A DNA stretch of 64,000 nt from Verrucomicrobiota bacterium (GTDB lineage: Bacteria > Verrucomicrobiota > Verrucomicrobiia > Palsa-1439): contig PLZV01000057.1 of the NCBI GenBank assembly GCA_003152315.1, forward strand, positions 200,065-264,064, written 5' to 3'. Shown here piece after piece: positions 1-64,000 of this stretch. How positions within the stretch are numbered: the stretch's first letter is position 1; the number at the start of each line of letters is the position of its first letter. The notes below the pieces were generated by a model. The model had not been told where the DNA came from and made no database searches. It worked only from the letters and a program-made list of their open reading frames with translations. Position numbers and translations under genes: made by a program.

Positions 1-1827
1 GTTCACGCCTCCCACGCCGTCCAGCACTTCCGTTGCCGTGCTCTCGTGGGGCAGGCCGGTCATGTAAGTCGGCTGCCCGTTGCTGACCTGCATCGGCAGG
101 GCGCGCCCATTATGGCACGACATGCACACGGCGGAGGAACCTTTGCCCGTGAGTTGCACGGTGCCGCTCGCCAGCGTCGTGTCGCCGAGCGTCACGGTGT
201 CATAGACGCGGACCTGATGAGCCCCCGGCGGAAACCCCTGTGCATTATGCGGGTCGTGACAGACCGCGCACGTCGTCTTGCCAATCGGACCTGCGACCGC
301 CGTGAGGCCCTTGGTCCGGTCCACAAAACCTTGCGGGCTGTGACATTGGGCGGAGCAGGTATTATTGGCGGCATGCCCGAAGACCGCCGCATTGTCCGTG
401 TTGAAATGTGGCGAGCTTTGCCACTGGCCGACGCGGAAATTGTCGGAATTGTTTTCCTGGTGGCACGGCGCACAGGTCGCGGCGTCCAAGGTCGGGACGC
501 CCGGGTGCTGGCTGCCAGGGCCGTGGCAACTTTCACATTGGATGTTGCCCTTGTTCTGCAGGGACGCCGGCATGGTCGAGAAGTTACCCGCCTGTACGGG
601 CTCCGGCTGAGTCCAGCCCTGACTCGCCTGGATATCGCCAAAGCAGCCGTTTGGCTGCGTGGCCTGTTTGTCGTACCCGACCGTGTGGCAGAAGTAACAG
701 CTCTGGTTGTAAGCCGGATCCAGAACACCATCGACTCCGCGCTGGAACATTGTCGCGTGACCGGTGGCCCTCCACGGGGTGACCAGGTCGGCCAATCCCA
801 CCTGCGGATTCGGCCCATGACAATTGCCACAGGTCGATACGCCCGCGAAACTGGCCGCCGTCAACGTCAGGTTCGTGCCCGCCACGGTGTCGCTGACGAT
901 GTACTGGCCTTCGAGATCCGGCCGCAACCAGGGCGTCCGGGTATGCGCCCCGTTGAGCACCGTCGTCGAGCCGGCGGGCATCGTTACCAATGTCCACGAA
1001 TGATTCGTTTCTGACGCAGCAGCCTGCAAGTAGGTCTTCACGCCAATGGGCACTTGGGTCAGGCCGGGGGAGAGGCTGGCGACACGCACGAGCACATTAC
1101 CGGTTGCGGAATTGACGCCGTCGCTGACGACGACTTGGAAGCCGTAGGTATCCAGGTCGCCATTATTGTCTTCGCCAATCTCCAACGTGTTAAACGGGAC
1201 GACGCCAAGCGCGTCTGTCAACTCCACGAAATTGGTCAACGCATCCGTGGTGAATGTCGGCATCGCTGTGTTGGTTGCACTAAGAGCGACAGGAGGGCCT
1301 TGGAACTGTGACCACGTGTACGTTAACGGCTGGCCCAGGCCGTTGGTGGGGACAATACTGGCATCCAATGTAATCAGCGTGTTGAAGCCCGCGTCGTAGA
1401 GAATCGCTTGTGCCACGCTCGGTGCCGGCGGACTGATGGAGAATTTGATGGTCTTGGTGCCGACGCGTCGGTGATTGAACAACACACTGATGCGCAAGAC
1501 GGCGTCGCCCTGGAAATTGGCCGGCACGGCGATCGTGGCGCTGTCCACGACACTGGCGCCCATCGCGGGTGTATTGATAAGAACAGGGAACTTGGCGCGC
1601 CATCCCTTGCCGCTGACCGTCGCGCGGGCGGTTAACGCGCCGGGACTGGTCGCAGTCGCGTTCAACTGGTAGAAGACAGTCCCGCCCGATGTTGGGTTAC
1701 CGCCAATCCAGACCGGGCCGAGTTGGGCGCCTACAGGAGCCCTCGCGTGGACGGGGACCACCGTCAGCAATCCCGCGATGAACCCAAACAAAGTTATCGT
1801 GCCTCTTGGGTAGAAACCTGTCCTCAT
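1..1827 (-). CDS. Secreted multiheme c-type cytochrome with N-terminal Ig-like/beta-rich region (partial; 3' end beyond window start)
   Basis: Continuous minus-strand frame from ATG at 1825-1827 to position 1. It is absent from the ORF track because there is no in-window stop. The N-terminus MRTGFYPRGTITLFGFIAGLLTVVPVHA looks like a signal peptide. At least 7 CxxCH haem-binding motifs read on the minus strand between ~110 and ~840, e.g. CMSCH (112-126), CAVCH (256-270), CSAQCH, CAPCH, CESCH, CYFCH, CGNCH. The + ORF 46..1014 in the track is its antisense shadow. Confidence 0.75.
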   Translation of the reverse strand, partial: MRTGFYPRGTITLFGFIAGLLTVVPVHARAPVGAQLGPVWIGGNPTSGGTVFYQLNATATSPGALTARATVSGKGWRAKFPVLINTPAMGASVVDSATIAVPANFQGDAVLRISVLFNHRRVGTKTIKFSISPPAPSVAQAILYDAGFNTLITLDASIVPTNGLGQPLTYTWSQFQGPPVALSATNTAMPTFTTDALTNFVELTDALGVVPFNTLEIGEDNNGDLDTYGFQVVVSDGVNSATGNVLVRVASLSPGLTQVPIGVKTYLQAAASETNHSWTLVTMPAGSTTVLNGAHTRTPWLRPDLEGQYIVSDTVAGTNLTLTAASFAGVSTCGNCHGPNPQVGLADLVTPWRATGHATMFQRGVDGVLDPAYNQSCYFCHTVGYDKQATQPNGCFGDIQASQGWTQPEPVQAGNFSTMPASLQNKGNIQCESCHGPGSQHPGVPTLDAATCAPCHQENNSDNFRVGQWQSSPHFNTDNAAVFGHAANNTCSAQCHSPQGFVDRTKGLTAVAGPIGKTTCAVCHDPHNAQGFPPGAHQVRVYDTVTLGDTTLASGTVQLTGKGSSAVCMSCHNGRALPMQVSNGQPTYMTGLPHESTATEVLDGVGGVN

Positions 1828-2127
1828 CTCGACAATCCTCCATCGTTATCAATACGCATCTCGAATGCCAGTATCACCAACACTGCCGGAACTCATTGTC
1901 CACGAAGGTCGGATGATCATCATGCCTTCAACGCGTCGGCGGGCATCCCCCACGGCCACGCGGTTTCGCGCAGCCGACTGCGTGCTTTCACGCAAGGAAC
2001 CACAGACGGCCCAGACTTCCCTTCAAACGCATTTCCCTGGCAGCCCTCGTTCCTTGCAGACTGCGCTCAGCGAAGTTCGGTTCGGTAACCGAGATGGACA
2101 GAAGTTTCTCTGTCTGATAGGGGTGAC

Positions 2128-2616
2128 GTGCGCATGTTTATCCGAGCGCTATTTGCTTTCCTTGTCTTGCCGGGCGTCGTCGCCGGGCTGGTTCCGGTTC
2201 TGATTGCCCGGGGCGATACGCATCGTCACGACGGTTCGGCAATGGGCTTCGGCGTTCTCGCGCTCGGTGTCGTGCTCCTCCTGTGGTGCGTGCGAGACTT
2301 TTATGTCTCGGGGAAGGGGACGCTAGCGCCGTGGGATCCGCCCAAGCGTTTGGTGGTGGTTGGACTCTATCGCTTTGTCCGCAACCCCATGTATGTCGCG
2401 GTGCTGACGGTGGTGCTGGGTTGGACCCTTGTTTATGGTTCCACGTGGCTGGCTATCTATCTGGCGGCGCTGGCGATTGGATTTCACCTTCGCGTCCTGT
2501 TTTACGAGGAACCCCGGCTACGCCAGCAATTTGCAGCGGAATGGGCCGCCTATTCCGCAGCCGTGCCAAGATGGCTGCCCCGCTTGGGAACTGCAAATAG
2601 AGAAACACGCTCCTGA
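2128..2616 (+). CDS. Membrane methyltransferase of the isoprenylcysteine carboxyl methyltransferase / phospholipid methyltransferase (ICMT/PEMT) family
   Basis: 162-aa polytopic membrane protein. It carries the family-typical RNPMY motif and an EEP(R/x)L segment. Confidence 0.7.
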   Translation: MRMFIRALFAFLVLPGVVAGLVPVLIARGDTHRHDGSAMGFGVLALGVVLLLWCVRDFYVSGKGTLAPWDPPKRLVVVGLYRFVRNPMYVAVLTVVLGWTLVYGSTWLAIYLAALAIGFHLRVLFYEEPRLRQQFAAEWAAYSAAVPRWLPRLGTANRETRS

Positions 2617-2767
2617 CACCGTGCCCCCTGTCCTTTGCGTGTTGCCTTGTATGGAAAAGAATGTAGCGTTTGATCCAGTCGATGTAAGCTTGCTCAGTAC
2701 GGGAGAGGCAAAAGATGGCAACCGGGATAAGTAGTACTTTTACTGCCTGATATATGTTAGGGCAAAG

Positions 2768-3301
2768 ATGAATCGAGACAGTCCAAACGATGAGGTGAAA
2801 TATATAAAATTCGCTACGCTGATGTTTCTCAGTTTCCTTCTGTGGTCGCAGCAATCGGTAGGGTCACAGCAACAGGCCCAAGCTGCCGGCAACAATGACG
2901 CCCTGCTGGCAAAGTGTACGAAGATTCTCAACTACGGCGAGCAGCAACACCTCTACAAGCCTAGCAAGCTGGATGCGGTAAGTACCTTGGGTCTTTTGGG
3001 CGATGAGCGCGCAGTGCCCATTTTAGTCGAGCATCTCCAGAATGAAGAGAACGACAATCTACGACTACAGATCACAAAAACACTGGGGTGGATCGGCAGT
3101 ACGAATGCAGTGCCAGCGTTGGAGAACGTTTTGCACGACAAGTACCCGCTTTTGCGGCAGCAGGCGGCAACCGCTTTGAAAGACATCACCGGCAAAGATT
3201 ACGAATACGACAAGACGGGGCCGCCTGATATGAAGAAGCTGAGAGAGTTCATCCGTACATCAACAAATGCCGCAGATAAGACGACTGAGAGCAAACCCTA
3301 A
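2768..3301 (+). CDS. Secreted HEAT/PBS-lyase-like repeat protein
   Basis: N-terminal hydrophobic signal segment. Two repeats of the pattern LG(x)2GdxxAVP(I/A)LxxxLxdxxxxxR. The gene sits in a visibly AT-richer stretch (~2620-3320). Confidence 0.5.
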   Translation: MNRDSPNDEVKYIKFATLMFLSFLLWSQQSVGSQQQAQAAGNNDALLAKCTKILNYGEQQHLYKPSKLDAVSTLGLLGDERAVPILVEHLQNEENDNLRLQITKTLGWIGSTNAVPALENVLHDKYPLLRQQAATALKDITGKDYEYDKTGPPDMKKLREFIRTSTNAADKTTESKP

Positions 3302-3436
3302 CCATACGCTTCAACCAGCCGCGACCCGCTGCGTGATGCCGGAGCCGATGACGATCCACATCGATGAGTACCGAAAGAAACAATTGCCCCAGAACAGTCT
3401 TTAAGCACATGGCTGAACATTCGCAACGGGCATCGT

Positions 3437-3944
3437 ATGGACAGCTACCTTTGGTTGATTGATACGCGGACGCAGGGCCGGCGATATGACGTCACGCCGC
3501 TCTTTGCGAATTTCGAGGCGTTCTCGGCGCTGGTCGAAGACCTGATCCACCCCTTTCGCCAAAGTCGAGTTCGATTGTGTGGCGGGGATCGATGCGCTCG
3601 GCTTTATCCTGGGCGCGGCAATTGCCGTTCGCCTCAAAAAAGGTTTTGTGCCCATCCGCAAAGGAGGCAAACTACCCGTCCAAACAGACGTGGCTCGGTT
3701 TGTGGATTACACGGGGCAGGAAAAATCTCTGGAGTTGAGAGTCGGGGCTATCCAGCCGAGAACGCGTGTTCTGGTGGTGGACGAGTGGGTCGAGACCGGG
3801 GCGCAGGTCCGGGCGGCGATTGAATTACTGGAGAAGCAAGGTGGTGTGGTGATCGGTGTTGCGTCAATCAACATGGAAGACAATTCAGTCACCCGTCTGT
3901 TGCGAGGCAGGTATCATTGTCATTCGGTGTGGCGCGATGATTAA
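3437..3944 (+). pseudogene. apt: Adenine phosphoribosyltransferase (APRT) split by an apparent +1 frameshift near 3560-3570
   Basis: The N-terminal APRT-like segment (DVTPLFANFEAFSALVEDLIHPF) is in the frame of ORF 3437. The PRTase core (VAGIDALGFILGAAIAVRL...VLVVDEWVETGAQVRAAIELL) continues in the frame of ORF 3579. Deleting one base from ...ccctttCgccaaagtcgag... restores a continuous PF-AKVEFDCVAGIDA reading. Confidence 0.55.
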
Positions 3945-3978
3945 GGCCAGGATATAACTCAAAGGTAATACGATTCCG

Positions 3979-4506
3979 ATGACTTCGGTCCCCGAACAAT
4001 CAGTCCAGATAGTCCCCTACGATGAAACCTGGCCCACGCGCTTCGAACAAGAGCGCGCAATTCTGGATCGCGCGATCAAGCGTTGGGTAGTAGGCGGCAT
4101 CGAGCACGTTGGCAGTACCGCCGTGCCAGGACTCGCCGCGAAACCGGTGATCGACATCATGGTTGGGGTCGACAGTTTGGAGGCCTCGCGCGCGGCCATA
4201 CCTGTCCTCAGCGAACTCGAATATTGCTATTTCCCTTACCGCCCCGATGTGATGCACTGGTTCTGCAAACCGTCGCCTTCGTTCCGAACGCACCACCTTC
4301 ACTTGATCCCTTTCCGAAGCCGCCTGTGGCTCGAACGGCTTGCGTTCCGTGACTACCTGCGAACACATGCGGACGTTGCAGCGGAATATGCCGAACTAAA
4401 GCAACACCTCGCCGCGCTACATCACTTCGATAGAGAGGCGTACACCGACGCAAAAACCCCATTCGTGGAGCGGATCATCAAGATTGCTCTTGCGGAGAAA
4501 CGCTGA
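3979..4506 (+). CDS. GrpB family protein (UPF0157; nucleotidyltransferase-like fold)
   Basis: 175 aa with typical GrpB features: HVGSTAVPGLAAKPVIDIMVGV and the LH(L/H)HL segment. Confidence 0.75.
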   Translation: MTSVPEQSVQIVPYDETWPTRFEQERAILDRAIKRWVVGGIEHVGSTAVPGLAAKPVIDIMVGVDSLEASRAAIPVLSELEYCYFPYRPDVMHWFCKPSPSFRTHHLHLIPFRSRLWLERLAFRDYLRTHADVAAEYAELKQHLAALHHFDREAYTDAKTPFVERIIKIALAEKR

Positions 4507-4588
4507 ACTCGACATTGCTTTGGATCCGTCGATTCCGCTCTTGACGCCGTTTCGTAGCCTGATAGAAGTTCTCTCGGGACCACCGACC

Positions 4589-5446
4589 ATGCGAAAACAA
4601 ATCTTCTTCTCTCTCCTAACACTACTCGCTGTCGCCTCAGTCCTGGCCCAGGCTCCCGCGCCTCTGCCGCCGGTGCGGATCATACTGGTGGGAGACTCGA
4701 CGATGGCCGTCAGCAGCGGCTGGGGGCCCGGTTTTTCCAAGGACGTTGTTCCGGAAGTCACCTTCCTCAACATGGCCAGGGGCGGCCGCAGTTCCGGCAG
4801 CTATCGCGCGGAAGGCTCCTGGGCCAGGGTCATCGACGTGTTGAAGTCCAACGCGAACTTCAAGGCGACCTACGTCCTGATTCAGTTCGGACATAACGAT
4901 CAGCCCGGCAAGCCGGGTCGTTCAACCAATCTCACGAATGAGTTTCCCGTAAATATCCGCCAGTATGTCTCGGACGTCGTCAGCAACGGGGCCAAACCCG
5001 TGCTGATCACGCCGCTCACGCGCCGCTCCTTCAAAGATGGACAAGTGCGCAACGATTTACTGCCCTGGGCCGATGCGACGAAGAAGGTCGCCGCGGAAAT
5101 GGGCGTTCCCGTCCTCGACCTGAATGCCGACAGCGTCGCCGCAGTGCAGAAGATGGGTCCCGTCGAAGCCAACACCCTGGCGATGGCGCCGCCACCGCCA
5201 ATTGTCGCGGAAAGCGCCGCCAGCGGAAACTCCGTCCCCGCGCCCAAGACAGCAGTGCCGACCAACGCCGCTTCCGCCACGACGAATTCCGTCGCGGGGA
5301 ATGCTGTGGTGGAACGCAAAGGCGAAGCCGCTCCGGTGTTTGACTACACCCATCTCGGGGCGAAGGGATCGGCGTTCTTCGCGCGCATGGTCGCGGATGA
5401 ATTGGCGAAGGCCGTTCCCGATCTACAGCCTTACCTCAAACCTTGA
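4589..5446 (+). CDS. Secreted SGNH/GDSL hydrolase (rhamnogalacturonan acetylesterase-like) with Ala/Pro/Thr-rich low-complexity insertion
   Basis: Signal peptide MRKQIFFSLLTLLAVASVLA, then the GDSTM block and the GHND block of the SGNH family. A low-complexity APPPPIVAESAASGNSVPAPKTAVPTNAASATTNSVAGNAV insert sits before the C-terminal block. Confidence 0.7.
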   Translation: MRKQIFFSLLTLLAVASVLAQAPAPLPPVRIILVGDSTMAVSSGWGPGFSKDVVPEVTFLNMARGGRSSGSYRAEGSWARVIDVLKSNANFKATYVLIQFGHNDQPGKPGRSTNLTNEFPVNIRQYVSDVVSNGAKPVLITPLTRRSFKDGQVRNDLLPWADATKKVAAEMGVPVLDLNADSVAAVQKMGPVEANTLAMAPPPPIVAESAASGNSVPAPKTAVPTNAASATTNSVAGNAVVERKGEAAPVFDYTHLGAKGSAFFARMVADELAKAVPDLQPYLKP

Positions 5447-5470
5447 CGAAACATTGAAGGAATCCCAACG

Positions 5471-6271
5471 ATGCGCCTCAAAAAACAACTCCTCGGAGTC
5501 TCGCTGGCCCTCCTAATGATATCAACCGCTCACGCTCAGGAATCCACGAACCCACCAGCAGCCACTCTCCACCCGGCGCTGTTCCTCGTCGGCGATTCCA
5601 TCATGCGGACCGGCAACGGCACGGGCGAAAACGGTCAGTGGGGCTGGGGCTCGGAAATCATCCCGCTTTTCGACCCGGCGAAAATCCACGTCTACAACGA
5701 GGCGCACGGCGGACGCAGCAGCCGCTCCTACATCGAAGAAGGGCTCTGGGCGAAGATCCTCGACCGCCTGCAACCCGGCGATTTCATCCTGTTGCAATTC
5801 GGCCACAACGATTCCTCCAACTCGCAGAACTATCCCGACCGCGCCACGATAACCGGCGACGGCGATGAATCAGTACACTTCGGGGTTGGTGCCTCAAACA
5901 AAGTCGTCCACGCCTACGGCTGGTACCTGCGCCAGTACGTCAAAGAAGCCAAAGCCAAAGGCGCCGTCGTAATCATCTGTTCGCCGGTTCCCCGCAACAC
6001 ATGGGTCGACGGCAAGATCAAGCGCGGCTTCGACGGCTACGCCCAGTGGGCCGCCGGCGCCGCGAAAACGTCGGGCGCTCTCTTCATCGACCTCAACACC
6101 ATCGCCGCCAACCGCTACGACGCGCTCGGCAAGGAAAAGACAGCCAGTTACTTCTCGGACTACCAGCACACCAAAAAAGCCGGTGCCCGCCTGAACGCCG
6201 AGTCCGTAGTCGAAGGCCTCAAACAATTGAAAGACTGCCCCCTGGCCAAGGACTTCGCGTCCGCACCCTGA
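5471..6271 (+). CDS. Secreted SGNH/GDSL hydrolase (rhamnogalacturonan acetylesterase-like), paralog of the upstream gene
   Basis: Signal peptide, then the GDSIM block, GHND block and catalytic DxxH-like C-terminal region. It has the same architecture as 4589..5446 without the insertion. Confidence 0.75.
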   Translation: MRLKKQLLGVSLALLMISTAHAQESTNPPAATLHPALFLVGDSIMRTGNGTGENGQWGWGSEIIPLFDPAKIHVYNEAHGGRSSRSYIEEGLWAKILDRLQPGDFILLQFGHNDSSNSQNYPDRATITGDGDESVHFGVGASNKVVHAYGWYLRQYVKEAKAKGAVVIICSPVPRNTWVDGKIKRGFDGYAQWAAGAAKTSGALFIDLNTIAANRYDALGKEKTASYFSDYQHTKKAGARLNAESVVEGLKQLKDCPLAKDFASAP

Positions 6272-6312
6272 ATGTCTGGGAGCCTTCCGTCATCGCCAAG
6301 AGAGATGATGTT

Positions 6313-7119
6313 ATGAAGTATTTTAAATGCCTGCTTTTACTTGTCGCCTCCGTGCTGTTCCTGGTGTCAGTCGGCGTCCGGGCCGATGACGATTCGGTCA
6401 CGCTCAATTCGGGGGAGATCGTCACGGGGCGGATCACATCCCAAACTGACACGGACATGACCGTTGAAGTCTCCAACGAACGTCACACGATTTTCACGAC
6501 GCGAATCATCGCCAGATCCGATATCAAGGAAGTCTACAAACCCACTCCGGAGCAGCGTCAGGCAGGCGTAGCTTACCAAGCGTTGGGTCGTTACCAGTTG
6601 AATCCCAACCAGGAACTCAAGCCCACCGATTATGCGGAGGGAATCGCGGCCTTCGACAAATTTCTGGCCGCGTATCCCAACTCGGAACAAGCCACGAACA
6701 TCGTCGCGCGACAGACCGAATGGCGATTTGAAAAATTCGAAGTGGACAACGGCCGCGTCAAATTCGCCGACAAATGGATGATGCCTGATTCGAAAAAACC
6801 GCTCGCCGAAGAACAACAACGTCAAGACCTGGAGCAGAGCCTTCCGAAGCAAGTGCGAATCGTCAAGGCAGCCCGGGCACGAGTGGCAGCGGCCCAAAAA
6901 GAGCATGATTTCCTGCACAGCACCGCCGGCTACAAAGGCAAGACACTACCGCCAGACGAATACACGCGGGTCATGGCCAGATACGCCGCCAACGACGCCG
7001 AAATCCCGAAAGCCCAAGCCAATCTGACGGCAGCCCAGGCGAAATTCAACGAGCTAAATGCCCAATACCAGAAACTCGGCGGCACGGTGAATTACCAGGA
7101 GCAGATTGACGGGAAATAA
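6313..7119 (+). CDS. Hypothetical secreted protein with C-terminal coiled-coil
   Basis: In-frame ATG at 6313 gives the signal-like MKYFKCLLLLVASVLFLVSVGVRA. The C-terminal third is Q/A/K-rich with heptad-like periodicity. No family motif recognised. Confidence 0.45.
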   Translation: MKYFKCLLLLVASVLFLVSVGVRADDDSVTLNSGEIVTGRITSQTDTDMTVEVSNERHTIFTTRIIARSDIKEVYKPTPEQRQAGVAYQALGRYQLNPNQELKPTDYAEGIAAFDKFLAAYPNSEQATNIVARQTEWRFEKFEVDNGRVKFADKWMMPDSKKPLAEEQQRQDLEQSLPKQVRIVKAARARVAAAQKEHDFLHSTAGYKGKTLPPDEYTRVMARYAANDAEIPKAQANLTAAQAKFNELNAQYQKLGGTVNYQEQIDGK

Positions 7120-7225
7120 GCCGGTCTAATCCGCCACTGCGCCCTGAGATGTTGGATATGGCGTGACCGGTTGTTCCAAACGGTGACGTGAGCCGCTTGA
7201 CACCACGCCACGCCATCCGCAAACT

Positions 7226-8356
7226 GTGACCATGCCTGTAGCGGCGACAAAAACGAAATCCATCTACCTCATCGGCGGCGCGGACGAGTTTTCCATTAAA
7301 GAAACCGCGGCCAAGCTCGCCGAAAAGCTGGCGCCGAAGAAAGCGGGGGAATTTGGGTTGGAGATCATCGAAGGCTCGTTTTCGAACCAGGACGAGGCGC
7401 GCAAAATTCTCGCGCGAGTCCGCGAAGCATTGAACACCGTCGGCTTATTCGGCGGTGGCGACAAACTGGTGTGGTTGAAGAGCACCGAGCTATTGGCCGA
7501 CAACCCGACCACGCGCACGGAAGCCGTCAAGGACGCGCTGGCGGAACTGGGCGATCTGCTGAAAGGCGGTCTCGGCGAGGGTGTCATACTACTGATCAGC
7601 GCGATTGGCTGCGACCGACGCAAGTCGCTGTACAAGACAATCGAGAAAATCGGCGAGGTGCAATTCTTCGAGGCGCTCGAAGAAGGGAAGGGCGATGCCG
7701 ACGAGGACATCGAGGCATTCATCCGCGCGAAACTCCGCGCCGACGGCAAAACGATGAACCCGGAAGCCGTCCAGGTGTTTCGCGACCTGGTCGCGCCGAA
7801 CCTGCGCGAGATCGCCAACGAACTGGAAAAATTGATCACCTACGTTGGCAAACGAAACGAAATTCTACCCGAAGATGTGCGCGCGATTTGCTCGGCCTCG
7901 CGTCAGGCAGTGATTTGGGAACTGACCGACGCGCTCGGCGCACGCCGCACCGCGCACGCCATCGCCGTGCTGGAAAACCTGCTCGACTCCGGCGACCAAC
8001 CGATCGGCATCTTGATGATGTTGGTGGCGCAGTTTCGCCTGATGCTACTCGCGCGTGACCTATTGCAACGCAAGCTGATCACTGCCCGCGACGGCCAGGG
8101 CGGCAACTTCGAGTTCGTGAAGGCGTTCGAACGCCTGCCCGAGCCCGTGACCGCGCATTTTCCGCGAACGAAGGAAGGCGCGTTGCCGAATGCATGGCGG
8201 TTGTATCGCTGCGCGCTCGCCGCGAAGAATTTCTCCACTACGGAACTAATCCGCGCGATGGACTTGTTACTGGAAGCGAATCGTCAACTCGTCACAACGC
8301 AACTGGATGATCGGCTTGTCCTCGAGGAAGCCATCGCCAAAATCGCGCGGAAATAA
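7226..8356 (+). CDS. holA: DNA polymerase III delta subunit
   Basis: 376 aa. The N-terminal IYLIGGADEF block and overall length are typical of HolA. The C-terminal helical domain is consistent with the family. Confidence 0.65.
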   Translation: MTMPVAATKTKSIYLIGGADEFSIKETAAKLAEKLAPKKAGEFGLEIIEGSFSNQDEARKILARVREALNTVGLFGGGDKLVWLKSTELLADNPTTRTEAVKDALAELGDLLKGGLGEGVILLISAIGCDRRKSLYKTIEKIGEVQFFEALEEGKGDADEDIEAFIRAKLRADGKTMNPEAVQVFRDLVAPNLREIANELEKLITYVGKRNEILPEDVRAICSASRQAVIWELTDALGARRTAHAIAVLENLLDSGDQPIGILMMLVAQFRLMLLARDLLQRKLITARDGQGGNFEFVKAFERLPEPVTAHFPRTKEGALPNAWRLYRCALAAKNFSTTELIRAMDLLLEANRQLVTTQLDDRLVLEEAIAKIARK

Positions 8357-8411
8357 CCGCTAATACCTCGCCGGCTGGTAAACTTCCTTCTTTTCGACTA
8401 GGTTCGGCGCC

Positions 8412-10643
8412 ATGAAGGACCCCATCTGCGGCATGGACGTCGAGCCCGCCACTGCCGCAGGGTCGCACGTTCACGACGGGCAGACCTACTACTTCTGCAG
8501 CGCGCATTGTCTCGCGGAATTCCGCGCCGATCCCACCCGATACATTCAACCGCATCCGTCTGTGCCGCTTCCTGCCGATATTTCCGCATGGTACACCTGC
8601 CCAATGCATCCCGAGATTCGGCAGCCCGGTCCGGGTGCCTGCCCGAAATGCGGCATGGCGTTGGAACCCGAAGTGGCGAGCGGTGCAGAAGTCGAGAACC
8701 CGGAATTGGGACAAATGACGCGCCGATTCTGGGTTAGCCTCGGACTGAGCGTTCCCACTCTCGTCATCGCGATGCTTGGCCTGAAAGGACTCGCGTGGCT
8801 GCAGTTGGCGCTGGCAACGCCCGTGGTGTTGTGGGGCGGTTGGCCATTCTTTCAGCGTGGCTGGGCGTCGATCGTTCATCGCAGCCTCAACATGTTTACG
8901 CTGATCGCCCTCGGCACGGGCGTGGCATACGTGTATAGCGTCGTTGCCACGCTTGCGCCGCGGATGTTTCCCGAATCATTTCGCGGCCACAACGGTGGAG
9001 TGTCGGTGTATTTTGAGGCCGCCGCGGTAATTACAACTCTCGTCTTGCTGGGGCAGGTGCTCGAACTGCGCGCCCGCAGCAAAACATCGAGCGCCATAAA
9101 GGCGTTACTCGGACTGGCGCCGAAAACAGCGCGTGTCATCCATGATGACGCCACGGAAGCGGACGTGCCGCTGGAGCAGGTCAAACCCGACGACCGACTT
9201 CGTGTGCGCCCCGGTGAACGCGTGCCCGTGGATGGTGTCGTCTTGGAAGGTGCGAGCGCGGTTGACGAGTCAATGATCACGGGCGAGCCGATACCCGTGG
9301 AAAAGAAAACTGGCGACCGTGTGACCGGCGGCACCGTCAACGCGACGGGCGGCTTCGTGATGCGCGCCGAGCGCGTTGGCAGCGACACGCTGCTCGCCCA
9401 AATCGTTCGCATGGTCAGCGAAGCCCAGCGGAGCCGCGCGCCAATCCAGCGGTTGGCCGACGTTGTGGCTTCCTGGTTTGTCCCGGTCGTCATTGCCGCG
9501 GCGGTGATCACGTTTGTTGTGTGGGCCTGGCTCGGACCCGAACCAAAGTTTGCCTACGCCATCGTCAACGCGGTGGCCGTGCTGATCATTGCCTGTCCGT
9601 GCGCGTTGGGCCTGGCAACACCCATGTCGATCATGGTAGGCACGGGCCGTGGCGCAAGGGCGGGTGTTCTCATCAAGAATGCCGAAGCCCTGGAGGTTCT
9701 TGAGAAAGTGGACACCCTGCTTGTGGATAAAACGGGCACGCTCACCGAGGGCAAACCGAAACTCGTCACGGTCGTTGGTGAAGACGAGTCGGAAATGCTC
9801 CGTTTGGCGGCGAGCCTGGAACGCGCCAGCGAGCATCCCCTCGCTGCGGCCATCAACGCGGGCGCGGAACAGCGCGGGCTGAAGCTGTCGAGCGTCAGCG
9901 ATTTCCATTCGCTCACCGGCAAAGGAGTTGCCGGGACCATTGATGGCCACAAGATCATGATCGGCAACCAGCAACTCGGTATCGATTCCGGCAAGTTTGA
10001 CCAACGGGCGGAAAGCCTCCGTCAGGATGGCCAGACCGTCGTATTCGTTGCGGTTGATGGCCAGGTGGCAGGGCTGCTCGGCGTGGCCGATCCGATCAAG
10101 GCATCCACATCCGAAGCGATCCGGCTCTTGCAGGAGGACGGGATCAAGATTGTCATGGTGACCGGCGACAGTCGGACGACAGCGGCTGCTGTCGCACGAA
10201 AGTTGGGGATTGATGAAGTAGAAGCCGAAGTGTTGCCCGACCGAAAGCGTGAGGTGGTGCAACGACTCCAGCAGCAGGGCCGCATTGTCGCCATGGCGGG
10301 CGACGGCGTCAATGATGCGCCCGCTCTCGCCCAGGCGCAGGTTGGCATCGCGATGGGAAGCGGGACGGATGTCGCGATGGAAAGCGCCGGGATCACGCTC
10401 GTCAAGGGTGACTTGCGCGGGATTGTGAAGGCGCGGCGATTGAGTCGCGCCACCATGCGCAACATACGACAGAACCTCTTCTTCGCGTTTGTCTACAATG
10501 TGCTGGGTGTTCCCCTCGCCGCAGGCGCGCTATTTCCCGTGTTCGGCTTGCTGCTGAATCCAATGATTGCCAGCGCGGCCATGAGTCTGAGTTCCGTGTC
10601 CGTGATCAGCAACGCGCTGCGATTGCGGAAGATGAGTCTCTAG
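8412..10643 (+). CDS. copA: Copper-translocating P1B-type ATPase with N-terminal YHS and HMBD metal-binding domains
   Basis: CPC transmembrane motif ([12 protein letters not shown]), DKTGTLT phosphorylation motif and [10 protein letters not shown] hinge. N-terminal DPICGMDV...YYFCSAHC is a YHS domain. YTCPMHPE...CPKCGM is an HMBD-type domain. No classical CxxC HMA motif. Confidence 0.9.
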
Positions 10644-12340
10644 AACGGATTCAGCAATTGCGGCGGGACATCGGGTGCGCGGGCCGTCGAGTTGGTTGGC
10701 GCTGATGTAGTCAACGCCGCCATCATCAGGTTCAACATCTTATCTGCGTCCACGAATCCAACCTGCCGCAAGTCGCCGCGCTCGTGTCCATCCGGCGAGA
10801 AGAACGTCGTGGTGGGCATGCCCACGATGGCATAGTCATGGACCAGTTTATCCACGGCCTCGGACCCCTGTTTGGTCAAATCGACCTTTACCATCACGAG
10901 TTCCTTCGCCTTTTCGACCACGTGTGGATCGGTGTAGGTCTTGCTGTCCATTTCGTGGCACGGAATACACCAGTCCGCATAAAAATCCAGGAGCACCGGT
11001 TTGCCGGTGTTCACGAGTAACTCGGCGGAATAAGGTTTCCAATCAATGGGCGACTTGGCGTTCGTCCTCGTGCCGAAGATCGGCTTCACGAACCACACCG
11101 CCACGCCCAGCAGGACAATGCCGAATACCTTCTTCACCGAAACCATCCAGGCCCCCGATTTTGGCAGTTTGGTGAGGAGGCCGGAAAACGCGCCCAGGAT
11201 CACGTACGGCAACCCGAGCCCACACGCCAGCGTGAAGAACATCCACCAACCCAACCAGGGATCGCCGCGTTGCGCGACGAAAACAAAGACGCCGACAATG
11301 ATCGGCCCGACACACGGGGCAGCAATAATCCCGACAGTCGCGCCGAGGAGAAATACGCCGAGTAACCCGGCCTTCGATGACAATCCCGCGGCCTTCTGGA
11401 CGAGAAACTGTGGCGGCTGGAGTTCGTACAGCCCAAACATGCTCAACGCCAGGGCGACCATCATCCCAGCCACGCCCACCAACACCCACGGGCTCTGCAG
11501 CGCCGCACCGAATAACCCGCCCGTCAACGCCGCAGCCAACCCCAACGAGGAATACGTCAGGACGATGCCAAGAAAATACGCGAGGGCATGCGTCAGCCGC
11601 TTCTCGCCGGAACCCCCAAAGAAACTGACCGTTATCGCGATCATTGGGAAAACGCACGGGGTAAGGTTAAGCGCCAGTCCACCGATGAACAAAAAGACGA
11701 AGGTGAGAAACCACCCGCGCTCGCGCACCCGGGTGTCGACCGAGTTCTCCGTCATGGCGTTCCCTGTCGCCGCCGGTTTCGCCAACGGCGCCGCTTCGGT
11801 AACCGCGCCGAAGATATCGGGATGGACCGGCTGCGGCTTTTGCGGCGCGGAAACGATTTCGGTCTCAATGACGACGGGGATCGTCTTCGGCGCAATGCAG
11901 ACCTGATCGTTGCAGGCTTGGTAGCGCAATGAGCCTTCGAGTTTCACGGGCCCGGGCTGGGCCGCGGCGTTGACGTGTCCCTCGGCGAAAATAATCGTGT
12001 GACCCGCGTAGAGCGAGACTGGTCCGTCCGACCACGACACCTTCGTCGTTACACCTTTCGGGTAAACGATGCGGTCGATGACGATGGACGCAGTCGACGG
12101 AAGCGTGAGCGTGGTCGGGATCAGCCCTTCGGCATTCGCGGGATTGGCGTTGATGTGCCAATGCTCGGCGACATCGATGACGACCGCGACACGGAAAGGC
12201 GCGTCCGCTGCAAGTTTATCGACCGACAGAATCGCTGTGACCCTGGCCTCGCCTTGCGGCGCCCCCACTTGCCCTTCGACGGCCAGCGGCGTCAGCAAGA
12301 CCAGCGCGAGCGCGATCGAGGATGGTCGGAAACGACTCAT
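10640..12340 (-). CDS. dsbD: Thiol:disulfide interchange protein DsbD (CcdA-type membrane core plus C-terminal thioredoxin domain)
   Basis: 566 aa. N-terminal periplasmic domain, then a CcdA-like core with paired Cys motifs (TPCVFPM, APCVGP), then a C-terminal WCIPC thioredoxin motif. Its start overlaps the copA stop region on the opposite strand. Confidence 0.85.
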
Positions 12341-12879
12341 TGCTTAAAGATGGCTCTCAGGTCGGCTTGGAGAACATTCGCTTCGGTGACACCGACGTAT
12401 TTCTGGATAATGTTTTGGTTCTTGTCGATGACAAACAGGGTGGGAATGGCGGTCAGGCCGCCGAAGGCTTGAATGGTGTCGTAGTCGGGCGGGTATAACG
12501 GGAAACCCAATCCCTGCTCTTCGGCAAAGCTCTTCATCCGCTGGGCGCCGGGCTGTTCAAGGACGAGGCCCAGCACCGCCAGGTTCGTCTCGCTGTATTC
12601 CTTGAGCAGGTCGTTCAAGATGAGCGCCTGTCTCTCGCTGGGTTTGTCCCCGGTGGCAAAAAAGCAGACAATCAGCGCCTTCCCTTTGAAGTCGGCGAGC
12701 TTGACGAATTGACCCCGTCCGATCTTTAACGAGAAGGAGGGGGCGGCTGTTGCCGTGCGGGCGTCGTTCGTTGCGCCGAATGCGCGACTCAGCAGCACGA
12801 TCACCACCAACAACACAACGCAGCCCACCGCCAGCGAAATCGTCAGACGGCTCGGCCCCGCATTTGGTTTGGCATTCAT
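12337..12879 (-). CDS. TlpA/ResA-like membrane-anchored thioredoxin (redoxin family)
   Basis: In-frame ATG at 12877-12879 gives MNAKPN followed by a TM anchor. The redoxin fold has a degenerate active-site region. A 4-bp ATGA overlap with dsbD suggests an operon. Confidence 0.7.
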   Translation of the reverse strand: MNAKPNAGPSRLTISLAVGCVVLLVVIVLLSRAFGATNDARTATAAPSFSLKIGRGQFVKLADFKGKALIVCFFATGDKPSERQALILNDLLKEYSETNLAVLGLVLEQPGAQRMKSFAEEQGLGFPLYPPDYDTIQAFGGLTAIPTLFVIDKNQNIIQKYVGVTEANVLQADLRAIFKQ

Positions 12880-13083
12880 TTTTTGGGTTTTCGATACTTC
12901 CTTAATAACCCCAACTGAGAGGACGGTTCCGACCACACTATTACTAAACTCCTCCCCCGTGCGCAAGCGCGGCCTTCCGCCGAGCCAACCGACCGGGGCG
13001 CGCTTGCCGTATACCGCTCCTAATGCAAGTAATACCCCGAAAAGTGGTCTCGGCGGTGCCAAAACCCATCATAAACCCCCCGA

Positions 13084-13118
13084 AATTGGGTTCGTTTTTC
13101 CAAAACGAACCCATTTGC
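13084..13118. repeat. Palindromic pair of the recurring 10-mer GGGTTCGTTT / AAACGAACCC (5-bp spacer)
   Basis: aaatTGGGTTCGTTTttccaAAACGAACCCattt. A third copy lies at 13190-13201. Confidence 0.6.
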
Positions 13119-13453
13119 AAACGTCGCTGCAAACGGCACAAGTTATTTTCGATAAAGGTGATACATCGAAAAGTACGCGAAAACAAAATGGGTTCGTTTC
13201 GTAGAATGGCACATTTCTTTCAAGCATACCTCCGCTGAAGGCGGCCGCGTCCGCCATCGCTCCCCGACCTATGGCAGATACCGCAACTCCTTTTCGGGAT
13301 TTACTATTCATCCATTTCCCCGACCATACCCCATCCTGCACCCCATGTCCAGCCAAATTATCGGTTTACGATTTACGTCCAGTCTGCTGATAAGAAAGCC
13401 TTGTTGAGGCGTTTTGGTGTCGCGGGAAAGTCCTTATTTGCCGCGAGGACGAT

Positions 13454-13921
13454 TCATGGATGAACCTGTTCACCAACTGACTTGAACTGACGAATAGTCG
13501 GATTTGCCCGCTTGCGTTTTCCGATAATTGGTTTCAACCGGCTAAACTCAGCTTTCCACACCCCGATGAGGTTGTATTCCTTACTTAAAACTCCGAGAAG
13601 CACGTAGTCACATTCATGGTCAGAGAATCTGCTCAAACTCCCGCTATTCTTTGGCAATTCACCGTTTTCGCCACGGCGTGTTTTTATCTGAACACATCGG
13701 CCTTTCGCGTCGACGGCGTCAAAGCCCTCGGAGCGGGGGTCTTCTACCATCTTCAATCCAAGTGCTCGACAGACGAAAATCTCTCCAATTTCTCCGGTGA
13801 TGCCGAATTTACGCCCGCAGTTCGTGGCGCGTTGATAAACCAGTTCAGCCTTTATCGCGCTGGCCGCTGCATCCATGATGGCATCAGACACAACGAGGGT
13901 TTTGGTTTCGTGATGTTTCAT
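13454..13921 (-). CDS. Hypothetical protein with PD-(D/E)xK-like nuclease motif
   Basis: The start at 13919-13921 is preferred because it has an AGGCGGAG RBS. The protein carries the segments GFDAVDA...VQIKTR. It lies in an AT-rich islet. The assignment is weak. Confidence 0.35.
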   Translation of the reverse strand: MKHHETKTLVVSDAIMDAAASAIKAELVYQRATNCGRKFGITGEIGEIFVCRALGLKMVEDPRSEGFDAVDAKGRCVQIKTRRGENGELPKNSGSLSRFSDHECDYVLLGVLSKEYNLIGVWKAEFSRLKPIIGKRKRANPTIRQFKSVGEQVHP

Positions 13922-14161
13922 CTTGAATACTCCGCCTGGTTTTGATGCGCGCATAGCGTTGAATTAAAGCGGGACCAGTTTGAAGCGAGCGTAGGGTGCA
14001 GAGATGTGGAGCCGCAGCGGGAATCCGGGCTGGCCGGCGCGTATAGGAGCGGCGACACGAACAGCGACGGAACGCATGGTAGAGGCGTTTTGATGTCGTG
14101 ACGGGGGGAACTCGTGAGCAAATTATTCTGCATTTGATTTTGCACTTCGCACCGATTTATT

Positions 14162-15139
14162 TCAGCCCGTACGGATGCCATGCTCTACGATCAATTTTGC
14201 GAATTGTTCTCCATCCACAAGTTCAATACGGAGTCCCTTTTCCTCAAAGTATTGTTCGGCGGCTTGTACAGCATCTTCACCGATTGAACCAGAGGTGACT
14301 ACCATTCCCAATGTGGCTGACACGGCCTCCATGCCACCAATCAATTGCTGAACGACATCGCGCCCAACCGGCGGCTCGGGACGCCAGTGCTTTGCTTGAA
14401 CGGCTATAATCTGTTGAAACGTACCCGCGACACGAAATGTGGCAACGAGGTCAGCACCTTTGTCCTGACTTCGGGGAATGATTTGCACTTCCTCTGCACC
14501 TAACCCAAGCAGAACCGTCTGGATGAGTCGTTCAAACCCGAAACTCTCCATGCGCCCTCCCTGCAACTCAGAGAGCACTTCACGAATTAAACGGGATTGC
14601 AGATCACTCTCAAATTTGGGTGCCTGCCCTTTTCCTGCCACGGCCAAACATTCTTGGATTTCTCCAAGTAAATCAGTTGCAGTGGCAGAAGTTCCCTGGG
14701 TCTTCATCCGCGAAATGAGTGCGGAGCGGGCGATTTGACGCGGGATTGGCTTTTTCTTGTTTAGCCATTCAACGACACGGCGATAAGATGAATCATCGTC
14801 GGCCTTTGCAGAATTGTAGGTTGCTGGTCCGGTGATTTTCGCCACATAGAATTCGCTGCCATACGGAACAACAACAAGGTCATCGGGTTTCATCTCTCGT
14901 ATGAAACGCCACATGTTGCCAGCCGCGGCACCGGCTTTTCGCCGTGTGGGTTCCTCCGAGTAGTAGGTTTTGTCGAGAATTTCTCGAAACTGTATCCAGT
15001 CTAGTTTGGGGTCAAGCAACCCTTTGGCGTAAGCCCATCCAATAATAATTTGATCCTCGTGTAGGGCTTCGGGGACTTTGTCAATTCCGCTGGGTGCAAT
15101 TCGTAAGACAAATGCGGACTGTTCCTTTGTCTGGTTCAT
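14162..15139 (-). CDS. mrr: Mrr-family (type IV-like) restriction endonuclease
   Basis: 325 aa. The C-terminal Mrr_cat-like block reads DKGADLVATF...AVQAKHWR...VGRDVVQQLIGGM...MVVTSGSIGEDAVQ...LVDGEQFAKLIVEHGI. It sits in an AT-rich islet. Confidence 0.65.
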   Translation of the reverse strand: MNQTKEQSAFVLRIAPSGIDKVPEALHEDQIIIGWAYAKGLLDPKLDWIQFREILDKTYYSEEPTRRKAGAAAGNMWRFIREMKPDDLVVVPYGSEFYVAKITGPATYNSAKADDDSSYRRVVEWLNKKKPIPRQIARSALISRMKTQGTSATATDLLGEIQECLAVAGKGQAPKFESDLQSRLIREVLSELQGGRMESFGFERLIQTVLLGLGAEEVQIIPRSQDKGADLVATFRVAGTFQQIIAVQAKHWRPEPPVGRDVVQQLIGGMEAVSATLGMVVTSGSIGEDAVQAAEQYFEEKGLRIELVDGEQFAKLIVEHGIRTG

Positions 15140-15339
15140 ATCCTCAATTTTGTTCCCGATTCTCTCGGTTGTCGAGCAACGGAATTATGAACCTAAGAGG
15201 TTCAGACATTGGGTTTTGATAGTGCCGTCGAAAGGGTCTAATCATTGATACATTTGAAACATCATAGTCTTGGGTCAGAATCCTTTGCGCTGACCGTACC
15301 TTGACACTCCACTATCACCGGTATAGCCTTTACCTACTG

Positions 15340-15711
15340 ATGCGTATGCCTTTGAGACTGGTGACTGCGCTGGTGGTGATTTCCTTCATGGGTAGCTTGT
15401 TGGTTCGTGGCGAACCGGGTGAAGGGACCACGGCGTCGTGTCGTAATACGCAACTGCAACCGATCAGTTGCTGCCCGTCGGTGCATTGCCACTGTTGCTT
15501 GTCCGTGCCGGTTCAACCCGCTCCGAATTCCACGCCCGCCCGCGCCACCACTATCACAGGCCACGAGATCGTGAAAGTCGTGTCGCTTCCCGTGGACGCT
15601 AGGTTCCTCGCGAACGGCGAATATCTCAACCTGCGCACGACCGCGAGGGCCGACACCTCAATGTCCAGCGCCTCCGGCTCTTATCTCTTGACGCATGCCT
15701 TTCTGATCTGA
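15340..15711 (+). CDS. Putative small secreted Cys-rich protein (very uncertain)
   Basis: ATG at 15340 gives the signal-like MRMPLRLVTALVVISFMGSLLV, then the Cys cluster CCPSVHCHCC. It lies directly upstream of the ECF sigma gene. No homology recognised. Confidence 0.25.
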   Translation: MRMPLRLVTALVVISFMGSLLVRGEPGEGTTASCRNTQLQPISCCPSVHCHCCLSVPVQPAPNSTPARATTITGHEIVKVVSLPVDARFLANGEYLNLRTTARADTSMSSASGSYLLTHAFLI

Positions 15712-15760
15712 GACCTGATACCATACCGGTGGTGTCTCTTTCGTCCGTCTCCGATCAGTC

Positions 15761-16312
15761 ATGCAATTACACGAACAACCAGATTCCGAAGTCGTCCGGC
15801 AAATTCAGTCGGGTGACGATTCCGCATTTGACGAATTGATGGGGCGCTATAAACGGCCCGTCGTGAACTTCGTTTTCCGCATGCTCGGCAACGCGGATGA
15901 CGCCGACGATGTGGCGCAGGAAGTGTTCGTGCGCGTTTACCAGAAGCTCGACACCTACCGACCCGAGACAAAGTTCTCCACGTGGCTCTTTGCGTTGGCC
16001 CGCAACGCCGCGATCGACCGTTTGCGCTGGCGCAAGCGACATCCCACCGAGTCGATCGATCCGGATTCACCACTGGTGGCCGCAACGGATACCGCGCAGG
16101 AAGTCGACGCCCGTGAGCTTGGCGAGTTGATTGCCGCGGCAGTAAGTGAACTTCCGGAAGATCAACGGACCGTCCTGGTGCTCGCCGAGTACCAAGGAAT
16201 GTCGCATGCGGAAATCGGCGCGGTCATGCGCTGTTCGGAGAAATCGGTGGAGGCGCGTCTCTATCGCGCCAAACAAACGCTGCGGAGAGGGTTGCGTCCC
16301 CTCTTGGAATGA
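15761..16312 (+). CDS. ECF-subfamily RNA polymerase sigma-70 factor
   Basis: 183 aa. Region 2 (DDADDVAQEVFVRVY..F.TWLFALARN) and region 4 (VLVLAEYQGMSHAEIGAVMRCSEKSVEARLYRAKQ) are present. Confidence 0.85.
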   Translation: MQLHEQPDSEVVRQIQSGDDSAFDELMGRYKRPVVNFVFRMLGNADDADDVAQEVFVRVYQKLDTYRPETKFSTWLFALARNAAIDRLRWRKRHPTESIDPDSPLVAATDTAQEVDARELGELIAAAVSELPEDQRTVLVLAEYQGMSHAEIGAVMRCSEKSVEARLYRAKQTLRRGLRPLLE

Positions 16313-16579
16313 CGTGCGAGTGTAGCGCTTTAACCACGCTGACTGATTCAGTACAGCGCGCTTCCGAATCCGGGCGTCAGCGAGAAAATCTTGACGTGAC
16401 GGAATCATTTGCGCATGCGGTAGTTGCGGGATATTCACGCAAGCGTCGCGAGGTTGGCACGGCGGATGTTAATGCTCTGTCAACCGCGCGCGATGGTGCG
16501 CGACACCGAAGTGGAAGCAGTCGGTGTCGCCCCTCACCAACACCTTCGCCAAAGGCCTACCTTATCCCGTCGGAAGCTG

Positions 16580-16613
16580 AAAGCCCTCGTTGGAAACAAC
16601 GAGGGCTTTTTTT
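16580..16613 (+). terminator. Rho-independent terminator-like hairpin with T-run
   Basis: AAGCCCTCGTTG-GAAA-CAACGAGGGCTT followed by TTTTTT. It lies 270 bp after the ECF sigma stop and 20 bp before the anti-sigma start. Confidence 0.6.
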
Positions 16614-16632
16614 GCCGCCAACGTATTATTAG

Positions 16633-16971
16633 GTGATGAACCAAAATGACGACAGATTAAGTGCGCTCTTGAAGCGATGGCGCGATATCGAGCCACGAGG
16701 CAATTTCGAGGCCAACGTCTGGCGCCAGATCCGAATCGCCGCCGCGCCAGCGGTCGATACGGTCAACTGGATTGATCTAATCGGGCGCTTATTGTGGCAG
16801 CCCGCCTGGTCAGTTGTCGCAGCGATGGTGGTTGCGCTGATCGTCGGCGTCTGGGGCGGCATTGCCTCGGTTCCCCGGCAAACCGACAGGCCGACAGCGG
16901 AACTCCAATTCCTTTCCCCGGGTACGCTGGCGGGCAGCTACGCACAAATGCCAGCGAAGGTGACGAAATGA
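16633..16971 (+). CDS. Putative membrane anti-sigma factor for the adjacent ECF sigma
   Basis: 112 aa. The N-terminal LSALLKRWRDIEP motif is common in short anti-sigmas. A single TM segment follows (AWSVVAAMVVALIVGVWGGIA). Confidence 0.5.
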   Translation: MMNQNDDRLSALLKRWRDIEPRGNFEANVWRQIRIAAAPAVDTVNWIDLIGRLLWQPAWSVVAAMVVALIVGVWGGIASVPRQTDRPTAELQFLSPGTLAGSYAQMPAKVTK

Positions 16972-17435
16972 AGAAGACATTGATGGCCCTGGCGGTTTTG
17001 ACGCTCCTCGTCACCGCGGTTTCCTTCGGTGTGGCGCGCTGGTCAGTCCACTGCGCCATGGCCGCGCCAACCGTGAATCTGAACGATACGGCGTGGCTCA
17101 AGCACGAGCTGAACCTGACGGACGCGCAAACCGCCGAGGTCGGGAAACTCGAGAAGAATTACAACACGAGAATCGGGAATTGCTGCGACAAGCATTGCGA
17201 CGCGCGTCTCGCCCTGAGCAAAGAGCTGGAAAAATCGCCGGTCGATCTCCCCAAAGTCAACGCCTGCGTTGACCAAATGACCGCCGCGCAGGCCGAGTCG
17301 GAACACGCCACGCTCGATCACATTCTGGGAATTCGCGCCTTGCTGACGCCGGAACAGCAACAGCGCTATGCAAAACTTGTCAGCCAACAAGTCTGTAACG
17401 CCTGCCCAATCGATATGTCCCACAAGGCGCAATGA
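16968..17435 (+). CDS. Periplasmic CpxP/Spy/ZraP-like (LTxxQ-motif) stress or metal-sensor protein
   Basis: ATGA overlap with the anti-sigma stop. It has a signal peptide and LTDAQ and LTPEQ motifs. The family is often linked to metal-responsive envelope stress. Confidence 0.5.
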   Translation: MKKTLMALAVLTLLVTAVSFGVARWSVHCAMAAPTVNLNDTAWLKHELNLTDAQTAEVGKLEKNYNTRIGNCCDKHCDARLALSKELEKSPVDLPKVNACVDQMTAAQAESEHATLDHILGIRALLTPEQQQRYAKLVSQQVCNACPIDMSHKAQ

Positions 17436-18694
17436 AACCAATCATTGTCGCCATTCTCCTGGCAGTTGTAACCGCCACGGCCCGCGCCCAGGTGAGTAAT
17501 TCGTTGCAAGCCTGCATCGACACCGCGCTGGCCAATAATCCGGAGATCGCGGCCTCGCAGCGGAAGTGGGAAGCCGCGCGTCAGAAAATCCCACAAGCCC
17601 GCGCGCTGGATGATCCGATGATCGGCGTGATTGTCGATCGCGTGGAGACGAAGCGCTTCGATACGTTCGACGAGAATGAGTGGATGATTTCGCAGACTGT
17701 CCCGTGGTTCGGCAAGCGCGATTTACGCGGCGGCGTCGAGGCCGGCGCAGCAACACGGGCGGAGATGGATTGGCGGATGAAAAAGTTGGATGTCGTCGCG
17801 ATGGTCAAACAGGCCTACTACGATCTTTGGCAGGCCCAGCGTGAATTGGAAGTAAACGAGCGCAACCAGGAATTGTTGCGGCAGTTTGTGGAAGCGGCGC
17901 GGACGCGCTACGAGACCGGCAGCGGCACGCAGTCCGATCTCATCCGTGCGCAGAACGAATTGGCCAAGCTGGCCGAGGACCGTGTCGATCGCGTGCGCAC
18001 GCAACAACAGGCGCTGGCGGATTTGAACCAACTGCTGCGGCGTCCGCCGGAGACGCCCGTGGATATTGGCCCCGAAGTCACCGCGCCCGTCGTGGAGTTG
18101 GGCATAACCCTGGAACAACTCCAGGCGGCGGCGGAGGATCGGCCGGAATTACTTGGGGCACGTGAAGGCGCCGTCCGAAGCGCCACGGCAGCACTGGCGT
18201 TGGCGAAGAAGGGCTACTATCCCGATGTCCAGTTTCGGTTTGAAGCGCGGCAGTATAGCGGCGCGAGCGGCATCCAGGAATATGACACGGGTGTGTTCAT
18301 CAATTTCCCATGGCTTAACCACGGCAAGTACAAAGCCGCGGTCGCCGAGGCGCGAGCCAACCTCGACGCCAGCCGTGATGATTTGGACGCGATGCGCGTG
18401 CGCACCGCCTCCGAGGTAAGGAAATTATACGATGGCGTGCATACGATGCATCATCACTATGACCTGTACACAGAAAGACTGATCCCGCAGCAACGGCTCG
18501 CCGTCGAGTCCGCGCGCGCGGCGTACGAGACCGGTGCCGGCGGGTTCCTGGACTTGCTGGATGCAGACCGCATGCTGTTTGATTTGGAAATGCAGAACTT
18601 GCATCATGCCGCGGAGTTTCAGCGGCTCCTGGCCTCGTTGGAACGGACGGCCGGCGGTCGATTGTCATTGCCGCTGGTAGAGGAGAAAAAATGA
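17432..18694 (+). CDS. cusC: TolC-family outer-membrane efflux protein (CusC-like)
   Basis: 420 aa with a signal peptide and two OEP repeat halves. It is translationally coupled to the previous gene (ATGA) and to cusB. Confidence 0.8.
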   Translation: MKPIIVAILLAVVTATARAQVSNSLQACIDTALANNPEIAASQRKWEAARQKIPQARALDDPMIGVIVDRVETKRFDTFDENEWMISQTVPWFGKRDLRGGVEAGAATRAEMDWRMKKLDVVAMVKQAYYDLWQAQRELEVNERNQELLRQFVEAARTRYETGSGTQSDLIRAQNELAKLAEDRVDRVRTQQQALADLNQLLRRPPETPVDIGPEVTAPVVELGITLEQLQAAAEDRPELLGAREGAVRSATAALALAKKGYYPDVQFRFEARQYSGASGIQEYDTGVFINFPWLNHGKYKAAVAEARANLDASRDDLDAMRVRTASEVRKLYDGVHTMHHHYDLYTERLIPQQRLAVESARAAYETGAGGFLDLLDADRMLFDLEMQNLHHAAEFQRLLASLERTAGGRLSLPLVEEKK

Positions 18695-20088
18695 AACGGG
18701 GTCTTCGCTTTGTCGCCGTCGCGCTGGCGCTCGCATCGTGCGTCGCGTTGGTTTCCTGCGGAAAGAAGGGACCGGAAGGGCCGGAGGCCGCTGCCGAGGC
18801 CGGGAAACCGGCAAAGTATCACTGCCCGATGCATCCGTCCGTTACGTCGGACAAACCCGGTAACTGCCCGATCTGCAACATGAAACTGGTGCCGATTGAC
18901 AACTCGGGACATGACCGCGCGGGAGAGACCAGGGTGGCAACGAAGAAAATACTGTACCGTTCGTCGATGAACCCCAACGAGGTCAGCGACAAGCCCGGCA
19001 AGGACTCGATGGGCATGGAGATGGTACCGGTGGAGGTGACCGCGGGCGCGGGAACGGAACCACCCGGCCTGGCGTCGGTTTCAATCACGCCGGCAGCGCG
19101 CGAACGCATGGGGCTGGCTTTCAGCACGGTGGAGAGACGCTCTCTCTCTCGTGATGTTCGCACTTCCGCGCGCATCGTCCCGGATGAAGTGCGGCTCTAC
19201 CACGTCACGGTAAAGGCCGAGGGCTGGGTCGAGCATTTGCATGAGGTGACGAAGGGCGCCTTCTTCAAGAAAGGTGTGCCGTTGATGAAGATTTACAGCC
19301 CCGAACTGGTCACGGCGGGGGAGGACTATCTGGTGGCCTTGCGAAACCGTCAGAAGATTCTGGCCGCCGGCGGGTCGGCGAATCCTGACGCGGCCAGCGA
19401 TGCGGAGATGATGGTTACTTCGGCGCGGAAGCGGCTGGAACTCTTGGATTTTCCCGCGGCACAAATCGAGAGAATCGAGCGCACTGGAGAAGTGGAGAAG
19501 GAGATGACGATCTACTCGCCCGTCGACGGCTGGGTGGCGGAGATTAACATCGCGGCCGGCCACAAGATCAGGCAGGGTGAATCGCTGCTGGTCCTGGCCG
19601 ATTACTCAGTGGTGTGGGCGAACGCAGATGTGTACGAACCCGACCTGCCGTTCGTAAAGATTGGGATGCCGGTCGAATTGACGGTGCCGTACTATCCGGA
19701 TAAAGCGTTCCGCGGTGATGTGTCATTCATTTCGCCGACGCTCGATCCGGAGACCCGCACGGTGAAAGTGCGTATGAACATCCCCAACCCAAATCTGCTG
19801 CTCAAACCAGAGATGTACGCTGACGCGCGGTTGTCGTACGAACTCGGTGAAAGGCTGGCCGTGCCGGTGGGAGCCGTGATGTTTTCCGGCGACCGCGTTT
19901 ATGCGTTTCGTGACGGAGGTGATGGCCGACTGGTTCCTGTCCTGTTGAAACTGGGAGTCCGTAGCGACGGATACTTTGAAGTGCTCTCCGGGCTGAACGA
20001 AGGCGATCGCGTGGTCACATCGGCCAACTTCCTGGTGGACTCCGAATCGTCAATGAAGGCCGCCATCGAAGCGTTGGCTGGAAAATAG
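18691..20088 (+). CDS. cusB: RND efflux periplasmic adaptor (CusB-like) with N-terminal HMBD metal-binding motif
   Basis: Lipoprotein-like start, then YHCPMHPSV...CPICNM, which is the same HMBD motif as in copA. The C-terminal region is an HlyD-like barrel. Confidence 0.85.
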   Translation: MKRGLRFVAVALALASCVALVSCGKKGPEGPEAAAEAGKPAKYHCPMHPSVTSDKPGNCPICNMKLVPIDNSGHDRAGETRVATKKILYRSSMNPNEVSDKPGKDSMGMEMVPVEVTAGAGTEPPGLASVSITPAARERMGLAFSTVERRSLSRDVRTSARIVPDEVRLYHVTVKAEGWVEHLHEVTKGAFFKKGVPLMKIYSPELVTAGEDYLVALRNRQKILAAGGSANPDAASDAEMMVTSARKRLELLDFPAAQIERIERTGEVEKEMTIYSPVDGWVAEINIAAGHKIRQGESLLVLADYSVVWANADVYEPDLPFVKIGMPVELTVPYYPDKAFRGDVSFISPTLDPETRTVKVRMNIPNPNLLLKPEMYADARLSYELGERLAVPVGAVMFSGDRVYAFRDGGDGRLVPVLLKLGVRSDGYFEVLSGLNEGDRVVTSANFLVDSESSMKAAIEALAGK

Positions 20089-20091
20089 TCC

Positions 20092-23000
20092 ATGATCCGC
20101 AAGATCATCCAGTTCAGCGCCGCGAATCGCCTCCTGGTCATCATGCTGGTGGCTGCGGCGCTGGCCTACTCGTTTTACACGCTGGGCCACATCCGCCTCG
20201 ATGCCATCCCCGACCTCAGTGACACGCAGGTCATCGTCTCGACGAAATGGGACCGCAGTCCGGACATCCTCGAGGACCAGGTCACGTATCCGATCATTAC
20301 CGCATTGCTCGGCGCGCCGCGCGTGAAGGCGATTCGTGGGTTCAGCGATTTCGGGTTCTCGTATGTGTACGTGATCTTCGAAGACGGCACCGACCTCTAC
20401 TGGGCGCGCAGCCGCGTCAATGAGTACCTCTCGAAGATCGCGGGACAGTTGCCGACGGGAGTGACTCCCGAACTCGGTCCGGATGCGACGGGCGTTGGCT
20501 GGGTGTACCAATACGCGCTCGTGGACAAATCCGGCAAACACAGCCTCGCCGATTTGCGCAGTTATCAGGATTGGGTCCTGCGGTACACGCTCCAGAGCGT
20601 GCCGGGCGTAGCCGAGGTCGCCGGACTGGGCGGTTTCCAGAAACAGTACCAGGTGACCGTCGATCCCGTGCGGCTTCAGGCCTACGGCGTCGGCGTCGTG
20701 GAAATCATGGACGCGATCAAACACAGCAATAACGAAGTCGGCGGCCGCTTGATCGAGTGGAACGGCAAGGAATTCATGGTGCGCGGACGCGGCTACGTCA
20801 AGTCGACCGAGGACCTCGGCCAGGTCGCACTGAAGGTGAACAAGGAAGGCACGCCGGTACTATTGCGCGACGTGGCAAACATCGCCATCGGGCCGCAGAT
20901 TCGTCGCGGCATCGCGGACCTCAACGGCACCGGCGACGTGGTCGGCGGCATCGTCATTATGCGCCACGGGGAGAACGCACTCAACGTCATCGGACGCGTG
21001 AAGGCGAAGTTGCAGGAAATCAAGCCGTCGCTGCCGGAGGGCGTCGAGATTGTCTCGACGTACGACCGCTCCGAGTTGATCAAGAAGTCCATCCACAACC
21101 TGACGGACGACCTGGTTATGGAAATGATTATCGTCAGCTTTGTCGTTCTCTTCTTCCTCTGGCACATCCCCTCGGCGATTGTGCCGATCATCACGATCCC
21201 GATCTCGGTCGCGCTGGCGTTCATCCCGATGTACTTCATGGGCATCACCTCGAACATCATGAGCCTCGCGGGCATCGCGATTTCCATCGGCGTGCTGGTG
21301 GACGGCGCGATAGTCGAAGTCGAGAACGCCTACAAGAAACTCGAGCGCTGGCAGGAGGAGGGGCGGCAGGGTGATTTTCACAAAATTCGCCTCGAAGCGT
21401 TGCTGGAGGTCGGACCCTCGGTATTCTTCTCGCTCCTGGTAATCGCGGTGGCGTTCTTGCCCGTGTTCACGCTCGTGGACCAGGAAGGGCGCCTCTTCAA
21501 GCCGCTCGCGTACACGAAGACGCTGGCGATGGCCCTGGCTGCCCTGCTCGCCGTCACCCTCGATCCCGCCGTGCGCATGCTGTTCACACGCATGGAACCA
21601 TTCAAGGCACGCCCACGCTGGTTGGCATGGCTGCTGAACGGCGTTCTCGTCGGGAAGTATTACCCCGAAGAAAAACATCCGGTCAGCCGCGTGCTGTTTT
21701 GGTTGTACGAGAAGCCGTGTCGCTTCGTCCTGCGTTACCCGAAAACGATCATCGCGCTCGCGGCGTTGATCGTGGCGACGACCGTGCCCGTGTATTTCAA
21801 ACTGGGTTCGGAATTCATGCCGCCGCTGAATGAGGGCGCGGTCCTTTACATGCCGACGACGCTACCCGGTATCTCGGTGACGGAAGCGGCACGGTTGATG
21901 GCGTCCGAGGACCGGATTCTGAAACAATTTCCAGAGGTCATCAGCGTCCATGGCAAGGCGGGCCGGGCGGACACCTCTACCGATCCGGCGCCGTTCTCGA
22001 TGATGGAGACGGTGGTGCAACTCAAGCCGATGTCCGAGTGGAGACCGAAGCCGCGCTTCTTCTCCTCGTGGCCCGGACCGTTGCGCTCCGTACTCGGTCG
22101 CATCTGGCCCGAACACGTTTCATGGGACGACCTCATCAACGAAATGGATCGCGCGTTGCAGATTCCCGGGAGCGTCAACGCATGGACCATGCCGATCAAG
22201 AACCGCACCGACATGCTGGCCACGGGTATTCGCACGCCCGTCGGTATAAAAGTATTCGGCGCGAACCTCGATGAGATCCAGCGCATCGGCGAGAACCTCG
22301 AGGCTATTCTGCGGAAAGTGCCGGGCACGCGCAGCGTTTTTGCCGAACGCGCCGCGGGCGGTTACTTCGTGGACATCATCCCGAAACGCGAGGCAATTGC
22401 CCGTTACGGGTTGACCGTCGAAGACGTGCAGAACGTGATCATGACCGCCATCGGCGGCGAGACGATTTCGACGACGATTGAAGGCCGCGAGCGGTACACG
22501 ATCAATCTTCGTTACCCGCGCGATCTGCGCAGTGACCTCGATCAGCTCGAGCACGTGCTCGTCATGTCTTCGCTCGGACGGCAGGTGCCTCTCAAGGAGG
22601 TGGCGGATATCTCGCTCGTCAACGGCCCCTCGATGATTCGCGACGAGAATGGGATGCTGGCGGGTTACGTGTATGTGGACATCACGGGCCGCGATGTGGG
22701 CGGTTACGTCGAGGACGCCAAGCGCGCGGTCGCCGCCGAACTGAAGCTGCCGACGGGTTATTCGATTGTCTGGAGCGGCCAGTACGAGAATATGCTGCGC
22801 GTGCGCGAGCGATTGAAGGTCGTGTTGCCGCTGACCATCGTGCTGATCTTCCTGTTGTTGTACGCGAACACCAAATCGACGTTCAAGGCGGCGGTGGTCA
22901 TGCTCGCAGTTCCGTTCTCGCTCGTCGGCGCGGTGTGGTTGCTCTGGCTGCTCGGCTACAACATTTCCATCGCGGTCTGGGTGGGAATGATTGCCCTGAT

Positions 23001-23373
23001 GGGACTCGACGCGGAGACGGGCGTGTTTATGTTGTTGTTCCTGGATTTGTCCTACGACGAAGCGAAGCGCAATGGCAAGCTGCGCAATTTGTCCGACCTG
23101 CACGAAGCGATCATTCACGGCGCGGTGAAACGCATTCGCCCGAAGATGATGACGGTGGGCGCGGCCGTGATGGGCTTGATGCCGATCATGTGGTCCATAG
23201 GCAGCGGCGCGGACATGATGAAGCGCATCGCCGCCCCCATGGTCGGCGGATTGTTCACCTCGTTTCTGATGGAACTACTCGTCTATCCCGCCATCTACCT
23301 CCTGTGGAAATGGCACAAAGAAGTGAAACCGTCGCTCGCTCCGGAAGCCTTTGGGAAGATTCAGACAGAATAA
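20092..23373 (+). CDS. cusA: Heavy-metal efflux RND transporter, CusA/CzcA family
   Basis: 1093 aa with 12-TM RND topology. HME-family segments are present. Confidence 0.9.
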   Translation: MIRKIIQFSAANRLLVIMLVAAALAYSFYTLGHIRLDAIPDLSDTQVIVSTKWDRSPDILEDQVTYPIITALLGAPRVKAIRGFSDFGFSYVYVIFEDGTDLYWARSRVNEYLSKIAGQLPTGVTPELGPDATGVGWVYQYALVDKSGKHSLADLRSYQDWVLRYTLQSVPGVAEVAGLGGFQKQYQVTVDPVRLQAYGVGVVEIMDAIKHSNNEVGGRLIEWNGKEFMVRGRGYVKSTEDLGQVALKVNKEGTPVLLRDVANIAIGPQIRRGIADLNGTGDVVGGIVIMRHGENALNVIGRVKAKLQEIKPSLPEGVEIVSTYDRSELIKKSIHNLTDDLVMEMIIVSFVVLFFLWHIPSAIVPIITIPISVALAFIPMYFMGITSNIMSLAGIAISIGVLVDGAIVEVENAYKKLERWQEEGRQGDFHKIRLEALLEVGPSVFFSLLVIAVAFLPVFTLVDQEGRLFKPLAYTKTLAMALAALLAVTLDPAVRMLFTRMEPFKARPRWLAWLLNGVLVGKYYPEEKHPVSRVLFWLYEKPCRFVLRYPKTIIALAALIVATTVPVYFKLGSEFMPPLNEGAVLYMPTTLPGISVTEAARLMASEDRILKQFPEVISVHGKAGRADTSTDPAPFSMMETVVQLKPMSEWRPKPRFFSSWPGPLRSVLGRIWPEHVSWDDLINEMDRALQIPGSVNAWTMPIKNRTDMLATGIRTPVGIKVFGANLDEIQRIGENLEAILRKVPGTRSVFAERAAGGYFVDIIPKREAIARYGLTVEDVQNVIMTAIGGETISTTIEGRERYTINLRYPRDLRSDLDQLEHVLVMSSLGRQVPLKEVADISLVNGPSMIRDENGMLAGYVYVDITGRDVGGYVEDAKRAVAAELKLPTGYSIVWSGQYENMLRVRERLKVVLPLTIVLIFLLLYANTKSTFKAAVVMLAVPFSLVGAVWLLWLLGYNISIAVWVGMIALMGLDAETGVFMLLFLDLSYDEAKRNGKLRNLSDLHEAIIHGAVKRIRPKMMTVGAAVMGLMPIMWSIGSGADMMKRIAAPMVGGLFTSFLMELLVYPAIYLLWKWHKEVKPSLAPEAFGKIQTE

Positions 23374-23464
23374 CTGGAACGAGTGAATGATTTGAAGCAT
23401 CCTAGTAGCGGGTTCTTAGCAACCTTGCTTTCGCAGAAACCGAACAAACAACCAGAAGGAGGAG

Positions 23465-23839
23465 TTGATGAAAAAACTCGTTGCATTGAGTGTCGCGTTT
23501 GCCGTTGGTTTGATCATGGCGTGGAGCGTGCAGGCGGAGGATCAAAAGACCGATGCCAGCGCCCAAGTGACCGTCAAAGGCGAGGTGCTCGATATGGCTT
23601 GTTACCTCGACCACGGAGCTCACGGCGAAAAACACGCCCAGTGCGCGGCGACGTGCATTGAGTCCGGCTTGCCCGTGGGAATCAAAGGCGAAGACGGCAA
23701 GACCTATTTGCTGATCGGCGAACACAAGCCGCTCAACAAGACGCTGGCCGAGTACGCCGGCAAGACGATCACCGTCAAAGGCAAACTCGCCACCCGCGAT
23801 GGGATCAACCTGATCTCCAACGCGGAAATCCAGAAGTAG
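23465..23839 (+). CDS. Small secreted Cys/His-rich protein downstream of cusA (possible periplasmic metal-binding accessory protein)
   Basis: Signal peptide, then MACYLDHGAHGEKHAQCAATC. The protein is predicted to be beta-rich. No family recognised by eye. Confidence 0.5.
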   Translation: MMKKLVALSVAFAVGLIMAWSVQAEDQKTDASAQVTVKGEVLDMACYLDHGAHGEKHAQCAATCIESGLPVGIKGEDGKTYLLIGEHKPLNKTLAEYAGKTITVKGKLATRDGINLISNAEIQK

Positions 23840-23902
23840 TCAAGAGTCGGCAAGGTGTAACGGCCGGGCGCGCACCCTAGGCGATTTATCGCGTGTCATG
23901 GT

Positions 23903-24448
23903 TTGCGCCTTGTCGACGATGGCGAGAATAGAATGGTAGAGTTCCACGATTTCCTCCGGCAACTTAAGCAGCCCGAATACATCCACGTCCTGCTCAATCC
24001 GCTTCCTGTCTATGCCATGGCGTGCGGAATCCTGGCGCTCATCGTCGCGCTGATTCTGAGAAGCCAGCCAGCCCTCATCACGGCGCTTGTCGTGGTAATC
24101 TTCGCGGCTCTTTCCGTGTGGCCGGTTGGAGAGTACGGCGAACGAGCCTATAATCGCGTATATTCGATGTCGGATAAGGACGCACAGCAATGGCTGGATG
24201 TCCACAGGCACCGCGCCGACATCGGGTCGTGGGTGTTTTACGCGACGGCAGTCGTTGCCGTGACGGCCCTGGTGCTGCCGCGGTTCCGTCCGCGCACGCA
24301 ATTGCCGCTCGCGTTCGCGACGCTTGTCTTCACCTTTGCCTCGCTCGCGGCGGGCGCCTGGATCAGCCACGCCGGTGGGAAAGTGCGTCATTCCGAATTC
24401 CGCGACGGCCCGCCGCCCCATTCCGTCCCGCACGGGGAAGGGCACTAG
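23903..24448 (+). CDS. Hypothetical 4-TM membrane protein
   Basis: The ORF has hydrophobic segments. Start uncertain. Confidence 0.35.
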   Translation: MRLVDDGENRMVEFHDFLRQLKQPEYIHVLLNPLPVYAMACGILALIVALILRSQPALITALVVVIFAALSVWPVGEYGERAYNRVYSMSDKDAQQWLDVHRHRADIGSWVFYATAVVAVTALVLPRFRPRTQLPLAFATLVFTFASLAAGAWISHAGGKVRHSEFRDGPPPHSVPHGEGH

Positions 24449-24496
24449 CGATCATCTTTGCCGGCAAGCGATTTCACAAGCTACCATCGCGCGAGA

Positions 24497-27046
24497 TCAG
24501 TCGTCGTCTGACTTGCCCTTGCCGTGGGTGAAGACGAAGCCGGCGCGGGTGGGTGGGGGCATGGGGGAATCGTCGCCGCGAACGGAGCGCCAGATGACTT
24601 CGTTGAGGAGCAGGTCATCGGCGGCGTCTTCCTTGGAGAAATCCATCGTCCGCGACACCTTTTCGCCCCAGGATGTTTTCGTGTTCTTCTGCTGCAAATC
24701 GATCCGGGCGGGGAGGGCGGCGTAGGGCCGCACATCGGGCGTGCTTTGGAACGCGTTGAACATCGGAGTGGCGGCGGCATCAAACTGCGACATGGGTTTT
24801 AGTCCAAGAATCAATTCGATCGTCCGCAACATGCTGCTGGTGGAGTACATGGTCGAATCGACCGCATGGTGCTTCGCGTACGGGCTGACGACAAACCCCA
24901 GCGTGCGATGCGCATCGACGTGGTCGGCGCCGTTCTGCGCGTCATCTTCCAGGACGAAGATGGCGGTTTGCGACCAGAACGGTGAATGGCTGATGCCCTC
25001 GATGATCCGGCCCAACGCGGCATCATTATCGGCAACATAAGCGCTCGGCGTTCTCTTGCCCAGCCGCACGCCATTGGTATGATCGCCGGGCAGTCGGACC
25101 ACCTGCAGGCGCGGCATGTCGCCCTCGCCCTCGAATCGCTTGAGTTCCTCTAGGAAACGATCCGCCCGTTTCGCATCCGGGTATTCCAGGTCGAAGCCGC
25201 GATACTTTTCGTCGATATGCCCGCGCAGGGCTTTCACGCGCGGCACCGCCGGATCATCCGGTGTTTTCCCGTTGGCGACGAATTCGCCGTAACTGCGGTA
25301 GCTCACGCCGGCTTCCGCGGCGCGGTCCCAAAGATAACCGCCCGCGGGCGTGGCCATGGGGACAACTCCTTCCGCGGGGTAGATATACTTTCCGCGTTCG
25401 TTGTGGCCGTGCGGGTACTCGAGCCGCCACATCTTTTGCACGAAATCGGTCGCATACGCCCCCATCGTCCACTCGTGGCCGTCCGCGCTGACTTCAGCAT
25501 CGGCGTAAAAATTGTCGAAAAGGGCAAAGTCGCGGGCCAATTGATGGTGGTTCGGTGAAACTTCCTCCGGAAACAGGCAAAGCTTCGGATCGCCATTGCC
25601 TTCCGGCATGTCGCCCAGGACCTGATCGTAGGTGCGGTTCTCCTTGATGACGTAGAAGCAGTATTTGATCGGGCTCGGATCACCGGGTTTGAGTGGAATC
25701 GGGCTGTCGTTCGGACGGACGGCGGAAACCGTCGCGTCAGGTTTGAGCGGACTGCACCGATACGCTTCCACCGAATCAGCCACGAGTTGCTTTTCAAACG
25801 CCTCCCGTGCGGGCAGATCGATCACACTCAATGTGCCGTGAAGGAGTTCCGCAATGTATTGTGGCAGCGTTTCAGCGCGACTCTTCCGGCCGGGCTGGGG
25901 GCCGTTGGGGTTCGCCTTGGAAATGATTCCCTTGCCGTTGCTGACCAGTAGATGGCGGCCATCGGGCGTCACGCGAACGGAGGTGGGATACCATCCGACG
26001 GGAATGAAGCCGAGCGAATGACTGTGTCCTGGCTGGCTGACGTCGAACACCGCGAGGTTGTTGTTGTCCGCATTGGCCACGAAGAGCGTCCTCTCATCCG
26101 GCGTCAGCGCCAGGCTGTTGGGAGTGGACCCGGACGGCCAGTTGGGATACAGCGAAGCCGTCAGCGTTTCCAGTGCTTTGCCCGTCCCCGTGTCGAACAC
26201 GGTCACAGTATTCCGATTGGCGTTGGCGACGAAGAGGATCCTGCCAGAAGCTGTCAGCAGCATTTCGTTGGGATGTTCCTGGGTCGGCCAGCGGGCGGTC
26301 ACTTGCTGCGATTTCAGGTCGACAACGGCAATCTGCGCAGCGCCCCAAAGACTCACGTAGAGACGATGACTCCGGTTGTCCAGGCAGCAGGCATAGGGGA
26401 AAACGCCGACGTGATTCAGTTCGGTTTCGACTGTTTTGCCCGGCGTGGTGACGGTTTCAAATTCAGACCCCGCCGGCGTCAAAGGGATGTCGATGACTTT
26501 TCCGTTCCGTACATCGACTTCGGAAACGCTCTGACCATACAAATTCGCCACATAGACCTTTTTCGCGGCGGCATCCGGGACCAGGCCCGCGGGAATGCCC
26601 ACGTCCTTGATGTCGCGCAAGCGGATTTCGCGATGATCGGAGAGGAGCCCGTCCGTGAAATGAAAGCTATGGATCAGTTCTTCGCTGGCGCCGGTGCAGA
26701 ACAGGAGCGAGCCGTCACGGGAAAACGCGATTCCATAGAAAGCTTCTTCGAGCAGCGCGTTGGTCACCACCTTCTCGGTTACCAGGTCCACCACCATGAT
26801 TCCGTGATGGCTGTATCCCGAATGCAGAACGGCAACGTAGCGACCCTGGGGATGCACGGCGATGTTGATCGGGAAATCGCCCAATTCGATCTGTCGTCCC
26901 ATGGGGCGTAACGACCACTGGTTCGGCAGCAAAACGGAGCCGTCAGCTCGTTGACCGGGCAATTGAACCGGCGGCTTGTTGTCTTCCGCCGTCGAACCAA
27001 TTGCACTCGCGAACAAAATGACCAGACCCAATGTGAATTTCCGCAT
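24497..27046 (-). CDS. Bifunctional YncE-like beta-propeller / phosphoesterase (phospholipase C - acid phosphatase family) protein, secreted
   Basis: 849 aa. The N-terminal half has YVTN-type propeller repeats (VAVHPQGRYVAV, KVYVANLYGQSVSEVD...). The C-terminal half is a phosphoesterase-like region (ENRTYDQVLGD, PGDHTNG). Confidence 0.65.
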   Translation of the reverse strand: MRKFTLGLVILFASAIGSTAEDNKPPVQLPGQRADGSVLLPNQWSLRPMGRQIELGDFPINIAVHPQGRYVAVLHSGYSHHGIMVVDLVTEKVVTNALLEEAFYGIAFSRDGSLLFCTGASEELIHSFHFTDGLLSDHREIRLRDIKDVGIPAGLVPDAAAKKVYVANLYGQSVSEVDVRNGKVIDIPLTPAGSEFETVTTPGKTVETELNHVGVFPYACCLDNRSHRLYVSLWGAAQIAVVDLKSQQVTARWPTQEHPNEMLLTASGRILFVANANRNTVTVFDTGTGKALETLTASLYPNWPSGSTPNSLALTPDERTLFVANADNNNLAVFDVSQPGHSHSLGFIPVGWYPTSVRVTPDGRHLLVSNGKGIISKANPNGPQPGRKSRAETLPQYIAELLHGTLSVIDLPAREAFEKQLVADSVEAYRCSPLKPDATVSAVRPNDSPIPLKPGDPSPIKYCFYVIKENRTYDQVLGDMPEGNGDPKLCLFPEEVSPNHHQLARDFALFDNFYADAEVSADGHEWTMGAYATDFVQKMWRLEYPHGHNERGKYIYPAEGVVPMATPAGGYLWDRAAEAGVSYRSYGEFVANGKTPDDPAVPRVKALRGHIDEKYRGFDLEYPDAKRADRFLEELKRFEGEGDMPRLQVVRLPGDHTNGVRLGKRTPSAYVADNDAALGRIIEGISHSPFWSQTAIFVLEDDAQNGADHVDAHRTLGFVVSPYAKHHAVDSTMYSTSSMLRTIELILGLKPMSQFDAAATPMFNAFQSTPDVRPYAALPARIDLQQKNTKTSWGEKVSRTMDFSKEDAADDLLLNEVIWRSVRGDDSPMPPPTRAGFVFTHGKGKSDDD

Positions 27047-27059
27047 AAGTTCTCCGTGT

Positions 27060-28409
27060 TCAATCCTTGTAGCCGTGGGCCTTCGCGGGCCACGCGGCGA
27101 TGAACAGCAAAGTACCCAAAATGGAGATGATCAACAAACCGCGAAACGCCGCGTCCCAACCGTAATATTGCACCAGCGTACCCATGCCCCAGCCGGAAAG
27201 CAACGTGCTCGCGTAACCGAAAATGCTGGTCAAACCGATGGCGGTGGCCGCGGCGCGTTTGGTGGCGAGATTGGCGCACGCGATGGCCAGCAGGCATTGC
27301 GGGCCGTAGACAAAGAAGCCAATGGCGCACAGCAAGCTCGTGGTCAAGAGTCGCGATTGCGTGGGAACTTTCCAGAACAGCAGCACCGAAACCCCGGCCA
27401 GGGCCATGTAGATGACGCAGGCACGCACGGTGCGCCCGCCGAGAAACCGGTCCGAAAACCAGCCGCCGAACATCGCGCCAATAAAGCCGAACACTTCAAA
27501 GCCGGCGATCATCCATTTGGAGTCGACGATCTGGATGTGTTTGGCTTCCATCATGATGGTGGTTCCCCAATCGAACACGGCGTAGCGGAGCGTGTACACG
27601 AAGAAATTGGCGAGCGAGAGCAACCAAATGTATTTGTTGCAAAAGACGTGCTGCCGCACAAAGGCCTTGAAGTCCTCCTCGGAGCCGGTTTCCCCGTCCG
27701 CCATTTGTGTGCCCTCCACTTCCGGTAACCCGACCGACGGAGGAGTGTCTGGAAGCATAAACCAGATGACGATCGCCACGACAACGGCAATGGCCGCGGG
27801 AACGAAGAAACAGAGCCGCCAACCGGCGGTGACGAGAAATCCGCAAAGCAGGACAATCAGGATGCTGCCGATGTTGTGGGAAGAGTTCCAGATGGAGAAT
27901 TTGGTTGCGAGCTGTTTGGGCGGAAACCAATTGGCCATCAACCGCGCGCAGGGTGGAAATCCCATGCCTTGAAACCAGCCGTTGAGCATCCAAATGACCA
28001 GGAAGATCACCAGGGCAGAACTGAACCCGAACCAGATATTGAGGAGCGCGGAAGCAATCAGGGCTGTGGCCATGAAGACACAGGCATTCGCGCGGTCGGC
28101 CAGAAAACCATTGAGGAACTTGGAAATGCCGTACACCACTCCATGCAGCGTGAGAATCAATCCGAGGCCCTGCTTGGAGATGCCCAGTTCTTTGCCGATG
28201 ATTGGTTGGACGACGCTGAAGTTCTTGCGGACGAAATAAAACGTCGCGTAGCCGATGATGGAGAAAATCAGGACTCGCGTTTGCCAGCGCCGGTATCTCT
28301 CGGAAATCTCCTTGGGGTCCGTCAGGATGACCGCGGCCGGAGGAGCCGGCTGGAAGGCTTTCAGGAACCAACCGAGGGGTTTTGCGGCTGTCGATTGATG
28401 GTCCAGGAT
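27060..28409 (-). CDS. glpT: MFS organophosphate:phosphate antiporter (GlpT/UhpC family)
   Basis: GlpT-like sequence throughout. The frame is open up to the stop at 28413-28415, but there is no ATG/GTG/TTG upstream of the TTG at 28158-28160. The homologous N-terminal region (FLKAFQPAPP..YRRWQ..) is encoded upstream of that TTG, so the true start is non-canonical (CTG/ATC) or the sequence has an error. Confidence 0.7.
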   Translation of the reverse strand: MLDHQSTAAKPLGWFLKAFQPAPPAAVILTDPKEISERYRRWQTRVLIFSIIGYATFYFVRKNFSVVQPIIGKELGISKQGLGLILTLHGVVYGISKFLNGFLADRANACVFMATALIASALLNIWFGFSSALVIFLVIWMLNGWFQGMGFPPCARLMANWFPPKQLATKFSIWNSSHNIGSILIVLLCGFLVTAGWRLCFFVPAAIAVVVAIVIWFMLPDTPPSVGLPEVEGTQMADGETGSEEDFKAFVRQHVFCNKYIWLLSLANFFVYTLRYAVFDWGTTIMMEAKHIQIVDSKWMIAGFEVFGFIGAMFGGWFSDRFLGGRTVRACVIYMALAGVSVLLFWKVPTQSRLLTTSLLCAIGFFVYGPQCLLAIACANLATKRAAATAIGLTSIFGYASTLLSGWGMGTLVQYYGWDAAFRGLLIISILGTLLFIAAWPAKAHGYKD

Positions 28410-28731
28410 TCGCTACCTCGGAAAACACCAAGAACACACCATTGACGCAATTTCGTCAAGTTTCAAACCCAGCGGCAACTCGGGCCTCGCGCAAGGCCGC
28501 TTCTCTTCGCACCGGCTCGTGATGGTCCGCACTCCTTCGTCCGTCGAACCTCTCCTGCCACCCCCTCGTCCCCAGGACGCCGTCGGCGTCTGGATCGATG
28601 ACCACGCCAGCCTCTTCCGCGTCTGGAGCTGGTACTAGCTCTCGTCGCATGTTTTTTTCCCGCACTAGTAGAACGGGCGTACCGCCCATTTACCTCCGAC
28701 TACCGTCGCCTTCCGATGCGGCTTCCAGCCC

Positions 28732-28830
28732 AAACGAACCCGATTCTAAAAATCAAGTTGCGCCCTCTAACCAACTGAGGCCCTGCCATATACGCACGCA
28801 AATTCGCGTATTCAAATCGGGTTCGTTTCG
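28732..28830. repeat. Inverted copies of the same AAACGAACCC ... GGGTTCGTTTCG motif flanking ~77 bp
   Basis: AAACGAACCC at 28732-28741 and GGGTTCGTTTCG at 28819-28830. They lie in the intergenic region upstream of the GlpT-like gene. Confidence 0.55.
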
Positions 28831-29126
28831 CAGAAACGCATGTTTTTGCGGGGTCTTCTTCCCCGTCAAGAAACGTCGCCGACTTCTCCAATTCAAAGAA
28901 CCGAACGGATCATATCCATCTCACAACATCGTGTCGAGTAAAAAAGTATCTACTTACGATAACCAGGAGGAATCCTCACTCGGAAGGGGACGAAGCGTTG
29001 ACTTGATTGGCTTGCCCGCCACAAAGCCGTCGAGGATGTTCGCAAAGAAAAGGGATCACCAGTCCGCTCCAGAACGTGGACTGGACAGGTGCTTTCTGGC
29101 GCAAGGAAATGTAACCGGCCAACGGC

Positions 29127-31247
29127 CTAGTGGAGGACGTGGAAGTCGCCGAGGGACTGATCGTTGGGGCCGGCGGGCATCCAGTGGAAGGACGGGGTCC
29201 GGACGTTGACACTCGTGATGTGGGCGCTGGCGGCGATGCCGAAGGTGAGACCACCGTTCGCGGTCACGACGCTGGAAAGCTTAACGTCCGCAATCGTCGT
29301 GGCCGCGACATCGCTATTCACAAAACCGTTGACGGTCGAACGGATGCTGAGGGTGCGGAGATGCACTCCTTCCAGGAATGTGCCACTGGCGAGCGGGTTG
29401 CTCGGATCATCCGGCGTGTAACCGACGAAAATAGTGGAATCAATCATCTGCAAGGCGCTAAGGGAACCGATGCTGCCGTTGGCGATGGCGATAGTGGCAT
29501 TGCTGATCGCGCCGGACACGCTGAGTTGCGCGAGAGCCAGTTGATTCGTGGCGATACCCGCGCCGGAGACGGTGATCGTTCCATCACAATCGCCGGGAAT
29601 CCCATTCCGTTTGTCACCCTTGATCGAGATGTTGCCGATCCACGGTGCGTCGATGGTGGCGTCGACGCCAAAACGCGCGGCGCTCAGGCTCTTGAGCCGG
29701 CTCCCAATGGCAATGGCGCTGTTGTCGTCAAGATTGTGGGCCATGATAGTGGTTTTCTGGCTTTCAGAACCGTTGGCCGTAATGGACGCGCCGTTGAGCA
29801 GGTCGTGGATCTTCAATTGCCCCAGGTAGTCGCCCAACTGGATGCCGGTCCCGACCACGTCAAAATCCCGCGCGTCGATGAGGCGACATCCTCCCTCGCC
29901 GGTGATTTGGTCAATCTGCAGCGAACCGGTTCCCGCCCGGTTCTTCTTGACCTTGATCGTGAGAACGCTGCTCGCGTCGGTCGCGGCCAGAACCAGATCA
30001 AGGGGCTCCAGTTGCGAGACCGTCATCGCCCCCGCAAACTGCAGCTTCAGCGTCACCACGCCCCCACCCGAATTCGTGAAGGTAAACGTTTGCGGCCTGT
30101 CGTTGACGATTGTTACCACGGCGGTTGTCTGGGTTCCGAGGACAGCTCCCACGGGATTGAACAACGTCACATTGACAGTCTTGTTGCTTTGGAAGGTCAT
30201 GAATTTCTCGATGGTGAAACTGAAGCTCGATCGCGACGTGCCCGGCGCAAAGACAAGCGTGCCATGTGTGCTGAGATAGTCGACCCCGTTGCTCGCGGTG
30301 CCGTCGCTCGTGGCGTAATCGACGCTGTCTTGCGTGCTGGCATCTCCAAACCGGATCGCCGTGATTGTGGCGTGGCCCACATGTTCGTGGACGTTCTCAG
30401 CGGCCGCGCTCAACTGGATGACGTGCGGCCCCGTCGCCACAATCGTCAACGTCGCATGCACCGGGCTGCCCAGGGTGGCCCCGTCAGCGGGATTGGTGAG
30501 CGTCAGTTTCACGGTCTGGTTGGTTTCCAGTGCGCCCGGCGGCAAAATCGGAATGGTGACCGTATTCGTAAGGACGCCATTGGCAAACGTGACCGTCCCA
30601 GTTGTCGTCGTGTAATCGATACCGGCCTTCGCTGAGCCGTCGCTGGTGCTAAAATCGACTGCCACCGTCCCGTTTGTCGCGCCAACTCGGACCAGCGTGA
30701 TGGTCGCAACCGCGTCCGTATCATCCACCGAGTACGATGCCTGCGCAAACTGCAGTTGTTCCACCTCGTCATTGATAATCGTGAGCACGGCGGTTGACGG
30801 GCTGCCCAGGACAACGGGCCCGGTGGGATTGGACAGGGCGAGATTGACCGTCTGCGTGGATCCCGCCACGCCATTGTTTAACAGGCCAATGTTGACCGTG
30901 TTGGTTACGGCTTCCGTAGTATTGGTGGGGTTTTCCGCGGCGAAAGTCACAGTGTTGGAGACGGCGACGTAATCCACTCCCGCCACGGCCGTGCCATTGC
31001 TCGTCGAGAAATCTACCGAAGCTGTCGCATCCGTGCTGCCCGAGAAGATGACGGTGATGAGCGCGTTACTTTGGGACGCAGCCACCGTGTAAGCGGACTG
31101 GCTAAAGACAACGGTTCCCGTCTGCCCTCGCGCCAGACCCGGGAAAAAAACGGCGGCGCAGCCGGCGACGAGTAATGAAATGAGAAATCCGCGCGGTCTG
31201 AGAACCCCAATACCTGAGCCGAAGCCCTGACGCCGTGTATTCTGCAC
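29127..31247 (-). CDS. Secreted Calx-beta repeat protein (adhesin-like)
   Basis: 706 aa with a signal peptide. It has several repeats of the Calx-beta signature (..VDFSTSDGSAKAGIDYTTTTGTVTF.., VDYATSDGTASNGVDY..GTLVF). Confidence 0.6.
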   Translation of the reverse strand: MQNTRRQGFGSGIGVLRPRGFLISLLVAGCAAVFFPGLARGQTGTVVFSQSAYTVAASQSNALITVIFSGSTDATASVDFSTSNGTAVAGVDYVAVSNTVTFAAENPTNTTEAVTNTVNIGLLNNGVAGSTQTVNLALSNPTGPVVLGSPSTAVLTIINDEVEQLQFAQASYSVDDTDAVATITLVRVGATNGTVAVDFSTSDGSAKAGIDYTTTTGTVTFANGVLTNTVTIPILPPGALETNQTVKLTLTNPADGATLGSPVHATLTIVATGPHVIQLSAAAENVHEHVGHATITAIRFGDASTQDSVDYATSDGTASNGVDYLSTHGTLVFAPGTSRSSFSFTIEKFMTFQSNKTVNVTLFNPVGAVLGTQTTAVVTIVNDRPQTFTFTNSGGGVVTLKLQFAGAMTVSQLEPLDLVLAATDASSVLTIKVKKNRAGTGSLQIDQITGEGGCRLIDARDFDVVGTGIQLGDYLGQLKIHDLLNGASITANGSESQKTTIMAHNLDDNSAIAIGSRLKSLSAARFGVDATIDAPWIGNISIKGDKRNGIPGDCDGTITVSGAGIATNQLALAQLSVSGAISNATIAIANGSIGSLSALQMIDSTIFVGYTPDDPSNPLASGTFLEGVHLRTLSIRSTVNGFVNSDVAATTIADVKLSSVVTANGGLTFGIAASAHITSVNVRTPSFHWMPAGPNDQSLGDFHVLH

Positions 31248-31526
31248 GATCTTACTTAGCGCCTCGGGATTAAAAATGCAAACGCGGAATTAGGCAGCCA
31301 GCCCTGATGGGGTCAACACCCCATATCATTGCGCCTCGTTCCGCCCTATTGTGCTTCCACGAAACACAATCTCAAGAAGAAGACGCTGACGTTTGGCGGC
31401 CTGATCGAGAGTGTTTACGGCGCTTGCACCCAACCCCGGGCAAAAGCCCTGATGCAACTCGCCGTTAATGCGCACCTCATTACCTTTCGGGGACCACGCC
31501 GTTTCATCATTTCCTGAGGAAACCCT

Positions 31527-31715
31527 ATGAAGAGAACCACATGGCCAGCTTTGAAATTGGCGGTCTTGTTGGGCACAATCTCCGTGTTGCTGACGGGATG
31601 CTTTATCTGGCGAGACCACGATCACGACGAATCGCCTCGGCATGAGGATAACGATCATCATGATCAGGATCACCACGACGACCAGGATCATCACGATAAT
31701 GAGGACCACCAATGA
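31527..31715 (+). CDS. Small lipoprotein with His/Asp-rich (HD-repeat) metal-binding-like tail
   Basis: GAGGA RBS 8 nt upstream. Signal peptide plus lipobox (LLTGC), then HDHDESPRHEDNDHHDQDHHDDQDHHDNEDHQ. An intrinsic terminator lies 80 bp downstream on the same strand. The antisense ORF 31326..31712 is rejected. Confidence 0.5.
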   Translation: MKRTTWPALKLAVLLGTISVLLTGCFIWRDHDHDESPRHEDNDHHDQDHHDDQDHHDNEDHQ

Positions 31716-31794
31716 TGCTCAGGATCATCCCTGAGTAAGCAGCCTCAGACCGCTTGCTCGTGACTCGCCTCATTTGTGGGGGATAAAAGGTGGA

Positions 31795-31852
31795 ATAAGG
31801 GGCCAGTTCGCTTGTTGTAAGCATGTTCTGAAAAGCGGGCTGGCCCTTTTTC
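31795..31852 (+). terminator. Rho-independent terminator-like compound hairpin followed by TTTTT
   Basis: AAGGGGCCAG...CTGGCCCTTTTTCT with an inner CGCTT/AAGCG stem. Confidence 0.5.
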
Positions 31853-32022
31853 TCCATGTACCTCGGTTGGTAGAACAACGATGCACATCACCACTCTCCT
31901 GGCCACGATCTGAGATCACCGGAGTATGGCCTGGAGATGGCGCAGACACAACGGTGGGTGAAGTTGCAGGCTCCCCTCGAATAGTCGGCAGGAATTTCTC
32001 AACCCCTGTTGCCAGAAGGCCG

Positions 32023-32685
32023 TTAATGCCGGCGGCGCCGCAGGAGAACCAATCCGGCGAATCCGGCTGCCGCCAGAGCCAGCGCGCTTGGCTCGGGAAC
32101 CTGCGTGAACGTCTGGTCGATGGTCGAAATAGTCGCGAAGGCCCGCAATTCCGCACTGATCAGCACGTCCTTGGAAAGCGTCAGTAAGGGTTGGGGCGGG
32201 GTAATCGGCAAACTTGCTGACAACTGATTCGTCGTTGCCGAGGCAAAAACCTGCATCTGTCCGGCGAGCTGGTTGTTGTTGGTGAACACCTGCTCGACCA
32301 CTTGTGCCACACCCACGCCGAAGGTTACCTGTCCGTTGAAAAGAAGGTTCGCCGCCGAAATCAGATTCGGTGAGTTGGTCACGCTTACCTGGTAACCAAG
32401 ATTGAAGTCCATCGGCGTGCCACCGGAGAAGAGCGCGCCGCTGAACCGAATGCCAAAATTGCCACCTTCCAGGATTGGGGTGACGTTGACCTGACTGGCT
32501 TGATAATCGCCACTAATGCTGAAATCCGTGAAGGCCTTGTCTCCAACGATAATGGTTTGGTTGTTGGTCAGGTTCACCATGCTGATCGTTGGCCCAAGAA
32601 TTATTTGGGCCTCGGTAGCGAGCGCACACACTACGGCAAGAGCGATCGCCGCGCAGATGACCAGAGGATATTGCCCGGAGCGCAA
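32023..32685 (-). CDS. PEP-CTERM sorting-domain secreted protein
   Basis: Signal peptide. The C-terminal VPEPSALALAAAGFAGLVLLRRRRH is a PEP motif plus TM plus basic tail. Confidence 0.7.
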   Translation of the reverse strand: MRSGQYPLVICAAIALAVVCALATEAQIILGPTISMVNLTNNQTIIVGDKAFTDFSISGDYQASQVNVTPILEGGNFGIRFSGALFSGGTPMDFNLGYQVSVTNSPNLISAANLLFNGQVTFGVGVAQVVEQVFTNNNQLAGQMQVFASATTNQLSASLPITPPQPLLTLSKDVLISAELRAFATISTIDQTFTQVPEPSALALAAAGFAGLVLLRRRRH

Positions 32686-33370
32686 CAGGACAAGCCATTC
32701 GGAGACCGGCTTGTTTAATAGCTGTTTTGAATCCGCTTAGGTAGAAGAGAAGGTTTTTTATCCCAGCCATATTTCCCTTGCCCAACAGGGCATACGACAA
32801 CCCAACATCTTTCCAAGCCACTCGAATCAACTTATGACCCGATAACCTTAATTGGAGGCGCGTCGTAATAAATCCTATGGCCCAAGTCAAGTCCGAAGCG
32901 AAAATAACTGCTGTTAAGTAGTTTCCGTCGTCATCTTTACCTCTGTAAATGAGGCAAAAACCCTGTAACACATTCGGCATCAATTAAGTGGCGGATGGCA
33001 CGTACCACAGCAGAAGTGAATCATCATCGGGATAACATCACTCAGGGTACCGCCCCCAAGTCGCCCCATCGTCCCTGACTTGTTCGACACAGTGCCGCGT
33101 TTCGCCACGGCACCCAAAACGAGCCTGTAAGCCAAGAAGATGCTTGCATTTTGCTCAAAGTTGCTGACATTAATCTCCTCCCATGGCGAGGGGAGCACGC
33201 GGGTCGGGTTGGGTCGGTGGATTTATTTTGGCAACCGGCTAACGCTTTAACTCTGGCTGTTTCGACTGCGTGCAGGTCTCCTGTTCGGACTTCCTTTTCC
33301 CGCCTGTGCGGTGTGCCCTGTATTCCATGCGAGTGAATGCGGAACACGTAAGAAAAGAAAAGGAAACTTC

Positions 33371-35071
33371 ATGAAAGCAATTCGCTGGTCCATCCAATTA
33401 TCAGGTCTCATTGCCTTGTCGTTCGTCCTTACAGTGGCGGAGGCCCGTGCCGATGCCAATTCTGTCGTGCTGGAGAACGCCACCGGCGGGCCGTTTGGCG
33501 CGTTTAACGGAACCGGCCAGGTGATTGGCATGATCGAGAGCGATATACCGGACACCTCGCATGTGTACTTTGTGAAGGGGAACTTTAAGTTGGTCAATAT
33601 AGGCGACAACCCACCCCTCAACACTTGGCCGCAACTGGTTGACACTCACGCTACGGAAGTGGCTGGTGTGATGATCAGCACGGATGTAACGACAATCGGC
33701 GTCGCCCCCGGTGCGCAAGTCTATGCGGCGGGAGGCCTCGGCGGCTACTATCCGACCACCGGACCGACCAATACGGGTCTCGATTTCCAGACCAACGTCA
33801 TCAATGCGATTACGTTTCTGGCGTCACAGCCAAATCTGCACGTCATTAACATGAGTATCGGCCTCGACTCGGTCATCGATGTGAATCCTTTGGGCACGGA
33901 TGTTGTCGTCCGCACTTACAACACCTCCGGCACGAGCGTCTGGGAACGGGCCATGGACAACATTGTCTCCACAAAGTCGGTTTCGATCGTAGTGGCTGCG
34001 GGCAACGAGGCCAATCTCCGCAGTGCGGGAGCCAATAGTAGCGGAGGAACCAATACTCTCGGTGAACAAGCCGGCGCTTACAATATTATTACGGTTGGCT
34101 CCGTGACGAATGCCATAGCAGGGACGGCCACGAATGTGTCATTTTTCAGTTCTCGGGGATACCTGGCTAACGGTCGATCCGCTCTTGATATCGTCGCCCC
34201 TGGCGAAGGGATCATTATGCCAACGACCAACGTAGCCGCCGGCCTGGGCAGCACCGCCACCACAACCGCCAATGGTACCAGTTTTGCGACACCGGCTGTG
34301 GCCGCAACCATCGCGCGGCTCGTGCAGTTCGGAGGCACCTTCCTCAATTCCAACGACGTGACGGATCCACGGACGATCAAAGCTGTATTATTGAATTCGG
34401 CGACGAAATTGCCTGGTTGGGGGCAGGGTGCCGTCTTCAATGGCACTGCTGGGCTCACGGGCATGCTCACTGGCGGGGTAACGTCTGTGACGCAACCGTT
34501 GGACCCCAACCAGGGTGCCGGGTTGCTCAACGCCAACGGGGCCTACCTCCAACTGGCTGCGGGTAAGAAATCGCCTACGATCCAGCAGAACGGGCTCGTC
34601 AATATCCCCAACCCCGCCGTCCCGTTGACCGGTTGGGACCTCAATAGCGTAAAGCTAAGCTTGACCAACATCTACCAACTGAGCTCCCAGGCGGGGGGGA
34701 CCATGGCCTTGACGCTGGACTGGTATCGAGATGTTGGAGCACCAGTGGCGGGAACGAACAGCATTCTGGGCCTGGCCGATCTGAACCTGTATCTCTACAG
34801 TAGCGCGGACAACATGTACACCAACGTGCCGTTGATCGCCCAGTCTATTAGCGGAGTCGACAACGTCGAGCACCTGTGGTTCACCAATCTGCCCACGGCC
34901 TATTACCAATTCACCGTTGGTTATTCCGGCTACTCGGGTGGCGCTGCCCCAGGATCCGAGGACTACGCGCTTGCCTGGAACTTCACTGTCCCCGAGCCGA
35001 GTTCGTTGCTGCTGGCCGTGTTGGGTATATCCACCCTCTGGTGGCAGACAAAGCGCAAACGGCGAACGTGA
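33371..35071 (+). CDS. Subtilisin-like S8 serine peptidase with C-terminal PEP-CTERM anchor
   Basis: ATG at 33371 and a signal peptide. Catalytic His block HATEVAGVM and catalytic Ser block GTSFATPAVAATIARL are present. The C-terminal VPEPSSLLLAVLGISTLWWQTKRKRRT is a PEP-CTERM signal. Confidence 0.8.
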   Translation: MKAIRWSIQLSGLIALSFVLTVAEARADANSVVLENATGGPFGAFNGTGQVIGMIESDIPDTSHVYFVKGNFKLVNIGDNPPLNTWPQLVDTHATEVAGVMISTDVTTIGVAPGAQVYAAGGLGGYYPTTGPTNTGLDFQTNVINAITFLASQPNLHVINMSIGLDSVIDVNPLGTDVVVRTYNTSGTSVWERAMDNIVSTKSVSIVVAAGNEANLRSAGANSSGGTNTLGEQAGAYNIITVGSVTNAIAGTATNVSFFSSRGYLANGRSALDIVAPGEGIIMPTTNVAAGLGSTATTTANGTSFATPAVAATIARLVQFGGTFLNSNDVTDPRTIKAVLLNSATKLPGWGQGAVFNGTAGLTGMLTGGVTSVTQPLDPNQGAGLLNANGAYLQLAAGKKSPTIQQNGLVNIPNPAVPLTGWDLNSVKLSLTNIYQLSSQAGGTMALTLDWYRDVGAPVAGTNSILGLADLNLYLYSSADNMYTNVPLIAQSISGVDNVEHLWFTNLPTAYYQFTVGYSGYSGGAAPGSEDYALAWNFTVPEPSSLLLAVLGISTLWWQTKRKRRT

Positions 35072-35137
35072 CGCTGCCCGCTCGCAGTTGATTCGAGCAA
35101 CTGCCAGAGCGTAGCGTAGCGGAGGCGTGAATGGGAC

Positions 35138-36649
35138 TTACTCATCGAGGGGATGCCACCGCGACTCTTCAAACACCCAGATCTTCTTGGCCAGCAGGCA
35201 GCTCGGCCAATGGCTGCGGTTGGTCCGGATTTGGGAGGCATCACCGTAAGCGTAAATGTCGGAAACAGTTTGGAGATTTTCCTCGCCGCAAGTGGTCCAG
35301 GTTACTCTCGGGGTCTCATCAGTACGCCGCAGGAGGCGCACTAAGCGCCACGGAGAGTTCTCTTCGACACCCCAAAGCGCAGTCTCCGCGCGGAGATAGT
35401 AATAGGCTTCGTAGTCCAGCCATAATGGACTCACCAGCACGACGTGTTGCGGCGTGAGGGGGGGCAGGGAATGGAAGGCTGAGGCGGCCACGCTCTTCTC
35501 AAATTTCGTGTAGTAGTCGATCTCGCCCGTGGCGATGGTAACGCCAATGGTTACGGCGGCAATTCCACGGAGCGCGCGGGATCCGACTGCGCTCAGCCCG
35601 ATACCCGCGAGCAGGTAGAGAATGTGGGCGTTGGGAAGAAAGCCGCGAGTAAGCCAGAAAGGGTGTTTCGAAAGGGTCGAGTAGGCGAAGACCAGGGCCG
35701 GGGGAAGCGCGATGAGCGCGGCGGCAAAATACAGAATCCAACGCTGGAACTCATCGTGCCGCCACAGTTGACGAGCTCCCAGCGCGGCGCAACCGACCAT
35801 GACCGCCGTCGATACATCGCGCACCCACCACGGGATCCCGAAAGCCGGGAAGGCATCCGTGGGTCCGGTCGCCCACCAGCGAACGAGATTGACGAGATCG
35901 CTCGCCTTTGGAAACGAGACACTGCCGGACGGATTATGGCGAATCTTGTAGAAAAGTAGCACGATCGGTCCGACCCCGAGTAACACACCGGCCAACGCCG
36001 CCAGCACCGGTTTTGGTTGTACCGGAAACGGACGACCACGGAGGCGCTGCCAGATCCAATAGACCGCGAAAAACCCGATTTGCAGGAAAGCCGCCAGCAA
36101 ACCGTAAGCATAGGTCCACGCCAGGCCGGTCGTGGCGGCAACCCACCCGATCAGGTGCGCCGGTTTCCCTTCGAGCGCTTCGACAAGCTCGGTGAAGGCC
36201 AGCACGAACAAGAAGGCGAGCAGTGCGTACATCCGTGCTTCCTGGGCGTAATAGATATCGAACGGTGAGACCGCGGCGAGCAGTCCGACATAGCAGGCGG
36301 CGCGATGTCCCCAACGCCGGTACACGAAGGTCATCATGACGGCCAGGGTGGCGACGGAGCAAAGAACACTGACGAACCGCAGGCCAAACTCCGTGTCGGG
36401 GAGTACCCACAGGCTGGCTTTCAGCAAGTAGTAGTAGAGCGGCGGGTGAACATCGTACAAAGACAGACGGGTCACGCCACGAAAGCTCATTTGGGCCGCG
36501 ATCCACGAAAACCCTTCATCCACCCACACGCTTCGCCGTCCCAGATTCAGGAATCGCAGGGCCGTCCCAAAAAGGAAGATGCCGAGCAAGCTCCAACGGA
36601 CCCCAAGCATTCGCTTCGCTGGCTTGTTTTCGATCATCTTGCCGGTCAA
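35138..36649 (-). CDS. GT-C glycosyltransferase family 39 (ArnT / dolichyl-phosphate-mannose mannosyltransferase-like)
   Basis: 503 aa polytopic protein. The first-loop motif VWVDEGFSW and the PMT_2-like hydrophobic profile are present. Confidence 0.65.
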   Translation of the reverse strand: MTGKMIENKPAKRMLGVRWSLLGIFLFGTALRFLNLGRRSVWVDEGFSWIAAQMSFRGVTRLSLYDVHPPLYYYLLKASLWVLPDTEFGLRFVSVLCSVATLAVMMTFVYRRWGHRAACYVGLLAAVSPFDIYYAQEARMYALLAFLFVLAFTELVEALEGKPAHLIGWVAATTGLAWTYAYGLLAAFLQIGFFAVYWIWQRLRGRPFPVQPKPVLAALAGVLLGVGPIVLLFYKIRHNPSGSVSFPKASDLVNLVRWWATGPTDAFPAFGIPWWVRDVSTAVMVGCAALGARQLWRHDEFQRWILYFAAALIALPPALVFAYSTLSKHPFWLTRGFLPNAHILYLLAGIGLSAVGSRALRGIAAVTIGVTIATGEIDYYTKFEKSVAASAFHSLPPLTPQHVVLVSPLWLDYEAYYYLRAETALWGVEENSPWRLVRLLRRTDETPRVTWTTCGEENLQTVSDIYAYGDASQIRTNRSHWPSCLLAKKIWVFEESRWHPLDE

Positions 36650-36832
36650 CCGTGCCAGACGGTCAAGGCAAAGTCACGTTTGTTTGGGATGCGGACATTC
36701 AAGGCACACTGCCTTGTGGAATCGGGTGGCCGAAATGGTTGGCTCCGCGACGAAAGGGACACGGGGGCAGGGTACCGCTCCGGTTCCTCCGCAACACCCA
36801 ACTGCCATCACGAGCCGGTGAGCTGGTGACAT

Positions 36833-37312
36833 TCAACGCGCCGTTCGCATTGCATCTTCCATGAACGTCAGAATTGCTGTTTTCACCGCCTCCGACGTAA
36901 TCCCCTCAAGCGTCCAGGTTTCAGTCGTGTCCGGGCGGTACCCACCGCCTGGTACACCCGCTACGTGGGTTATGCAGGTGATCCCTGAATACCCGGCTAG
37001 AGGCATAATCGTCAATCTGCCCCCATTGCCAATCCCCACCGTCACTCCCTCATTATTATCGCCACCGCACTTCTCAGCGGAGATTCCAATCCCTTCCTTA
37101 CCGGCGAGGGACTTAAAAAACTCTATCGAGGGTTCTATAATCTCAGCATTGATCCGTTCAAATGCCGCTTTTCGTTCCTTCAACTCACGCTCTTCCCTCT
37201 CAGCCTCCGTATCTCGCTCCGACTTCTTTTTGCCCACTTCCTGCCCCAACGCTTCCATTTTCTTCTCAATCTCTTTGTCATCCATGTTCCACCTCTTGCC
37301 GATACATACCAC
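36833..37312 (-). CDS. Hypothetical protein (charged coiled N-terminus, Gly-rich C-terminus)
   Basis: ORF only. No motif recognised. Confidence 0.35.
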   Translation of the reverse strand: MVCIGKRWNMDDKEIEKKMEALGQEVGKKKSERDTEAEREERELKERKAAFERINAEIIEPSIEFFKSLAGKEGIGISAEKCGGDNNEGVTVGIGNGGRLTIMPLAGYSGITCITHVAGVPGGGYRPDTTETWTLEGITSEAVKTAILTFMEDAMRTAR

Positions 37313-37527
37313 CGAAGTGTCCCAATACCAAGACCGCTTCTATCAAAGGGACGCAGGGTCAGAGTGCCGCCCAGTTCCCCAGGTAGTTTTCAGGCGACCA
37401 GACCCCACACCCTCAGCTTGATCCACCGCCGTGCGTAGTTCCTCAACGCCTCATCGGAGGATGCCGTACCCGTTTCGATTTACTTGCGTGGCGGCGTAAA
37501 CGTGGCATAATGCCGGACGCAAATTTC

Positions 37528-37603
<76 letters not shown>

Positions 37604-37912
37604 GATTTTTGGTCGTGCTAGGCGGGGAGTTAGCGGTTCCCTGCACCAGCAACCCGCTACAGCTGGGCCGAATTCCTCGCCGAGGCGGCGATGTGGGCGA
37701 GCAAACCGCGGGGCGGCGTCGAAGGCCGGGTCCGATGCAATGGTTGCTTGCGAACCCCGCCAGGGTCGGAAGACAGCAACGGTAAGCTTGATGTTCCATG
37801 TGCCGTCGGGGTGCCTGGCTGGAGCTTTAACCGCGGCGCGCGAACCGATGTCGTTTGTCGAAGCGAGGTGCACGGCCATTCTTTCGGTGTGGAGACTGTT
37901 TGAGGTAAATTC

Positions 37913-39574
37913 ATGGCGCAGCAATATCAGGTCCTGGCGCGAAAATGGCGCCCGCAGCAGTTCGACGACGTCGTGGGGCAGGAGCACGTCACCACCACGT
38001 TGAAGAACGCCATCGGACAGAACCGCCTCGCGCACGCCTACCTCTTCGTCGGGCCGCGCGGCATCGGCAAAACTTCCACCGCCCGCATCTTCGCCAAGGC
38101 GCTCAACTGCGTGAAGGGGCCGACCGCCACGCCCTGCGACAAGTGCGACAACTGCCTGGAAATCACCGAGGGGCGGTCGCTCGACGTGCTGGAAATCGAC
38201 GGCGCCTCCAATAACGGCGTCGAACAGGTCCGCGAACTGCGCGACACCGTCCGCTATGCGCCGGCCCGCGGCAAGTTCAAGATTTACATTATCGACGAAG
38301 TCCACATGCTCACCACACAGGCCTTCAACGCGCTCCTTAAGACCCTCGAGGAGCCGCCGGCGCACGTGAAATTCATTTTTGCGACGACCGAGCCGCAAAA
38401 GGTGCTGCCGACGATTCTCTCGCGCTGCCAGCGGTTCGACCTGCGCCGGATTCCCGCGAACCTCATCGTCAAGCACCTCAAAGAGATCGCGAAAAAAGAG
38501 AAGGTGGCGATCGACGACGATGCGCTGGCGGCCATCGCGCGCGGCGCGGAAGGCGGCCTGCGCGACGCGGAAAGCACGCTCGACCAGCTCATCGCGTTTT
38601 GCGGCAACAAGATTGCCGAGGCGGACGTGCTGTCGGTTTTCGGGCTCGTCGCCCACGACCGGATCGCGGCCCTCACCGATGCGGTCCTCGATGGCCAGAC
38701 GACGAAGGCGCTCCAGGTGTTGAAGGACCTCGACGACGCCGGCAAGGATCTGCAACGGCTCGCGACGGATTTGCTCGATCATTTTCGCAATCTGCTCGTC
38801 GTGACGTTGGGCGCGGAGGGGGTCGCGTCCTTGCAATTGCCCGAATCCGAAATGGAACTGCTCGCGGCGCAGGCCAAACGCACGGATTCCGACGCGGTGC
38901 TGCGAATCATCGATGCGCTGGCTGCCGCCGAGGGGCGCCTTCGCTACGCGTTATCCAAGCGTGTGCTTTTCGAGATCGCGCTGGTCAAGGCCGTCAAGGC
39001 TCGCGACATGGTTGGGATCGATGGCTTGCTGAAGAAATTGAACGAGTTGAAGAGCGGACTGCAGTCAAGCCCCCGTATGGGCGATGTTTCTATCGCGAAA
39101 GTTGCTTCCGTAGCACCCCCGACTCGCATCCGGGAGGCCACTCCCGCGAATTCGCCCGCCACCATCGAGGAAGCATGGGCCTACGCGCTGGAACATCTTG
39201 GGAAGGTCACGCCGCTGGCGAAGAGTTATCTGGTCGGGACGCGGGTATTTGGTCTTAAGGGCAATGTGCTGGTCGTGCGCTTCGATCCCGAGTTCGCCGA
39301 TCGCAAGGAATTCGCCGATCATCCCCGCAACATCGAAATCTTGCAGGCGAGCTTGAAGGAAAAGTTGCGGATGGACGTCGCGCTGAAATTCGAGGTTGGG
39401 GAAGTCTCAACCGCGCCGGCGCCGAAGGCCGCCGCGGCTTCGCCGGCAAAGCTGGGAGCGCCTGCCAAAGCGACTCCGCCGGCAAAAATGAACGTAGATG
39501 ACTTTAAGAATGACCCATTGATCAAGAAGGCGCTGGAGATTTTCAAAGGAACAATCGTCGAAGTCAGAAAATAG
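37913..39574 (+). CDS. dnaX: DNA polymerase III subunits gamma/tau
   Basis: Walker A GPRGIGKTSTARIFAK, zinc module CDKCDNC, Walker B IYIIDEVHML, sensor TILSRCQRF. Confidence 0.9.
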   Translation: MAQQYQVLARKWRPQQFDDVVGQEHVTTTLKNAIGQNRLAHAYLFVGPRGIGKTSTARIFAKALNCVKGPTATPCDKCDNCLEITEGRSLDVLEIDGASNNGVEQVRELRDTVRYAPARGKFKIYIIDEVHMLTTQAFNALLKTLEEPPAHVKFIFATTEPQKVLPTILSRCQRFDLRRIPANLIVKHLKEIAKKEKVAIDDDALAAIARGAEGGLRDAESTLDQLIAFCGNKIAEADVLSVFGLVAHDRIAALTDAVLDGQTTKALQVLKDLDDAGKDLQRLATDLLDHFRNLLVVTLGAEGVASLQLPESEMELLAAQAKRTDSDAVLRIIDALAAAEGRLRYALSKRVLFEIALVKAVKARDMVGIDGLLKKLNELKSGLQSSPRMGDVSIAKVASVAPPTRIREATPANSPATIEEAWAYALEHLGKVTPLAKSYLVGTRVFGLKGNVLVVRFDPEFADRKEFADHPRNIEILQASLKEKLRMDVALKFEVGEVSTAPAPKAAAASPAKLGAPAKATPPAKMNVDDFKNDPLIKKALEIFKGTIVEVRK

Positions 39575-39613
39575 TGGCGCGGGCGTCTCGCCCGTGTATT
39601 CGCGGAGGACTAT

Positions 39614-39925
39614 ATGGCCGGACTAGGGAAATTTCTGAAACAAGCCCAGAAGATGCAGGCCGAAATGACGCGCGTGCAGGAGGAGCTGGCGAAACGCGAA
39701 GTCGAAGCCTCGGCGGGTGGGGGAGCCGTGAAGGCCACCGCGCGCTGTGACGGCACGATTGTATCCGTCAAGATCGACCCCAAAGTCGTCGATCCGAAGG
39801 ACGTCGAGATGCTCGAGGACCTGATCCTCGGGGCCGTGACCAACGCCTTACAATCGGCGAAAAAGACCCAGGACGAAGAGTTGGCAAAGGTCACCGCCGG
39901 CATGAACCTCCCCGGCATGATGTAG
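39614..39925 (+). CDS. ybaB: Nucleoid-associated protein YbaB/EbfC
   Basis: 103 aa. KQAQKMQAEMTRVQEEL and the family-typical GGGAVKAT...G segment. Confidence 0.9.
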   Translation: MAGLGKFLKQAQKMQAEMTRVQEELAKREVEASAGGGAVKATARCDGTIVSVKIDPKVVDPKDVEMLEDLILGAVTNALQSAKKTQDEELAKVTAGMNLPGMM

Positions 39926-39938
39926 CGGCGCGACGCCG

Positions 39939-40535
39939 ATGGATTATCCCCAGCCCGTTCAGAACCTGATCACCCAGGTGTCCCGCCTGCCCGGTATCGG
40001 CAAGCGGAGCGCGGAGCGCATCGCCTTGCACCTGCTAAAGGCCAACGGCGACACGAATCGCCTCCTCGCGCAAGCGATCCTCGATGCGAAGGCGAAGATC
40101 CGCAATTGCTCACGCTGCGGTGGCTATACCGAAAACGATCCCTGCGAAATTTGCGACAGCCCGCGCCGCGAGCAGTCCTCCATCTGCGTGGTGGAAGGTC
40201 CCAACGACATCCTCACGTTGGAACGCGCGGGCGTGCACAAGGGTGTTTACCACGCGCTGATGGGGAGGGTCTCACCGCTTAACGGTATCGGCCCCGAGCA
40301 ACTCCGCATCGCGGCGTTGCTGGAACGAGTGTCACGGGACAAACCGACAGAGGTCATTCTGGCGTTGGGGGCGGATGTGGAAAGTGAAGCGACGGTAAAC
40401 CACCTCATCGACCTGCTCAAACCGCTCGGCGTTTCTGTCAGCCGCATCGCGTTGGGGTTGCCCGTCGGTAGCGCCCTGGAAACCGCCGATGAAGTTACGC
40501 TCTCCCGCGCGCTGGAAGGCCGGCGAAAAGTTTAA
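39939..40535 (+). CDS. recR: Recombination protein RecR
   Basis: HhH (LPGIGKRSAERIALHLL), C4 zinc finger (CSRCGGYTENDPCEIC) and Toprim domain. Confidence 0.9.
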   Translation: MDYPQPVQNLITQVSRLPGIGKRSAERIALHLLKANGDTNRLLAQAILDAKAKIRNCSRCGGYTENDPCEICDSPRREQSSICVVEGPNDILTLERAGVHKGVYHALMGRVSPLNGIGPEQLRIAALLERVSRDKPTEVILALGADVESEATVNHLIDLLKPLGVSVSRIALGLPVGSALETADEVTLSRALEGRRKV

Positions 40536-40767
40536 CCCGCGAACACTCTGTATCTTGGGACGTTGCCGTTCAGTGAGTGCGTCGTCGTAGTGACGCCAGC
40601 CCTAAGAGTCCCATAGCCGCAAGGAACAACGTCGACGGTTCAGGGACAAACTGGACCGTAATGTCCGTCGGATCATAGCCCACAATGTAATTCAGCGTGA
40701 CCGTGCCAAACGCAAAGAACAGGCCCCACAACTCTGTGGGGCCCGCTCAACTATCAGGTGAAACCGA

Positions 40768-41613
40768 TTAGGCTTTGCGACGGCGCACGGCCAGCGCGCC
40801 CAGCAAACCGGTGATGACGAGCACGATGGTGGAAGGCTCGGGCACCGCGATCGTATATTGATCAAGGACGGTTGCGTTGTATTGGGCTGTGGAACTGTAG
40901 GTTCCTTGAATGTTCCCTTGAACCACCAGTGAGTCATAGGCGGTCTGATTGCCGCTGGTGCCCGTGCTGCAAATGTCGAAATCAAAAGTTGTTCCGGCAG
41001 TGAGAGCAAAACCTGCGGCGAAGTCACTCAGCGGGACGGTTAAGTTGATGGAATTCGAAATGGTGGTCGAGGGCTGCATGCTCAATGGCTGGCCGCTGGC
41101 CACCGTATTGATTTTCGACCAGGTCAAACTAACGCCGTTCGTATTCCAAGCGTAATCGTTAAACCCGTAGCTGGTGTAGGGACTGGCGCCAGATCCGGAG
41201 CCACCGGCCCCGAATATTCCTACGAAATCCTGCATTCCGCCGAAAGAACTGTCGAAGGATATGGAACGGCCATACGCATTGCCGTGGGTCGTGGCATTGG
41301 CGGAGGTGTCGCCACCGGCGGAAGGATTGCCGGATGTGATGCCGATAATGTAATTAAATGCGCCGCCGGTTGAAAGGTTGGCTCCCGGATTCATGTTGAG
41401 TGTGATATAGAGATTGTTCGCGTCATTGGAGATGGTTGCGGACGAGATATCGCGCAGGAGGCTGGCGCTGCCCTGCCCGTCGCCCAGCACGTCGGTGTAA
41501 GTTGTGCCAGAGCCACCCGACTGATTGATAGTGCCCGCCGACGCCGAAAAAACGGCAAAACCCATCACGCCCAAGCCGACTGTGAATGCTTTAAATAGTT
41601 TCCCGATCTTCAT
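40768..41613 (-). CDS. PEP-CTERM sorting-domain secreted protein
   Basis: ATG at 41611-41613 with a GGGAG RBS and a signal peptide. Gly/Ser/Thr-rich body. The C-terminal VPEPSTIVLVITGLLGALAVRRRKA is a PEP-CTERM signal. Confidence 0.65.
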   Translation of the reverse strand: MKIGKLFKAFTVGLGVMGFAVFSASAGTINQSGGSGTTYTDVLGDGQGSASLLRDISSATISNDANNLYITLNMNPGANLSTGGAFNYIIGITSGNPSAGGDTSANATTHGNAYGRSISFDSSFGGMQDFVGIFGAGGSGSGASPYTSYGFNDYAWNTNGVSLTWSKINTVASGQPLSMQPSTTISNSINLTVPLSDFAAGFALTAGTTFDFDICSTGTSGNQTAYDSLVVQGNIQGTYSSTAQYNATVLDQYTIAVPEPSTIVLVITGLLGALAVRRRKA

Positions 41614-41843
41614 AGTTTTATCGCTCCCTAGAGTGTTGCTGAATGCCCAAGTCTCCATCGCATAACAACTGGATTCTTTTCCCAAACTCGCCAAACACCG
41701 AAACCTACCGCTTCTCCACCCCCCACTTATACCGTAGAACGGTTTATCAAGTCAACGCCGCTCTTTATACATTTTCGGCCTTTTCCTATACAACTTCTGT
41801 GGTCTTGTCGCCCTCCCGACCCTTGGATACAGTGTTCCAGCTC

Positions 41844-42863
41844 ATGAAGGTCCGTGGCAAAAACTACCGTGCCGTGTGGATGGAAGGTCGCGACGTCGTC
41901 GTGATCAACCAACCGTTGCTGCCACACCGATTTGGGCTGCTGCGCCTGAAGAACCACCGTGAAACCGCCCATGCCATCAAGACCATGATCATTCGCGGCG
42001 CGGGCACCATCGGCGCTACCGCCGCCTACGGCATGGCCCAGGCCTGGTTGGAAGGTGTGGATCTAAACCGCGCCTATCGTACCATTTTGGAGACCCGCCC
42101 GACAGCGGCGGATTTGAAACACGCGCTGGACCGCGTCCGCGCCCGGGCCAGCTCCGCGAAAGAAGCCGTCGCCGAGGCGGAAGCTATCGCCGACGAATAT
42201 GTCGCCCGCGCCAAACGGATCGCCGAAGTTGGCTTGCCGCTCATCAAAAGCGGCTCGCGCATCCTTACCCACTGCAACGCCGGCTGGCTCGCCTTGGTGG
42301 ACTGGGGTAGCGCGCCCGCTCCGATCTATCTCGCGCATCGCCGCGGTCGAAAGGTGTTCGTCTGGGTGGACGAGACCCGCCCGCGGAATCAGGGCGCGAA
42401 CCTCACGAGTTGGGAATTCCTGCAGGAGGGCGTCCCGCACAAGATCATCGCCGACAATGCCGGCGGGTTTTACATGCAACGCGGCGAAGTGGATCTGTGC
42501 ATTGTCGGCGCGGACCGCATCGCGGCCAACGGCGACGTCGCCAACAAAATCGGCACGTACCAGAAAGCCGTTCTCGCCTGCGAGAACGGCATTCCCTTCT
42601 ACGTGGCCGCGCCGAGTTCGACGATCGACTGGAAGTGCCCGAGCGGGGCCGGCATTCCGATTGAGGAACGGGACGAGGACGAAGTGCATTACATATCTGG
42701 AAAGACGACCGGTGCCAGGCTGGAGCGCATCCGCATCTCGCCGGCAAAATCCCGCGCCGGCAACCCCGCCTTCGATGTGACCCCCGCGAAATACATCACC
42801 GGAATCATCACGGAGCAGGGGATCATGAAGCCGGGCGAACTACGCAAGCGGTTTCGGAAATAA
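41844..42863 (+). CDS. mtnA: S-methyl-5-thioribose-1-phosphate isomerase (eIF-2B alpha/beta/delta-like family)
   Basis: ATG at 41844. MtnA-typical GAGTIGATAAYG and the CNAG..ALVDWGSA segment are present. Confidence 0.8.
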   Translation: MKVRGKNYRAVWMEGRDVVVINQPLLPHRFGLLRLKNHRETAHAIKTMIIRGAGTIGATAAYGMAQAWLEGVDLNRAYRTILETRPTAADLKHALDRVRARASSAKEAVAEAEAIADEYVARAKRIAEVGLPLIKSGSRILTHCNAGWLALVDWGSAPAPIYLAHRRGRKVFVWVDETRPRNQGANLTSWEFLQEGVPHKIIADNAGGFYMQRGEVDLCIVGADRIAANGDVANKIGTYQKAVLACENGIPFYVAAPSSTIDWKCPSGAGIPIEERDEDEVHYISGKTTGARLERIRISPAKSRAGNPAFDVTPAKYITGIITEQGIMKPGELRKRFRK

Positions 42864-42870
42864 CACAGCC

Positions 42871-43434
42871 ATGGGTGAGGTCTATACAGGAACGAAGTTT
42901 CGCACCGTCTTCGCGCGGCGCGCGGTCTCGGGCGATGAGCGGTTGGGCGAGTTGCTGAAGTGGTGCCGCCGCTGGGCCGCACTGGGCTTGGTGGGCGACA
43001 CGGTCGGCAACCTCAGCTTCCGCACGGTCAACGGTTTCATCATCAACCGCACCGCGGGCGATCTGGGCGGGATCACGCGCCAGGAATTTGTCGAGGTGCT
43101 CGAAGCCGACCGCGACGCGCGCCAGTTGACGGTGGCGGGCCTGTACGAACCTTCCAGCGAGAGCCTGATGCACGCGGGGATCTACGCGGCGCGGCCCGAG
43201 GTGGACGCAGTGTTTCACGGTCACAGTGAGAAGCTGCTCGCGGCGGCGGAGCGGTTGGGTCTGCCAGTTACGGCGCGCGAACAACCCTACGGCACGACCG
43301 AGTTGGTCGCCGAGATTTTGCAGGTGCTGGACGGCCATAAACTCGTCATCATGCGCCAGCACGGATTCGTTTCACTCGGCGGGACGATGGCAGAGGCGGG
43401 ACGCAATGCGGAGGAAATCTTGCAGCGGTTATGA
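42871..43434 (+). CDS. mtnB: Class II aldolase/adducin-family protein, probable methylthioribulose-1-phosphate dehydratase
   Basis: The HxH metal-site block (VFHGHSEK) is present and the gene is adjacent to mtnA. Confidence 0.6.
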   Translation: MGEVYTGTKFRTVFARRAVSGDERLGELLKWCRRWAALGLVGDTVGNLSFRTVNGFIINRTAGDLGGITRQEFVEVLEADRDARQLTVAGLYEPSSESLMHAGIYAARPEVDAVFHGHSEKLLAAAERLGLPVTAREQPYGTTELVAEILQVLDGHKLVIMRQHGFVSLGGTMAEAGRNAEEILQRL

Positions 43435-44042
43435 ACGGGATCGATGCGATCATTTTTGATTTGGGCAACGTGTTGCTGGCGTTCGACGAATCGCGCGCCG
43501 TGGAACGCCTCGCCGCGCGCACGGGCAAGACGCGGCAGCAGATTGAGGAGTACGCGCGTGGCACGCCGCACGTGACCGAATTGGCGCTCGGCAAAGTGAC
43601 GAAGCTGCGGTTCTTCCGCACCGTCGCCAAAGATCTGGCCTTCGACGGCACGTACCAGGAGTTCGCGTTGCTTTGGTCCGACATCTTTACGCCCATCGAA
43701 CCGATGATCGCGCTGGCCGAATCGCTCAAGAACCGCCTGCCGCGCCTGCTCCTCTCGAACACCAACGCCATCCACATGGACTACGTCTTCGAGCACTACC
43801 CGTTTCTGCAGGACTTCGACGCGCATGTGCTCTCGCACGAAGTCGGTCTGCTGAAACCCGACCCCGCGATCTTCCAACACGCGCTGCGCACGTCCGGCCT
43901 GGCCGCCGCCCGCACCGTTTTTCTCGACGACATCGCCGCCAACGCCGAGGCCGCCCGCCACGCCGGGATGCAGGCCATCCATTATAAAAGCCCCGATCAG
44001 GCGCGCGCAGAGTTGACGAAACTCGGTGTGTCGCCTATATAA
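43431..44042 (+). CDS. HAD-IA family hydrolase
   Basis: Motif I IIFDLGNVL, motif II SNTN, motif III/IV FLDDIAAN. It is not the DIEGTT-type enolase-phosphatase. Confidence 0.7.
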   Translation: MNGIDAIIFDLGNVLLAFDESRAVERLAARTGKTRQQIEEYARGTPHVTELALGKVTKLRFFRTVAKDLAFDGTYQEFALLWSDIFTPIEPMIALAESLKNRLPRLLLSNTNAIHMDYVFEHYPFLQDFDAHVLSHEVGLLKPDPAIFQHALRTSGLAAARTVFLDDIAANAEAARHAGMQAIHYKSPDQARAELTKLGVSPI

Positions 44043-44062
44043 CAAGGCCACCACTTTCCGGT

Positions 44063-44137
44063 TCCGCAGTAGCTCAATGGTGGAGCAGCGCACTGTTAAT
44101 GCGCGGGTTGTAGGTTCGAGTCCTACCTGCGGAGCCA
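44063..44137 (+). tRNA. tRNA-Asn (anticodon GTT)
   Basis: Acceptor TCCGCAG/CTGCGGA, D stem GCTC/GAGC, anticodon stem GCGCA/TGCGC with loop CTGTTAA, T arm GTAGG-TTCGAGT-CCTAC. Discriminator G and CCA. Confidence 0.9.
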
Positions 44138-44331
44138 ATTTCCATCTCGTTGCGCCGCAACGAGGGTTGCCCTCGCAGGTGGGTCAAAAGGGTCAACTGT
44201 CAGGGAAAGTGCCAGGGAAACCGTCGCGAAGCAGCCCTTACGGGGCAATTCGCGCCAATCCGGCCATACCCCGCCAGAACCCCTTAACGCGAAATTTCGC
44301 GCGCCTCTATTATCCTCAAACGGAGAGAGGC

Positions 44332-45402
44332 ATGAAATATCGTTACTGGAAATTCAACCGGAAAGGCACCTGGTACGTCGAAGACGCCGTCACCGGTAAA
44401 CAGGAGAGCCTGCGCACCTCGGACGAGAAGGAAGCGGAGCAACTGCGACACGCCAAGAACGAGGCCACGCGTGACCGCGCGCTTAGCCTGGCGTTGGGGC
44501 GCGCGTATCTCGGCGCGCACGATCCGAAAATGGCGAAGCGTACCTGGGCGGACGTCATGGCGGAGATGTCCAATCACGGGGAGCAAACCACACAGGACCG
44601 CTGTCGGCGTGCCATGCGCAGCAAACCGTTCGACCGGATCCGCCACCAGCAGTTGGTCGAGGCGACCGCCAAGGATCTCTTGGACGTGCTTCGATCGGGA
44701 ACGTCCTCGACGAACCACTTCCTGCGGCGATTGCACAATCTGGCCATCGACCTGGGCTGGCTGCCATGGGTGGTGCTTGCGCCCAAACTGTGGCCCAAGA
44801 TTGAAGCGAAACCCAAGCGAAGTATTACGCATGACGAGCACGTACGCATCGTTTCCGACGACGAGAATCTGGAACGAAGCCTGTATTACGAGGTGCTGTG
44901 GGAGATCGGTGCCTCGCAAAGTGACGGCGCCAAGCTGACGGCGGAAAACGTTGACTGGTGCACCGGCCGGATGGCGTACATCAGGAGCAAGACGAAAACG
45001 AATTGCACGCTGGAAATCGGGCAACGACTTAAAGCCATTCTGAAACAGTTGCCGCCATACGGACTGCTGTTTCCCAATATCGCTCGGGTACCGGCCAAGG
45101 ACCGTGCGGGCGAATTTCGTCGTCGCTGCCGGCGTCTGGGGATCAAGGGCGTGACGCTTCATTCCTACCGGTATGCGTGGGCAGAGCGGGCCGAGACATG
45201 TGGCTACCCGGAGAGGTATTCGCAACAGGCCCTCGGCCATGCCAGCAAGGCTGTCCACCGAGCCTATGGCAGACACGCTCAAGTGACCCTTCCCTCCCTG
45301 GAGGAGTACGAGCAGGCATGCACGGAGCGGAAGATTATTCCGATCAGACGCCAAAACGGTGACGCTGTCGGGATGTCACGCGTAAATGTCAGGCGGCGGT
45401 GA
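44332..45402 (+). CDS. int: Tyrosine-type site-specific recombinase/integrase
   Basis: ATG at 44332. The C-terminal catalytic region has R...HxxR...Y spacing (LHSYRYAWAERA...LGHASKAVHRAY). It is located next to the tRNA. Confidence 0.8.
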   Translation: MKYRYWKFNRKGTWYVEDAVTGKQESLRTSDEKEAEQLRHAKNEATRDRALSLALGRAYLGAHDPKMAKRTWADVMAEMSNHGEQTTQDRCRRAMRSKPFDRIRHQQLVEATAKDLLDVLRSGTSSTNHFLRRLHNLAIDLGWLPWVVLAPKLWPKIEAKPKRSITHDEHVRIVSDDENLERSLYYEVLWEIGASQSDGAKLTAENVDWCTGRMAYIRSKTKTNCTLEIGQRLKAILKQLPPYGLLFPNIARVPAKDRAGEFRRRCRRLGIKGVTLHSYRYAWAERAETCGYPERYSQQALGHASKAVHRAYGRHAQVTLPSLEEYEQACTERKIIPIRRQNGDAVGMSRVNVRRR

Positions 45403-45733
45403 GCGCCATTTTCGCGCACGGCTTTTCGTTCTTGGATTTCCAGTGCTTCGACACGGCCTTGGTGGCCTTGCTCAACCAGACGGTATCCTTCGTAAGCCCC
45501 TCGACATAGACAGCTGAGAAGTATTTGGGGGCATTGGGCGCGGGGGAGCCAAGCGGCTTGAGAAGGCCTGCCCTAATCAGGATAGGAATATCATGGCTTT
45601 CAAACCCCAGCACCCACCCCGCCTCTTCTGAGGTGAGCCGCGCGGGCCAGTGAGCCAGCTTCAATATATCCTCGCGTGTCGCCAAATCCGCCTCGCATCT
45701 ATACCCGTAGGTCGTTTGCCTGCGGTCGCGCAA
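45389..45733 (-). CDS. Hypothetical protein
   Basis: ORF only. It overlaps the integrase 3' end by 14 bp. Confidence 0.3.
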   Translation of the reverse strand: MRDRRQTTYGYRCEADLATREDILKLAHWPARLTSEEAGWVLGFESHDIPILIRAGLLKPLGSPAPNAPKYFSAVYVEGLTKDTVWLSKATKAVSKHWKSKNEKPCAKMALTAA

Positions 45734-46017
45734 CTAGCTCCATGAGGGAGCTTGTGCGACATGCAAATTCTACCGCAAGATGAGGCGCTTGGCGAGAATT
45801 AAATAAGTCGTAAACCTCTGAACAATATACCATTGCGAAGCTAGATGTCAAGCTCGCTTTTGGTCCGGTCGAGAAGCTGCGCGAAGCCGAAACGAACCTA
45901 CGCAAAGCAGATGGGCGGCGGCAAATGCTCAGGGGATGGGCAGGCCTAGCTTGAGCATTTGCGCAAGATGTCTGACAATTACGAGCCGCACCAAAATTAG
46001 CGACTGACCGCTCTTAA

Positions 46018-49000
46018 TCAGGCCGCGGTTTGCCGAATTTTGAAGATTAGTTTCCAGAACTCGACAGCGACCTGCAACGGTAGGCGGTACGCCAATGTGG
46101 TAAACCCCGGCTGTAGATTATTTGCTACGGCAGGCCACTCGACTATACCTTCAAAGAGAAAATCTGCCATTTCGCGGGCCGCTGTCGCTGGGTCGTGGAA
46201 TCTAAGCGCAAGTAGTTCGGCACATTCAATGAATGTCGCCATATGGTTGGGTTTTGTTTGCATTTCTTTTTCTGACAAAGCAATGCGATGAAACAATTTC
46301 TGTACCTCTGCCTTCACCCGCTTTGCTGCCTCCCGATCATCTAAGCGGTTAACTTGGTTTATAATCGTAAAGAGCGCCACCCTCAAACTGCTTGGCTCCA
46401 ACGCCTCTAGGTCGACAAAATTGATGCTCATTATAAAGGTTCGTACTTTATCTCGTAGTGAATCTGGTGCTTTCGTTCGGCCAAGTGTGCCAAAGGCGAT
46501 GACCCATTTGCTTGGCTGATCTGGTTTTCCAAGCAAGTCCGACAATACTGCCTCTGCGTTTGTCAGAATTTGATTTGAACCAAGCAACTTCGCTGGCTCC
46601 GGACCGATTAACGAGGCCAGCGTTTCGCCTTGGTCGCCCCCAAGAAAAGACCCGAGGGCGTTTTCCTGCAGGGCAGGGTCAGCTAGGAATTCGATCCGCT
46701 GTACCCACTTGTCTTCAACTTTGAAAAAGCACAACCCTACTGCTTTCTCTTCCAGTCCGGGGAAGTCAGTGGAGCGGATTCGGGCTTGGGTGAGCGCCGC
46801 AGCAATGCCGCGCGATAAAAATGTCGAACGATTTATTTGGCGCGGATGGGCAACGTCACCGCGCAACTCGTCTCGTGACCCAAATAACTCGTTGGGCACG
46901 GGTTGTGCGGCTTTCTCGAAGAACTCCGCTACTTTCTCCTTAGAACTGCGTTTCCGTAGCAACGTATATAAACGAGTGGCATGAAGCCAACTTGCCGAGA
47001 GAATCGCGAACGAAGACCAATTCTTCGTATCATGGCGGTGTTCTAAATGTAAAACGGTCCAACGCAGAATCTTATCGAGGGCAGAATAATCTATTTCACC
47101 TTCCGGTCCCAAAAGAGAATCGAGAAGTCGCTGAGCGATGGGTCTGCGTTCCGAGCCACCGCTCAAGGCAATACCAAGCAAGTGTAACCGTGACACGGGA
47201 GAAACTGAATGGCTTAATGCATCCTCTAGCCAGGCCGATTGCTCAGTGAGCGACAGTTTTGCGTGCGCCTCCCATATGGCGCCTGGAACAGCTATTGGTA
47301 GTGAAGCGACCCGCAAAAAGGCTTCGGCGAACCCTTCTTCATCTACGAGAGATTTTGCTGCGGCTTCAAACGCTGTCGCGGATTGGCCGGGCTTTGTCTC
47401 TTGGGGCAGACGGAGATGATTCAATAAACCCTGGGATGGGGGCGGCTCAAAATCTGAGAGGTGCAATGATTTCCGCTCGGCCAACTGGGCTTCGAGGTTG
47501 GCATAGAAGGAAGCCGCAGAATTGTTCCTCCAGTGGCGTATTCGTGTGATTCGTTCGGATGGATCGCCCAGTCGCGCCAGACGCTGCACTTGTCTCTCGT
47601 GAGTCTGGGCGTTGCAATCAAACCATTCGCGGTGTGTTATAAGAACTTTTTCCCGTGTCAAAACATCGGGCCTCAAAACCTCAAACAGTGGGTCAGACAT
47701 CCTAAATGTTTTTTCTGGCGTGCCAGTGCTTAATCGTAGCGTTTCACCATCTGCGTCGGAAATGAAGCGCATGGTGAATTCTTGCAGTGGATCGCGTGCC
47801 GTTATTCTTTCTACGCTTCCCTGCACCGCTTTCTTTGCGGCTTGCCAAAACTCCTTATCTTCAAATTTAAAATTGGCAACGACTACAACACGATGCTCTT
47901 TTATCCCGATCCTCTTCAGTGCCCTGGACGAAATGCTCATGTGACTTCGGATTGTTTCTGGCAAGTTGGCATACAGGTCCGACAAGAGAACCTGCAGAAC
48001 TTTGTCCCGTTTCTTTGACTTCGACTTAGCGGGAGACATGGCCTCAAAAAGCCTGCTGAGCTGCCTCCCAAGGGTCTTGTTGGATTCCCAATCTGTTGAG
48101 AAGCGGTTCTGTAACCAATCAAAATAGCCTGCGCGCAGCATCGGACCCTTTTCGTCTGTGCTGCTTAGTCTTGTCGGAGCCTGAATGTACAAGAGTGCAA
48201 TGGTCCCCCCCATTAACTCACGTTCCTGGGCACTATGAGGAGCAAGACCGATTAATCGAGGGGTTGCGCCGCAATCATACCAGAGATTATAAAGTATCCA
48301 ATCCGCGCGCGCTATAGCTGCGCCATCGGTAATCTTCTCATCACACCAGAGGGAGCGAATCGCTTCCCCAGCGGCAGCAAAGAGACCAGTCAAAACATTT
48401 ATCTCACCCGGTTGGCTCCCTTTTCCCATCTGCGCCGGCATACGCAGAGAGTCTCTGTCCTGTAAACACGACGCTACGTAACGCCGTAATACCGACAATT
48501 CTGGAGTTTCGATGATTTTGCCGTCCCTTTCAGTTGCATTATGGAGATCAAAAAGAATCTCCTCTTTCTCGAGGGGGACGTATCTGAAGTTCCCTTTACG
48601 AAGCTGATGTAGTTTCCGGAAGTAACTAGTTTGGTCGAGAACTTTCCGCCTGCGCAATTCATTCAGTATTTCAAGTAGGCCGACCACCGGCAGTTCACCA
48701 CACTTGGAAAACGCATTTATAAACCGGTCGTCAATCCAGACATAGCTTCCTGATGCGCTTTTGGCGTGCAACAATTCTTCCAAACAGGCAGCGTCGGGAC
48801 CCCACGTTTGAGTTGCGCGATCCGGTTTCAAGCTATTACTGACCCCGATAAACTTGTATCTGTCAGCGGCTAAACCGAGGTTTATTCGGTCACGCAATTG
48901 GCGCAGCCATTCTTGAAGATTTCTCTGTTCTTCCACGCGTTTGAGCCCGGCTCTGATATTCGCCGCTTCCCTCGGTTCGATATACACTTGGAAATTCTTG

Positions 49001-50763
49001 CAAGTCTCCCGTAGAATGTCCGCACTTGCGAGCGTTTCGGCAATATTTCCATAAAGAAACAGCGCCGTGCCCGTCGTTAGCATTGAAGGATGTTCCCTGC
49101 TGGCGATCACGGATAGGTGTTGCTGCGCCACCTGTTGCACTTCTTGAGTCAGCTTTCCCTCAGCGGTGAGAGATGTGAGTATGCTGCCACAGCCGGTTAC
49201 AAACTGACTCTCTTCTTCACCGAGTTGAATGATTTCCAGTTCGACACCGCGCTGAAGCGGAAGATAATCAACCAACCTGCCGCCCGCTTGTTTAGCTTGC
49301 TGAAATAAATCAAGCCACTCTATCCCTACTTTGGTTAGCAGCGGATTGTCACGGCTGGCGGATGTATTAACTGGATTTGCAATCCTCAATTCTCCGGACT
49401 CCAGCAGAGCCTGAACCTTTCGCATCGCGTCGATAATACTCGGTTGGTGAGGCACAGCGTCTTCAATTTGTCGATGCAATGCGTGTGTGATGCTCGGCGG
49501 CAAATACAATGGGGCAAATTCTTTTTCGACGATGTCAAGTATGTCCAATTCTGCTGCCAAAAGAACAGAGCTTATGTCTAAGTAAAGGCGGCTCGGAGAA
49601 AGGGTGCCCGAGGTGGCGCCACGCCCGCCGTATCTAATAAAAACTGGCGATGACTGCCCCAACATTTCGTCGCTGCTGTGGAAACGTTCGTGGTAAATCG
49701 CTCCGAGCGCTTTGTTTACGATATGGAGTGGAACACGACCCTGCCGGTATAGTTGGTTCACTTCCGTTAGCCGCGCTCGTTCCGTTTCTCCCTGTTTCAA
49801 CAAATCGGCTAGAGTGACGGTCCAAATGGGGCCATCTTTTCGTTCCGCTGCCTTCGTAAAATCCGGATGAAGCGTTTCAAGCATGTCTTCCCGGTTCAAA
49901 CGAAACGCTAGATCGTAGGCAGTAACTACAAACTCGGCCGAACGCTCGCCACTCTTAACGGCTTTGGAAAGTAGTTCCTGCGCCAGCGGTGAATCCTCTA
50001 CGTAGGTCGCACGAGCCAGTTGTAGAAGCTGCTTTGGGTCGGCATCCTTCCGTGAAAGAATAGCTCGCGCTCCTTCTATCACTCCCTTCGTATCACCGGC
50101 AGCCAGTCTTAGACCAACTAGTTGGTTCAAGTCCTCCAGTAAACCGGTCTCCCGTGCCACCTGCTCAGCCTCGCGGAGCGCTTCGTTAATTAAGCCGAGT
50201 TGTTTTTCGCATTCCACTCGCCAACGCTTTAGATCAATCGGTAATTCCCCATTCGGAAAGAGACGCTCATTGGTGTTGAGCAAGTTCAAGCACTGTTCGT
50301 GTCTCGCGGCGTTGAACACGCCCATGAGCGCAATCCTTAATGCAGCGGGCGTACCTACCAGAGTGAGTAGGTCGTCAGCATGATCGGCAACAAATATCCA
50401 CTCCTTCTGTTGTAGTTTCACTTCACACAACTCGAATAGGTGCAACCCATCCTTTGTTCTGGTGTACAAATCCTCAAGATACGCACCGAGACGGCTTGGG
50501 TCCTTTGTTTGCTTGGCGATTTCTCGTAGAGCGACCGTTTCTAGGGCTATTCGATGTTCTGGGTCATTGATATTCGCAGCGAGAGAGAGGGCCGCTTCCG
50601 GATCACCGCCGGCAATCACGGCTTGTCCTTTCCAAAACAACCAGACACTTTCTTCGCCATCATCCACAAACTTCTGGCGTGACTCATCGACGACTTTCCC
50701 GAGTTGCGCCGCATCGCCTTTGCTGAGTAGCAACGTGAACAGACCGGCCAGCTGAGCTTTCAT
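46018..50763 (-). CDS. Giant (1581 aa) uncharacterized protein; no P-loop, protease or nuclease motif recognisable by eye
   Basis: Single uninterrupted ORF. A 4-bp ATGA overlap with the upstream PNP-TPR gene suggests translational coupling. Its composition looks AT-richer than the core. Confidence 0.7.
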   Translation of the reverse strand: MKAQLAGLFTLLLSKGDAAQLGKVVDESRQKFVDDGEESVWLFWKGQAVIAGGDPEAALSLAANINDPEHRIALETVALREIAKQTKDPSRLGAYLEDLYTRTKDGLHLFELCEVKLQQKEWIFVADHADDLLTLVGTPAALRIALMGVFNAARHEQCLNLLNTNERLFPNGELPIDLKRWRVECEKQLGLINEALREAEQVARETGLLEDLNQLVGLRLAAGDTKGVIEGARAILSRKDADPKQLLQLARATYVEDSPLAQELLSKAVKSGERSAEFVVTAYDLAFRLNREDMLETLHPDFTKAAERKDGPIWTVTLADLLKQGETERARLTEVNQLYRQGRVPLHIVNKALGAIYHERFHSSDEMLGQSSPVFIRYGGRGATSGTLSPSRLYLDISSVLLAAELDILDIVEKEFAPLYLPPSITHALHRQIEDAVPHQPSIIDAMRKVQALLESGELRIANPVNTSASRDNPLLTKVGIEWLDLFQQAKQAGGRLVDYLPLQRGVELEIIQLGEEESQFVTGCGSILTSLTAEGKLTQEVQQVAQQHLSVIASREHPSMLTTGTALFLYGNIAETLASADILRETCKNFQVYIEPREAANIRAGLKRVEEQRNLQEWLRQLRDRINLGLAADRYKFIGVSNSLKPDRATQTWGPDAACLEELLHAKSASGSYVWIDDRFINAFSKCGELPVVGLLEILNELRRRKVLDQTSYFRKLHQLRKGNFRYVPLEKEEILFDLHNATERDGKIIETPELSVLRRYVASCLQDRDSLRMPAQMGKGSQPGEINVLTGLFAAAGEAIRSLWCDEKITDGAAIARADWILYNLWYDCGATPRLIGLAPHSAQERELMGGTIALLYIQAPTRLSSTDEKGPMLRAGYFDWLQNRFSTDWESNKTLGRQLSRLFEAMSPAKSKSKKRDKVLQVLLSDLYANLPETIRSHMSISSRALKRIGIKEHRVVVVANFKFEDKEFWQAAKKAVQGSVERITARDPLQEFTMRFISDADGETLRLSTGTPEKTFRMSDPLFEVLRPDVLTREKVLITHREWFDCNAQTHERQVQRLARLGDPSERITRIRHWRNNSAASFYANLEAQLAERKSLHLSDFEPPPSQGLLNHLRLPQETKPGQSATAFEAAAKSLVDEEGFAEAFLRVASLPIAVPGAIWEAHAKLSLTEQSAWLEDALSHSVSPVSRLHLLGIALSGGSERRPIAQRLLDSLLGPEGEIDYSALDKILRWTVLHLEHRHDTKNWSSFAILSASWLHATRLYTLLRKRSSKEKVAEFFEKAAQPVPNELFGSRDELRGDVAHPRQINRSTFLSRGIAAALTQARIRSTDFPGLEEKAVGLCFFKVEDKWVQRIEFLADPALQENALGSFLGGDQGETLASLIGPEPAKLLGSNQILTNAEAVLSDLLGKPDQPSKWVIAFGTLGRTKAPDSLRDKVRTFIMSINFVDLEALEPSSLRVALFTIINQVNRLDDREAAKRVKAEVQKLFHRIALSEKEMQTKPNHMATFIECAELLALRFHDPATAAREMADFLFEGIVEWPAVANNLQPGFTTLAYRLPLQVAVEFWKLIFKIRQTAA

Positions 50764-52700
50764 TGTGACACCTCCAATTCAACTGCAACTTCGCGAATAT
50801 TCTCCTCTAGGTTGCTGATGTAATCTCTGGCTGAAGCCCAAAGAATGGCAATCGGATGAGTGGGGTCTCTCTCCAATAACTCGGCGCAGTACTTTTGCGC
50901 CTCTGCATGTTTTTCAGCATCATTGGCAAGACATGCAAGTCGCCATCCCTCAATTTCTCGTCGCGCTATCGGCTCCATACCATTCGGATTCAATAACTCG
51001 GCGAAAAGTGCTTCGGATTTCCTTAGCTGTTTTAGAGTGTCCTTGTCTCGCTTTACTAATTTGAGATCGGCCGGAACTGGCCAAAATTTTGGAATACGTT
51101 TGAATAAAGCCGGGGACAGACTATCAAAGTAACCGATGATCGCTGACGCGAACCTCACGCTAAACCATTGGGGGTGCTCAGTAACGGCCAACTGAATCTC
51201 TCGCTGAGCGTCTGTCAGCCTTCCCTCTCCTAATAATGCGAGTGCATACAAACGTCTAGATTCCGTATCCGGCGTAATACCAATGGGCGGTTTTGGATAT
51301 TCATCGAGTACATCCCGTGATTTTCCAGAGTCCAATAAAAAGGCGAGCTTAACATTCCAAGCGTCCAGGCTTTTGACTTCCTGAAGGTTTGCCAGAGCGG
51401 TGCGTGCGCCTTTTTCGTGATAGGTGATTAGCGCTTGCAACACCGGCATGCCTCTGTCTCCGTCTTGTTTCTGAGCCTCAAGGGCCAAGGTTTTGGCAAT
51501 GTTTACATCGCTATCTAGAGCGAGAACTAAACTTGCTTCCAATCGAAGCGCTATCGCGCGAGTGGTGGGAGTCAAGATCTTCCAATCTTGGCCTTCCTTC
51601 AATGCCTTTAGTTTTTCCATGGCTTCGCGTCCACCGCTGACTCGCCACCCCTCACGAATTGACTCGATGTCACGGACACGGGCGGCGCTCAATGCTTGTG
51701 CTAGCTTTTCAAATTGGTCGTTGATGAATTCGGAAGCAAGCGGCGAGAGTAAACGTTTTTTTCCGTCCTCATCTTCCTGCGGCGAAATGGTGGCGGCTGA
51801 AATACTGCTTTGAGTTATTGAGTTTGGACGAAGGAGGTCTATATCACACCCGTCATAAAGAAAAAGGTCCAGATATACGGCAGCAGCGCAAGAGGCTAAA
51901 TCGTGAAACCTGTCCCCCTTGAATTCGTCGGCGAAGTCCGAAATGCCTCGTATCACCATCCATGGTTTGGGTGGGTCCCGATCCTCACACGCCCTAGAAA
52001 AGCCGCCCGCTTCCATTTCTGCGGCCCGGATGCCTTGGTGATACTTGCTCATCTTATCAAAAGCCGAACCGTCTCGAAGTAAGTCATCGGCAGAAGCTAT
52101 TGTGCAATCGCGAATGGTAGGAATTGTTGCCACGTTGTCGCGGTATACATCTTCCTCACCTTTAGGCAGTTCTATTGCTTTCCCAAATTGATTTGTGAAT
52201 TGAACTGCAAAGCTCTGACCGTCGAGACGAAAATTCTGAATCATCTGCGTGACGGGGGGACGGAGGGCTCTATTAACGGGACGAGGATGTCTCTCGCCAT
52301 TTTCGACAACATTTATGCTCAAGTCCGCGATATCGCGAGCCACCGCCACGTCACCAATTTTTAACTTTCCTCGCCAACCCGCTGCAATGCCTAAGAGAAT
52401 TAGGATGGCAGGGTCATAATATGTGAGTAGGCGCGTTGTCGCTGCGCTGGCGCTGGCTTGCGAGGCGCTCCCAATGCAGTGAACCACAATTGTTAGATCG
52501 CGATCTTGAAGCTTTGAGTAGCGGGTGGTTTCCCAGTACAGGAAACCGTCTTTAGGAATTCGATCTCGTGATTCGATCTTTAGTACGCGCTGAACTGCGT
52601 GCAGTTCCGTCCCGATGACGGTCAAGACAGCCACGTCGATTGTTTTAACTTCGTGCACGGGTCGTGTAACGCGCTCCTCCAAACCCATAAAATACAGCAT
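50760..52700 (-). CDS. PNP/MTAN-like nucleoside phosphorylase/nucleosidase domain fused to C-terminal TPR-like helical domain
   Basis: The N-terminal ~270 aa align by eye with E. coli MTA/SAH nucleosidase (Pfs) motifs. VAVLTVIGTELHAV matches IGIIGAMEEE. CIGSASQASASAATTRLL matches SGIGKVAAALGATLLL. ILILLGIAAG...KIGDVAVARD matches VIINTGSAGGL..KVGDIVVSDE. AAEMEAGGFSRAC matches AVEMEATAIAHVC. MVIRGISDFAD matches VVVRAISDVAD. The C-terminal ~370 aa are helical-repeat-like. Confidence 0.7.
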   Translation of the reverse strand: MLYFMGLEERVTRPVHEVKTIDVAVLTVIGTELHAVQRVLKIESRDRIPKDGFLYWETTRYSKLQDRDLTIVVHCIGSASQASASAATTRLLTYYDPAILILLGIAAGWRGKLKIGDVAVARDIADLSINVVENGERHPRPVNRALRPPVTQMIQNFRLDGQSFAVQFTNQFGKAIELPKGEEDVYRDNVATIPTIRDCTIASADDLLRDGSAFDKMSKYHQGIRAAEMEAGGFSRACEDRDPPKPWMVIRGISDFADEFKGDRFHDLASCAAAVYLDLFLYDGCDIDLLRPNSITQSSISAATISPQEDEDGKKRLLSPLASEFINDQFEKLAQALSAARVRDIESIREGWRVSGGREAMEKLKALKEGQDWKILTPTTRAIALRLEASLVLALDSDVNIAKTLALEAQKQDGDRGMPVLQALITYHEKGARTALANLQEVKSLDAWNVKLAFLLDSGKSRDVLDEYPKPPIGITPDTESRRLYALALLGEGRLTDAQREIQLAVTEHPQWFSVRFASAIIGYFDSLSPALFKRIPKFWPVPADLKLVKRDKDTLKQLRKSEALFAELLNPNGMEPIARREIEGWRLACLANDAEKHAEAQKYCAELLERDPTHPIAILWASARDYISNLEENIREVAVELEVSQ

Positions 52701-52720
52701 GAAACGGAGTAGTTCCAGCG

Positions 52721-53101
52721 CTACTGGTCTCGCAGCCAGACAAGAATCTCGCTCGCCGATTTAGGAAACAACACACGTACCGCTAGGGCAATTTCATCTC
52801 TATCAGAGGGGTGGCGGCGCCACCGGAGTCTTAGCTCCAGCATCCACTCGTAAAAGGGTTCCCGCTCTCTATCCCTGAGATCAATCTCCTTCTTCTGCTG
52901 TCTCAACCCGACTCGGATCTCTGCCTCTTCGAGACGGTATAGTACCTTGCCGCTCAACGCACGTTTCCCGGTCTTCACATAGTGAAGCATTACTTTACTC
53001 ACGCCGAGTTCCTGCGAAACCCGCTCCCACGTCCATCCCTGTTTGAGGCGAAGGCGCTGGATTCGTGGGAAAATTAACTTTAATTCACTTTTCACTTGCA
53101 A
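52721..53101 (-). CDS. XRE-type helix-turn-helix transcriptional regulator
   Basis: HTH block LRLKQGWTWERVSQELGVSKVMLHYVKTGKRALS. The start is TTG at 53099-53101 or GTG two codons in. It is the first gene of the minus-strand operon. Confidence 0.55.
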   Translation of the reverse strand: MQVKSELKLIFPRIQRLRLKQGWTWERVSQELGVSKVMLHYVKTGKRALSGKVLYRLEEAEIRVGLRQQKKEIDLRDREREPFYEWMLELRLRWRRHPSDRDEIALAVRVLFPKSASEILVWLRDQ

Positions 53102-53113
53102 TATAGTTAATCT

Positions 53114-53365
53114 ATGTTAACTTCTCCTATGTTAGCAGAGCGACATATGCAACACCAGTCGAAACGAAGTGACCGCGAGTACTTGACCTCCACGGAGGTC
53201 GCTGACCTGTTGAGGGTGTCCTTGCGGACAGTAGTCAATCTGCGTCGTCGCCGTGTCATTCCGCACCTCAAGATTGGCAGGTTGGTGCGCTTCTCCCGTG
53301 AGCAAGTGGAGTTAGCGCTGAGATCATACACGGTCACCCAAGTGCAGACTCATGTAGGCGAATAA
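53114..53365 (+). CDS. xis: Excisionase / AlpA-MerR-like HTH DNA-binding protein (start ambiguous: 53114, 53129 or 53147)
   Basis: The block YLTSTEVADLLRVSLRTVVNLRRRRVIPHLKIGRLVRF is typical of excisionase-family HTH. It lies immediately upstream of the integrase. Confidence 0.55.
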   Translation: MLTSPMLAERHMQHQSKRSDREYLTSTEVADLLRVSLRTVVNLRRRRVIPHLKIGRLVRFSREQVELALRSYTVTQVQTHVGE

Positions 53366-53378
53366 AGTCTTGGAACGA

Positions 53379-54572
53379 ATGACAACCAGCGTGGCAATCA
53401 AAGTCAATCGGCGAGGCAAGGTTTGGCCGCTGATTTACCGGCGCCGGTATCCCTCTGGCTTGGCGTCCTTCGTTGTTGATGCGGGGAAGCAGTCAGATGG
53501 AAGACGGATTCGTCGGACGTTCCCAACGCGAGGGGAGGCGGAGACTTTTGCCGAGCAGAGGCGGACCGAGAGGGCGAACGAGGGTACCATGACGAACGCT
53601 GTTCCGTGGGAGATTCGCCGGGAGGCAGCCATCTGCGCGGCCAAACTCTCGCCGTATCGTGCGAAACTTACTGAGGCAGTCGATTACTATGTTCAACAAG
53701 TGCTGCAGTACCGGACTTCACCCAGCGTGTCAGACGTGATCAAGCGAATGCTCGATGAACTGAAGGCCGGAGGACGGCGCGAAACAGCCATCCGCACGTT
53801 GCGCTGTTTCCTCGGTGGAGCCTTTACCCTCCAGTTTGGTGAGCGACAGTTGTCGACGGTTGCCCTGGACGAACTCAACGTCATCTGTTTGGTGCCCGAT
53901 CTGCAACCCCGCACCCGTCTGAATCGCATTCGGATGGTTTCGCAACTTTACAACTACGCGGTCAAGCACGGCTGGGTCAGTGGCAATCTGGCCGAACGCA
54001 TCGTCAGGCCTATTCTGGAGAAGAAGGAACCGGGTTATCTCGATGTAGATGCTGCGCGACGCTTCCTCGAACACGCGGATGAATTTGGTTTGTTGCCCTA
54101 CGCGGCCATCGGTCTGTTCGCGGGTGTTCGCAGCGCTGAATTGCTCCGCCTGGACTGGTCGGCAGTCAATCTTATCGACCGGGAGATCACCATCGGATCG
54201 GAGATCGCCAAGACGCGATCGCGCCGCGTCATCCCGTATGGTGACGACCTCGCGGCTTGGCTCAAGCGATGTGCGCGCTGCAGCGGACCGGTGGTGAATC
54301 CCAATAATTTTGAAGGCAACTTTGGCAGGCTCAAACGCGCGGCCGGAATCAAAAATTGGCCACAGAACGCGCTCCGCCACAGCTTTGCGAGCTATCATGT
54401 CGCCCAGTATCGGGATCCGGTACGGACGGCCTATCTGCTGGGGCATCGGGGTGGCACCGATATGCTCGACAGCCATTACCGCGGACTCGTTAGCAGCGCC
54501 AAGGCAAAGGAATTCTGGGCGCTGCGTCCCAGTGGCCAGATGGTGCAGGCCGCGCTAAGGGACGCGGCGTAG
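53379..54572 (+). CDS. int: Tyrosine-type site-specific recombinase/integrase (second copy)
   Basis: ATG at 53379. The catalytic region carries RSAELLRLDW...HSFASYHVAQ...GHRGGTDMLDSHYRG. Confidence 0.8.
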   Translation: MTTSVAIKVNRRGKVWPLIYRRRYPSGLASFVVDAGKQSDGRRIRRTFPTRGEAETFAEQRRTERANEGTMTNAVPWEIRREAAICAAKLSPYRAKLTEAVDYYVQQVLQYRTSPSVSDVIKRMLDELKAGGRRETAIRTLRCFLGGAFTLQFGERQLSTVALDELNVICLVPDLQPRTRLNRIRMVSQLYNYAVKHGWVSGNLAERIVRPILEKKEPGYLDVDAARRFLEHADEFGLLPYAAIGLFAGVRSAELLRLDWSAVNLIDREITIGSEIAKTRSRRVIPYGDDLAAWLKRCARCSGPVVNPNNFEGNFGRLKRAAGIKNWPQNALRHSFASYHVAQYRDPVRTAYLLGHRGGTDMLDSHYRGLVSSAKAKEFWALRPSGQMVQAALRDAA

Positions 54573-54584
54573 GGAGATATTCTC

Positions 54585-56828
54585 ATGGCGAACCTTGACG
54601 AAAAACTTGATCGGGAGACGATCCGTGTGGCAGCGCTGACTAGGCGCATGTGCGTAGAAGTGGGCTGCGGCCGACTTTGTCCAGAAGCGTATGCGGTCGG
54701 GATTCTCTCGTTTGGTCCAAATGCCGCCACCCAAGCGGCAGTCGAGATCGGCGGGAACCTTAACGTGCTAACCGACCGCTGTCGGAAAGTATTGGAATCC
54801 CGTATGAGTATTCATGAGAATCCGGCGGGCGGCTATTTTCAAGTCAGTCTCGATGATTCGTGCGGTGCTATGTGGCGTACGGCGGCGCAGTATCGGACGA
54901 CAGCGCGAGCACCACGTATCGGAGCGTTCCATGTTCTGCTCGCCATCCTTAAAACAACCCCGGCCGTCGCCTCGGTCTTCGAAGGCGTTGGGATCGGGTT
55001 GCCGGCTTTGGAAGCGAAGCTGCGCATCCGCCCCCGACAGGAAAGTCCGCGCGCACCCGCGGCCGGGTTGCCGGCCAGTATTGGTAACCGGCCCGACGAA
55101 CTACCGGTGCGGACTGATAACCCGTTGGCAGCATTCTGCATTGACCTCACGGCTATGGCCGCCGCCGGCCAACTCGACCCGGTAGTTGGTCGTGGGCGCG
55201 AGATCGACCGTATCATCACCACGCTGTGTCGGAAGAAAAAGAACAACCCGTTATTGGTGGGCGCGGAGGGGACAGGTAAGACGGCCATAGTCGAGGCCCT
55301 CGCTCAACGTCTCATCCTCGGCCACGTACCGCATCAAATTGACGGACGACGAATCTACTCGGTAGACATGGCGCGGCTCGTTGCCGGCACACTATATCGT
55401 GGCCAGTTTGAGGAGCGTCTCAAGGCGTTGCTGGATGCCGCTCGACAGAACCGCAACTGCATTTTGTTCGTCGACGAGGCGCACACGATTATTGGTGCCG
55501 GCAGTGCCGTCGGGACTCTCGACGCCAGTAACATCCTGAAACCGGCGCTGGCCCGCGGAGAGATCACCTGTATTGCTGCCACGACCGAGACCGAGTACCG
55601 GAAGTACTTCCGCAAAGACAAGGCGCTCGATCGTCGGTTCCAGCGCATTGCAGTCAACGAGCCAACGACGGAGGAAACAGTTGCCGTGTTGAAAGGACTG
55701 CGCGTCTCACTGCAGCGGTACCACCACTGCACGATCACCGATGAAGCGCTCACGGCGGCAGTCGAGTTGTCCGGGCGCCACATCACCGACCGTTCTTTCC
55801 CCGATAAAGCGATCGACGTCATCGATGAAATGGGAGCCCGGTTCGGCGCGACCGGACTACCATTGGGCCGGGAGCAAGTGGCCCGCACGGTCGCCGACCA
55901 ACTCGGGGTTCCGTTGGAGACGGTCTTGCCAAACGATTCTCACCGCGGGCATCTCGTCGAAACCGAACTAAGGCGATTGGTGGCCGGGCAGGGGAGTGCG
56001 ATCGAAGCCGTAGTGCAGGCGGTGCGTCGCGCGTTCTTGCCCTTGCGCGATCCGCTCCGTCCGCTGGCGAGCCTGGTCTTTGGCGGGCCGTCCAGTGTCG
56101 GCAAGTCCTACATCTCGCAGATTGTCAGTCGGCACCTCTATGCTTCGGCACCCCTCATCCGCATCAATTTGGCGGAGTACGCCGAGAAACACAATGTCAG
56201 TCGGCTGTTTGGTTCACCGCCGGGCTATATTGGGCACGGCGACAGCAATCAACTCACCGACCGGGTCATGCGCCATCCGCACAGTGTGGTGCTGTTCGAC
56301 AATCTCGACAAGGCGCACCCCGAAGTGTTGATGGCGATCATGGAATTGCTCGACGCCGGCATACTCACGGACGGGCAGGGGAATGAGGTAAGTTTTCGGA
56401 GCGCGTTCATCATCCTGACGACGGTCGCTGGCAGCACTGGGTCGGTGAAGGAGGCAGTTGGGTTCGGGACGGCGAAGTCTGACCGTAACCGTCGCCATCT
56501 CATAGAAGCCTGCCGGAACCTTTTTGGCGACGAGTTTGTCAATCGAATCGACGACTTTATCCCGTTCACTCCACTGGGGCCGTACGAACTGGCGGGAGTT
56601 GCCCGCTTGACGTTCGAGGAGGTTTCCCGGCGGTTGGCCGGGAATGGCGTGACGTTGCGATGTGATGACGAGGTGTTCCAGCAGCTTGGACGCGAGAACG
56701 GCCATGCGCGCGCTGTGCGCGCGGCTATCAGGAACGAGATAGAACCGCTCATCTGCGATATTCTCGCCTGCGTACACACGCTAGGCGTCCACGTTCGATG
56801 GAAGGACGGTCGCTATGTCGTCGAGTGA
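54585..56828 (+). CDS. ClpA/ClpC-like double-AAA+ ATPase with Clp_N repeat domain; D2 Walker B Glu replaced (DNLD instead of DEIE)
   Basis: N-terminal Clp_N-like repeats. D1 has Walker A GAEGTGKT and Walker B ILFVDEAH. D2 has P-loop GGPSSVGKS and Walker B VVLFDNLDKAH. There is no ClpB-type middle domain. Confidence 0.8.
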   Translation: MANLDEKLDRETIRVAALTRRMCVEVGCGRLCPEAYAVGILSFGPNAATQAAVEIGGNLNVLTDRCRKVLESRMSIHENPAGGYFQVSLDDSCGAMWRTAAQYRTTARAPRIGAFHVLLAILKTTPAVASVFEGVGIGLPALEAKLRIRPRQESPRAPAAGLPASIGNRPDELPVRTDNPLAAFCIDLTAMAAAGQLDPVVGRGREIDRIITTLCRKKKNNPLLVGAEGTGKTAIVEALAQRLILGHVPHQIDGRRIYSVDMARLVAGTLYRGQFEERLKALLDAARQNRNCILFVDEAHTIIGAGSAVGTLDASNILKPALARGEITCIAATTETEYRKYFRKDKALDRRFQRIAVNEPTTEETVAVLKGLRVSLQRYHHCTITDEALTAAVELSGRHITDRSFPDKAIDVIDEMGARFGATGLPLGREQVARTVADQLGVPLETVLPNDSHRGHLVETELRRLVAGQGSAIEAVVQAVRRAFLPLRDPLRPLASLVFGGPSSVGKSYISQIVSRHLYASAPLIRINLAEYAEKHNVSRLFGSPPGYIGHGDSNQLTDRVMRHPHSVVLFDNLDKAHPEVLMAIMELLDAGILTDGQGNEVSFRSAFIILTTVAGSTGSVKEAVGFGTAKSDRNRRHLIEACRNLFGDEFVNRIDDFIPFTPLGPYELAGVARLTFEEVSRRLAGNGVTLRCDDEVFQQLGRENGHARAVRAAIRNEIEPLICDILACVHTLGVHVRWKDGRYVVE

Positions 56829-57237
56829 AGTCAGCAATCATCGCTGCCAGACCGTCGGGTTCCCCAGCGCGTTGTTGGTGCGGGTGGTGAAGGCCAACGC
56901 GACGATCACGTACGAAGGGATAAGTCCCGACGGTGATCTCACGTTCACAGTACCTATGCGGGACTTCGGGCTGAGTCGCACCGTGATGGCGCGTACCCCG
57001 ACCGCGCAAACGAGCTTCTTCGTGAACCTGGTGGGCGAGCTGTTGGTGCGCAAGAACATCGCGGTGTTTGCCGAGGTGCTAGAGAAGCTGGATCCGAAAG
57101 ACTACGACCGGATGGTCAATTGTTTCCGGCACCGGCACTTTGGGATGACGGTGGAGACGAATGATCTGCTCCGCTTCCGGTTCCACAGCTCGCTGGTGCA
57201 GCACATCCTGACCGAAGATCTGGAAGGTGTCGTATGA
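56815..57237 (+). CDS. Hypothetical 140-aa protein, translationally coupled to the ClpA-like gene
   Basis: 14-bp overlap with the upstream gene. The stop overlaps the next ATG (ATGA). Confidence 0.45.
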   Translation: MSSSEVSNHRCQTVGFPSALLVRVVKANATITYEGISPDGDLTFTVPMRDFGLSRTVMARTPTAQTSFFVNLVGELLVRKNIAVFAEVLEKLDPKDYDRMVNCFRHRHFGMTVETNDLLRFRFHSSLVQHILTEDLEGVV

Positions 57238-57386
57238 GCGTCGATCAGTTCCGGCATGAATACTTCCCAATCCCGCACCTGCACCAAGCCTTCGCTCTCC
57301 TGTCGTCCCGGTTTCTGGCTGCCCGGAAGAATCACATCGACAACAGCAACGGGGAGCTTGCTGGTTTCCTGCAGGATGCGCGATGA
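57234..57386 (+). CDS. Putative 50-aa micro-ORF bridging the 140-aa gene and the beta-CASP nuclease gene
   Basis: Its ATG overlaps the previous TGA (gtATGAgc) and its TGA overlaps the next ATG (cgATGAgc). It is absent from the ORF track because it is under 60 aa. It encodes MSVDQFRHEYFPIPHLHQAFALLSSRFLAARKNHIDNSNGELAGFLQDAR. Confidence 0.3.
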   Translation: MSVDQFRHEYFPIPHLHQAFALLSSRFLAARKNHIDNSNGELAGFLQDAR

Positions 57387-59044
57387 GCGTGACCATCACG
57401 TGCTTCGGGGGCGCCGGTGAAATCGGCGGGAACAAGATGCTAATCGAAGATGGCGGGAAGCGTCTGATGCTGGACTTCGGTATGTCGTTTGGCCGAACCG
57501 GCGATTACTTCGACGGGGTGTTTCTCACCAAACGTGCTGGACGCGGTTTGCTTGACCCGTTGTCGTTAGGATTGGTGCCCCCGCTCCGCGGATTGCTCCG
57601 TGACGACCTCGTCCCAGTTATGGGCGCGCGCGATAAAGAAATGTTTTGGCGGCATTGGCAGGAGAAATTCCCGGTGGCATATCGGGACCTGCGTCGTGAT
57701 GGTCTGGCCGTCGATGCGATCTTGGTGAGCCATGCGCATCTCGATCACATTGCTGACTTGGAATATGTCGCGGCGGAGATTCCCCTGGCCGGCACGTGCA
57801 CAACCGCATTCATTAGCAAGGTGCTACAAGACGTTGGGGGCGGATCCGGCGCGGCCTATCTTCAGCCTGCCGCTGTGAATGGCGGCGGTGTCCTGCACAC
57901 CGATCGTGGTGCACCCAGTCAACGCCGTCCGTGGCGGTTCCTAGATGGGGTGCCCGGCGGTGAATCTGTCGATGATCCGCTCGCCACGGCGCAATCGTTT
58001 TGGGATGCGTCCGGCAGTAAGGGACGCGAGCTAGTGGTCGCTCCCTGTCATGCGTTTGATGGGCACGTCGGTCCGTGGCGAATTCGTTGGTGGCCTGTGG
58101 ACCATTCAATCCCAGGGGGAGCCATGTTTGCAATTGAGACGGACGCGGGGTGGGTGGGGTACAGCGGCGATATCCGGTTCCATGGCCAGCTTGGCCCGCT
58201 GACGTGGCAGGCAGCCGAGGAATTGGCAGGGCTCAAACCGGTCGCATTGTTGTGCGAGGGCACCCGATTGACTGAACCTAATGCAACAACCGAAGCACAA
58301 GTGTACGAGAACTGCTTGCGTGTGGTGCAGAATGCGGCAGGCAAATTAGCTGTGGCGGATTTCGCACCTCGTAACATCGCGCGGTTTGAGATCTTCGCGC
58401 GGATTGCAGAACAAACCGGACGTCGCCTACTCGTGCAACCCAAGGATGCCTATTTGCTGAGAGCCGCGCATTTGGCCGATCCAGACTCGAATGATCTGAT
58501 GGCGCCGACACACATAGGAATCTACGATGACCCGAAGGCCGTCTATCGGAAGTACGAGGCCGCAGTGCGGGCGCGGTACTCAGATCGCGTCGTGTCACCA
58601 GATGAAGTTCGGCAACACTTTGGCGATTACATCCTGGCATTCAGCTTGACGGACATGGCTGATTTGCTCGACTTGGAATACCTCGTTGGCCGTCAGCTTA
58701 GCGGTGTGTACATTTTCTCAAATAGTCCCGCCTATGACGATGAACAACAAGTCGATCTGGTCCGCTTGTGGAATTGGGCGCAGTACTTAGGGCTGACCGT
58801 CGTCGGACTGGAACCCCGGCGCGACGCTGACGGCCGGGTCGTGGCCATGGACGTCCAGCGCGGCTATCATGCGTCCGGCCACGCTGGAGGCAATGAACTA
58901 AAAGAATTCGTGCAGCGTATCGCACCGCGAACATTGATACCCATCCACACACAGGCCGCCCATCTTTGGCCGCACATGCTTGCCCACCAGTTCATTCAGG
59001 TTGTCATGCCACGAACTGGAGAAATCGTGATTCTGAGTCGCTGA
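57383..59044 (+). CDS. MBL-fold metallo-hydrolase of the beta-CASP nuclease family (RNase J / CPSF-like)
   Basis: MBL motif 2 HAHLDH (LVSHAHLDHIADL). The C-terminal beta-CASP motif C is HASGHA (YHASGHAGGNEL). Confidence 0.75.
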   Translation: MSVTITCFGGAGEIGGNKMLIEDGGKRLMLDFGMSFGRTGDYFDGVFLTKRAGRGLLDPLSLGLVPPLRGLLRDDLVPVMGARDKEMFWRHWQEKFPVAYRDLRRDGLAVDAILVSHAHLDHIADLEYVAAEIPLAGTCTTAFISKVLQDVGGGSGAAYLQPAAVNGGGVLHTDRGAPSQRRPWRFLDGVPGGESVDDPLATAQSFWDASGSKGRELVVAPCHAFDGHVGPWRIRWWPVDHSIPGGAMFAIETDAGWVGYSGDIRFHGQLGPLTWQAAEELAGLKPVALLCEGTRLTEPNATTEAQVYENCLRVVQNAAGKLAVADFAPRNIARFEIFARIAEQTGRRLLVQPKDAYLLRAAHLADPDSNDLMAPTHIGIYDDPKAVYRKYEAAVRARYSDRVVSPDEVRQHFGDYILAFSLTDMADLLDLEYLVGRQLSGVYIFSNSPAYDDEQQVDLVRLWNWAQYLGLTVVGLEPRRDADGRVVAMDVQRGYHASGHAGGNELKEFVQRIAPRTLIPIHTQAAHLWPHMLAHQFIQVVMPRTGEIVILSR

Positions 59045-59502
59045 CAGGCACACCGAAGGCATCGCGAAACTCTTCTAGGAATTGAATGCGACGGCCGACA
59101 GCGGCAAGGCCCCAGGAACCGCCCCGATGTCTGTCCTTGGTCCTGCCAGCGGCGCGCCCTTCTTGCATTGGCATAAAAGCCGTCCGCAGTTACCAACGCG
59201 AGCCGTTTGACCCCAGTCGGTCATCTAATAACAAACGACGGTAAATCAAAAGAGCCTTGGGCCCGTTCGCACAGCATGAGCATGACTACTGCATTTTTTA
59301 ATTGACTATTCAGCTAAAAAATGCAATACTATGACTCATGATGTAAAAAGCCCAGCGCTTGGCGTAGCCGCCTTACGCTGGGCTTAAACAAGGCCAGCAG
59401 AGCTGACCCGTGTGAACAATGGGACTTTAGCTCATGCGTGGCCGTATGACAAGAACGGATTGGCGATCGGCTACGGTCGCCAGTCACTTGGAGAACAGAA
59501 GC

Positions 59503-59841
59503 ATGAGTAAAATCGAAGACCTAACATTAACCGGGAAATCTGGAACAAAGTACACGTTCCAGATGTACCCTTGGGAGACGGAATTCCGAGCCCTTGGCGG
59601 TGTCTATATCATCACCAAGCGGACGGCGACCCGCGGTGGGGGGACGCATTCGCTTATCTACATTGGACATACTGGAAACCTGGCTGAACGTTTCAACAAC
59701 CATCACAAGGCCGACTGTTGGGAGCGGCATGGCGCCAATTGCATTGGCATACTGCTAGAAGAGAGCGAGACGAAACGCCTCGAGATCGAAGCCGACCTCC
59801 TGGCGGCGTACGATTGGCCCTGCAACGAGGTGGGTCAGTAA
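59503..59841 (+). CDS. GIY-YIG nuclease-family small protein
   Basis: ATG at 59503. It has GVYIIT, then R, then LIYIGHTGNLAERFNNH, matching GIY-(10-11)-YIG, Arg and Asn spacing. Confidence 0.5.
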   Translation: MSKIEDLTLTGKSGTKYTFQMYPWETEFRALGGVYIITKRTATRGGGTHSLIYIGHTGNLAERFNNHHKADCWERHGANCIGILLEESETKRLEIEADLLAAYDWPCNEVGQ

Positions 59842-59901
59842 GATGAGACCCTAGGCGACCGCCGATTCCCGTCGGCGGTCGCCAAGCCGAAAGTTTAAAA
59901 A

Positions 59902-60495
59902 ATGAAGAATCTTGGAGAGATCGCGGAAGTCCGAGCGGGATACACGGTTCGCAAACCGGAGAAGGGCGTACCCACGGTCAGGTATCGAGTGTTGCAAATC
60001 AAAGACGTGACGGCGGACGCCGCATTGGACACCGCGAATCTGGCGACCATGAACTTGCCGCCAGTATCGGACCGCTATTTTTTGAAACACGGGGACATTC
60101 TCTTCTGCGCGCGCGGCGCGCGCAATCGAGCAGCCGTGAGCGAGGTCGAGATGGAACAAGTCGTTGTCGGCGCCCAGTTCTTCGTGATTCAGGTTAAGGG
60201 GGATCGCCTGTTGCCCCGGTATGTAGCCTGGTACATCAACCAGCCGACCGCGCAGCAGTACTTCAGTGAGCGCGCCTCTGGAAGTTACGTGCGGATGATC
60301 CTCGTCGATGATCTGCTGCATCTACCTGTACCGGTCCCGCCACTGAAAGTTCAGCAGCAGATTGCTGCGTTGCATCAACTGGGGTTGCGGGAGCAGAATC
60401 TCCTCGAACGGCTCCGTGTGAAGCGGATGGAACTGCTTAACGGGTTATGCATCGACGTTGCCGGAGGACACAAGCGAATTTCGAAAGGAGTCTAA
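59902..60495 (+). CDS. hsdS: Type I restriction-modification specificity subunit (short, single target-recognition domain)
   Basis: The N-terminal LGEIAEVRAGYT and the C-terminal conserved helical region (LPVPPLKVQQQIAALHQL) are typical of HsdS. It sits immediately upstream of hsdM. Confidence 0.6.
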   Translation: MKNLGEIAEVRAGYTVRKPEKGVPTVRYRVLQIKDVTADAALDTANLATMNLPPVSDRYFLKHGDILFCARGARNRAAVSEVEMEQVVVGAQFFVIQVKGDRLLPRYVAWYINQPTAQQYFSERASGSYVRMILVDDLLHLPVPVPPLKVQQQIAALHQLGLREQNLLERLRVKRMELLNGLCIDVAGGHKRISKGV

Positions 60496-60497
60496 AT

Positions 60498-62045
60498 ATG
60501 AGTGGCACTATTTCCCAAGATCAAATCAACCGGGCTGCATGGGCGGCGTGTGATACATTCCGGGGCACGCTCGATCCGGCCAACTACAAGGACTACATAT
60601 TGACAATGTTGTTCTTGAAGTATCTGTCCGACCTGTGGTTGGACAAGAAGGAAGAATACGAGCGACGTTACGACGACGACAAAGAGCGGGTCGAGCGGGC
60701 GCTTAGTCGCGAGCGGTTCATCGTACCAGAGGTGATCCTCCGGGACGATCAGAACTCCAAGAAAATTGTTGATCGTTTCCCCGCCACCTATTACAGCCTG
60801 TACGAGCGCCGTGATCGGACCAACATCGGCGAATTGATCAACATCACCTTGGAGCGCATTGAAGAAGCGAACAAGGAGAAGCTGGAAAACGTCTTCCGCA
60901 ACATAGATTTCAACAGCGAGCCATTCCTGGGTCAGACCCGTGAACGCAACCGCTGCTTAAAAAGCCTGCTGGAGGACTTCCACCGGGACGAACTTAACTT
61001 CCGCAAGGATCACGTCGGCCACCTCGATATCCTTGGCAACACGTACGAATACCTAATCGGCAATTTCGCTGCCGATGCCGGGAAAAAGGCCGGGGAGTTT
61101 TATACCCCCGCCTATGTGTCTATTCTACTGGCGAAACTGGTTCGGCCAAAACCGGGAGATCGTATCGGCGATCCAGCTTGCGGTTCTGGTTCACTCTTAC
61201 TCAAGGTGGCGAACGAGGTGCCGGATGGGAACTGCTCTCTGTACGGCCAGGAGATGAACGGCAGTACATGGGCGCTTTGCCGGATGAATATGTTCCTTCA
61301 CGAACGCGACAGCGCCCGTATTGAATGGGGCGATACGTTGAACAACCCGAAGCTCATTGAGAATGACGCACTGATGAAATTCAACGTGGTCGTGGCCAAT
61401 CCTCCATTCTCTCTCGACAAATGGGGTGCGGAAGATGCCTCGGGCGACAAGTTCAATCGCTTTTGGCGCGGCGTCCCGCCAAAATCCAAAGCTGACTATG
61501 CGTTCATCAGCCATATGATCGAGACGGCTGTGGAAGGCGACGGCCGGGTCGCTGTGGTCGCGCCGCACGGGGTGCTGTTTCGCGCCGGCGCCGAAGGCAA
61601 GATCCGGCAAAAGCTCATTGAAGAGAACCTGCTGGAGGCGGCCATCGGATTGCCGGCCAATTTGTTCTTCGGAACCGGTATTCCCGTTGCGGTCCTACTC
61701 TTCAACAAGGGTAAGAAGACTACGGATACACTGTTCGTGGATGCCAGCCGCGAATTCGAGGACGGCAAGAACCAGAACAAACTGCGCGCGCAAGACATCG
61801 ATAAGATCATCAGCACCGTCCGGGTGTTCAAGACCGTCGAGAAGTACGCCTACCGGGCCACGCTCGCCGAAATCCGCGAGAACGATTTCAATCTCAACAT
61901 CCCGCGGTACGTGGACACTTTTGAGCAGGAGACAGAAGTGGATGTTATTGCAGTGCAACGAGAAATCGATGATTTGGAGAAGGAACTTGCCGAAGTGCGC
62001 AAGGAGATGACTAGACATCTCGCTGAACTTGGATTTGCGAAATAA
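60498..62045 (+). CDS. hsdM: Type I restriction-modification DNA methyltransferase subunit
   Basis: HsdM_N region. The SAM-binding motif DPACGSGSLL and the catalytic motif VVANPPFS are present. Confidence 0.9.
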   Translation: MSGTISQDQINRAAWAACDTFRGTLDPANYKDYILTMLFLKYLSDLWLDKKEEYERRYDDDKERVERALSRERFIVPEVILRDDQNSKKIVDRFPATYYSLYERRDRTNIGELINITLERIEEANKEKLENVFRNIDFNSEPFLGQTRERNRCLKSLLEDFHRDELNFRKDHVGHLDILGNTYEYLIGNFAADAGKKAGEFYTPAYVSILLAKLVRPKPGDRIGDPACGSGSLLLKVANEVPDGNCSLYGQEMNGSTWALCRMNMFLHERDSARIEWGDTLNNPKLIENDALMKFNVVVANPPFSLDKWGAEDASGDKFNRFWRGVPPKSKADYAFISHMIETAVEGDGRVAVVAPHGVLFRAGAEGKIRQKLIEENLLEAAIGLPANLFFGTGIPVAVLLFNKGKKTTDTLFVDASREFEDGKNQNKLRAQDIDKIISTVRVFKTVEKYAYRATLAEIRENDFNLNIPRYVDTFEQETEVDVIAVQREIDDLEKELAEVRKEMTRHLAELGFAK

Positions 62046-62095
62046 CATAGATAATGCTATGTATTGTACGTGATATACGCGAAATAAGTAACAAT

Positions 62096-62701
62096 ATGCC
62101 GAATATGCTTACATTAGACGTCATAGAGAAAGCCCTAAGGTTGCTTTCGCAGCGTCTTGACCTGATCCAGAGCGACCCGCTGCAACTTGTTGTTTGTGGC
62201 GGCACCGCTCTCATTGCTACCAATCTTCGGCAAGGCACTACAAAGGATGTAGACATTGTAGCACTAATCAATGCACACAACGAGCTTCTCAGCCCGGCTC
62301 CATTGCCAGCGGTCCTTCTTGAACAAGCCGACCAAGTCGCGCGCGACCTTGGATTGTTTGACAACTGGCTCAACAATGGGCCCAGTAGCGGCGATGGCGG
62401 GTTGTATCAGATGGGGCTCCCGGACGGATTCGTCGCCCGGCTCACGCCACGAAAGTTTGGATCTCGCCTGACGGTCCATTTCATTGGGCGACTCGACCAG
62501 ATTCATTTCAAACTCTACGCTGTTGCCGATCAACAAGGCGGCGTTCATGTGGCCGACCTCCGCGCCCTCAAACCTGCCGACGCTGAACTCGAATCCGCTG
62601 CCCGTTGGGCAATGACGCACGACGTTTCCGATAATTTCAAAATGGTCTTGAAGGAGACTCTCAGAGAACTCGGCCATGAATCAGTCGCTCAAAGAATTTA
62701 A
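62096..62701 (+). CDS. Nucleotidyltransferase-fold protein resembling AbiEii/DUF1814-type toxins (start uncertain, 62054 or 62096)
   Basis: The segment VCGGTALIATNLRQGTTKDVDIV is GG-x14-DVD, which fits a minimal NTase motif. It is embedded between hsdM and the second hsdS. Confidence 0.4.
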   Translation: MPNMLTLDVIEKALRLLSQRLDLIQSDPLQLVVCGGTALIATNLRQGTTKDVDIVALINAHNELLSPAPLPAVLLEQADQVARDLGLFDNWLNNGPSSGDGGLYQMGLPDGFVARLTPRKFGSRLTVHFIGRLDQIHFKLYAVADQQGGVHVADLRALKPADAELESAARWAMTHDVSDNFKMVLKETLRELGHESVAQRI

Positions 62702-63689
62702 ACAACAATACCGAGGGCTTTTGCTGAACTTCATCTGGCGGCAGTGGTCGGCCCTGGGAGTGGCCGGCCACTCAGCAGGCGAAGACACCTGGGTGATCGA
62801 CCCCGAGCCACTACTCTTGTTCACATGCACCATTGGCCGTCACGATCCTCGTGTGTTCGACGAAGTGCTCGATTGGCTCCAGGAGAATGGCCGGTTCATC
62901 AACATTCTCCGTCTCAAACGGATCCTTGGGAAAGAGAAATTCGCTGGCGCCAGCGTGCTGGCCGCCATCGCGGGACAAATGAGCAAAGGCACCGGCGTCG
63001 CCAAATGGAAACTATTGGCCGAGCATTCCAGACGCTCCACAAAGCCGGAGCCGTTGTTTTTCCAAGAGGACGGCCACCCGCTACCAGTCGTGGGCGAGCC
63101 TGAGCCGCAATTCTTGCAGTACGGTTTCAAGCGCGGACCACTGCGCCTGCGCGGCTACTCCCAGAAGTTCCGGCCGACGGAACGGACGAACCTCACCCTG
63201 CAACTTCGGGCGCTGCTTGGCGTGAATAGCCGGTGTGAAGTCGTCCTCTATCTATTAACGCACGATTCGGCGCACCCGTCGCAAATCGCCCAGGACGCGT
63301 ACTACTTCGAGCGGGCCGTCCAGAACACGTTGGTGGACATGAGCCAGTCGGGCGTCATTCAGTTGCGAACTTCCGGCCGCGAGAAGCATTATTGGCTCAA
63401 GCACGAGCACTGGGCAACGCTGTTGAACCGCCCCGATCCGTCTCCGAGATGGGTTACCTGGCCGCCCTTATTCAGCGCGCTGGAACGCATCTGGCTCAAA
63501 GTAAGTGACCGACAACTGTCGACGCTCGATCCGTTGCTCCAATCGTCGGAACTGCGGCAGCTGATGGTCGAAGTGCGCCCGTCTATCGAACGCGCCGGAT
63601 TCGATAGGGGGTTGTCCGATGACCGCCAATATCTCGGCGAGAAATACCTACCGGTGTTCTTGGACGACATCACCAGGCTTCTTGGCTAA
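62676..63689 (+). CDS. Hypothetical protein (possible partner of the NTase-like gene)
   Basis: The ORF overlaps the upstream gene by 26 bp. No motif recognised. Confidence 0.4.
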   Translation: MNQSLKEFKQQYRGLLLNFIWRQWSALGVAGHSAGEDTWVIDPEPLLLFTCTIGRHDPRVFDEVLDWLQENGRFINILRLKRILGKEKFAGASVLAAIAGQMSKGTGVAKWKLLAEHSRRSTKPEPLFFQEDGHPLPVVGEPEPQFLQYGFKRGPLRLRGYSQKFRPTERTNLTLQLRALLGVNSRCEVVLYLLTHDSAHPSQIAQDAYYFERAVQNTLVDMSQSGVIQLRTSGREKHYWLKHEHWATLLNRPDPSPRWVTWPPLFSALERIWLKVSDRQLSTLDPLLQSSELRQLMVEVRPSIERAGFDRGLSDDRQYLGEKYLPVFLDDITRLLG

Positions 63690-63691
63690 CC

Positions 63692-64000
63692 ATGGACGCG
63701 CCCACTCTCCATGCCAGCCGCAAGACGAAGAAGACGCAGTTCGGGGAAATTCCTGTCGATTGGGGTGTGTCGAAATTGGATCACGTCGCGATCGTTCAAA
63801 CCGGCTTGGCTAAAGGGAAGAAGGGCATCAAGAATCCCGCAGTGTTGCCGTACTTGCGCGTCGCCAACGTGCAGGACGGCTATTTCGATTTGGCTGAGAT
63901 AAAAACAATCACAGTCGAGCGGTCCGAGATTAATCGCTACAGCCTGCGAAAGAACGACGTTCTTCTGACCGAAGGAGGCGACCTTGATAAGCTCGGACGG
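63692..64000 (+). CDS. hsdS: Type I restriction-modification specificity subunit, N-terminal part (truncated by window end)
   Basis: ATG at 63692. It is not in the ORF track because there is no stop in the window. The segments FGEIPVDWGVSKLDHVAIVQTG...PYLRVANVQDGYFDL are typical of an HsdS TRD start. Confidence 0.6.
   Translation, partial: MDAPTLHASRKTKKTQFGEIPVDWGVSKLDHVAIVQTGLAKGKKGIKNPAVLPYLRVANVQDGYFDLAEIKTITVERSEINRYSLRKNDVLLTEGGDLDKLGR

Follow-up and report, generated by a model that had tools for sequence, protein, structure and literature searches.

A composite defense island downstream of tRNA-Asn in an uncultured Verrucomicrobiia bacterium, probably assembled stepwise

We analyzed a 64,000-nt stretch of DNA from an uncultured peat-bog Verrucomicrobiia bacterium (the window) and found in it the left two-thirds of a composite defense island of about 27.3 kb, in which anti-phage genes are pieced together with three integrase genes downstream of tRNA-Asn (Table 1). 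The island runs from position 44138 to approximately 71363 to 71514 in extended coordinates, so that the window end cuts it and 7.4 kb more lie beyond. Sequence past position 64000 was supplied by L001, which is identical to the window over 11,325 nt; the next 7.3 kb hold the remainder of the full-length HsdS, a DUF4917 (PDC-S21) protein, HsdR, a YgjP-like protein, and the third integrase. The evidence supports horizontal acquisition of a defense-loaded island whose anchor is the tRNA-Asn 3′ end, and we consider it probable (about 60%) that the whole is an apparently immobilized mosaic of four parts. As a genomic island it is genuine, though rather ordinary. The first-pass annotation had proposed two tandem integrative elements at tRNA-Asn; an acquired, tRNA-anchored island stands, but the tandem model does not, as there are three integrases, Int1 is unrelated to Int2 and Int3, and att repeats are lacking between modules and in the 37 kb downstream.

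Table 1. Features of the island and its left anchor (window coordinates unless stated)
Feature	Coordinates	Strand	Evidence or remark
tRNA-Asn (GTT)	44063..44137	+	ARAGORN; intact; left anchor of island
Putative element-borne attL arm	44138..44331	+	Palindrome, repeats, promoter-like site; conservation with Int1
Int1, tyrosine recombinase, 356 aa	44332..45402	+	PF00589, E = 1.3e-7
orf114, small protein, 98 aa	45389..45685	-	tblastx conservation with Int1 in L038 and L031
1581-aa protein, PNP partner	46018..50763	-	Weak PF24407 match only
PNP_UDP_1 nucleosidase domain + C-terminal TPR, 646 aa	50760..52700	-	PF01048, E = 1.6e-12
HTH_3 (cI/Cro-like) regulator	52721..53095	-	PF01381; divergent from Xis-Int2
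Xis-like HTH_17 protein, 72 aa	53147..53365	+	PF12728, E = 3.3e-13
Int2, tyrosine recombinase, 400 aa, TTG start	53370..54572	+	PF00589
ClpA/ClpB-like double AAA+ ATPase, 747 aa	54585..56828	+	AAA_2, AAA, AAA_lid_9
h140, small protein	56815..57237	+	Slot between ClpA-like and beta-CASP genes
h50, in-frame deletion remnant of 422-aa AAA+ gene	57234..57386	+	L102 comparison
MBL/beta-CASP (RNase J-like) nuclease, 553 aa	57383..59044	+	RMMBL, Lactamase_B
Small GIY-YIG protein	59503..59841	+	PF01541, E = 1.1e-5; weak PDC-S14 match; first cargo-bay gene
Half-size HsdS, one target-recognition domain	59902..60495	+	PF01420
HsdM, type I methyltransferase	60498..62045	+	N6_Mtase, E = 4e-101; HsdM_N
NT215, minimal nucleotidyltransferase-like, 215 aa	62054..62701	+	GG(T)...DVD motif read in sequence
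p337	62676..63689	+	Weak winged-HTH signal; overlaps NT215
Full-length HsdS, 5′ part	63692..64000	+	Continues past window
Int3	L001 17400-18614		Beyond window; closes cargo bay

The slot occupied by the island is hypervariable, with tRNA-Asn on one side and an ABC-transporter gene on the other. The MtnA-MtnB-HAD-tRNA-Asn block is kept in 28 related Verrucomicrobiia genomes, in which similarity ends exactly at the tRNA end and the content downstream differs; none of them has the island's genes there, apart from two that have only the homologues of Int1 and orf114. In the same species, two Logan contigs both break exactly at the tRNA-Asn 3′ end, and the tRNA-Asn sequence is identical to that of the island-free relative L050. 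The empty site that the first-pass annotation had suggested looking for, with tRNA-Asn joined directly to the right flank, was not found in any genome or contig, so insertion at tRNA-Asn is supported by broken synteny and not demonstrated. Since the closest genome with sequence past the tRNA shows an MtnA identity of only ~86%, something other than site-specific integration could also have rearranged the hotspot. Every sampled strain carries the island at 99.4 to 100% identity, and thus no polymorphism was seen.

Next to the tRNA, a tyrosine integrase lies where it had been placed, with the Int1 ATG separated from tRNA-Asn by 194 nt. Int1 is 61% identical to a homologue that holds the same place after tRNA-Asn in the relative L038, and both have Ser in place of the first catalytic Arg (GASQSD). 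The small orf114 gene is convergent with Int1 and overlaps it; its product contains an HTH-like stretch (read directly in the sequence), has no Pfam match, and is possibly a directionality factor. L038 and L031 have only this module in common with the island and carry other cargo, which in L038 includes a TrwC relaxase (relaxase-helicase) after the Int1 module. The arm between tRNA-Asn and Int1 is kept only in these two relatives, both of which have an Int1 homologue, and is absent in 25 relatives without Int1. It contains two tandem 12-nt repeats (AAsTGyCAGGGA, 44195-44218), a promoter-like site (44284-44313), and a perfect 9-bp palindrome (44146-44154 and 44156-44164), which had been reported one base off, at 44147-44165 instead of 44146-44164, as a possible marker of the attL core or tRNA terminator. 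We rejected both roles, att core and core-genome terminator, because the region is common only to Int1-bearing relatives. The palindrome lacks a T-run and was not called as a terminator; it shows a compensatory change in L031 (CTCG..CGAG to CCCG..CGGG); and such palindromes number 5 in the window versus 1.5 expected (maximum of 5 in 30 shuffles), so that it is not statistically unusual alone. Its co-occurrence with Int1 indicates that it is part of an element-borne arm traveling with the integrase. In the four-part reading, whose order of events we infer, the first part would be an Int1-type integrative mobilizable element that entered the tRNA-Asn 3′ end and left its tRNA-proximal 1.6 kb (attL arm, Int1, and the small HTH-like gene), the relaxase end and, presumably, attR having been lost.

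The second part would be a recently acquired, self-contained AT-rich pair, the PNP-TPR nucleosidase and its 1581-aa partner. The region from 46 to 53 kb is clearly AT-rich (GC of 0.50 to 0.515, GC3 of ~0.5, codon-usage z of ~-3; for the 1581-aa gene, GC of 0.51 and z of -2.8). The PNP protein matches the PADLOC model "Effector PN-superfamily" (E = 2.7e-46); L111 has a copy with 95% identity, which adjoins GmrSD/Vsr/Dcm. The 1581-aa family is rare (17 matches), and one 2191-aa member bears the PNP domain in fused form; in L111 and L112, the PNP gene always precedes the 1581-aa homologue. With the pair present in two further contexts, it is an independent AT-rich cassette. The previously described AT richness between and after the integrases holds for this stretch but not for Int2 through beta-CASP (53.4 to 59 kb), which is core-like (GC of 0.58 to 0.60), and the restriction-modification (RM) part is just mildly low in GC, with only NT215, YgjP, and DUF4917 atypical. 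Int1 and Int2 do match the core, as had been stated. It counts against our preferred explanation that Int1, Int2 through beta-CASP, and HsdM/S/R, which make up most of the island, cannot be told from the core by composition.

A second integrase with an excisionase-like HTH protein, ~9.0 kb further on, was also confirmed; it belongs to what would be the third part, a second element family with the backbone HTH_3, Xis-Int2, ClpA-like, h140, AAA+ (internally deleted here), and beta-CASP. This backbone recurs in L102 at 87 to 89% nucleotide identity with different cargo, a Lamassu-like set; the Xis-like protein is 72% and Int2 87% identical to the L102 counterparts, and the homology of the DNA stops at 59021, in the beta-CASP gene. 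The HTH_3 regulator is 39% identical to an L102 protein in the same position, and an HTH_3 gene is likewise placed before the serine recombinase of L108, a pattern that assigns the regulator, on its position in these loci, to the Int2 backbone. In L108 to L110, a large serine recombinase replaces Xis-Int2, while the ClpA trio in L104 and L105 occurs with no recombinase at all. The ClpA-like protein falls under every NCBIfam Clp cutoff and has only weak PADLOC matches (PDC-M37B and DolB); h140 has no family match, and its homologues occupy the same slot in L102, L104, L107, and L108. The first 15 and last 19 aa of h50 match both ends of the L102 AAA gene, and L102 has 1.1 kb of extra DNA at that position. 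The beta-CASP protein has partial RNase J matches and more than 1,300 homologues. Int2 and Int3 align over their full length (39% identity), carry RHRHY-type motifs, and are paralogues; their homologues elsewhere do not adjoin tRNA-Asn, and L102 is without any tRNA.

The fourth part would be a variable cargo bay, which starts with the GIY-YIG gene, continues with a complete type I RM locus with nested NTase/p337, DUF4917, and YgjP genes, and ends in Int3 and a conserved att-like arm with a tRNA T-arm-like motif. Int3-like genes with the same downstream motif close defense-laden segments in L102, L107, and L116. Between the half-size HsdS and the N-terminal half of the full HsdS, identity is 29%, with no DNA repeat common to the two. 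NT215 is nested in the RM operon (codon z of -2.6; DUF6036 sub-threshold only), and p337 matched no family over threshold. NT215 had been called AbiEii-like, a candidate we discarded: it lacks a PF08843 match, does not resemble a genuine AbiEi/AbiEii pair, and has only the NTase motif. The other domains named for the cargo (PNP_UDP_1 with TPR, ClpA/B-like double AAA+, MBL/beta-CASP, GIY-YIG, Methylase_S, and HsdM) were all recovered. That all cargo is conflict-related is plausible, yet only three items are shown to be so: the type I RM, the PDC-S21 gene (DUF4917; E = 1e-122), and the PN-type effector domain; the uncharacterized cassettes may have defense roles as well. The defense genes presumably protect the host: the type I RM system would restrict unmodified DNA, and the PN-type nucleosidase would be a nucleotide-degrading abortive effector.

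The right junction lies 75 to 225 bp beyond Int3 (L001 18688-18839). L102, in another context, matches the extended sequence to 71514, and L099, which has the same right flank, matches from 71363 on; the ~150 bp common to all three in a three-way alignment may represent the conserved end of an element and not an att core, and no second copy of this segment was found. Because the left part of L099 is absent from the window, L099 is no simple empty site. To the right of the island are an SBP gene, one permease gene, a 166-aa fragment, and then an IS110-type transposase gene, and the ABC transporter looks incomplete. These genes could be taken as cargo of one large intact element with an attR more than 37 kb from the tRNA, given the incomplete transporter, the transposase that follows, and the fact that no relative has such ABC/IS genes after tRNA-Asn. 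We regard this as very improbable: L099 and L097 (lineage ~95 to 97% identical) have the SBP flank and diverge left of 71363, which places a junction there, L102 shares the Int3 end only to 71514, and no tRNA-Asn repeat was found up to 81.3 kb.

Searches for att repeats bear on the assembly as a whole. Allowing 3 mismatches in 16 to 25 nt, and with blastn-short at word size 7, we found the tRNA-Asn 3′ end copied neither in the 37 kb downstream (to 81.3 kb) nor between modules, and no degenerate fragment at any module boundary. The same search recovered a perfect 47-bp attL/attR pair in the relative L062 and was thus able to detect an att repeat had one existed. The island is therefore not a classical tandem array, and the simple model with a downstream attR, as first annotated, fails. 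Two or three elements might still have entered the same tRNA-Asn attB successively, with the intervening att copies mutated past recognition. tRNA-Asn is a proven multiuse attB in this lineage (in L062, a 4.9-kb segment is followed by the 47-bp att repeat and then by an integrase-bearing segment), three different conserved arms follow it depending on the relative, and the island has several integrases, one with a Xis. Against this stand the lack of even degenerate tRNA-Asn fragments, the derivation of Int2 and Int3 from another integrase family with homologues away from tRNA-Asn, and the mere 20 bp between the HTH_3 stop and the PNP start, which leave no room for an att site; we consider such accretion quite unlikely.

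Another reading counts two elements, not three, with Xis-Int2 through Int3 forming a single, still potentially mobile 18.7-kb element (recombinases at both ends, a core of ClpA/AAA/beta-CASP, and an exchangeable bay) that landed beside or within a decayed Int1 element. In L102, an unrelated context, the left backbone does occur together with the right Int3-plus-arm and only the middle cargo is swapped; an Int3 homologue accompanies h140-AAA-beta-CASP in L107; Int2 as well as Int3 looks catalytically intact; and Xis is present along with a cI-like regulator. However, no direct or inverted terminal repeats bracket 52.7 to 71.5 kb, either here or in L102, the ClpA trio is found also without a recombinase (L104/L105) or with a serine recombinase only and no Int3 (L108), the AAA gene is deleted here, and the island is present in all strains without polymorphism. 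We therefore think this reading unlikely and favor stepwise assembly from four parts, with the island as a whole appearing fixed and no longer excisable via tRNA-Asn.

Compared with integrative mobilizable elements in tRNA 3′ ends, the Int1 family shares the position ~195 nt after tRNA-Asn, the small convergent gene that follows and, in L038, the TrwC relaxase-helicase, whereas in the window copy relaxase, oriT candidate, and attR are all missing and only the first 1.6 kb of backbone is retained. Integrative elements sharing one attB form tandem arrays by accretion at tRNA genes; the island likewise has a row of recombinase-bearing modules past one tRNA, but its integrases are of different families and, unlike in L062 with its 47-bp repeat, no att copies separate the modules. 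As in type I RM loci with nested accessory defense genes (PDC-S21/DUF4917, YgjP-type peptidase), HsdM, HsdS, and HsdR are all present, hsdR being separated from hsdS by DUF4917 and followed by a YgjP-like gene; the island differs in its extra half-size HsdS, in the NTase-like/p337 pair between hsdM and hsdS, and in having no recombinase-driven hsdS shuffling. GInts (Tn6571 family), as far as described in the citing source, are genomic islands with three adjacent integrase genes and a short gene at one end (Bardaji et al. 2017, cited in PMC10121019). Measured against that description, the island also has three tyrosine recombinase genes and defense cargo, but its integrases lie 9 and 17 kb apart and belong to two unrelated families. 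L117 looks more GInt-like than the island. Finally, E. coli tRNA hotspots harbor defense-carrying islands of integrase-only and multi-integrase types (Hochhauser, Millman & Sorek 2023, PMC10121019). The island described here differs from them in phylum (uncultured Verrucomicrobiota), in its unrelated integrases, in its lack of flanking att repeats, and in a hotspot that all sampled strains, and not just a minority, have filled; it resembles them in clustering several defense systems together at a tRNA hotspot, in having integrase genes and no other recognizable mobility genes, and in combining like backbones with defensive cargo that differs by genome.

The island begins at an intact tRNA-Asn with a tyrosine integrase gene (Int1) adjoining its 3' end, and a second integrase (Int2) with an excisionase-like HTH gene lies about 9 kb further on, as the first-pass annotation had proposed; a domain search also recovered the cargo domains that it described. 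The block preceding the island, MtnA-(MtnB)-HAD-tRNA-Asn, was kept in 28 species-representative genomes of relatives, and none of these left-flank-syntenic species (0/28) carried the island genes at this locus. After the tRNA, species had almost nothing in common with one another and nothing in common with this island, except that two relatives (L038 and L031) carry a homologue of Int1 with its small convergent neighbour orf114 and a third (L062) has a YgjP-like fragment. The genes downstream of the tRNA in L019, L030, L050 and L035 were considered as a possible ancestral flank and rejected: what they seemed to share involved TPR-repeat proteins and did not amount to reliable synteny. No contig joining both flanks, that is, no empty site, was found among the relatives and metagenome contigs. 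Two same-species Logan contigs break off precisely where the tRNA ends (3' side), a hint of assembly-graph branching at that point. The source is an uncultured Verrucomicrobiia bacterium from peat and bog metagenomes, and the genomes nearest to it are MAGs of Verrucomicrobiia from SPRUCE, MFD and bog sites.

The palindrome just after the tRNA had been read earlier as the attL core or as the tRNA terminator. When the 123 nt that follow the tRNA were aligned, L038 and L031, the relatives with an Int1 homologue, were alone in sharing the palindrome and the tandem CAGGGAAA repeats, and the L031 palindrome carries a compensatory change; the remaining relatives had conserved arms of other kinds or unrelated sequence. 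It follows that the palindrome region is borne by the element and linked to Int1. Its reading as an intrinsic terminator of the core tRNA was rejected, since it has no T-run, was not called as a terminator and belongs to a region absent from the relatives without Int1. Equally good palindromes numbered 5 in the window (1.5 expected), with no enrichment over shuffles. The L038 element encodes a TrwC relaxase-helicase, which places the Int1 family among integrative mobilizable elements. Int1 has Ser where the first catalytic Arg is expected, and the L038 protein (61% identical) has the same Ser.

Just past the palindrome lies an imperfect inverted copy of the tRNA-Asn 3' end, partly mirrored in L038; such inverted copies may be core-type binding sites of the integrase. 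In L011, a strain from ERZ28658954, a 26-bp deletion removes one of the two CAGGGAAA repeats, which fits decay of the site at which Int1 recombines. Int2-like integrase genes were also seen about 130 to 185 bp from the 5' ends of a tRNA-Thr (L026) and a tRNA-Ser (L040), divergent from the tRNAs, a placement that is unusual for elements integrating at tRNA 3' ends. Single-sequence AlphaFold models of orf114 (pLDDT 44) and of NT215, an NTase-like protein of the type I restriction-modification (RM) locus (pLDDT 43), were both unusable.

A look-up with the last complete protein of the window retrieved several contigs, among them L001 (JGI 3300055138, a 412-kb contig), which was identical to the window across 11,325 overlapping bases and which, joined to it, defines the extended coordinates used here. 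L113, identical over a further stretch, extends the sequence to 81.3 kb. The DUF4917 gene of the extension corresponds to PADLOC PDC-S21 (E = 1e-122). To the right of the island, the ABC transporter looks truncated (a binding protein, SBP, one permease and a 166-aa fragment) and is followed in L113 by an IS110-family transposase, so the right flank is itself disturbed.

Features of the island and of the loci compared with it (positions beyond 64000 are extended coordinates; genes past 64000 are in order)
Feature	Coordinates	Remark
Low-GC islet	13454-15139	GC 0.50-0.52
tRNA-Asn(GTT)	44063-44137	ARAGORN
Inverted copy of tRNA 3' end	44122-44138 vs 44167-44183	13/17
Palindrome arms	44146-44154, 44156-44164	perfect, 9 bp
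Equivalent of L011 deletion	~44200-44226	L011 3278+
Int1	44332 (ATG)	PF00589; 194 nt downstream of tRNA
Excisionase-like gene (Xis)	53147-53365	HTH_17
Int2	53370-54572	PF00589
Segments matched by L102	53224-57277, 57280-59021, 70061-71514
Slot X remnant (h50)	57234-57386	vs L102 8736-10004
Full HsdS		past 64000
DUF4917		past 64000
HsdR		past 64000
YgjP-like peptidase		past 64000
Int3, third tyrosine integrase	70075-71289	past 64000
ABC-transporter binding protein		past 64000
Segment common to three sequences	71363-71514	L001 18688-18839
Truncated-looking ABC transporter	about 73.3-76.7 kb	L113 13260-16609
Tandem array in L062	L062 12268-20469	positive control
Recombinase trio in L117	L117 1993-7647
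Serine-recombinase cassette	L108 5125-11740	also L109, L110
Trio without recombinase	L104/L105 7149-11734
Integrase near tRNA-Thr	L026 1-875
Integrase near tRNA-Ser	L040 1776-3103

We looked for att sites using patterns with 3 mismatches, blastn-short with word size 7 and self-BLAST of the island. Up to 81.3 kb, that is, within 37 kb downstream, they gave no attR or other repeat of the tRNA-Asn 3' end, and no part of the 273-nt tRNA-plus-arm region recurred over that distance, so the att repeat expected earlier beyond the window end did not appear there; the same searches found no repeats between module borders. The positive control, L062, did give one: a perfect 47-bp repeat lies 4.9 kb past its tRNA and spans the anticodon loop through the 3' end, plus AT. 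Beyond it comes another segment, which holds an integrase, and thus L062 is a genuine tandem array. Its 4.9-kb first segment is decayed and holds an AAA_25 fragment; a YgjP-like fragment and a 403-aa minus-strand integrase follow. The reading of our locus as two tandem elements, which would imply one attB and a shared integrase specificity, did not hold, since the module borders lack att copies and Int1 is unrelated to Int2 and Int3 (the latter two are 39% identical over their full length).

The view that the DNA between and after the integrases is more AT-rich than the core survived in part. A sharply AT-rich block was formed only by the genes for the 1581-aa protein, its PNP-TPR nucleosidase neighbour and HTH_3 (GC about 0.50, z about -3), whereas Int1, Int2, the ClpA-to-beta-CASP genes and HsdM/S/R fell inside the spread of 16 core ORFs. 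Also atypical were NT215, YgjP and, less so, DUF4917; the departure was strong (z about -3) in 46-53 kb and in the genes NT215 and YgjP, and elsewhere values stayed within the core range. The island was present in all contigs with the flanking HAD protein or p337 (a neighbour ORF of NT215), the long ones being 99.4-100% identical with the same gene content; excision, a circular form or presence-absence polymorphism was not seen among the 18+18 contigs with flank or island proteins. No island ORF had a relaxase or T4SS domain, the plasmid collection gave a match to the tRNA only, and no relatives of Int1, Int2 or beta-CASP were found in IMG/VR. A three-integrase island of the GInt type was rejected, the integrase genes starting at 44332, 53370 and 70075 and being dispersed, not consecutive. 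Elsewhere, the contig L117 carries three close tyrosine recombinases (451, 403 and 403 aa, the last two overlapping) that resemble a recombinase-in-trio or GInt-type arrangement, one of them 62% identical to Int3.

The right border came from comparing two contigs with the extended sequence. L102, found through an 88%-identical beta-CASP homologue, matches three segments of the island in another chromosomal context; L099, which comes from a metagenome and belongs to a lineage about 95-97% identical, is the single short contig available for the right-flank comparison and matches only from 71363 rightward. In a three-way alignment, about 150 bp were common to the window extension, L102 and L099, with sequence common to L102 only on its left and to L099 only on its right. 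Such a pattern fits an att junction or, at the least, the terminus of the element. L099 was not accepted as an uncomplicated empty site, its left 1.15 kb having no counterpart in the window; searches for a second copy of the 150-bp segment found none, and a metagenome scan with the right-flank SBP gave just two short contigs of use and none with an empty site. A T-arm-like motif and, at 6/7, an acceptor-like pairing lie on the minus strand of the segment, with GCGTCAC(N4)GGCGTCAC repeats on either side of it. The segment may be an att core, a decayed tRNA or a small RNA. This layout, with its T-arm-like motif, was kept after Int3 homologues in four contexts, including L102, L107 and L116, and these homologues close defence-laden segments that are Lamassu-like (L102), AbiEi/AbiEii (L107) or type I HsdR (L116). 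As a real tRNA, a tmRNA or a tRNA-Ser relic, the motif was rejected (ARAGORN, none; Rfam, only mascRNA-like at E = 3.7; alignment with the L040 tRNA-Ser, unconvincing). A T-arm-like stretch left of the L102 backbone was dropped, being without Rfam support.

The middle of the island is a backbone in the order HTH_3 (minus strand), then Xis, Int2, a ClpA-like gene, h140 (a small protein), slot X and beta-CASP, which L102 shares at 87-89% nucleotide identity (HTH_3, 39% at the protein level). In L102 and L107, slot X holds a 422-aa AAA+ gene, and in the window it holds a 50-codon in-frame remnant that retains the first 15 and last 19 codons; the ClpA/beta-CASP operon is thus probably a degraded four-gene cassette. 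The same order (HTH_3, recombinase, ClpA, two small genes, beta-CASP) recurred in L108-110 with a large serine recombinase replacing Xis-Int2; there, the serine recombinase gene overlaps the ClpA-like start, 147-aa, 184-aa and beta-CASP genes follow, and HTH_3 is divergent upstream. A ClpA/small protein/beta-CASP trio without a recombinase occurred amid other defence-like genes in L104/L105, and homologues of the beta-CASP gene that are about 50% identical occur on their own. The L104/L105 trio (64-67% identical, with a 145-aa middle protein) is on another contig of the window's metagenome sample, beside T5orf172/ResIII, an Eco57I-like methylase and a serine recombinase. We entertain, as a somewhat unlikely reading, that the stretch from HTH_3 and Xis-Int2 to Int3 represents a family, new to the literature, of integrative elements that carry defence genes in Verrucomicrobiota, with an exchangeable front recombinase (tyrosine plus Xis, or large serine), a conserved, uncharacterised four-gene core (ClpA-like, 140-aa, 422-aa AAA+ and beta-CASP nuclease) and a swappable cargo bay. 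Under it, the core could serve defence as a system of a new kind or serve to maintain the element, and the bay would swap type I RM, Lamassu-like and AbiE genes and would be closed by an Int3-type integrase, with an att arm mimicking the T-arm and acceptor of a tRNA.

The cargo contains a complete type I RM system, PDC-S21 and a PN-superfamily effector (the PNP domain matches the PADLOC model at E = 2.7e-46) clustered as in a defence island, and homologous cassettes elsewhere lie beside Lamassu-like, AbiE, GmrSD and Dcm/Vsr genes. Defence functions are predicted, by family membership, for type I RM, PDC-S21 and the PN effector domain only. The pair of PNP-TPR nucleosidase (646 aa) and 1581-aa partner is an independent cassette. 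It recurred at 95%/88% identity beside GmrSD, Vsr and Dcm genes; a second copy, about 31% identical, lies beside a ParE-like gene. In both contexts Int1 and HTH_3 are missing from the vicinity, and one homologue is a fusion that includes the PNP domain. NT215, earlier called AbiEii-like, shows only a generic NTase motif, and that name did not stand: it had no match to PF08843/DUF6088 even at E up to 5, and BLASTP found no similarity to the genuine pair of L107. PDB sequence searches with NT215 and p337 returned no matches. Phase variation by an hsdS shufflon was considered and rejected, since the half and full HsdS genes have no DNA similarity (29% protein identity) and no repeat of about 30 bp or longer turned up within the island. 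Far to the left, a low-GC islet with a DUF6998 protein and an Mrr_cat restriction endonuclease beside an ECF sigma factor is possibly another small acquired defence locus.

These results indicate that the island is real and its borders are defined, and that the locus, a hotspot anchored at tRNA-Asn, holds an eroded defence island of composite make-up, not a clean tandem pair; we infer the integration steps from the junction comparisons. It offers a worked example in which an attR search fails on an eroded island, yet three-way comparisons fix the borders. Two candidate systems merit experiments: the PNP-TPR and 1581-aa pair, which is rare, portable and fused once, and the recombinase-linked ClpA/h140/AAA/beta-CASP cassette, which was found repeatedly directly behind site-specific recombinases. 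In Proteobacteria, tRNA hotspots are well documented as sites of defence islands on integrase-bearing elements; the same organisation occurs here in an uncultured soil and peat phylum, which alters no concept. The island matches neither a GInt, a present-state ICE or IME, nor an hsdS shufflon; the nearest described case is that of the integrase-only and multi-integrase defence islands at E. coli tRNA hotspots (PMC10121019).

Follow-up and report, generated by a model that had tools for sequence, protein, structure and literature searches.

A conserved core of three genes, for a Clp-like AAA+ ATPase, a 140-aa protein (p140) and an RNase J-like beta-CASP nuclease, was traced from the window (the whole 64,000-nucleotide stretch of Verrucomicrobiota DNA that was analysed) to about eight distinct metagenomic loci. 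It constitutes a rare mobile cargo of defence islands, carried by integrative elements. The cassette most likely provides the cell with anti-phage defence, and on balance we favour an ATPase-gated RNase system of three or four genes, of which the window copy lost one, the gene for a 422-aa AAA ATPase (AAA-422), by deletion. The cassette is an undescribed combination, as it matched no validated defence system and no paper was found describing a Clp-type ATPase, p140 and an RNase J-like nuclease together. PADLOC, a check proposed in an earlier sequence-only reading of this DNA, has no model covering the nuclease or p140, and the known defence-system models do not cover the operon.

Organization of the operon and its flanking genes

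The cassette of the window and the genes directly upstream are arranged as follows:

53114-53365, + strand: HTH_17 (excisionase-type) gene (Pfam HTH_17, 3.3e-13)
53370-54572, + strand: tyrosine integrase (Pfam Phage_integrase, 2.7e-10)
54585-56828, + strand: Clp-like ATPase ORF, 747 aa
56815-57237, + strand: p140 ORF, 140 aa
57234-57386, + strand: 50-codon ORF, 50 aa, a deletion remnant
57383-59044, + strand: nuclease ORF, 553 aa, RNase J-like beta-CASP

The four chained plus-strand ORFs described in the sequence-only reading are present with the overlaps it quoted, the ATPase/p140 junction being ATGTCGTCGAGTGA (a 14-bp overlap) and the next two junctions both ATGA. Conservation of these overlaps holds in the closest clade, that of locus L005, but not in more distant cassettes, where the genes are separated by gaps of 12-25 nt and, in one case, 140 nt. 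The stoichiometric co-expression proposed from the overlaps alone is therefore not sustained, since the overlaps are not kept across the family. The pairing of a Clp/Hsp100-type AAA+ protein with an RNase J-type beta-CASP nuclease in a tightly packed operon did stand, as did its location, with the integrase directly upstream and GIY-YIG and hsdS/hsdM genes downstream. The operon is set in a mobile, defence-rich island, whose neighbourhood holds a PN-superfamily effector (2.7e-46) in addition to the GIY-YIG and type I restriction-modification (RM) genes.

The Clp-like gene starts 12 nt past the end of the integrase gene, and the same integrase-to-cassette order and spacing is found at L005 and L006. 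By blastn, window positions 53224-57277 match L005 positions 4726-8779 at 88.9%, a shared block of DNA that takes in the HTH_17 gene from 53224 on. The integrase, with a dN/dS of 0.19 against L005, is co-inherited with the cassette in this clade.

The 50-codon ORF is a deletion scar

In the nearest relatives, AAA-422 stands where the window has the 50-aa ORF, and it is intact at L005-7, L025 and L010. The 50-aa product corresponds to residues 1-15 and 388-422 of this classical AAA ATPase, with 15/15 and 28/35 identities to the L005 protein by BLASTP. Both a DNA alignment and blastn against L005 place the loss at 1116 bp, in frame, which removes 372 of the 422 codons and fuses codons 1-15 to codons 388-422 at about 57278/57279, while the ATGA overlaps with both neighbouring genes are retained. 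Because its two ends match a gene that the closest relatives carry in full, the 50-codon ORF is the scar of an in-frame deletion in the AAA-422 gene, and its candidacy as a gene family was rejected. In searches against defence models, AAA-422 itself matches IetA and TRIP13.

A double-ring Clp-type ATPase with a degenerate D2

The two AAA+ modules noted earlier in the 747-aa protein were recovered by Pfam (AAA, AAA_lid_9, AAA_2 and ClpB_D2-small). Its top match among solved structures is ClpC of S. aureus (4e-142), in an alignment that skips ClpC residues 401-469, and the protein is an Hsp100/Clp-family double-ring AAA+ ATPase of ClpA architecture, without an M domain. It falls far short of the NCBIfam cut-offs, scoring 576 and 567 bits with the ClpB and ClpA models against cut-offs of 1232 and 993. 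A Pfam search of residues 1-180 with a threshold as loose as E<=1 did not find the Clp_N repeats of the sequence-only reading, and the NCBIfam ClpA/ClpB models align only from about residue 47-54, so that the N-terminal region could at most be a Clp N domain of divergent type. The motifs of the two rings are located as follows:

55260-55283, + strand: D1 Walker A, canonical
55461-55484, + strand: D1 Walker B, ILFVDEAH, canonical
56082-56108, + strand: D2 Walker A, in the degenerate D2
56286-56309, + strand: D2 Walker B, VVLFDNLD
56412-56432, + strand: D2 sensor-1, TTV, compared with TSN in ClpC
56454-56468, + strand: AVGFG tripeptide loop, aligned with FAGFG of ClpC

Judged by these motifs, D1 looks catalytically competent. 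The replacement of DE by DN in the D2 Walker B, remarked on earlier, is present and is kept in homologues: DNLD, TT(V/I) and (V/I)GF recur in four of them (61-89% identity), and a fifth, from L030, has DNLD, TTV and LGF. Having lost the glutamate of Walker B and the asparagine of sensor-1, D2 is probably a ring that binds ATP but does not hydrolyse it and that has a role in assembly or docking. Since ClpA is driven mainly by its D2, a hydrolysis-dead D2 would make a weak motor for feeding ClpP. The ATPase gene has a dN/dS of 0.20.

The RNase J-like nuclease

The beta-CASP motifs cited in the sequence-only reading were both found, and the protein resembles RNase J in both sequence and fold. Its motifs, within the ORF at 57383-59044 on the + strand, are:

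N-terminal, + strand: GGAGEIGGN
57731-57748, + strand: HAHLDH
following motifs, + strand: VDHS, GD and beta-CASP motif A (E292)
58868-58885, + strand: HASGHA
final motif residue, + strand: H522

The catalytic residues are invariant among 60 homologues, and the nuclease gene has a dN/dS of 0.125. Pfam recognises RMMBL and Lactamase_B, and the sequence aligns motif by motif with RNase J in the PDB (7.8e-13), without the RNase J C-terminal domain. The match to the NCBIfam RNase J family (4e-21) scores 75 bits, where the cut-off is 400. An AlphaFold2 model (pLDDT 92.6) gave EF2904 and RNase J as its best Foldseek matches.

The nuclease, presumed to be the effector of the cassette, belongs to a family of more than 1300 proteins that mostly stand alone. 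Relatives of this kind with about 50% identity occupy ordinary chromosomal settings in Chloroflexota, indicating that the family is not intrinsically defence-specific. More distant stand-alone members (35% identity) lie on a Rhodothermus plasmid beside Avs2, Phd/VapC and RM genes and on a Thermus plasmid beside toxin-antitoxin genes.

p140 belongs to a phage protein family

The 140-aa protein is present in every cassette. It was assigned to no recognised family or fold, and a query of 5.8 billion proteins with the window sequence returned only 8 matches. Its homologues are phage genes, including genes on 8 IMG/VR contigs, with identities of up to 52-56%, and the cassette proteins group with two phage proteins at 100% bootstrap; p140 is thus a member of a phage protein family. 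In every phage locus checked, an ABC ATPase resembling PtuA, AriA or AbiLi is encoded directly 3' of the p140 gene. An adaptor role for p140 is a guess, because the fold search gave no significant match.

Distribution and genomic context of the cassette

Four-gene cassettes have the order Clp-like, p140, AAA-422 and nuclease, and others have three genes or a different third gene. The core is accordingly Clp-like, p140 and nuclease, with a variable slot that holds AAA-422, holds a probable p140 paralogue or is empty (L001, L008 and L028). The core genes, with dN/dS of 0.10-0.20, are under purifying selection.

The neighbours differ at each locus and include tyrosine and serine recombinases, type I RM, Lamassu, AbiE and an Eco57I-type methylase gene. 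At L001, two serine recombinases bracket the cassette, and the island, roughly 10 kb long, is flanked by mfd and housekeeping genes. L005 has HsdM genes upstream and Lamassu genes downstream (LmuA, 8e-65; LmuB, 1e-127), L008 has an Eco57I-type methylase gene and a T5orf172/ResIII gene nearby and no recombinase, and L010, where only a 115-aa remnant of the Clp-like gene is left, has DUF6088, AbiEii and an integrase. Since its neighbours differ at every locus, the cassette is mobile defence-island cargo rather than a housekeeping unit. None of 185,579 species-representative genomes carried it, and only distant stand-alone nucleases were found there.

Proposed function and alternative explanations

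Under the favoured reading, the cassette would be an abortive-infection-type anti-phage system with the nuclease as effector, in which the Hsp100 machine gates the nuclease and p140 acts as adaptor or sensor. In one version, a phage cue would pass via p140 to the ATPase; in the other, an inhibitory partner would be remodelled or degraded by the ATPase, possibly together with host ClpP docked at the [LIV]GF loop. The RNase would then be freed to act on cellular and phage RNA. We infer all four elements of this scheme (defence function, RNA target, ATPase gating and the adaptor role of p140), the defence assignment from guilt by association across about eight loci.

That the cassette instead is a housekeeping unit for RNA turnover or proteostasis, a specialised Clp chaperone with an RNase J paralogue, is very unlikely: both enzymes come from housekeeping superfamilies, and the Chloroflexota relatives of the nuclease are found in ordinary contexts, but both score far under the equivalog cut-offs, and the cassette is rare, is missing from the representative genomes and is flanked by a different set of recombinases and defence genes at each locus. 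The cassette might rather serve its mobile element, through addiction or stabilisation of a toxin-antitoxin type or as a satellite-type module that opposes or exploits a helper phage, with the captured phage-type p140 engaging the phage ABC ATPase partner. The inheritance of cassette, excisionase-like and integrase genes as one block in the window/L005 clade, the close spacing of integrase and Clp-like genes, the paired serine recombinases at L001 and the phylogenetic intermingling of p140 with phage proteins would all suit such a role. We nevertheless consider it unlikely, as the recombinase families vary by locus and none lies near the L008 copy, which fits interchangeable cargo, replication or packaging genes of the kind that satellites typically carry are missing from the common block, and the neighbours are classic host-defence systems; addiction and defence are, moreover, compatible with each other.

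Two of the about eight copies are damaged, that of the window and that of L010 with its truncated Clp-like gene, so some copies, the window's included, may be non-functional or impaired. A decaying relic, inactivated by the loss of most of AAA-422 and with its other genes drifting, would account for the raised dN/dS in the C-terminal part of the remnant (0.29-0.48 compared with 0.057 for intact AAA-422, from small counts) and for a second type of decay at L010. This is doubtful for the window copy, since AAA-422 seems dispensable, given the natural three-gene cassettes of several lineages that have no third gene; the deletion is in frame with both ATGA junctions kept, none of the three core ORFs is truncated or has lost a motif, and the allele recurs without change across several metagenomes, on 19 contigs that represent at least 8 places. 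The sequence-only reading had instead seen in the 50-aa ORF a genuine, selected micro-protein of a four-part complex. The ORF is open, with a Shine-Dalgarno-like GGAAGG upstream and ATGA overlaps on both sides, and is probably translated; only 3 changes, all synonymous, separate its first 15 codons from those of L005. It is, however, colinear with both ends of the 422-aa gene, matches no family in Pfam, PADLOC or NCBIfam, and is not conserved at homologous loci, its sole other copies being 100% nucleotide-identical ones of the same clone. The four-gene arrangement with a micro-ORF consequently fell, a conserved gene family is refuted, and a selected micro-protein is extremely unlikely. We retain the ATPase-gated RNase system as the preferred reading.

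Comparison with known systems

The ATPase shares with ClpA and ClpC (ClpAP, ClpCP) two AAA+ rings without a long M domain, the pore-loop tyrosines (LYRG and GYIG) and an [LIV]GF tripeptide where the ClpP-docking loop lies. It differs in scoring below the NCBIfam cut-offs, in an N domain missed by Pfam Clp_N, in the conserved D2 changes of Walker B (DE to DN) and sensor-1 (N to V/I), and in the setting of its gene, which shares a mobile cassette with a nuclease gene and is not accompanied by clpS or clpP. The nuclease has the MBL and beta-CASP fold of RNase J, a bacterial and archaeal 5'-3' exo/endoribonuclease, and of E. faecalis EF2904 (PDB 2az4), with all metal-binding and beta-CASP motifs, including GGxGEIGGN and HxSGH. 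It forms a separate family from RNase J, with 13-19% identity, an MBL domain that carries large insertions, and no C-terminal dimerisation domain.

Hsp100 D2-type and AAA modules are both known in defence systems, a precedent for such a reading of the cassette. PADLOC matched the ATPase to PDC-M37B (2.7e-22), DolB (1e-17) and, in D1, IetA (1.7e-10). Dodola (DolA with the ClpB-like DolB) and PDC-M37 (M37B), defence or candidate-defence systems, likewise have an Hsp100 D2-type (AAA_2) module, but the matches are confined to D2 of the window ATPase (roughly residues 460-625), and the window ATPase is double-ring, whereas the DolB and M37B models describe proteins with one ring and about 375-520 aa. 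The Dodola partner DolA (DUF6414) is missing from the window cassette, which has a beta-CASP nuclease effector and p140. IetAS (Gao_Iet), an AAA ATPase with the S8 protease IetS, likewise combines a classical-AAA ATPase and a degradative effector in defence islands, and AAA-422 matches IetA at 1.8e-9. The IetA matches are weak and do not extend beyond the domain level, the cassette has no IetS protease, and its counterpart AAA-422 is optional and deleted in the window.

None of the defining proteins of Septu (PtuAB), PARIS (AriAB), Lamassu or the HerA-nuclease systems is found in the cassette, whose ATPase is an Hsp100 unfoldase-type double ring and not ABC/SMC or HerA, and whose nuclease is beta-CASP and not HNH, Toprim or PD-(D/E)xK. 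What the cassette shares with these systems is their logic, a sensing or gating NTPase with a nuclease effector in defence islands, and with Septu and PARIS there is a further link, in that the partner of phage p140 is an ABC ATPase of their type.

Layout of the operon and origin of the 50-aa ORF

Four open reading frames lie on the plus strand exactly where the sequence-only reading had placed an operon. Their junctions were confirmed in the sequence as ATGTCGTCGAGTGA, then ATGA, then ATGA, and a purine-rich Shine-Dalgarno-like element is present upstream of each of the four starts.

54585-56828, plus strand, Clp-like AAA+ ATPase, 747 aa
56815-57237, plus strand, p140, 140 aa
57234-57386, plus strand, 50-aa ORF, 50 aa
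57383-59044, plus strand, beta-CASP nuclease, 553 aa

A scan of 52.6-59.9 kb for promoters and terminators gave counts not above shuffled expectation.

The third ORF had been presented as a micro-gene in its own right. In the nearest relatives, the p140 and nuclease genes are separated by a gene for a 422-aa protein (AAA-422) that has the Pfam domains AAA and AAA_lid_3, with ATGA overlaps there too. These relatives are the database loci L005-L007, whose nuclease is 88% identical, and L025, whose 140-aa protein is 93% identical. The 50-aa product consists of AAA-422 residues 1-15 (15/15 identical) joined to residues 388-422 (28/35 identical). At the DNA level, window positions 53224-57277 match L005 4726-8779 with 88.9% identity and positions 57280-59021 match L005 9898-11642 with 87.3% identity, so that 1116 bp (372 codons) are missing from the window, in frame. 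The 50-aa ORF is the scar of this deletion of AAA-422 and has no counterpart in any other cassette. Eight other metagenomic places carry an operon that is 100% nucleotide-identical to that of the window and therefore represent the same clone. In the C-terminal 35 codons of the scar there are 6-7 non-synonymous changes, two intact copies differing by 1, and the dN/dS of 0.29-0.48 compared to 0.057 in the intact copies suggests, on small counts, that constraint has been relaxed. A genuine micro-protein was considered and rejected as scarcely credible, the ORF being colinear with both ends of AAA-422 and its other copies being only identical clones. This is a caution for micro-ORF discovery, as a translationally coupled 50-codon ORF can be a mere in-frame scar of a deleted gene.

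Forms and distribution of the cassette

When the four proteins were compared by tblastn with every locus fetched, about eight distinct cassettes were recovered.

Forms of the cassette among the loci fetched from databases (L handles)
L005-7, L025: four-gene form; closest relatives of the window
L010/31/32: four-gene form, damaged; the L010 Clp-like gene is cut to a 115-aa C-terminal remnant, and L031/L032 begin at p140
L001-4/L029, L008/9, L028, L033: three-gene form, third gene absent; L033 partial
L030: different third gene; a 184-aa ORF in the third slot

From the comparison of these forms, the cassette has an invariant core of Clp-like ATPase, p140 and nuclease, and a variable third slot. 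The proposed chaining of genes by overlapping starts and stops stands as far as tight spacing is concerned, which is found in every cassette, while the overlaps as such are conserved only in the window/L005 clade. The dN/dS of the core genes against L005 was 0.20 for the Clp-like gene, 0.10 for p140 and 0.125 for the nuclease. In L030, the 184-aa ORF is related to the 140-aa family by hhalign (probability 69%, E 4.6e-5) and is a probable p140 paralogue, a pairing with which the tandem duplications in two p140-family proteins, P0157 and P0257, are consistent. In L010, the Clp-like remnant occupies 5961-6308 and p140, AAA-422 and nuclease are intact, a second, independent kind of cassette decay. 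Together, the natural variants with four genes, with three genes, with a probable p140 duplicate, with the in-frame AAA-422 deletion and with the Clp truncation of L010 provide a ready-made deletion series.

The cassette was absent from 185,579 species-representative genomes; scanning them with the nuclease gave just 4 genes, all stand-alone and from Chloroflexota. The p140 of the window had 8 matches among 5.8 billion proteins, and a metagenome scan gave 9 loci, two of them phage-type.

The two ATPases

As the sequence-only reading had described, the large ATPase contains two AAA+ modules (Pfam AAA, AAA_lid_9, AAA_2 and ClpB_D2-small). Its first ring, D1, carries GAEGTGKT and ILFVDEAH and its second, D2, carries GGPSSVGKS and VVLFDNLD, so that the D2 Walker B does read DN instead of DE. 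The closest solved structure was S. aureus ClpC (4e-142), in an alignment that jumps from ClpC residue 401 to 469 while the query runs from 419 to 425, skipping the M-domain region. The ClpA model aligns in one piece and the ClpB models in two separate stretches. The architecture is therefore ClpA-like and lacks the long coiled coil (M domain) that separates D1 from D2 in ClpB and Hsp104. The protein falls far below both the ClpA and the ClpB equivalog cut-offs of NCBIfam, scoring 567 bits against the 993 required by TIGR02639 for ClpA, and it differs from ClpA, which has a canonical Walker B (hhhhDE) and sensor-1 in both modules, in reading ILFVDE in D1 and VVLFDN in D2. The D2 sensor-1 is TTV where ClpC has TSN; four homologues of 61-89% identity all share DN and TT(V/I), and D2 retains its arginine finger (VNRID) and sensor-2 (ARAV). 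By these motifs D2 is degenerate and D1 looks active. On the established enzymology of AAA+ proteins, the DN Walker B and lost sensor-1 predict a D2 ring that would bind ATP without hydrolysing it. The D2 stretch AVGFG aligns with the ClpP-docking loop FAGFG of ClpC, the homologues reading VGF, IGF or LGF; its tripeptide VGF fits the [LIV]-G-[FL] docking loop of ClpA and is a putative site for ClpP or another partner.

The Clp_N repeats previously ascribed to this protein were not recovered, with no Pfam Clp_N match in residues 1-180 even at E<=1. Because the NCBIfam ClpA and ClpB models nevertheless align from residue 47-54 (ClpC from residue 112), the region may at most be a divergent Clp N domain. 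Four cysteines in it (54585-54870; C23, C32, C66 and C93) are unchanged across the cassette homologues that are 61-89% identical and might form a metal or redox site.

AAA-422, a classical AAA protein, has an SRH motif, a lid_3 domain and weak matches of the IetA/TRIP13 type. Its Walker B position reads ED, not DE, both in L005 (LVILEDLD; gene at 8736-10004) and in L010 (LVIIEDLD; 6733-8004), two versions that are mutually 53% identical. With the DN of the Clp-like D2, each of the cassette's two ATPases therefore has a non-canonical Walker B, that of AAA-422 in its single AAA module and that of the Clp-like protein in D2.

The nuclease

The HAHLDH and HASGHA motifs reported for the nuclease were found, along with MBL family matches and the Pfam RMMBL 'RNA specificity' domain (1.7e-7). 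Its AF2 model (pLDDT 92.6) matched best to EF2904 (2az4) and to bacterial and archaeal RNase J, then to CPSF73-type proteins; agreement is closest with the core regions of archaeal RNase J and of EF2904, in chains only ~425-465 residues long. H117/H119/D121/H122, D240-H241, D263, E292, H496..H500 and H522 are shared by all 60 sequences compared. The MBL motifs 1-4 and beta-CASP motifs A-C of RNase J, with His at B and C, are thus all present. The score is 75 bits, compared to the TIGR00649 cut-off of 400 bits, and the dimerisation domain that follows the catalytic core of RNase J is lacking, motif C lying at residue 522 of 553. The protein is best described as an apparently catalytically intact RNase J-like nuclease, for which the 5'-3' exo/endonuclease activity of RNase J on RNA would be a prediction from RMMBL and similarity of fold.

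The nuclease family exceeds 1300 proteins, and its members with ~50% identity are stand-alone genes in Chloroflexota and in further phyla. A single homologue, 67% identical to the nuclease of the window, bears the name 'Verrucomicrobiae'. Two megaplasmids carry stand-alone nucleases of 35% identity, Rhodothermus marinus pRMAR01 (L050) among Avs2, Phd/VapC, GIY-YIG and type I RM genes and Thermus brockianus pTB1 (L051) among CopG and MazE/PIN genes. These neighbours hint at a possible role in conflict for the wider nuclease family too.

p140 and its phage relatives

No family in Pfam, NCBIfam, PADLOC or PHROGs includes p140, and its fairly confident AF2 model (pLDDT 81.7) gave no significant fold match in a structure search. 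Among 1.84 billion cluster representatives, a profile search found 200 relatives, of which 132 reach E<=1e-10; those outside cassettes lay on a phage contig in every case with readable context. These contigs carry large terminase (phrog_2, 6.8e-31), ribonucleotide reductase, endolysin, thymidine kinase and inteins. Eight of the phage loci come from IMG/VR, where a scan with the phage-type alignment gave 8 viral contigs and scans with the nuclease and with the cassette-type p140 alignment found nothing; tblastn of GenBank phages with a phage-type p140 gave no match. At all of the ~15 phage loci, an orthologous ABC-type ATPase that resembles PtuA, AriA and AbiLi is encoded directly 3' of the p140 gene. 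In this uncultivated clade (L016-L024, L026, L042-L049; for example L016 8001-9746), the p140-family gene is often followed by a ~58-aa ORF and then by the ABC ATPase gene, and this gene pair is strictly conserved. It is located between endolysin and the terminase region, and neither PHROGs nor the GenBank phages include it. Two distant family members, P0210 and P0254, are fused to a C-terminal YbjN domain; homology of p140 itself to YbjN was rejected (hhalign probability 0.8%), YbjN being a fusion partner only.

The phage p140s of L021 and L026, 52-56% identical to that of the window, fall into one group with the cassette p140s at 100% bootstrap in a neighbour-joining tree; only 2.5% of replicates recover the cassette p140s as monophyletic by themselves. 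This grouping indicates that the gene moved between phage and cassette. Given that the phage diversity is much deeper and the phage synteny constant, we infer that capture from phage into the cassette is the more parsimonious direction.

Genomic context

Upstream of the cassette, the window carries an HTH gene, an excisionase-like HTH_17 gene and a tyrosine integrase gene, and downstream it carries GIY-YIG, hsdS and hsdM. In L005, two hsdM genes lie upstream, and LmuA (8e-65), LmuB (1e-127) and then a second integrase lie downstream. In L001, the island is ~10 kb long, has two large serine recombinases and is bordered by mfd and by housekeeping genes; L008 carries genes for an Eco57I-type methylase and for T5orf172/ResIII, and L010 carries DUF6088, AbiEii and an integrase. 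These five loci (the window, L001, L005, L008 and L010) have known defence systems and recombinases adjoining the cassette in unrelated neighbourhoods, and the cassette is classed as defence-island cargo on this operational definition, in a sample of about eight loci. The cassette is a mobile operon, located in defence islands, of an Hsp100-type double-ring ATPase, an RNase J-like nuclease and a phage-family small protein. A search for att-like repeats around the integrase-cassette block found only short repeats at chance level.

Several other features of the window were recorded. A low-GC block at 46018-52700 on the minus strand (about 50% GC against about 59% in the backbone) contains two overlapping genes, one for a 1581-aa protein with only a weak HTH_upstream_double_PIN match and one for a 646-aa PNP_UDP_1 and TPR protein with matches to PDC-M60C and to the 'PN-superfamily effector' of PADLOC (2.7e-46); this looks like a separate candidate defence pair adjoining the cassette. 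Between 59434 and 63689 are GIY-YIG (135 aa), a half-size HsdS (197 aa) overlapping HsdM (532 aa), a DUF6036 nucleotidyltransferase-like protein (215 aa) and a 337-aa protein without an assigned family; no HsdR was seen up to the window end. A tRNA-Thr(CGT) lies at 37528-37603 and a tRNA-Asn(GTT) at 44063-44137, the latter ~2 kb before the low-GC block, where it could mark the island edge. A heavy-metal resistance cluster at 8412-23373 comprises a CopA-type P-type ATPase (8412-10643), a DsbD/TsoB-like protein (10640-12340, minus strand) and TolC/CusB/CusA-type efflux genes (17432-23373). An S8-family peptidase at 33311-35071 (586 aa) matches the model of the anti-phage peptidase IteS weakly (3.2e-8), far below the cut-off.

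Possible function

We lean, by a little, towards the cassette being an anti-phage defence system, and hold any particular gating scheme with much less confidence. Such a system would be of the abortive-infection type, with the nuclease as effector, the Clp-like ATPase as its gate and p140 as an adaptor or sensor; release of the nuclease might come about by unfolding or ClpP-dependent degradation of an inhibitory partner, and AAA-422 would be a dispensable accessory. A housekeeping role, the case against defence that the sequence-only reading had itself named, is very improbable, as conservation as a housekeeping unit outside mobile contexts was looked for and the neighbourhoods were found to share nothing but recombinases and defence genes. 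An element-selfish function, as in addiction or a satellite-type element, is rather unlikely. That the window copy has been impaired by its AAA-422 deletion is possible without being probable, and is compatible with the other readings.

Within the defence reading, we would propose only speculatively, as an unlikely proposal in its full detail, that the captured phage p140 is the specificity element, a mimic or bait that reports, or is displaced by, a phage partner, and that it signals to a dead-D2 Hsp100 unfoldase that unleashes the RNase J-like nuclease, possibly via ClpP-dependent destruction of an inhibitor. In phages, p140 is an obligate neighbour of the ABC ATPase. Were this proposal true, the cassette would represent a novel class of immunity and be the first defence system in which a Clp-type unfoldase gates a beta-CASP RNase with a virus-derived sensor.

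Relation to known systems

In PADLOC-DB v2.0, p140, the 50-aa ORF and the nuclease were without a match at E<=0.1 and no one system covers the cassette, PADLOC v2 has no model for nuclease or p140, and a full-text literature search (Clp/AAA+ with beta-CASP/RNase J in defence, PDC-M37, Dodola) did not find the combination described. PDC-M37B, IetA and DolB of Dodola have single domains in common with the cassette, and it belongs to none of these systems by their membership tests, nor do its proteins qualify as ClpA, ClpB or RNase J proper. Dodola requires DolA (DUF6414) and DolB, whereas here there is no DolA match and DolB matches the D2 module only; IetAS combines the IetA ATPase with the S8 protease IetS, whereas the cassette has only weak IetA-like matches and no protease. 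If it is a defence system, the cassette would illustrate clearly how a host cassette can recruit a small protein of a phage family. It would also bring into bacterial immunity two kinds of enzyme that are, to our knowledge, hardly represented there, a complete double-ring unfoldase of the Clp/Hsp100 type and a beta-CASP nuclease of the RNase J type. Its logic would be like that of the NTPase-plus-nuclease defence systems.
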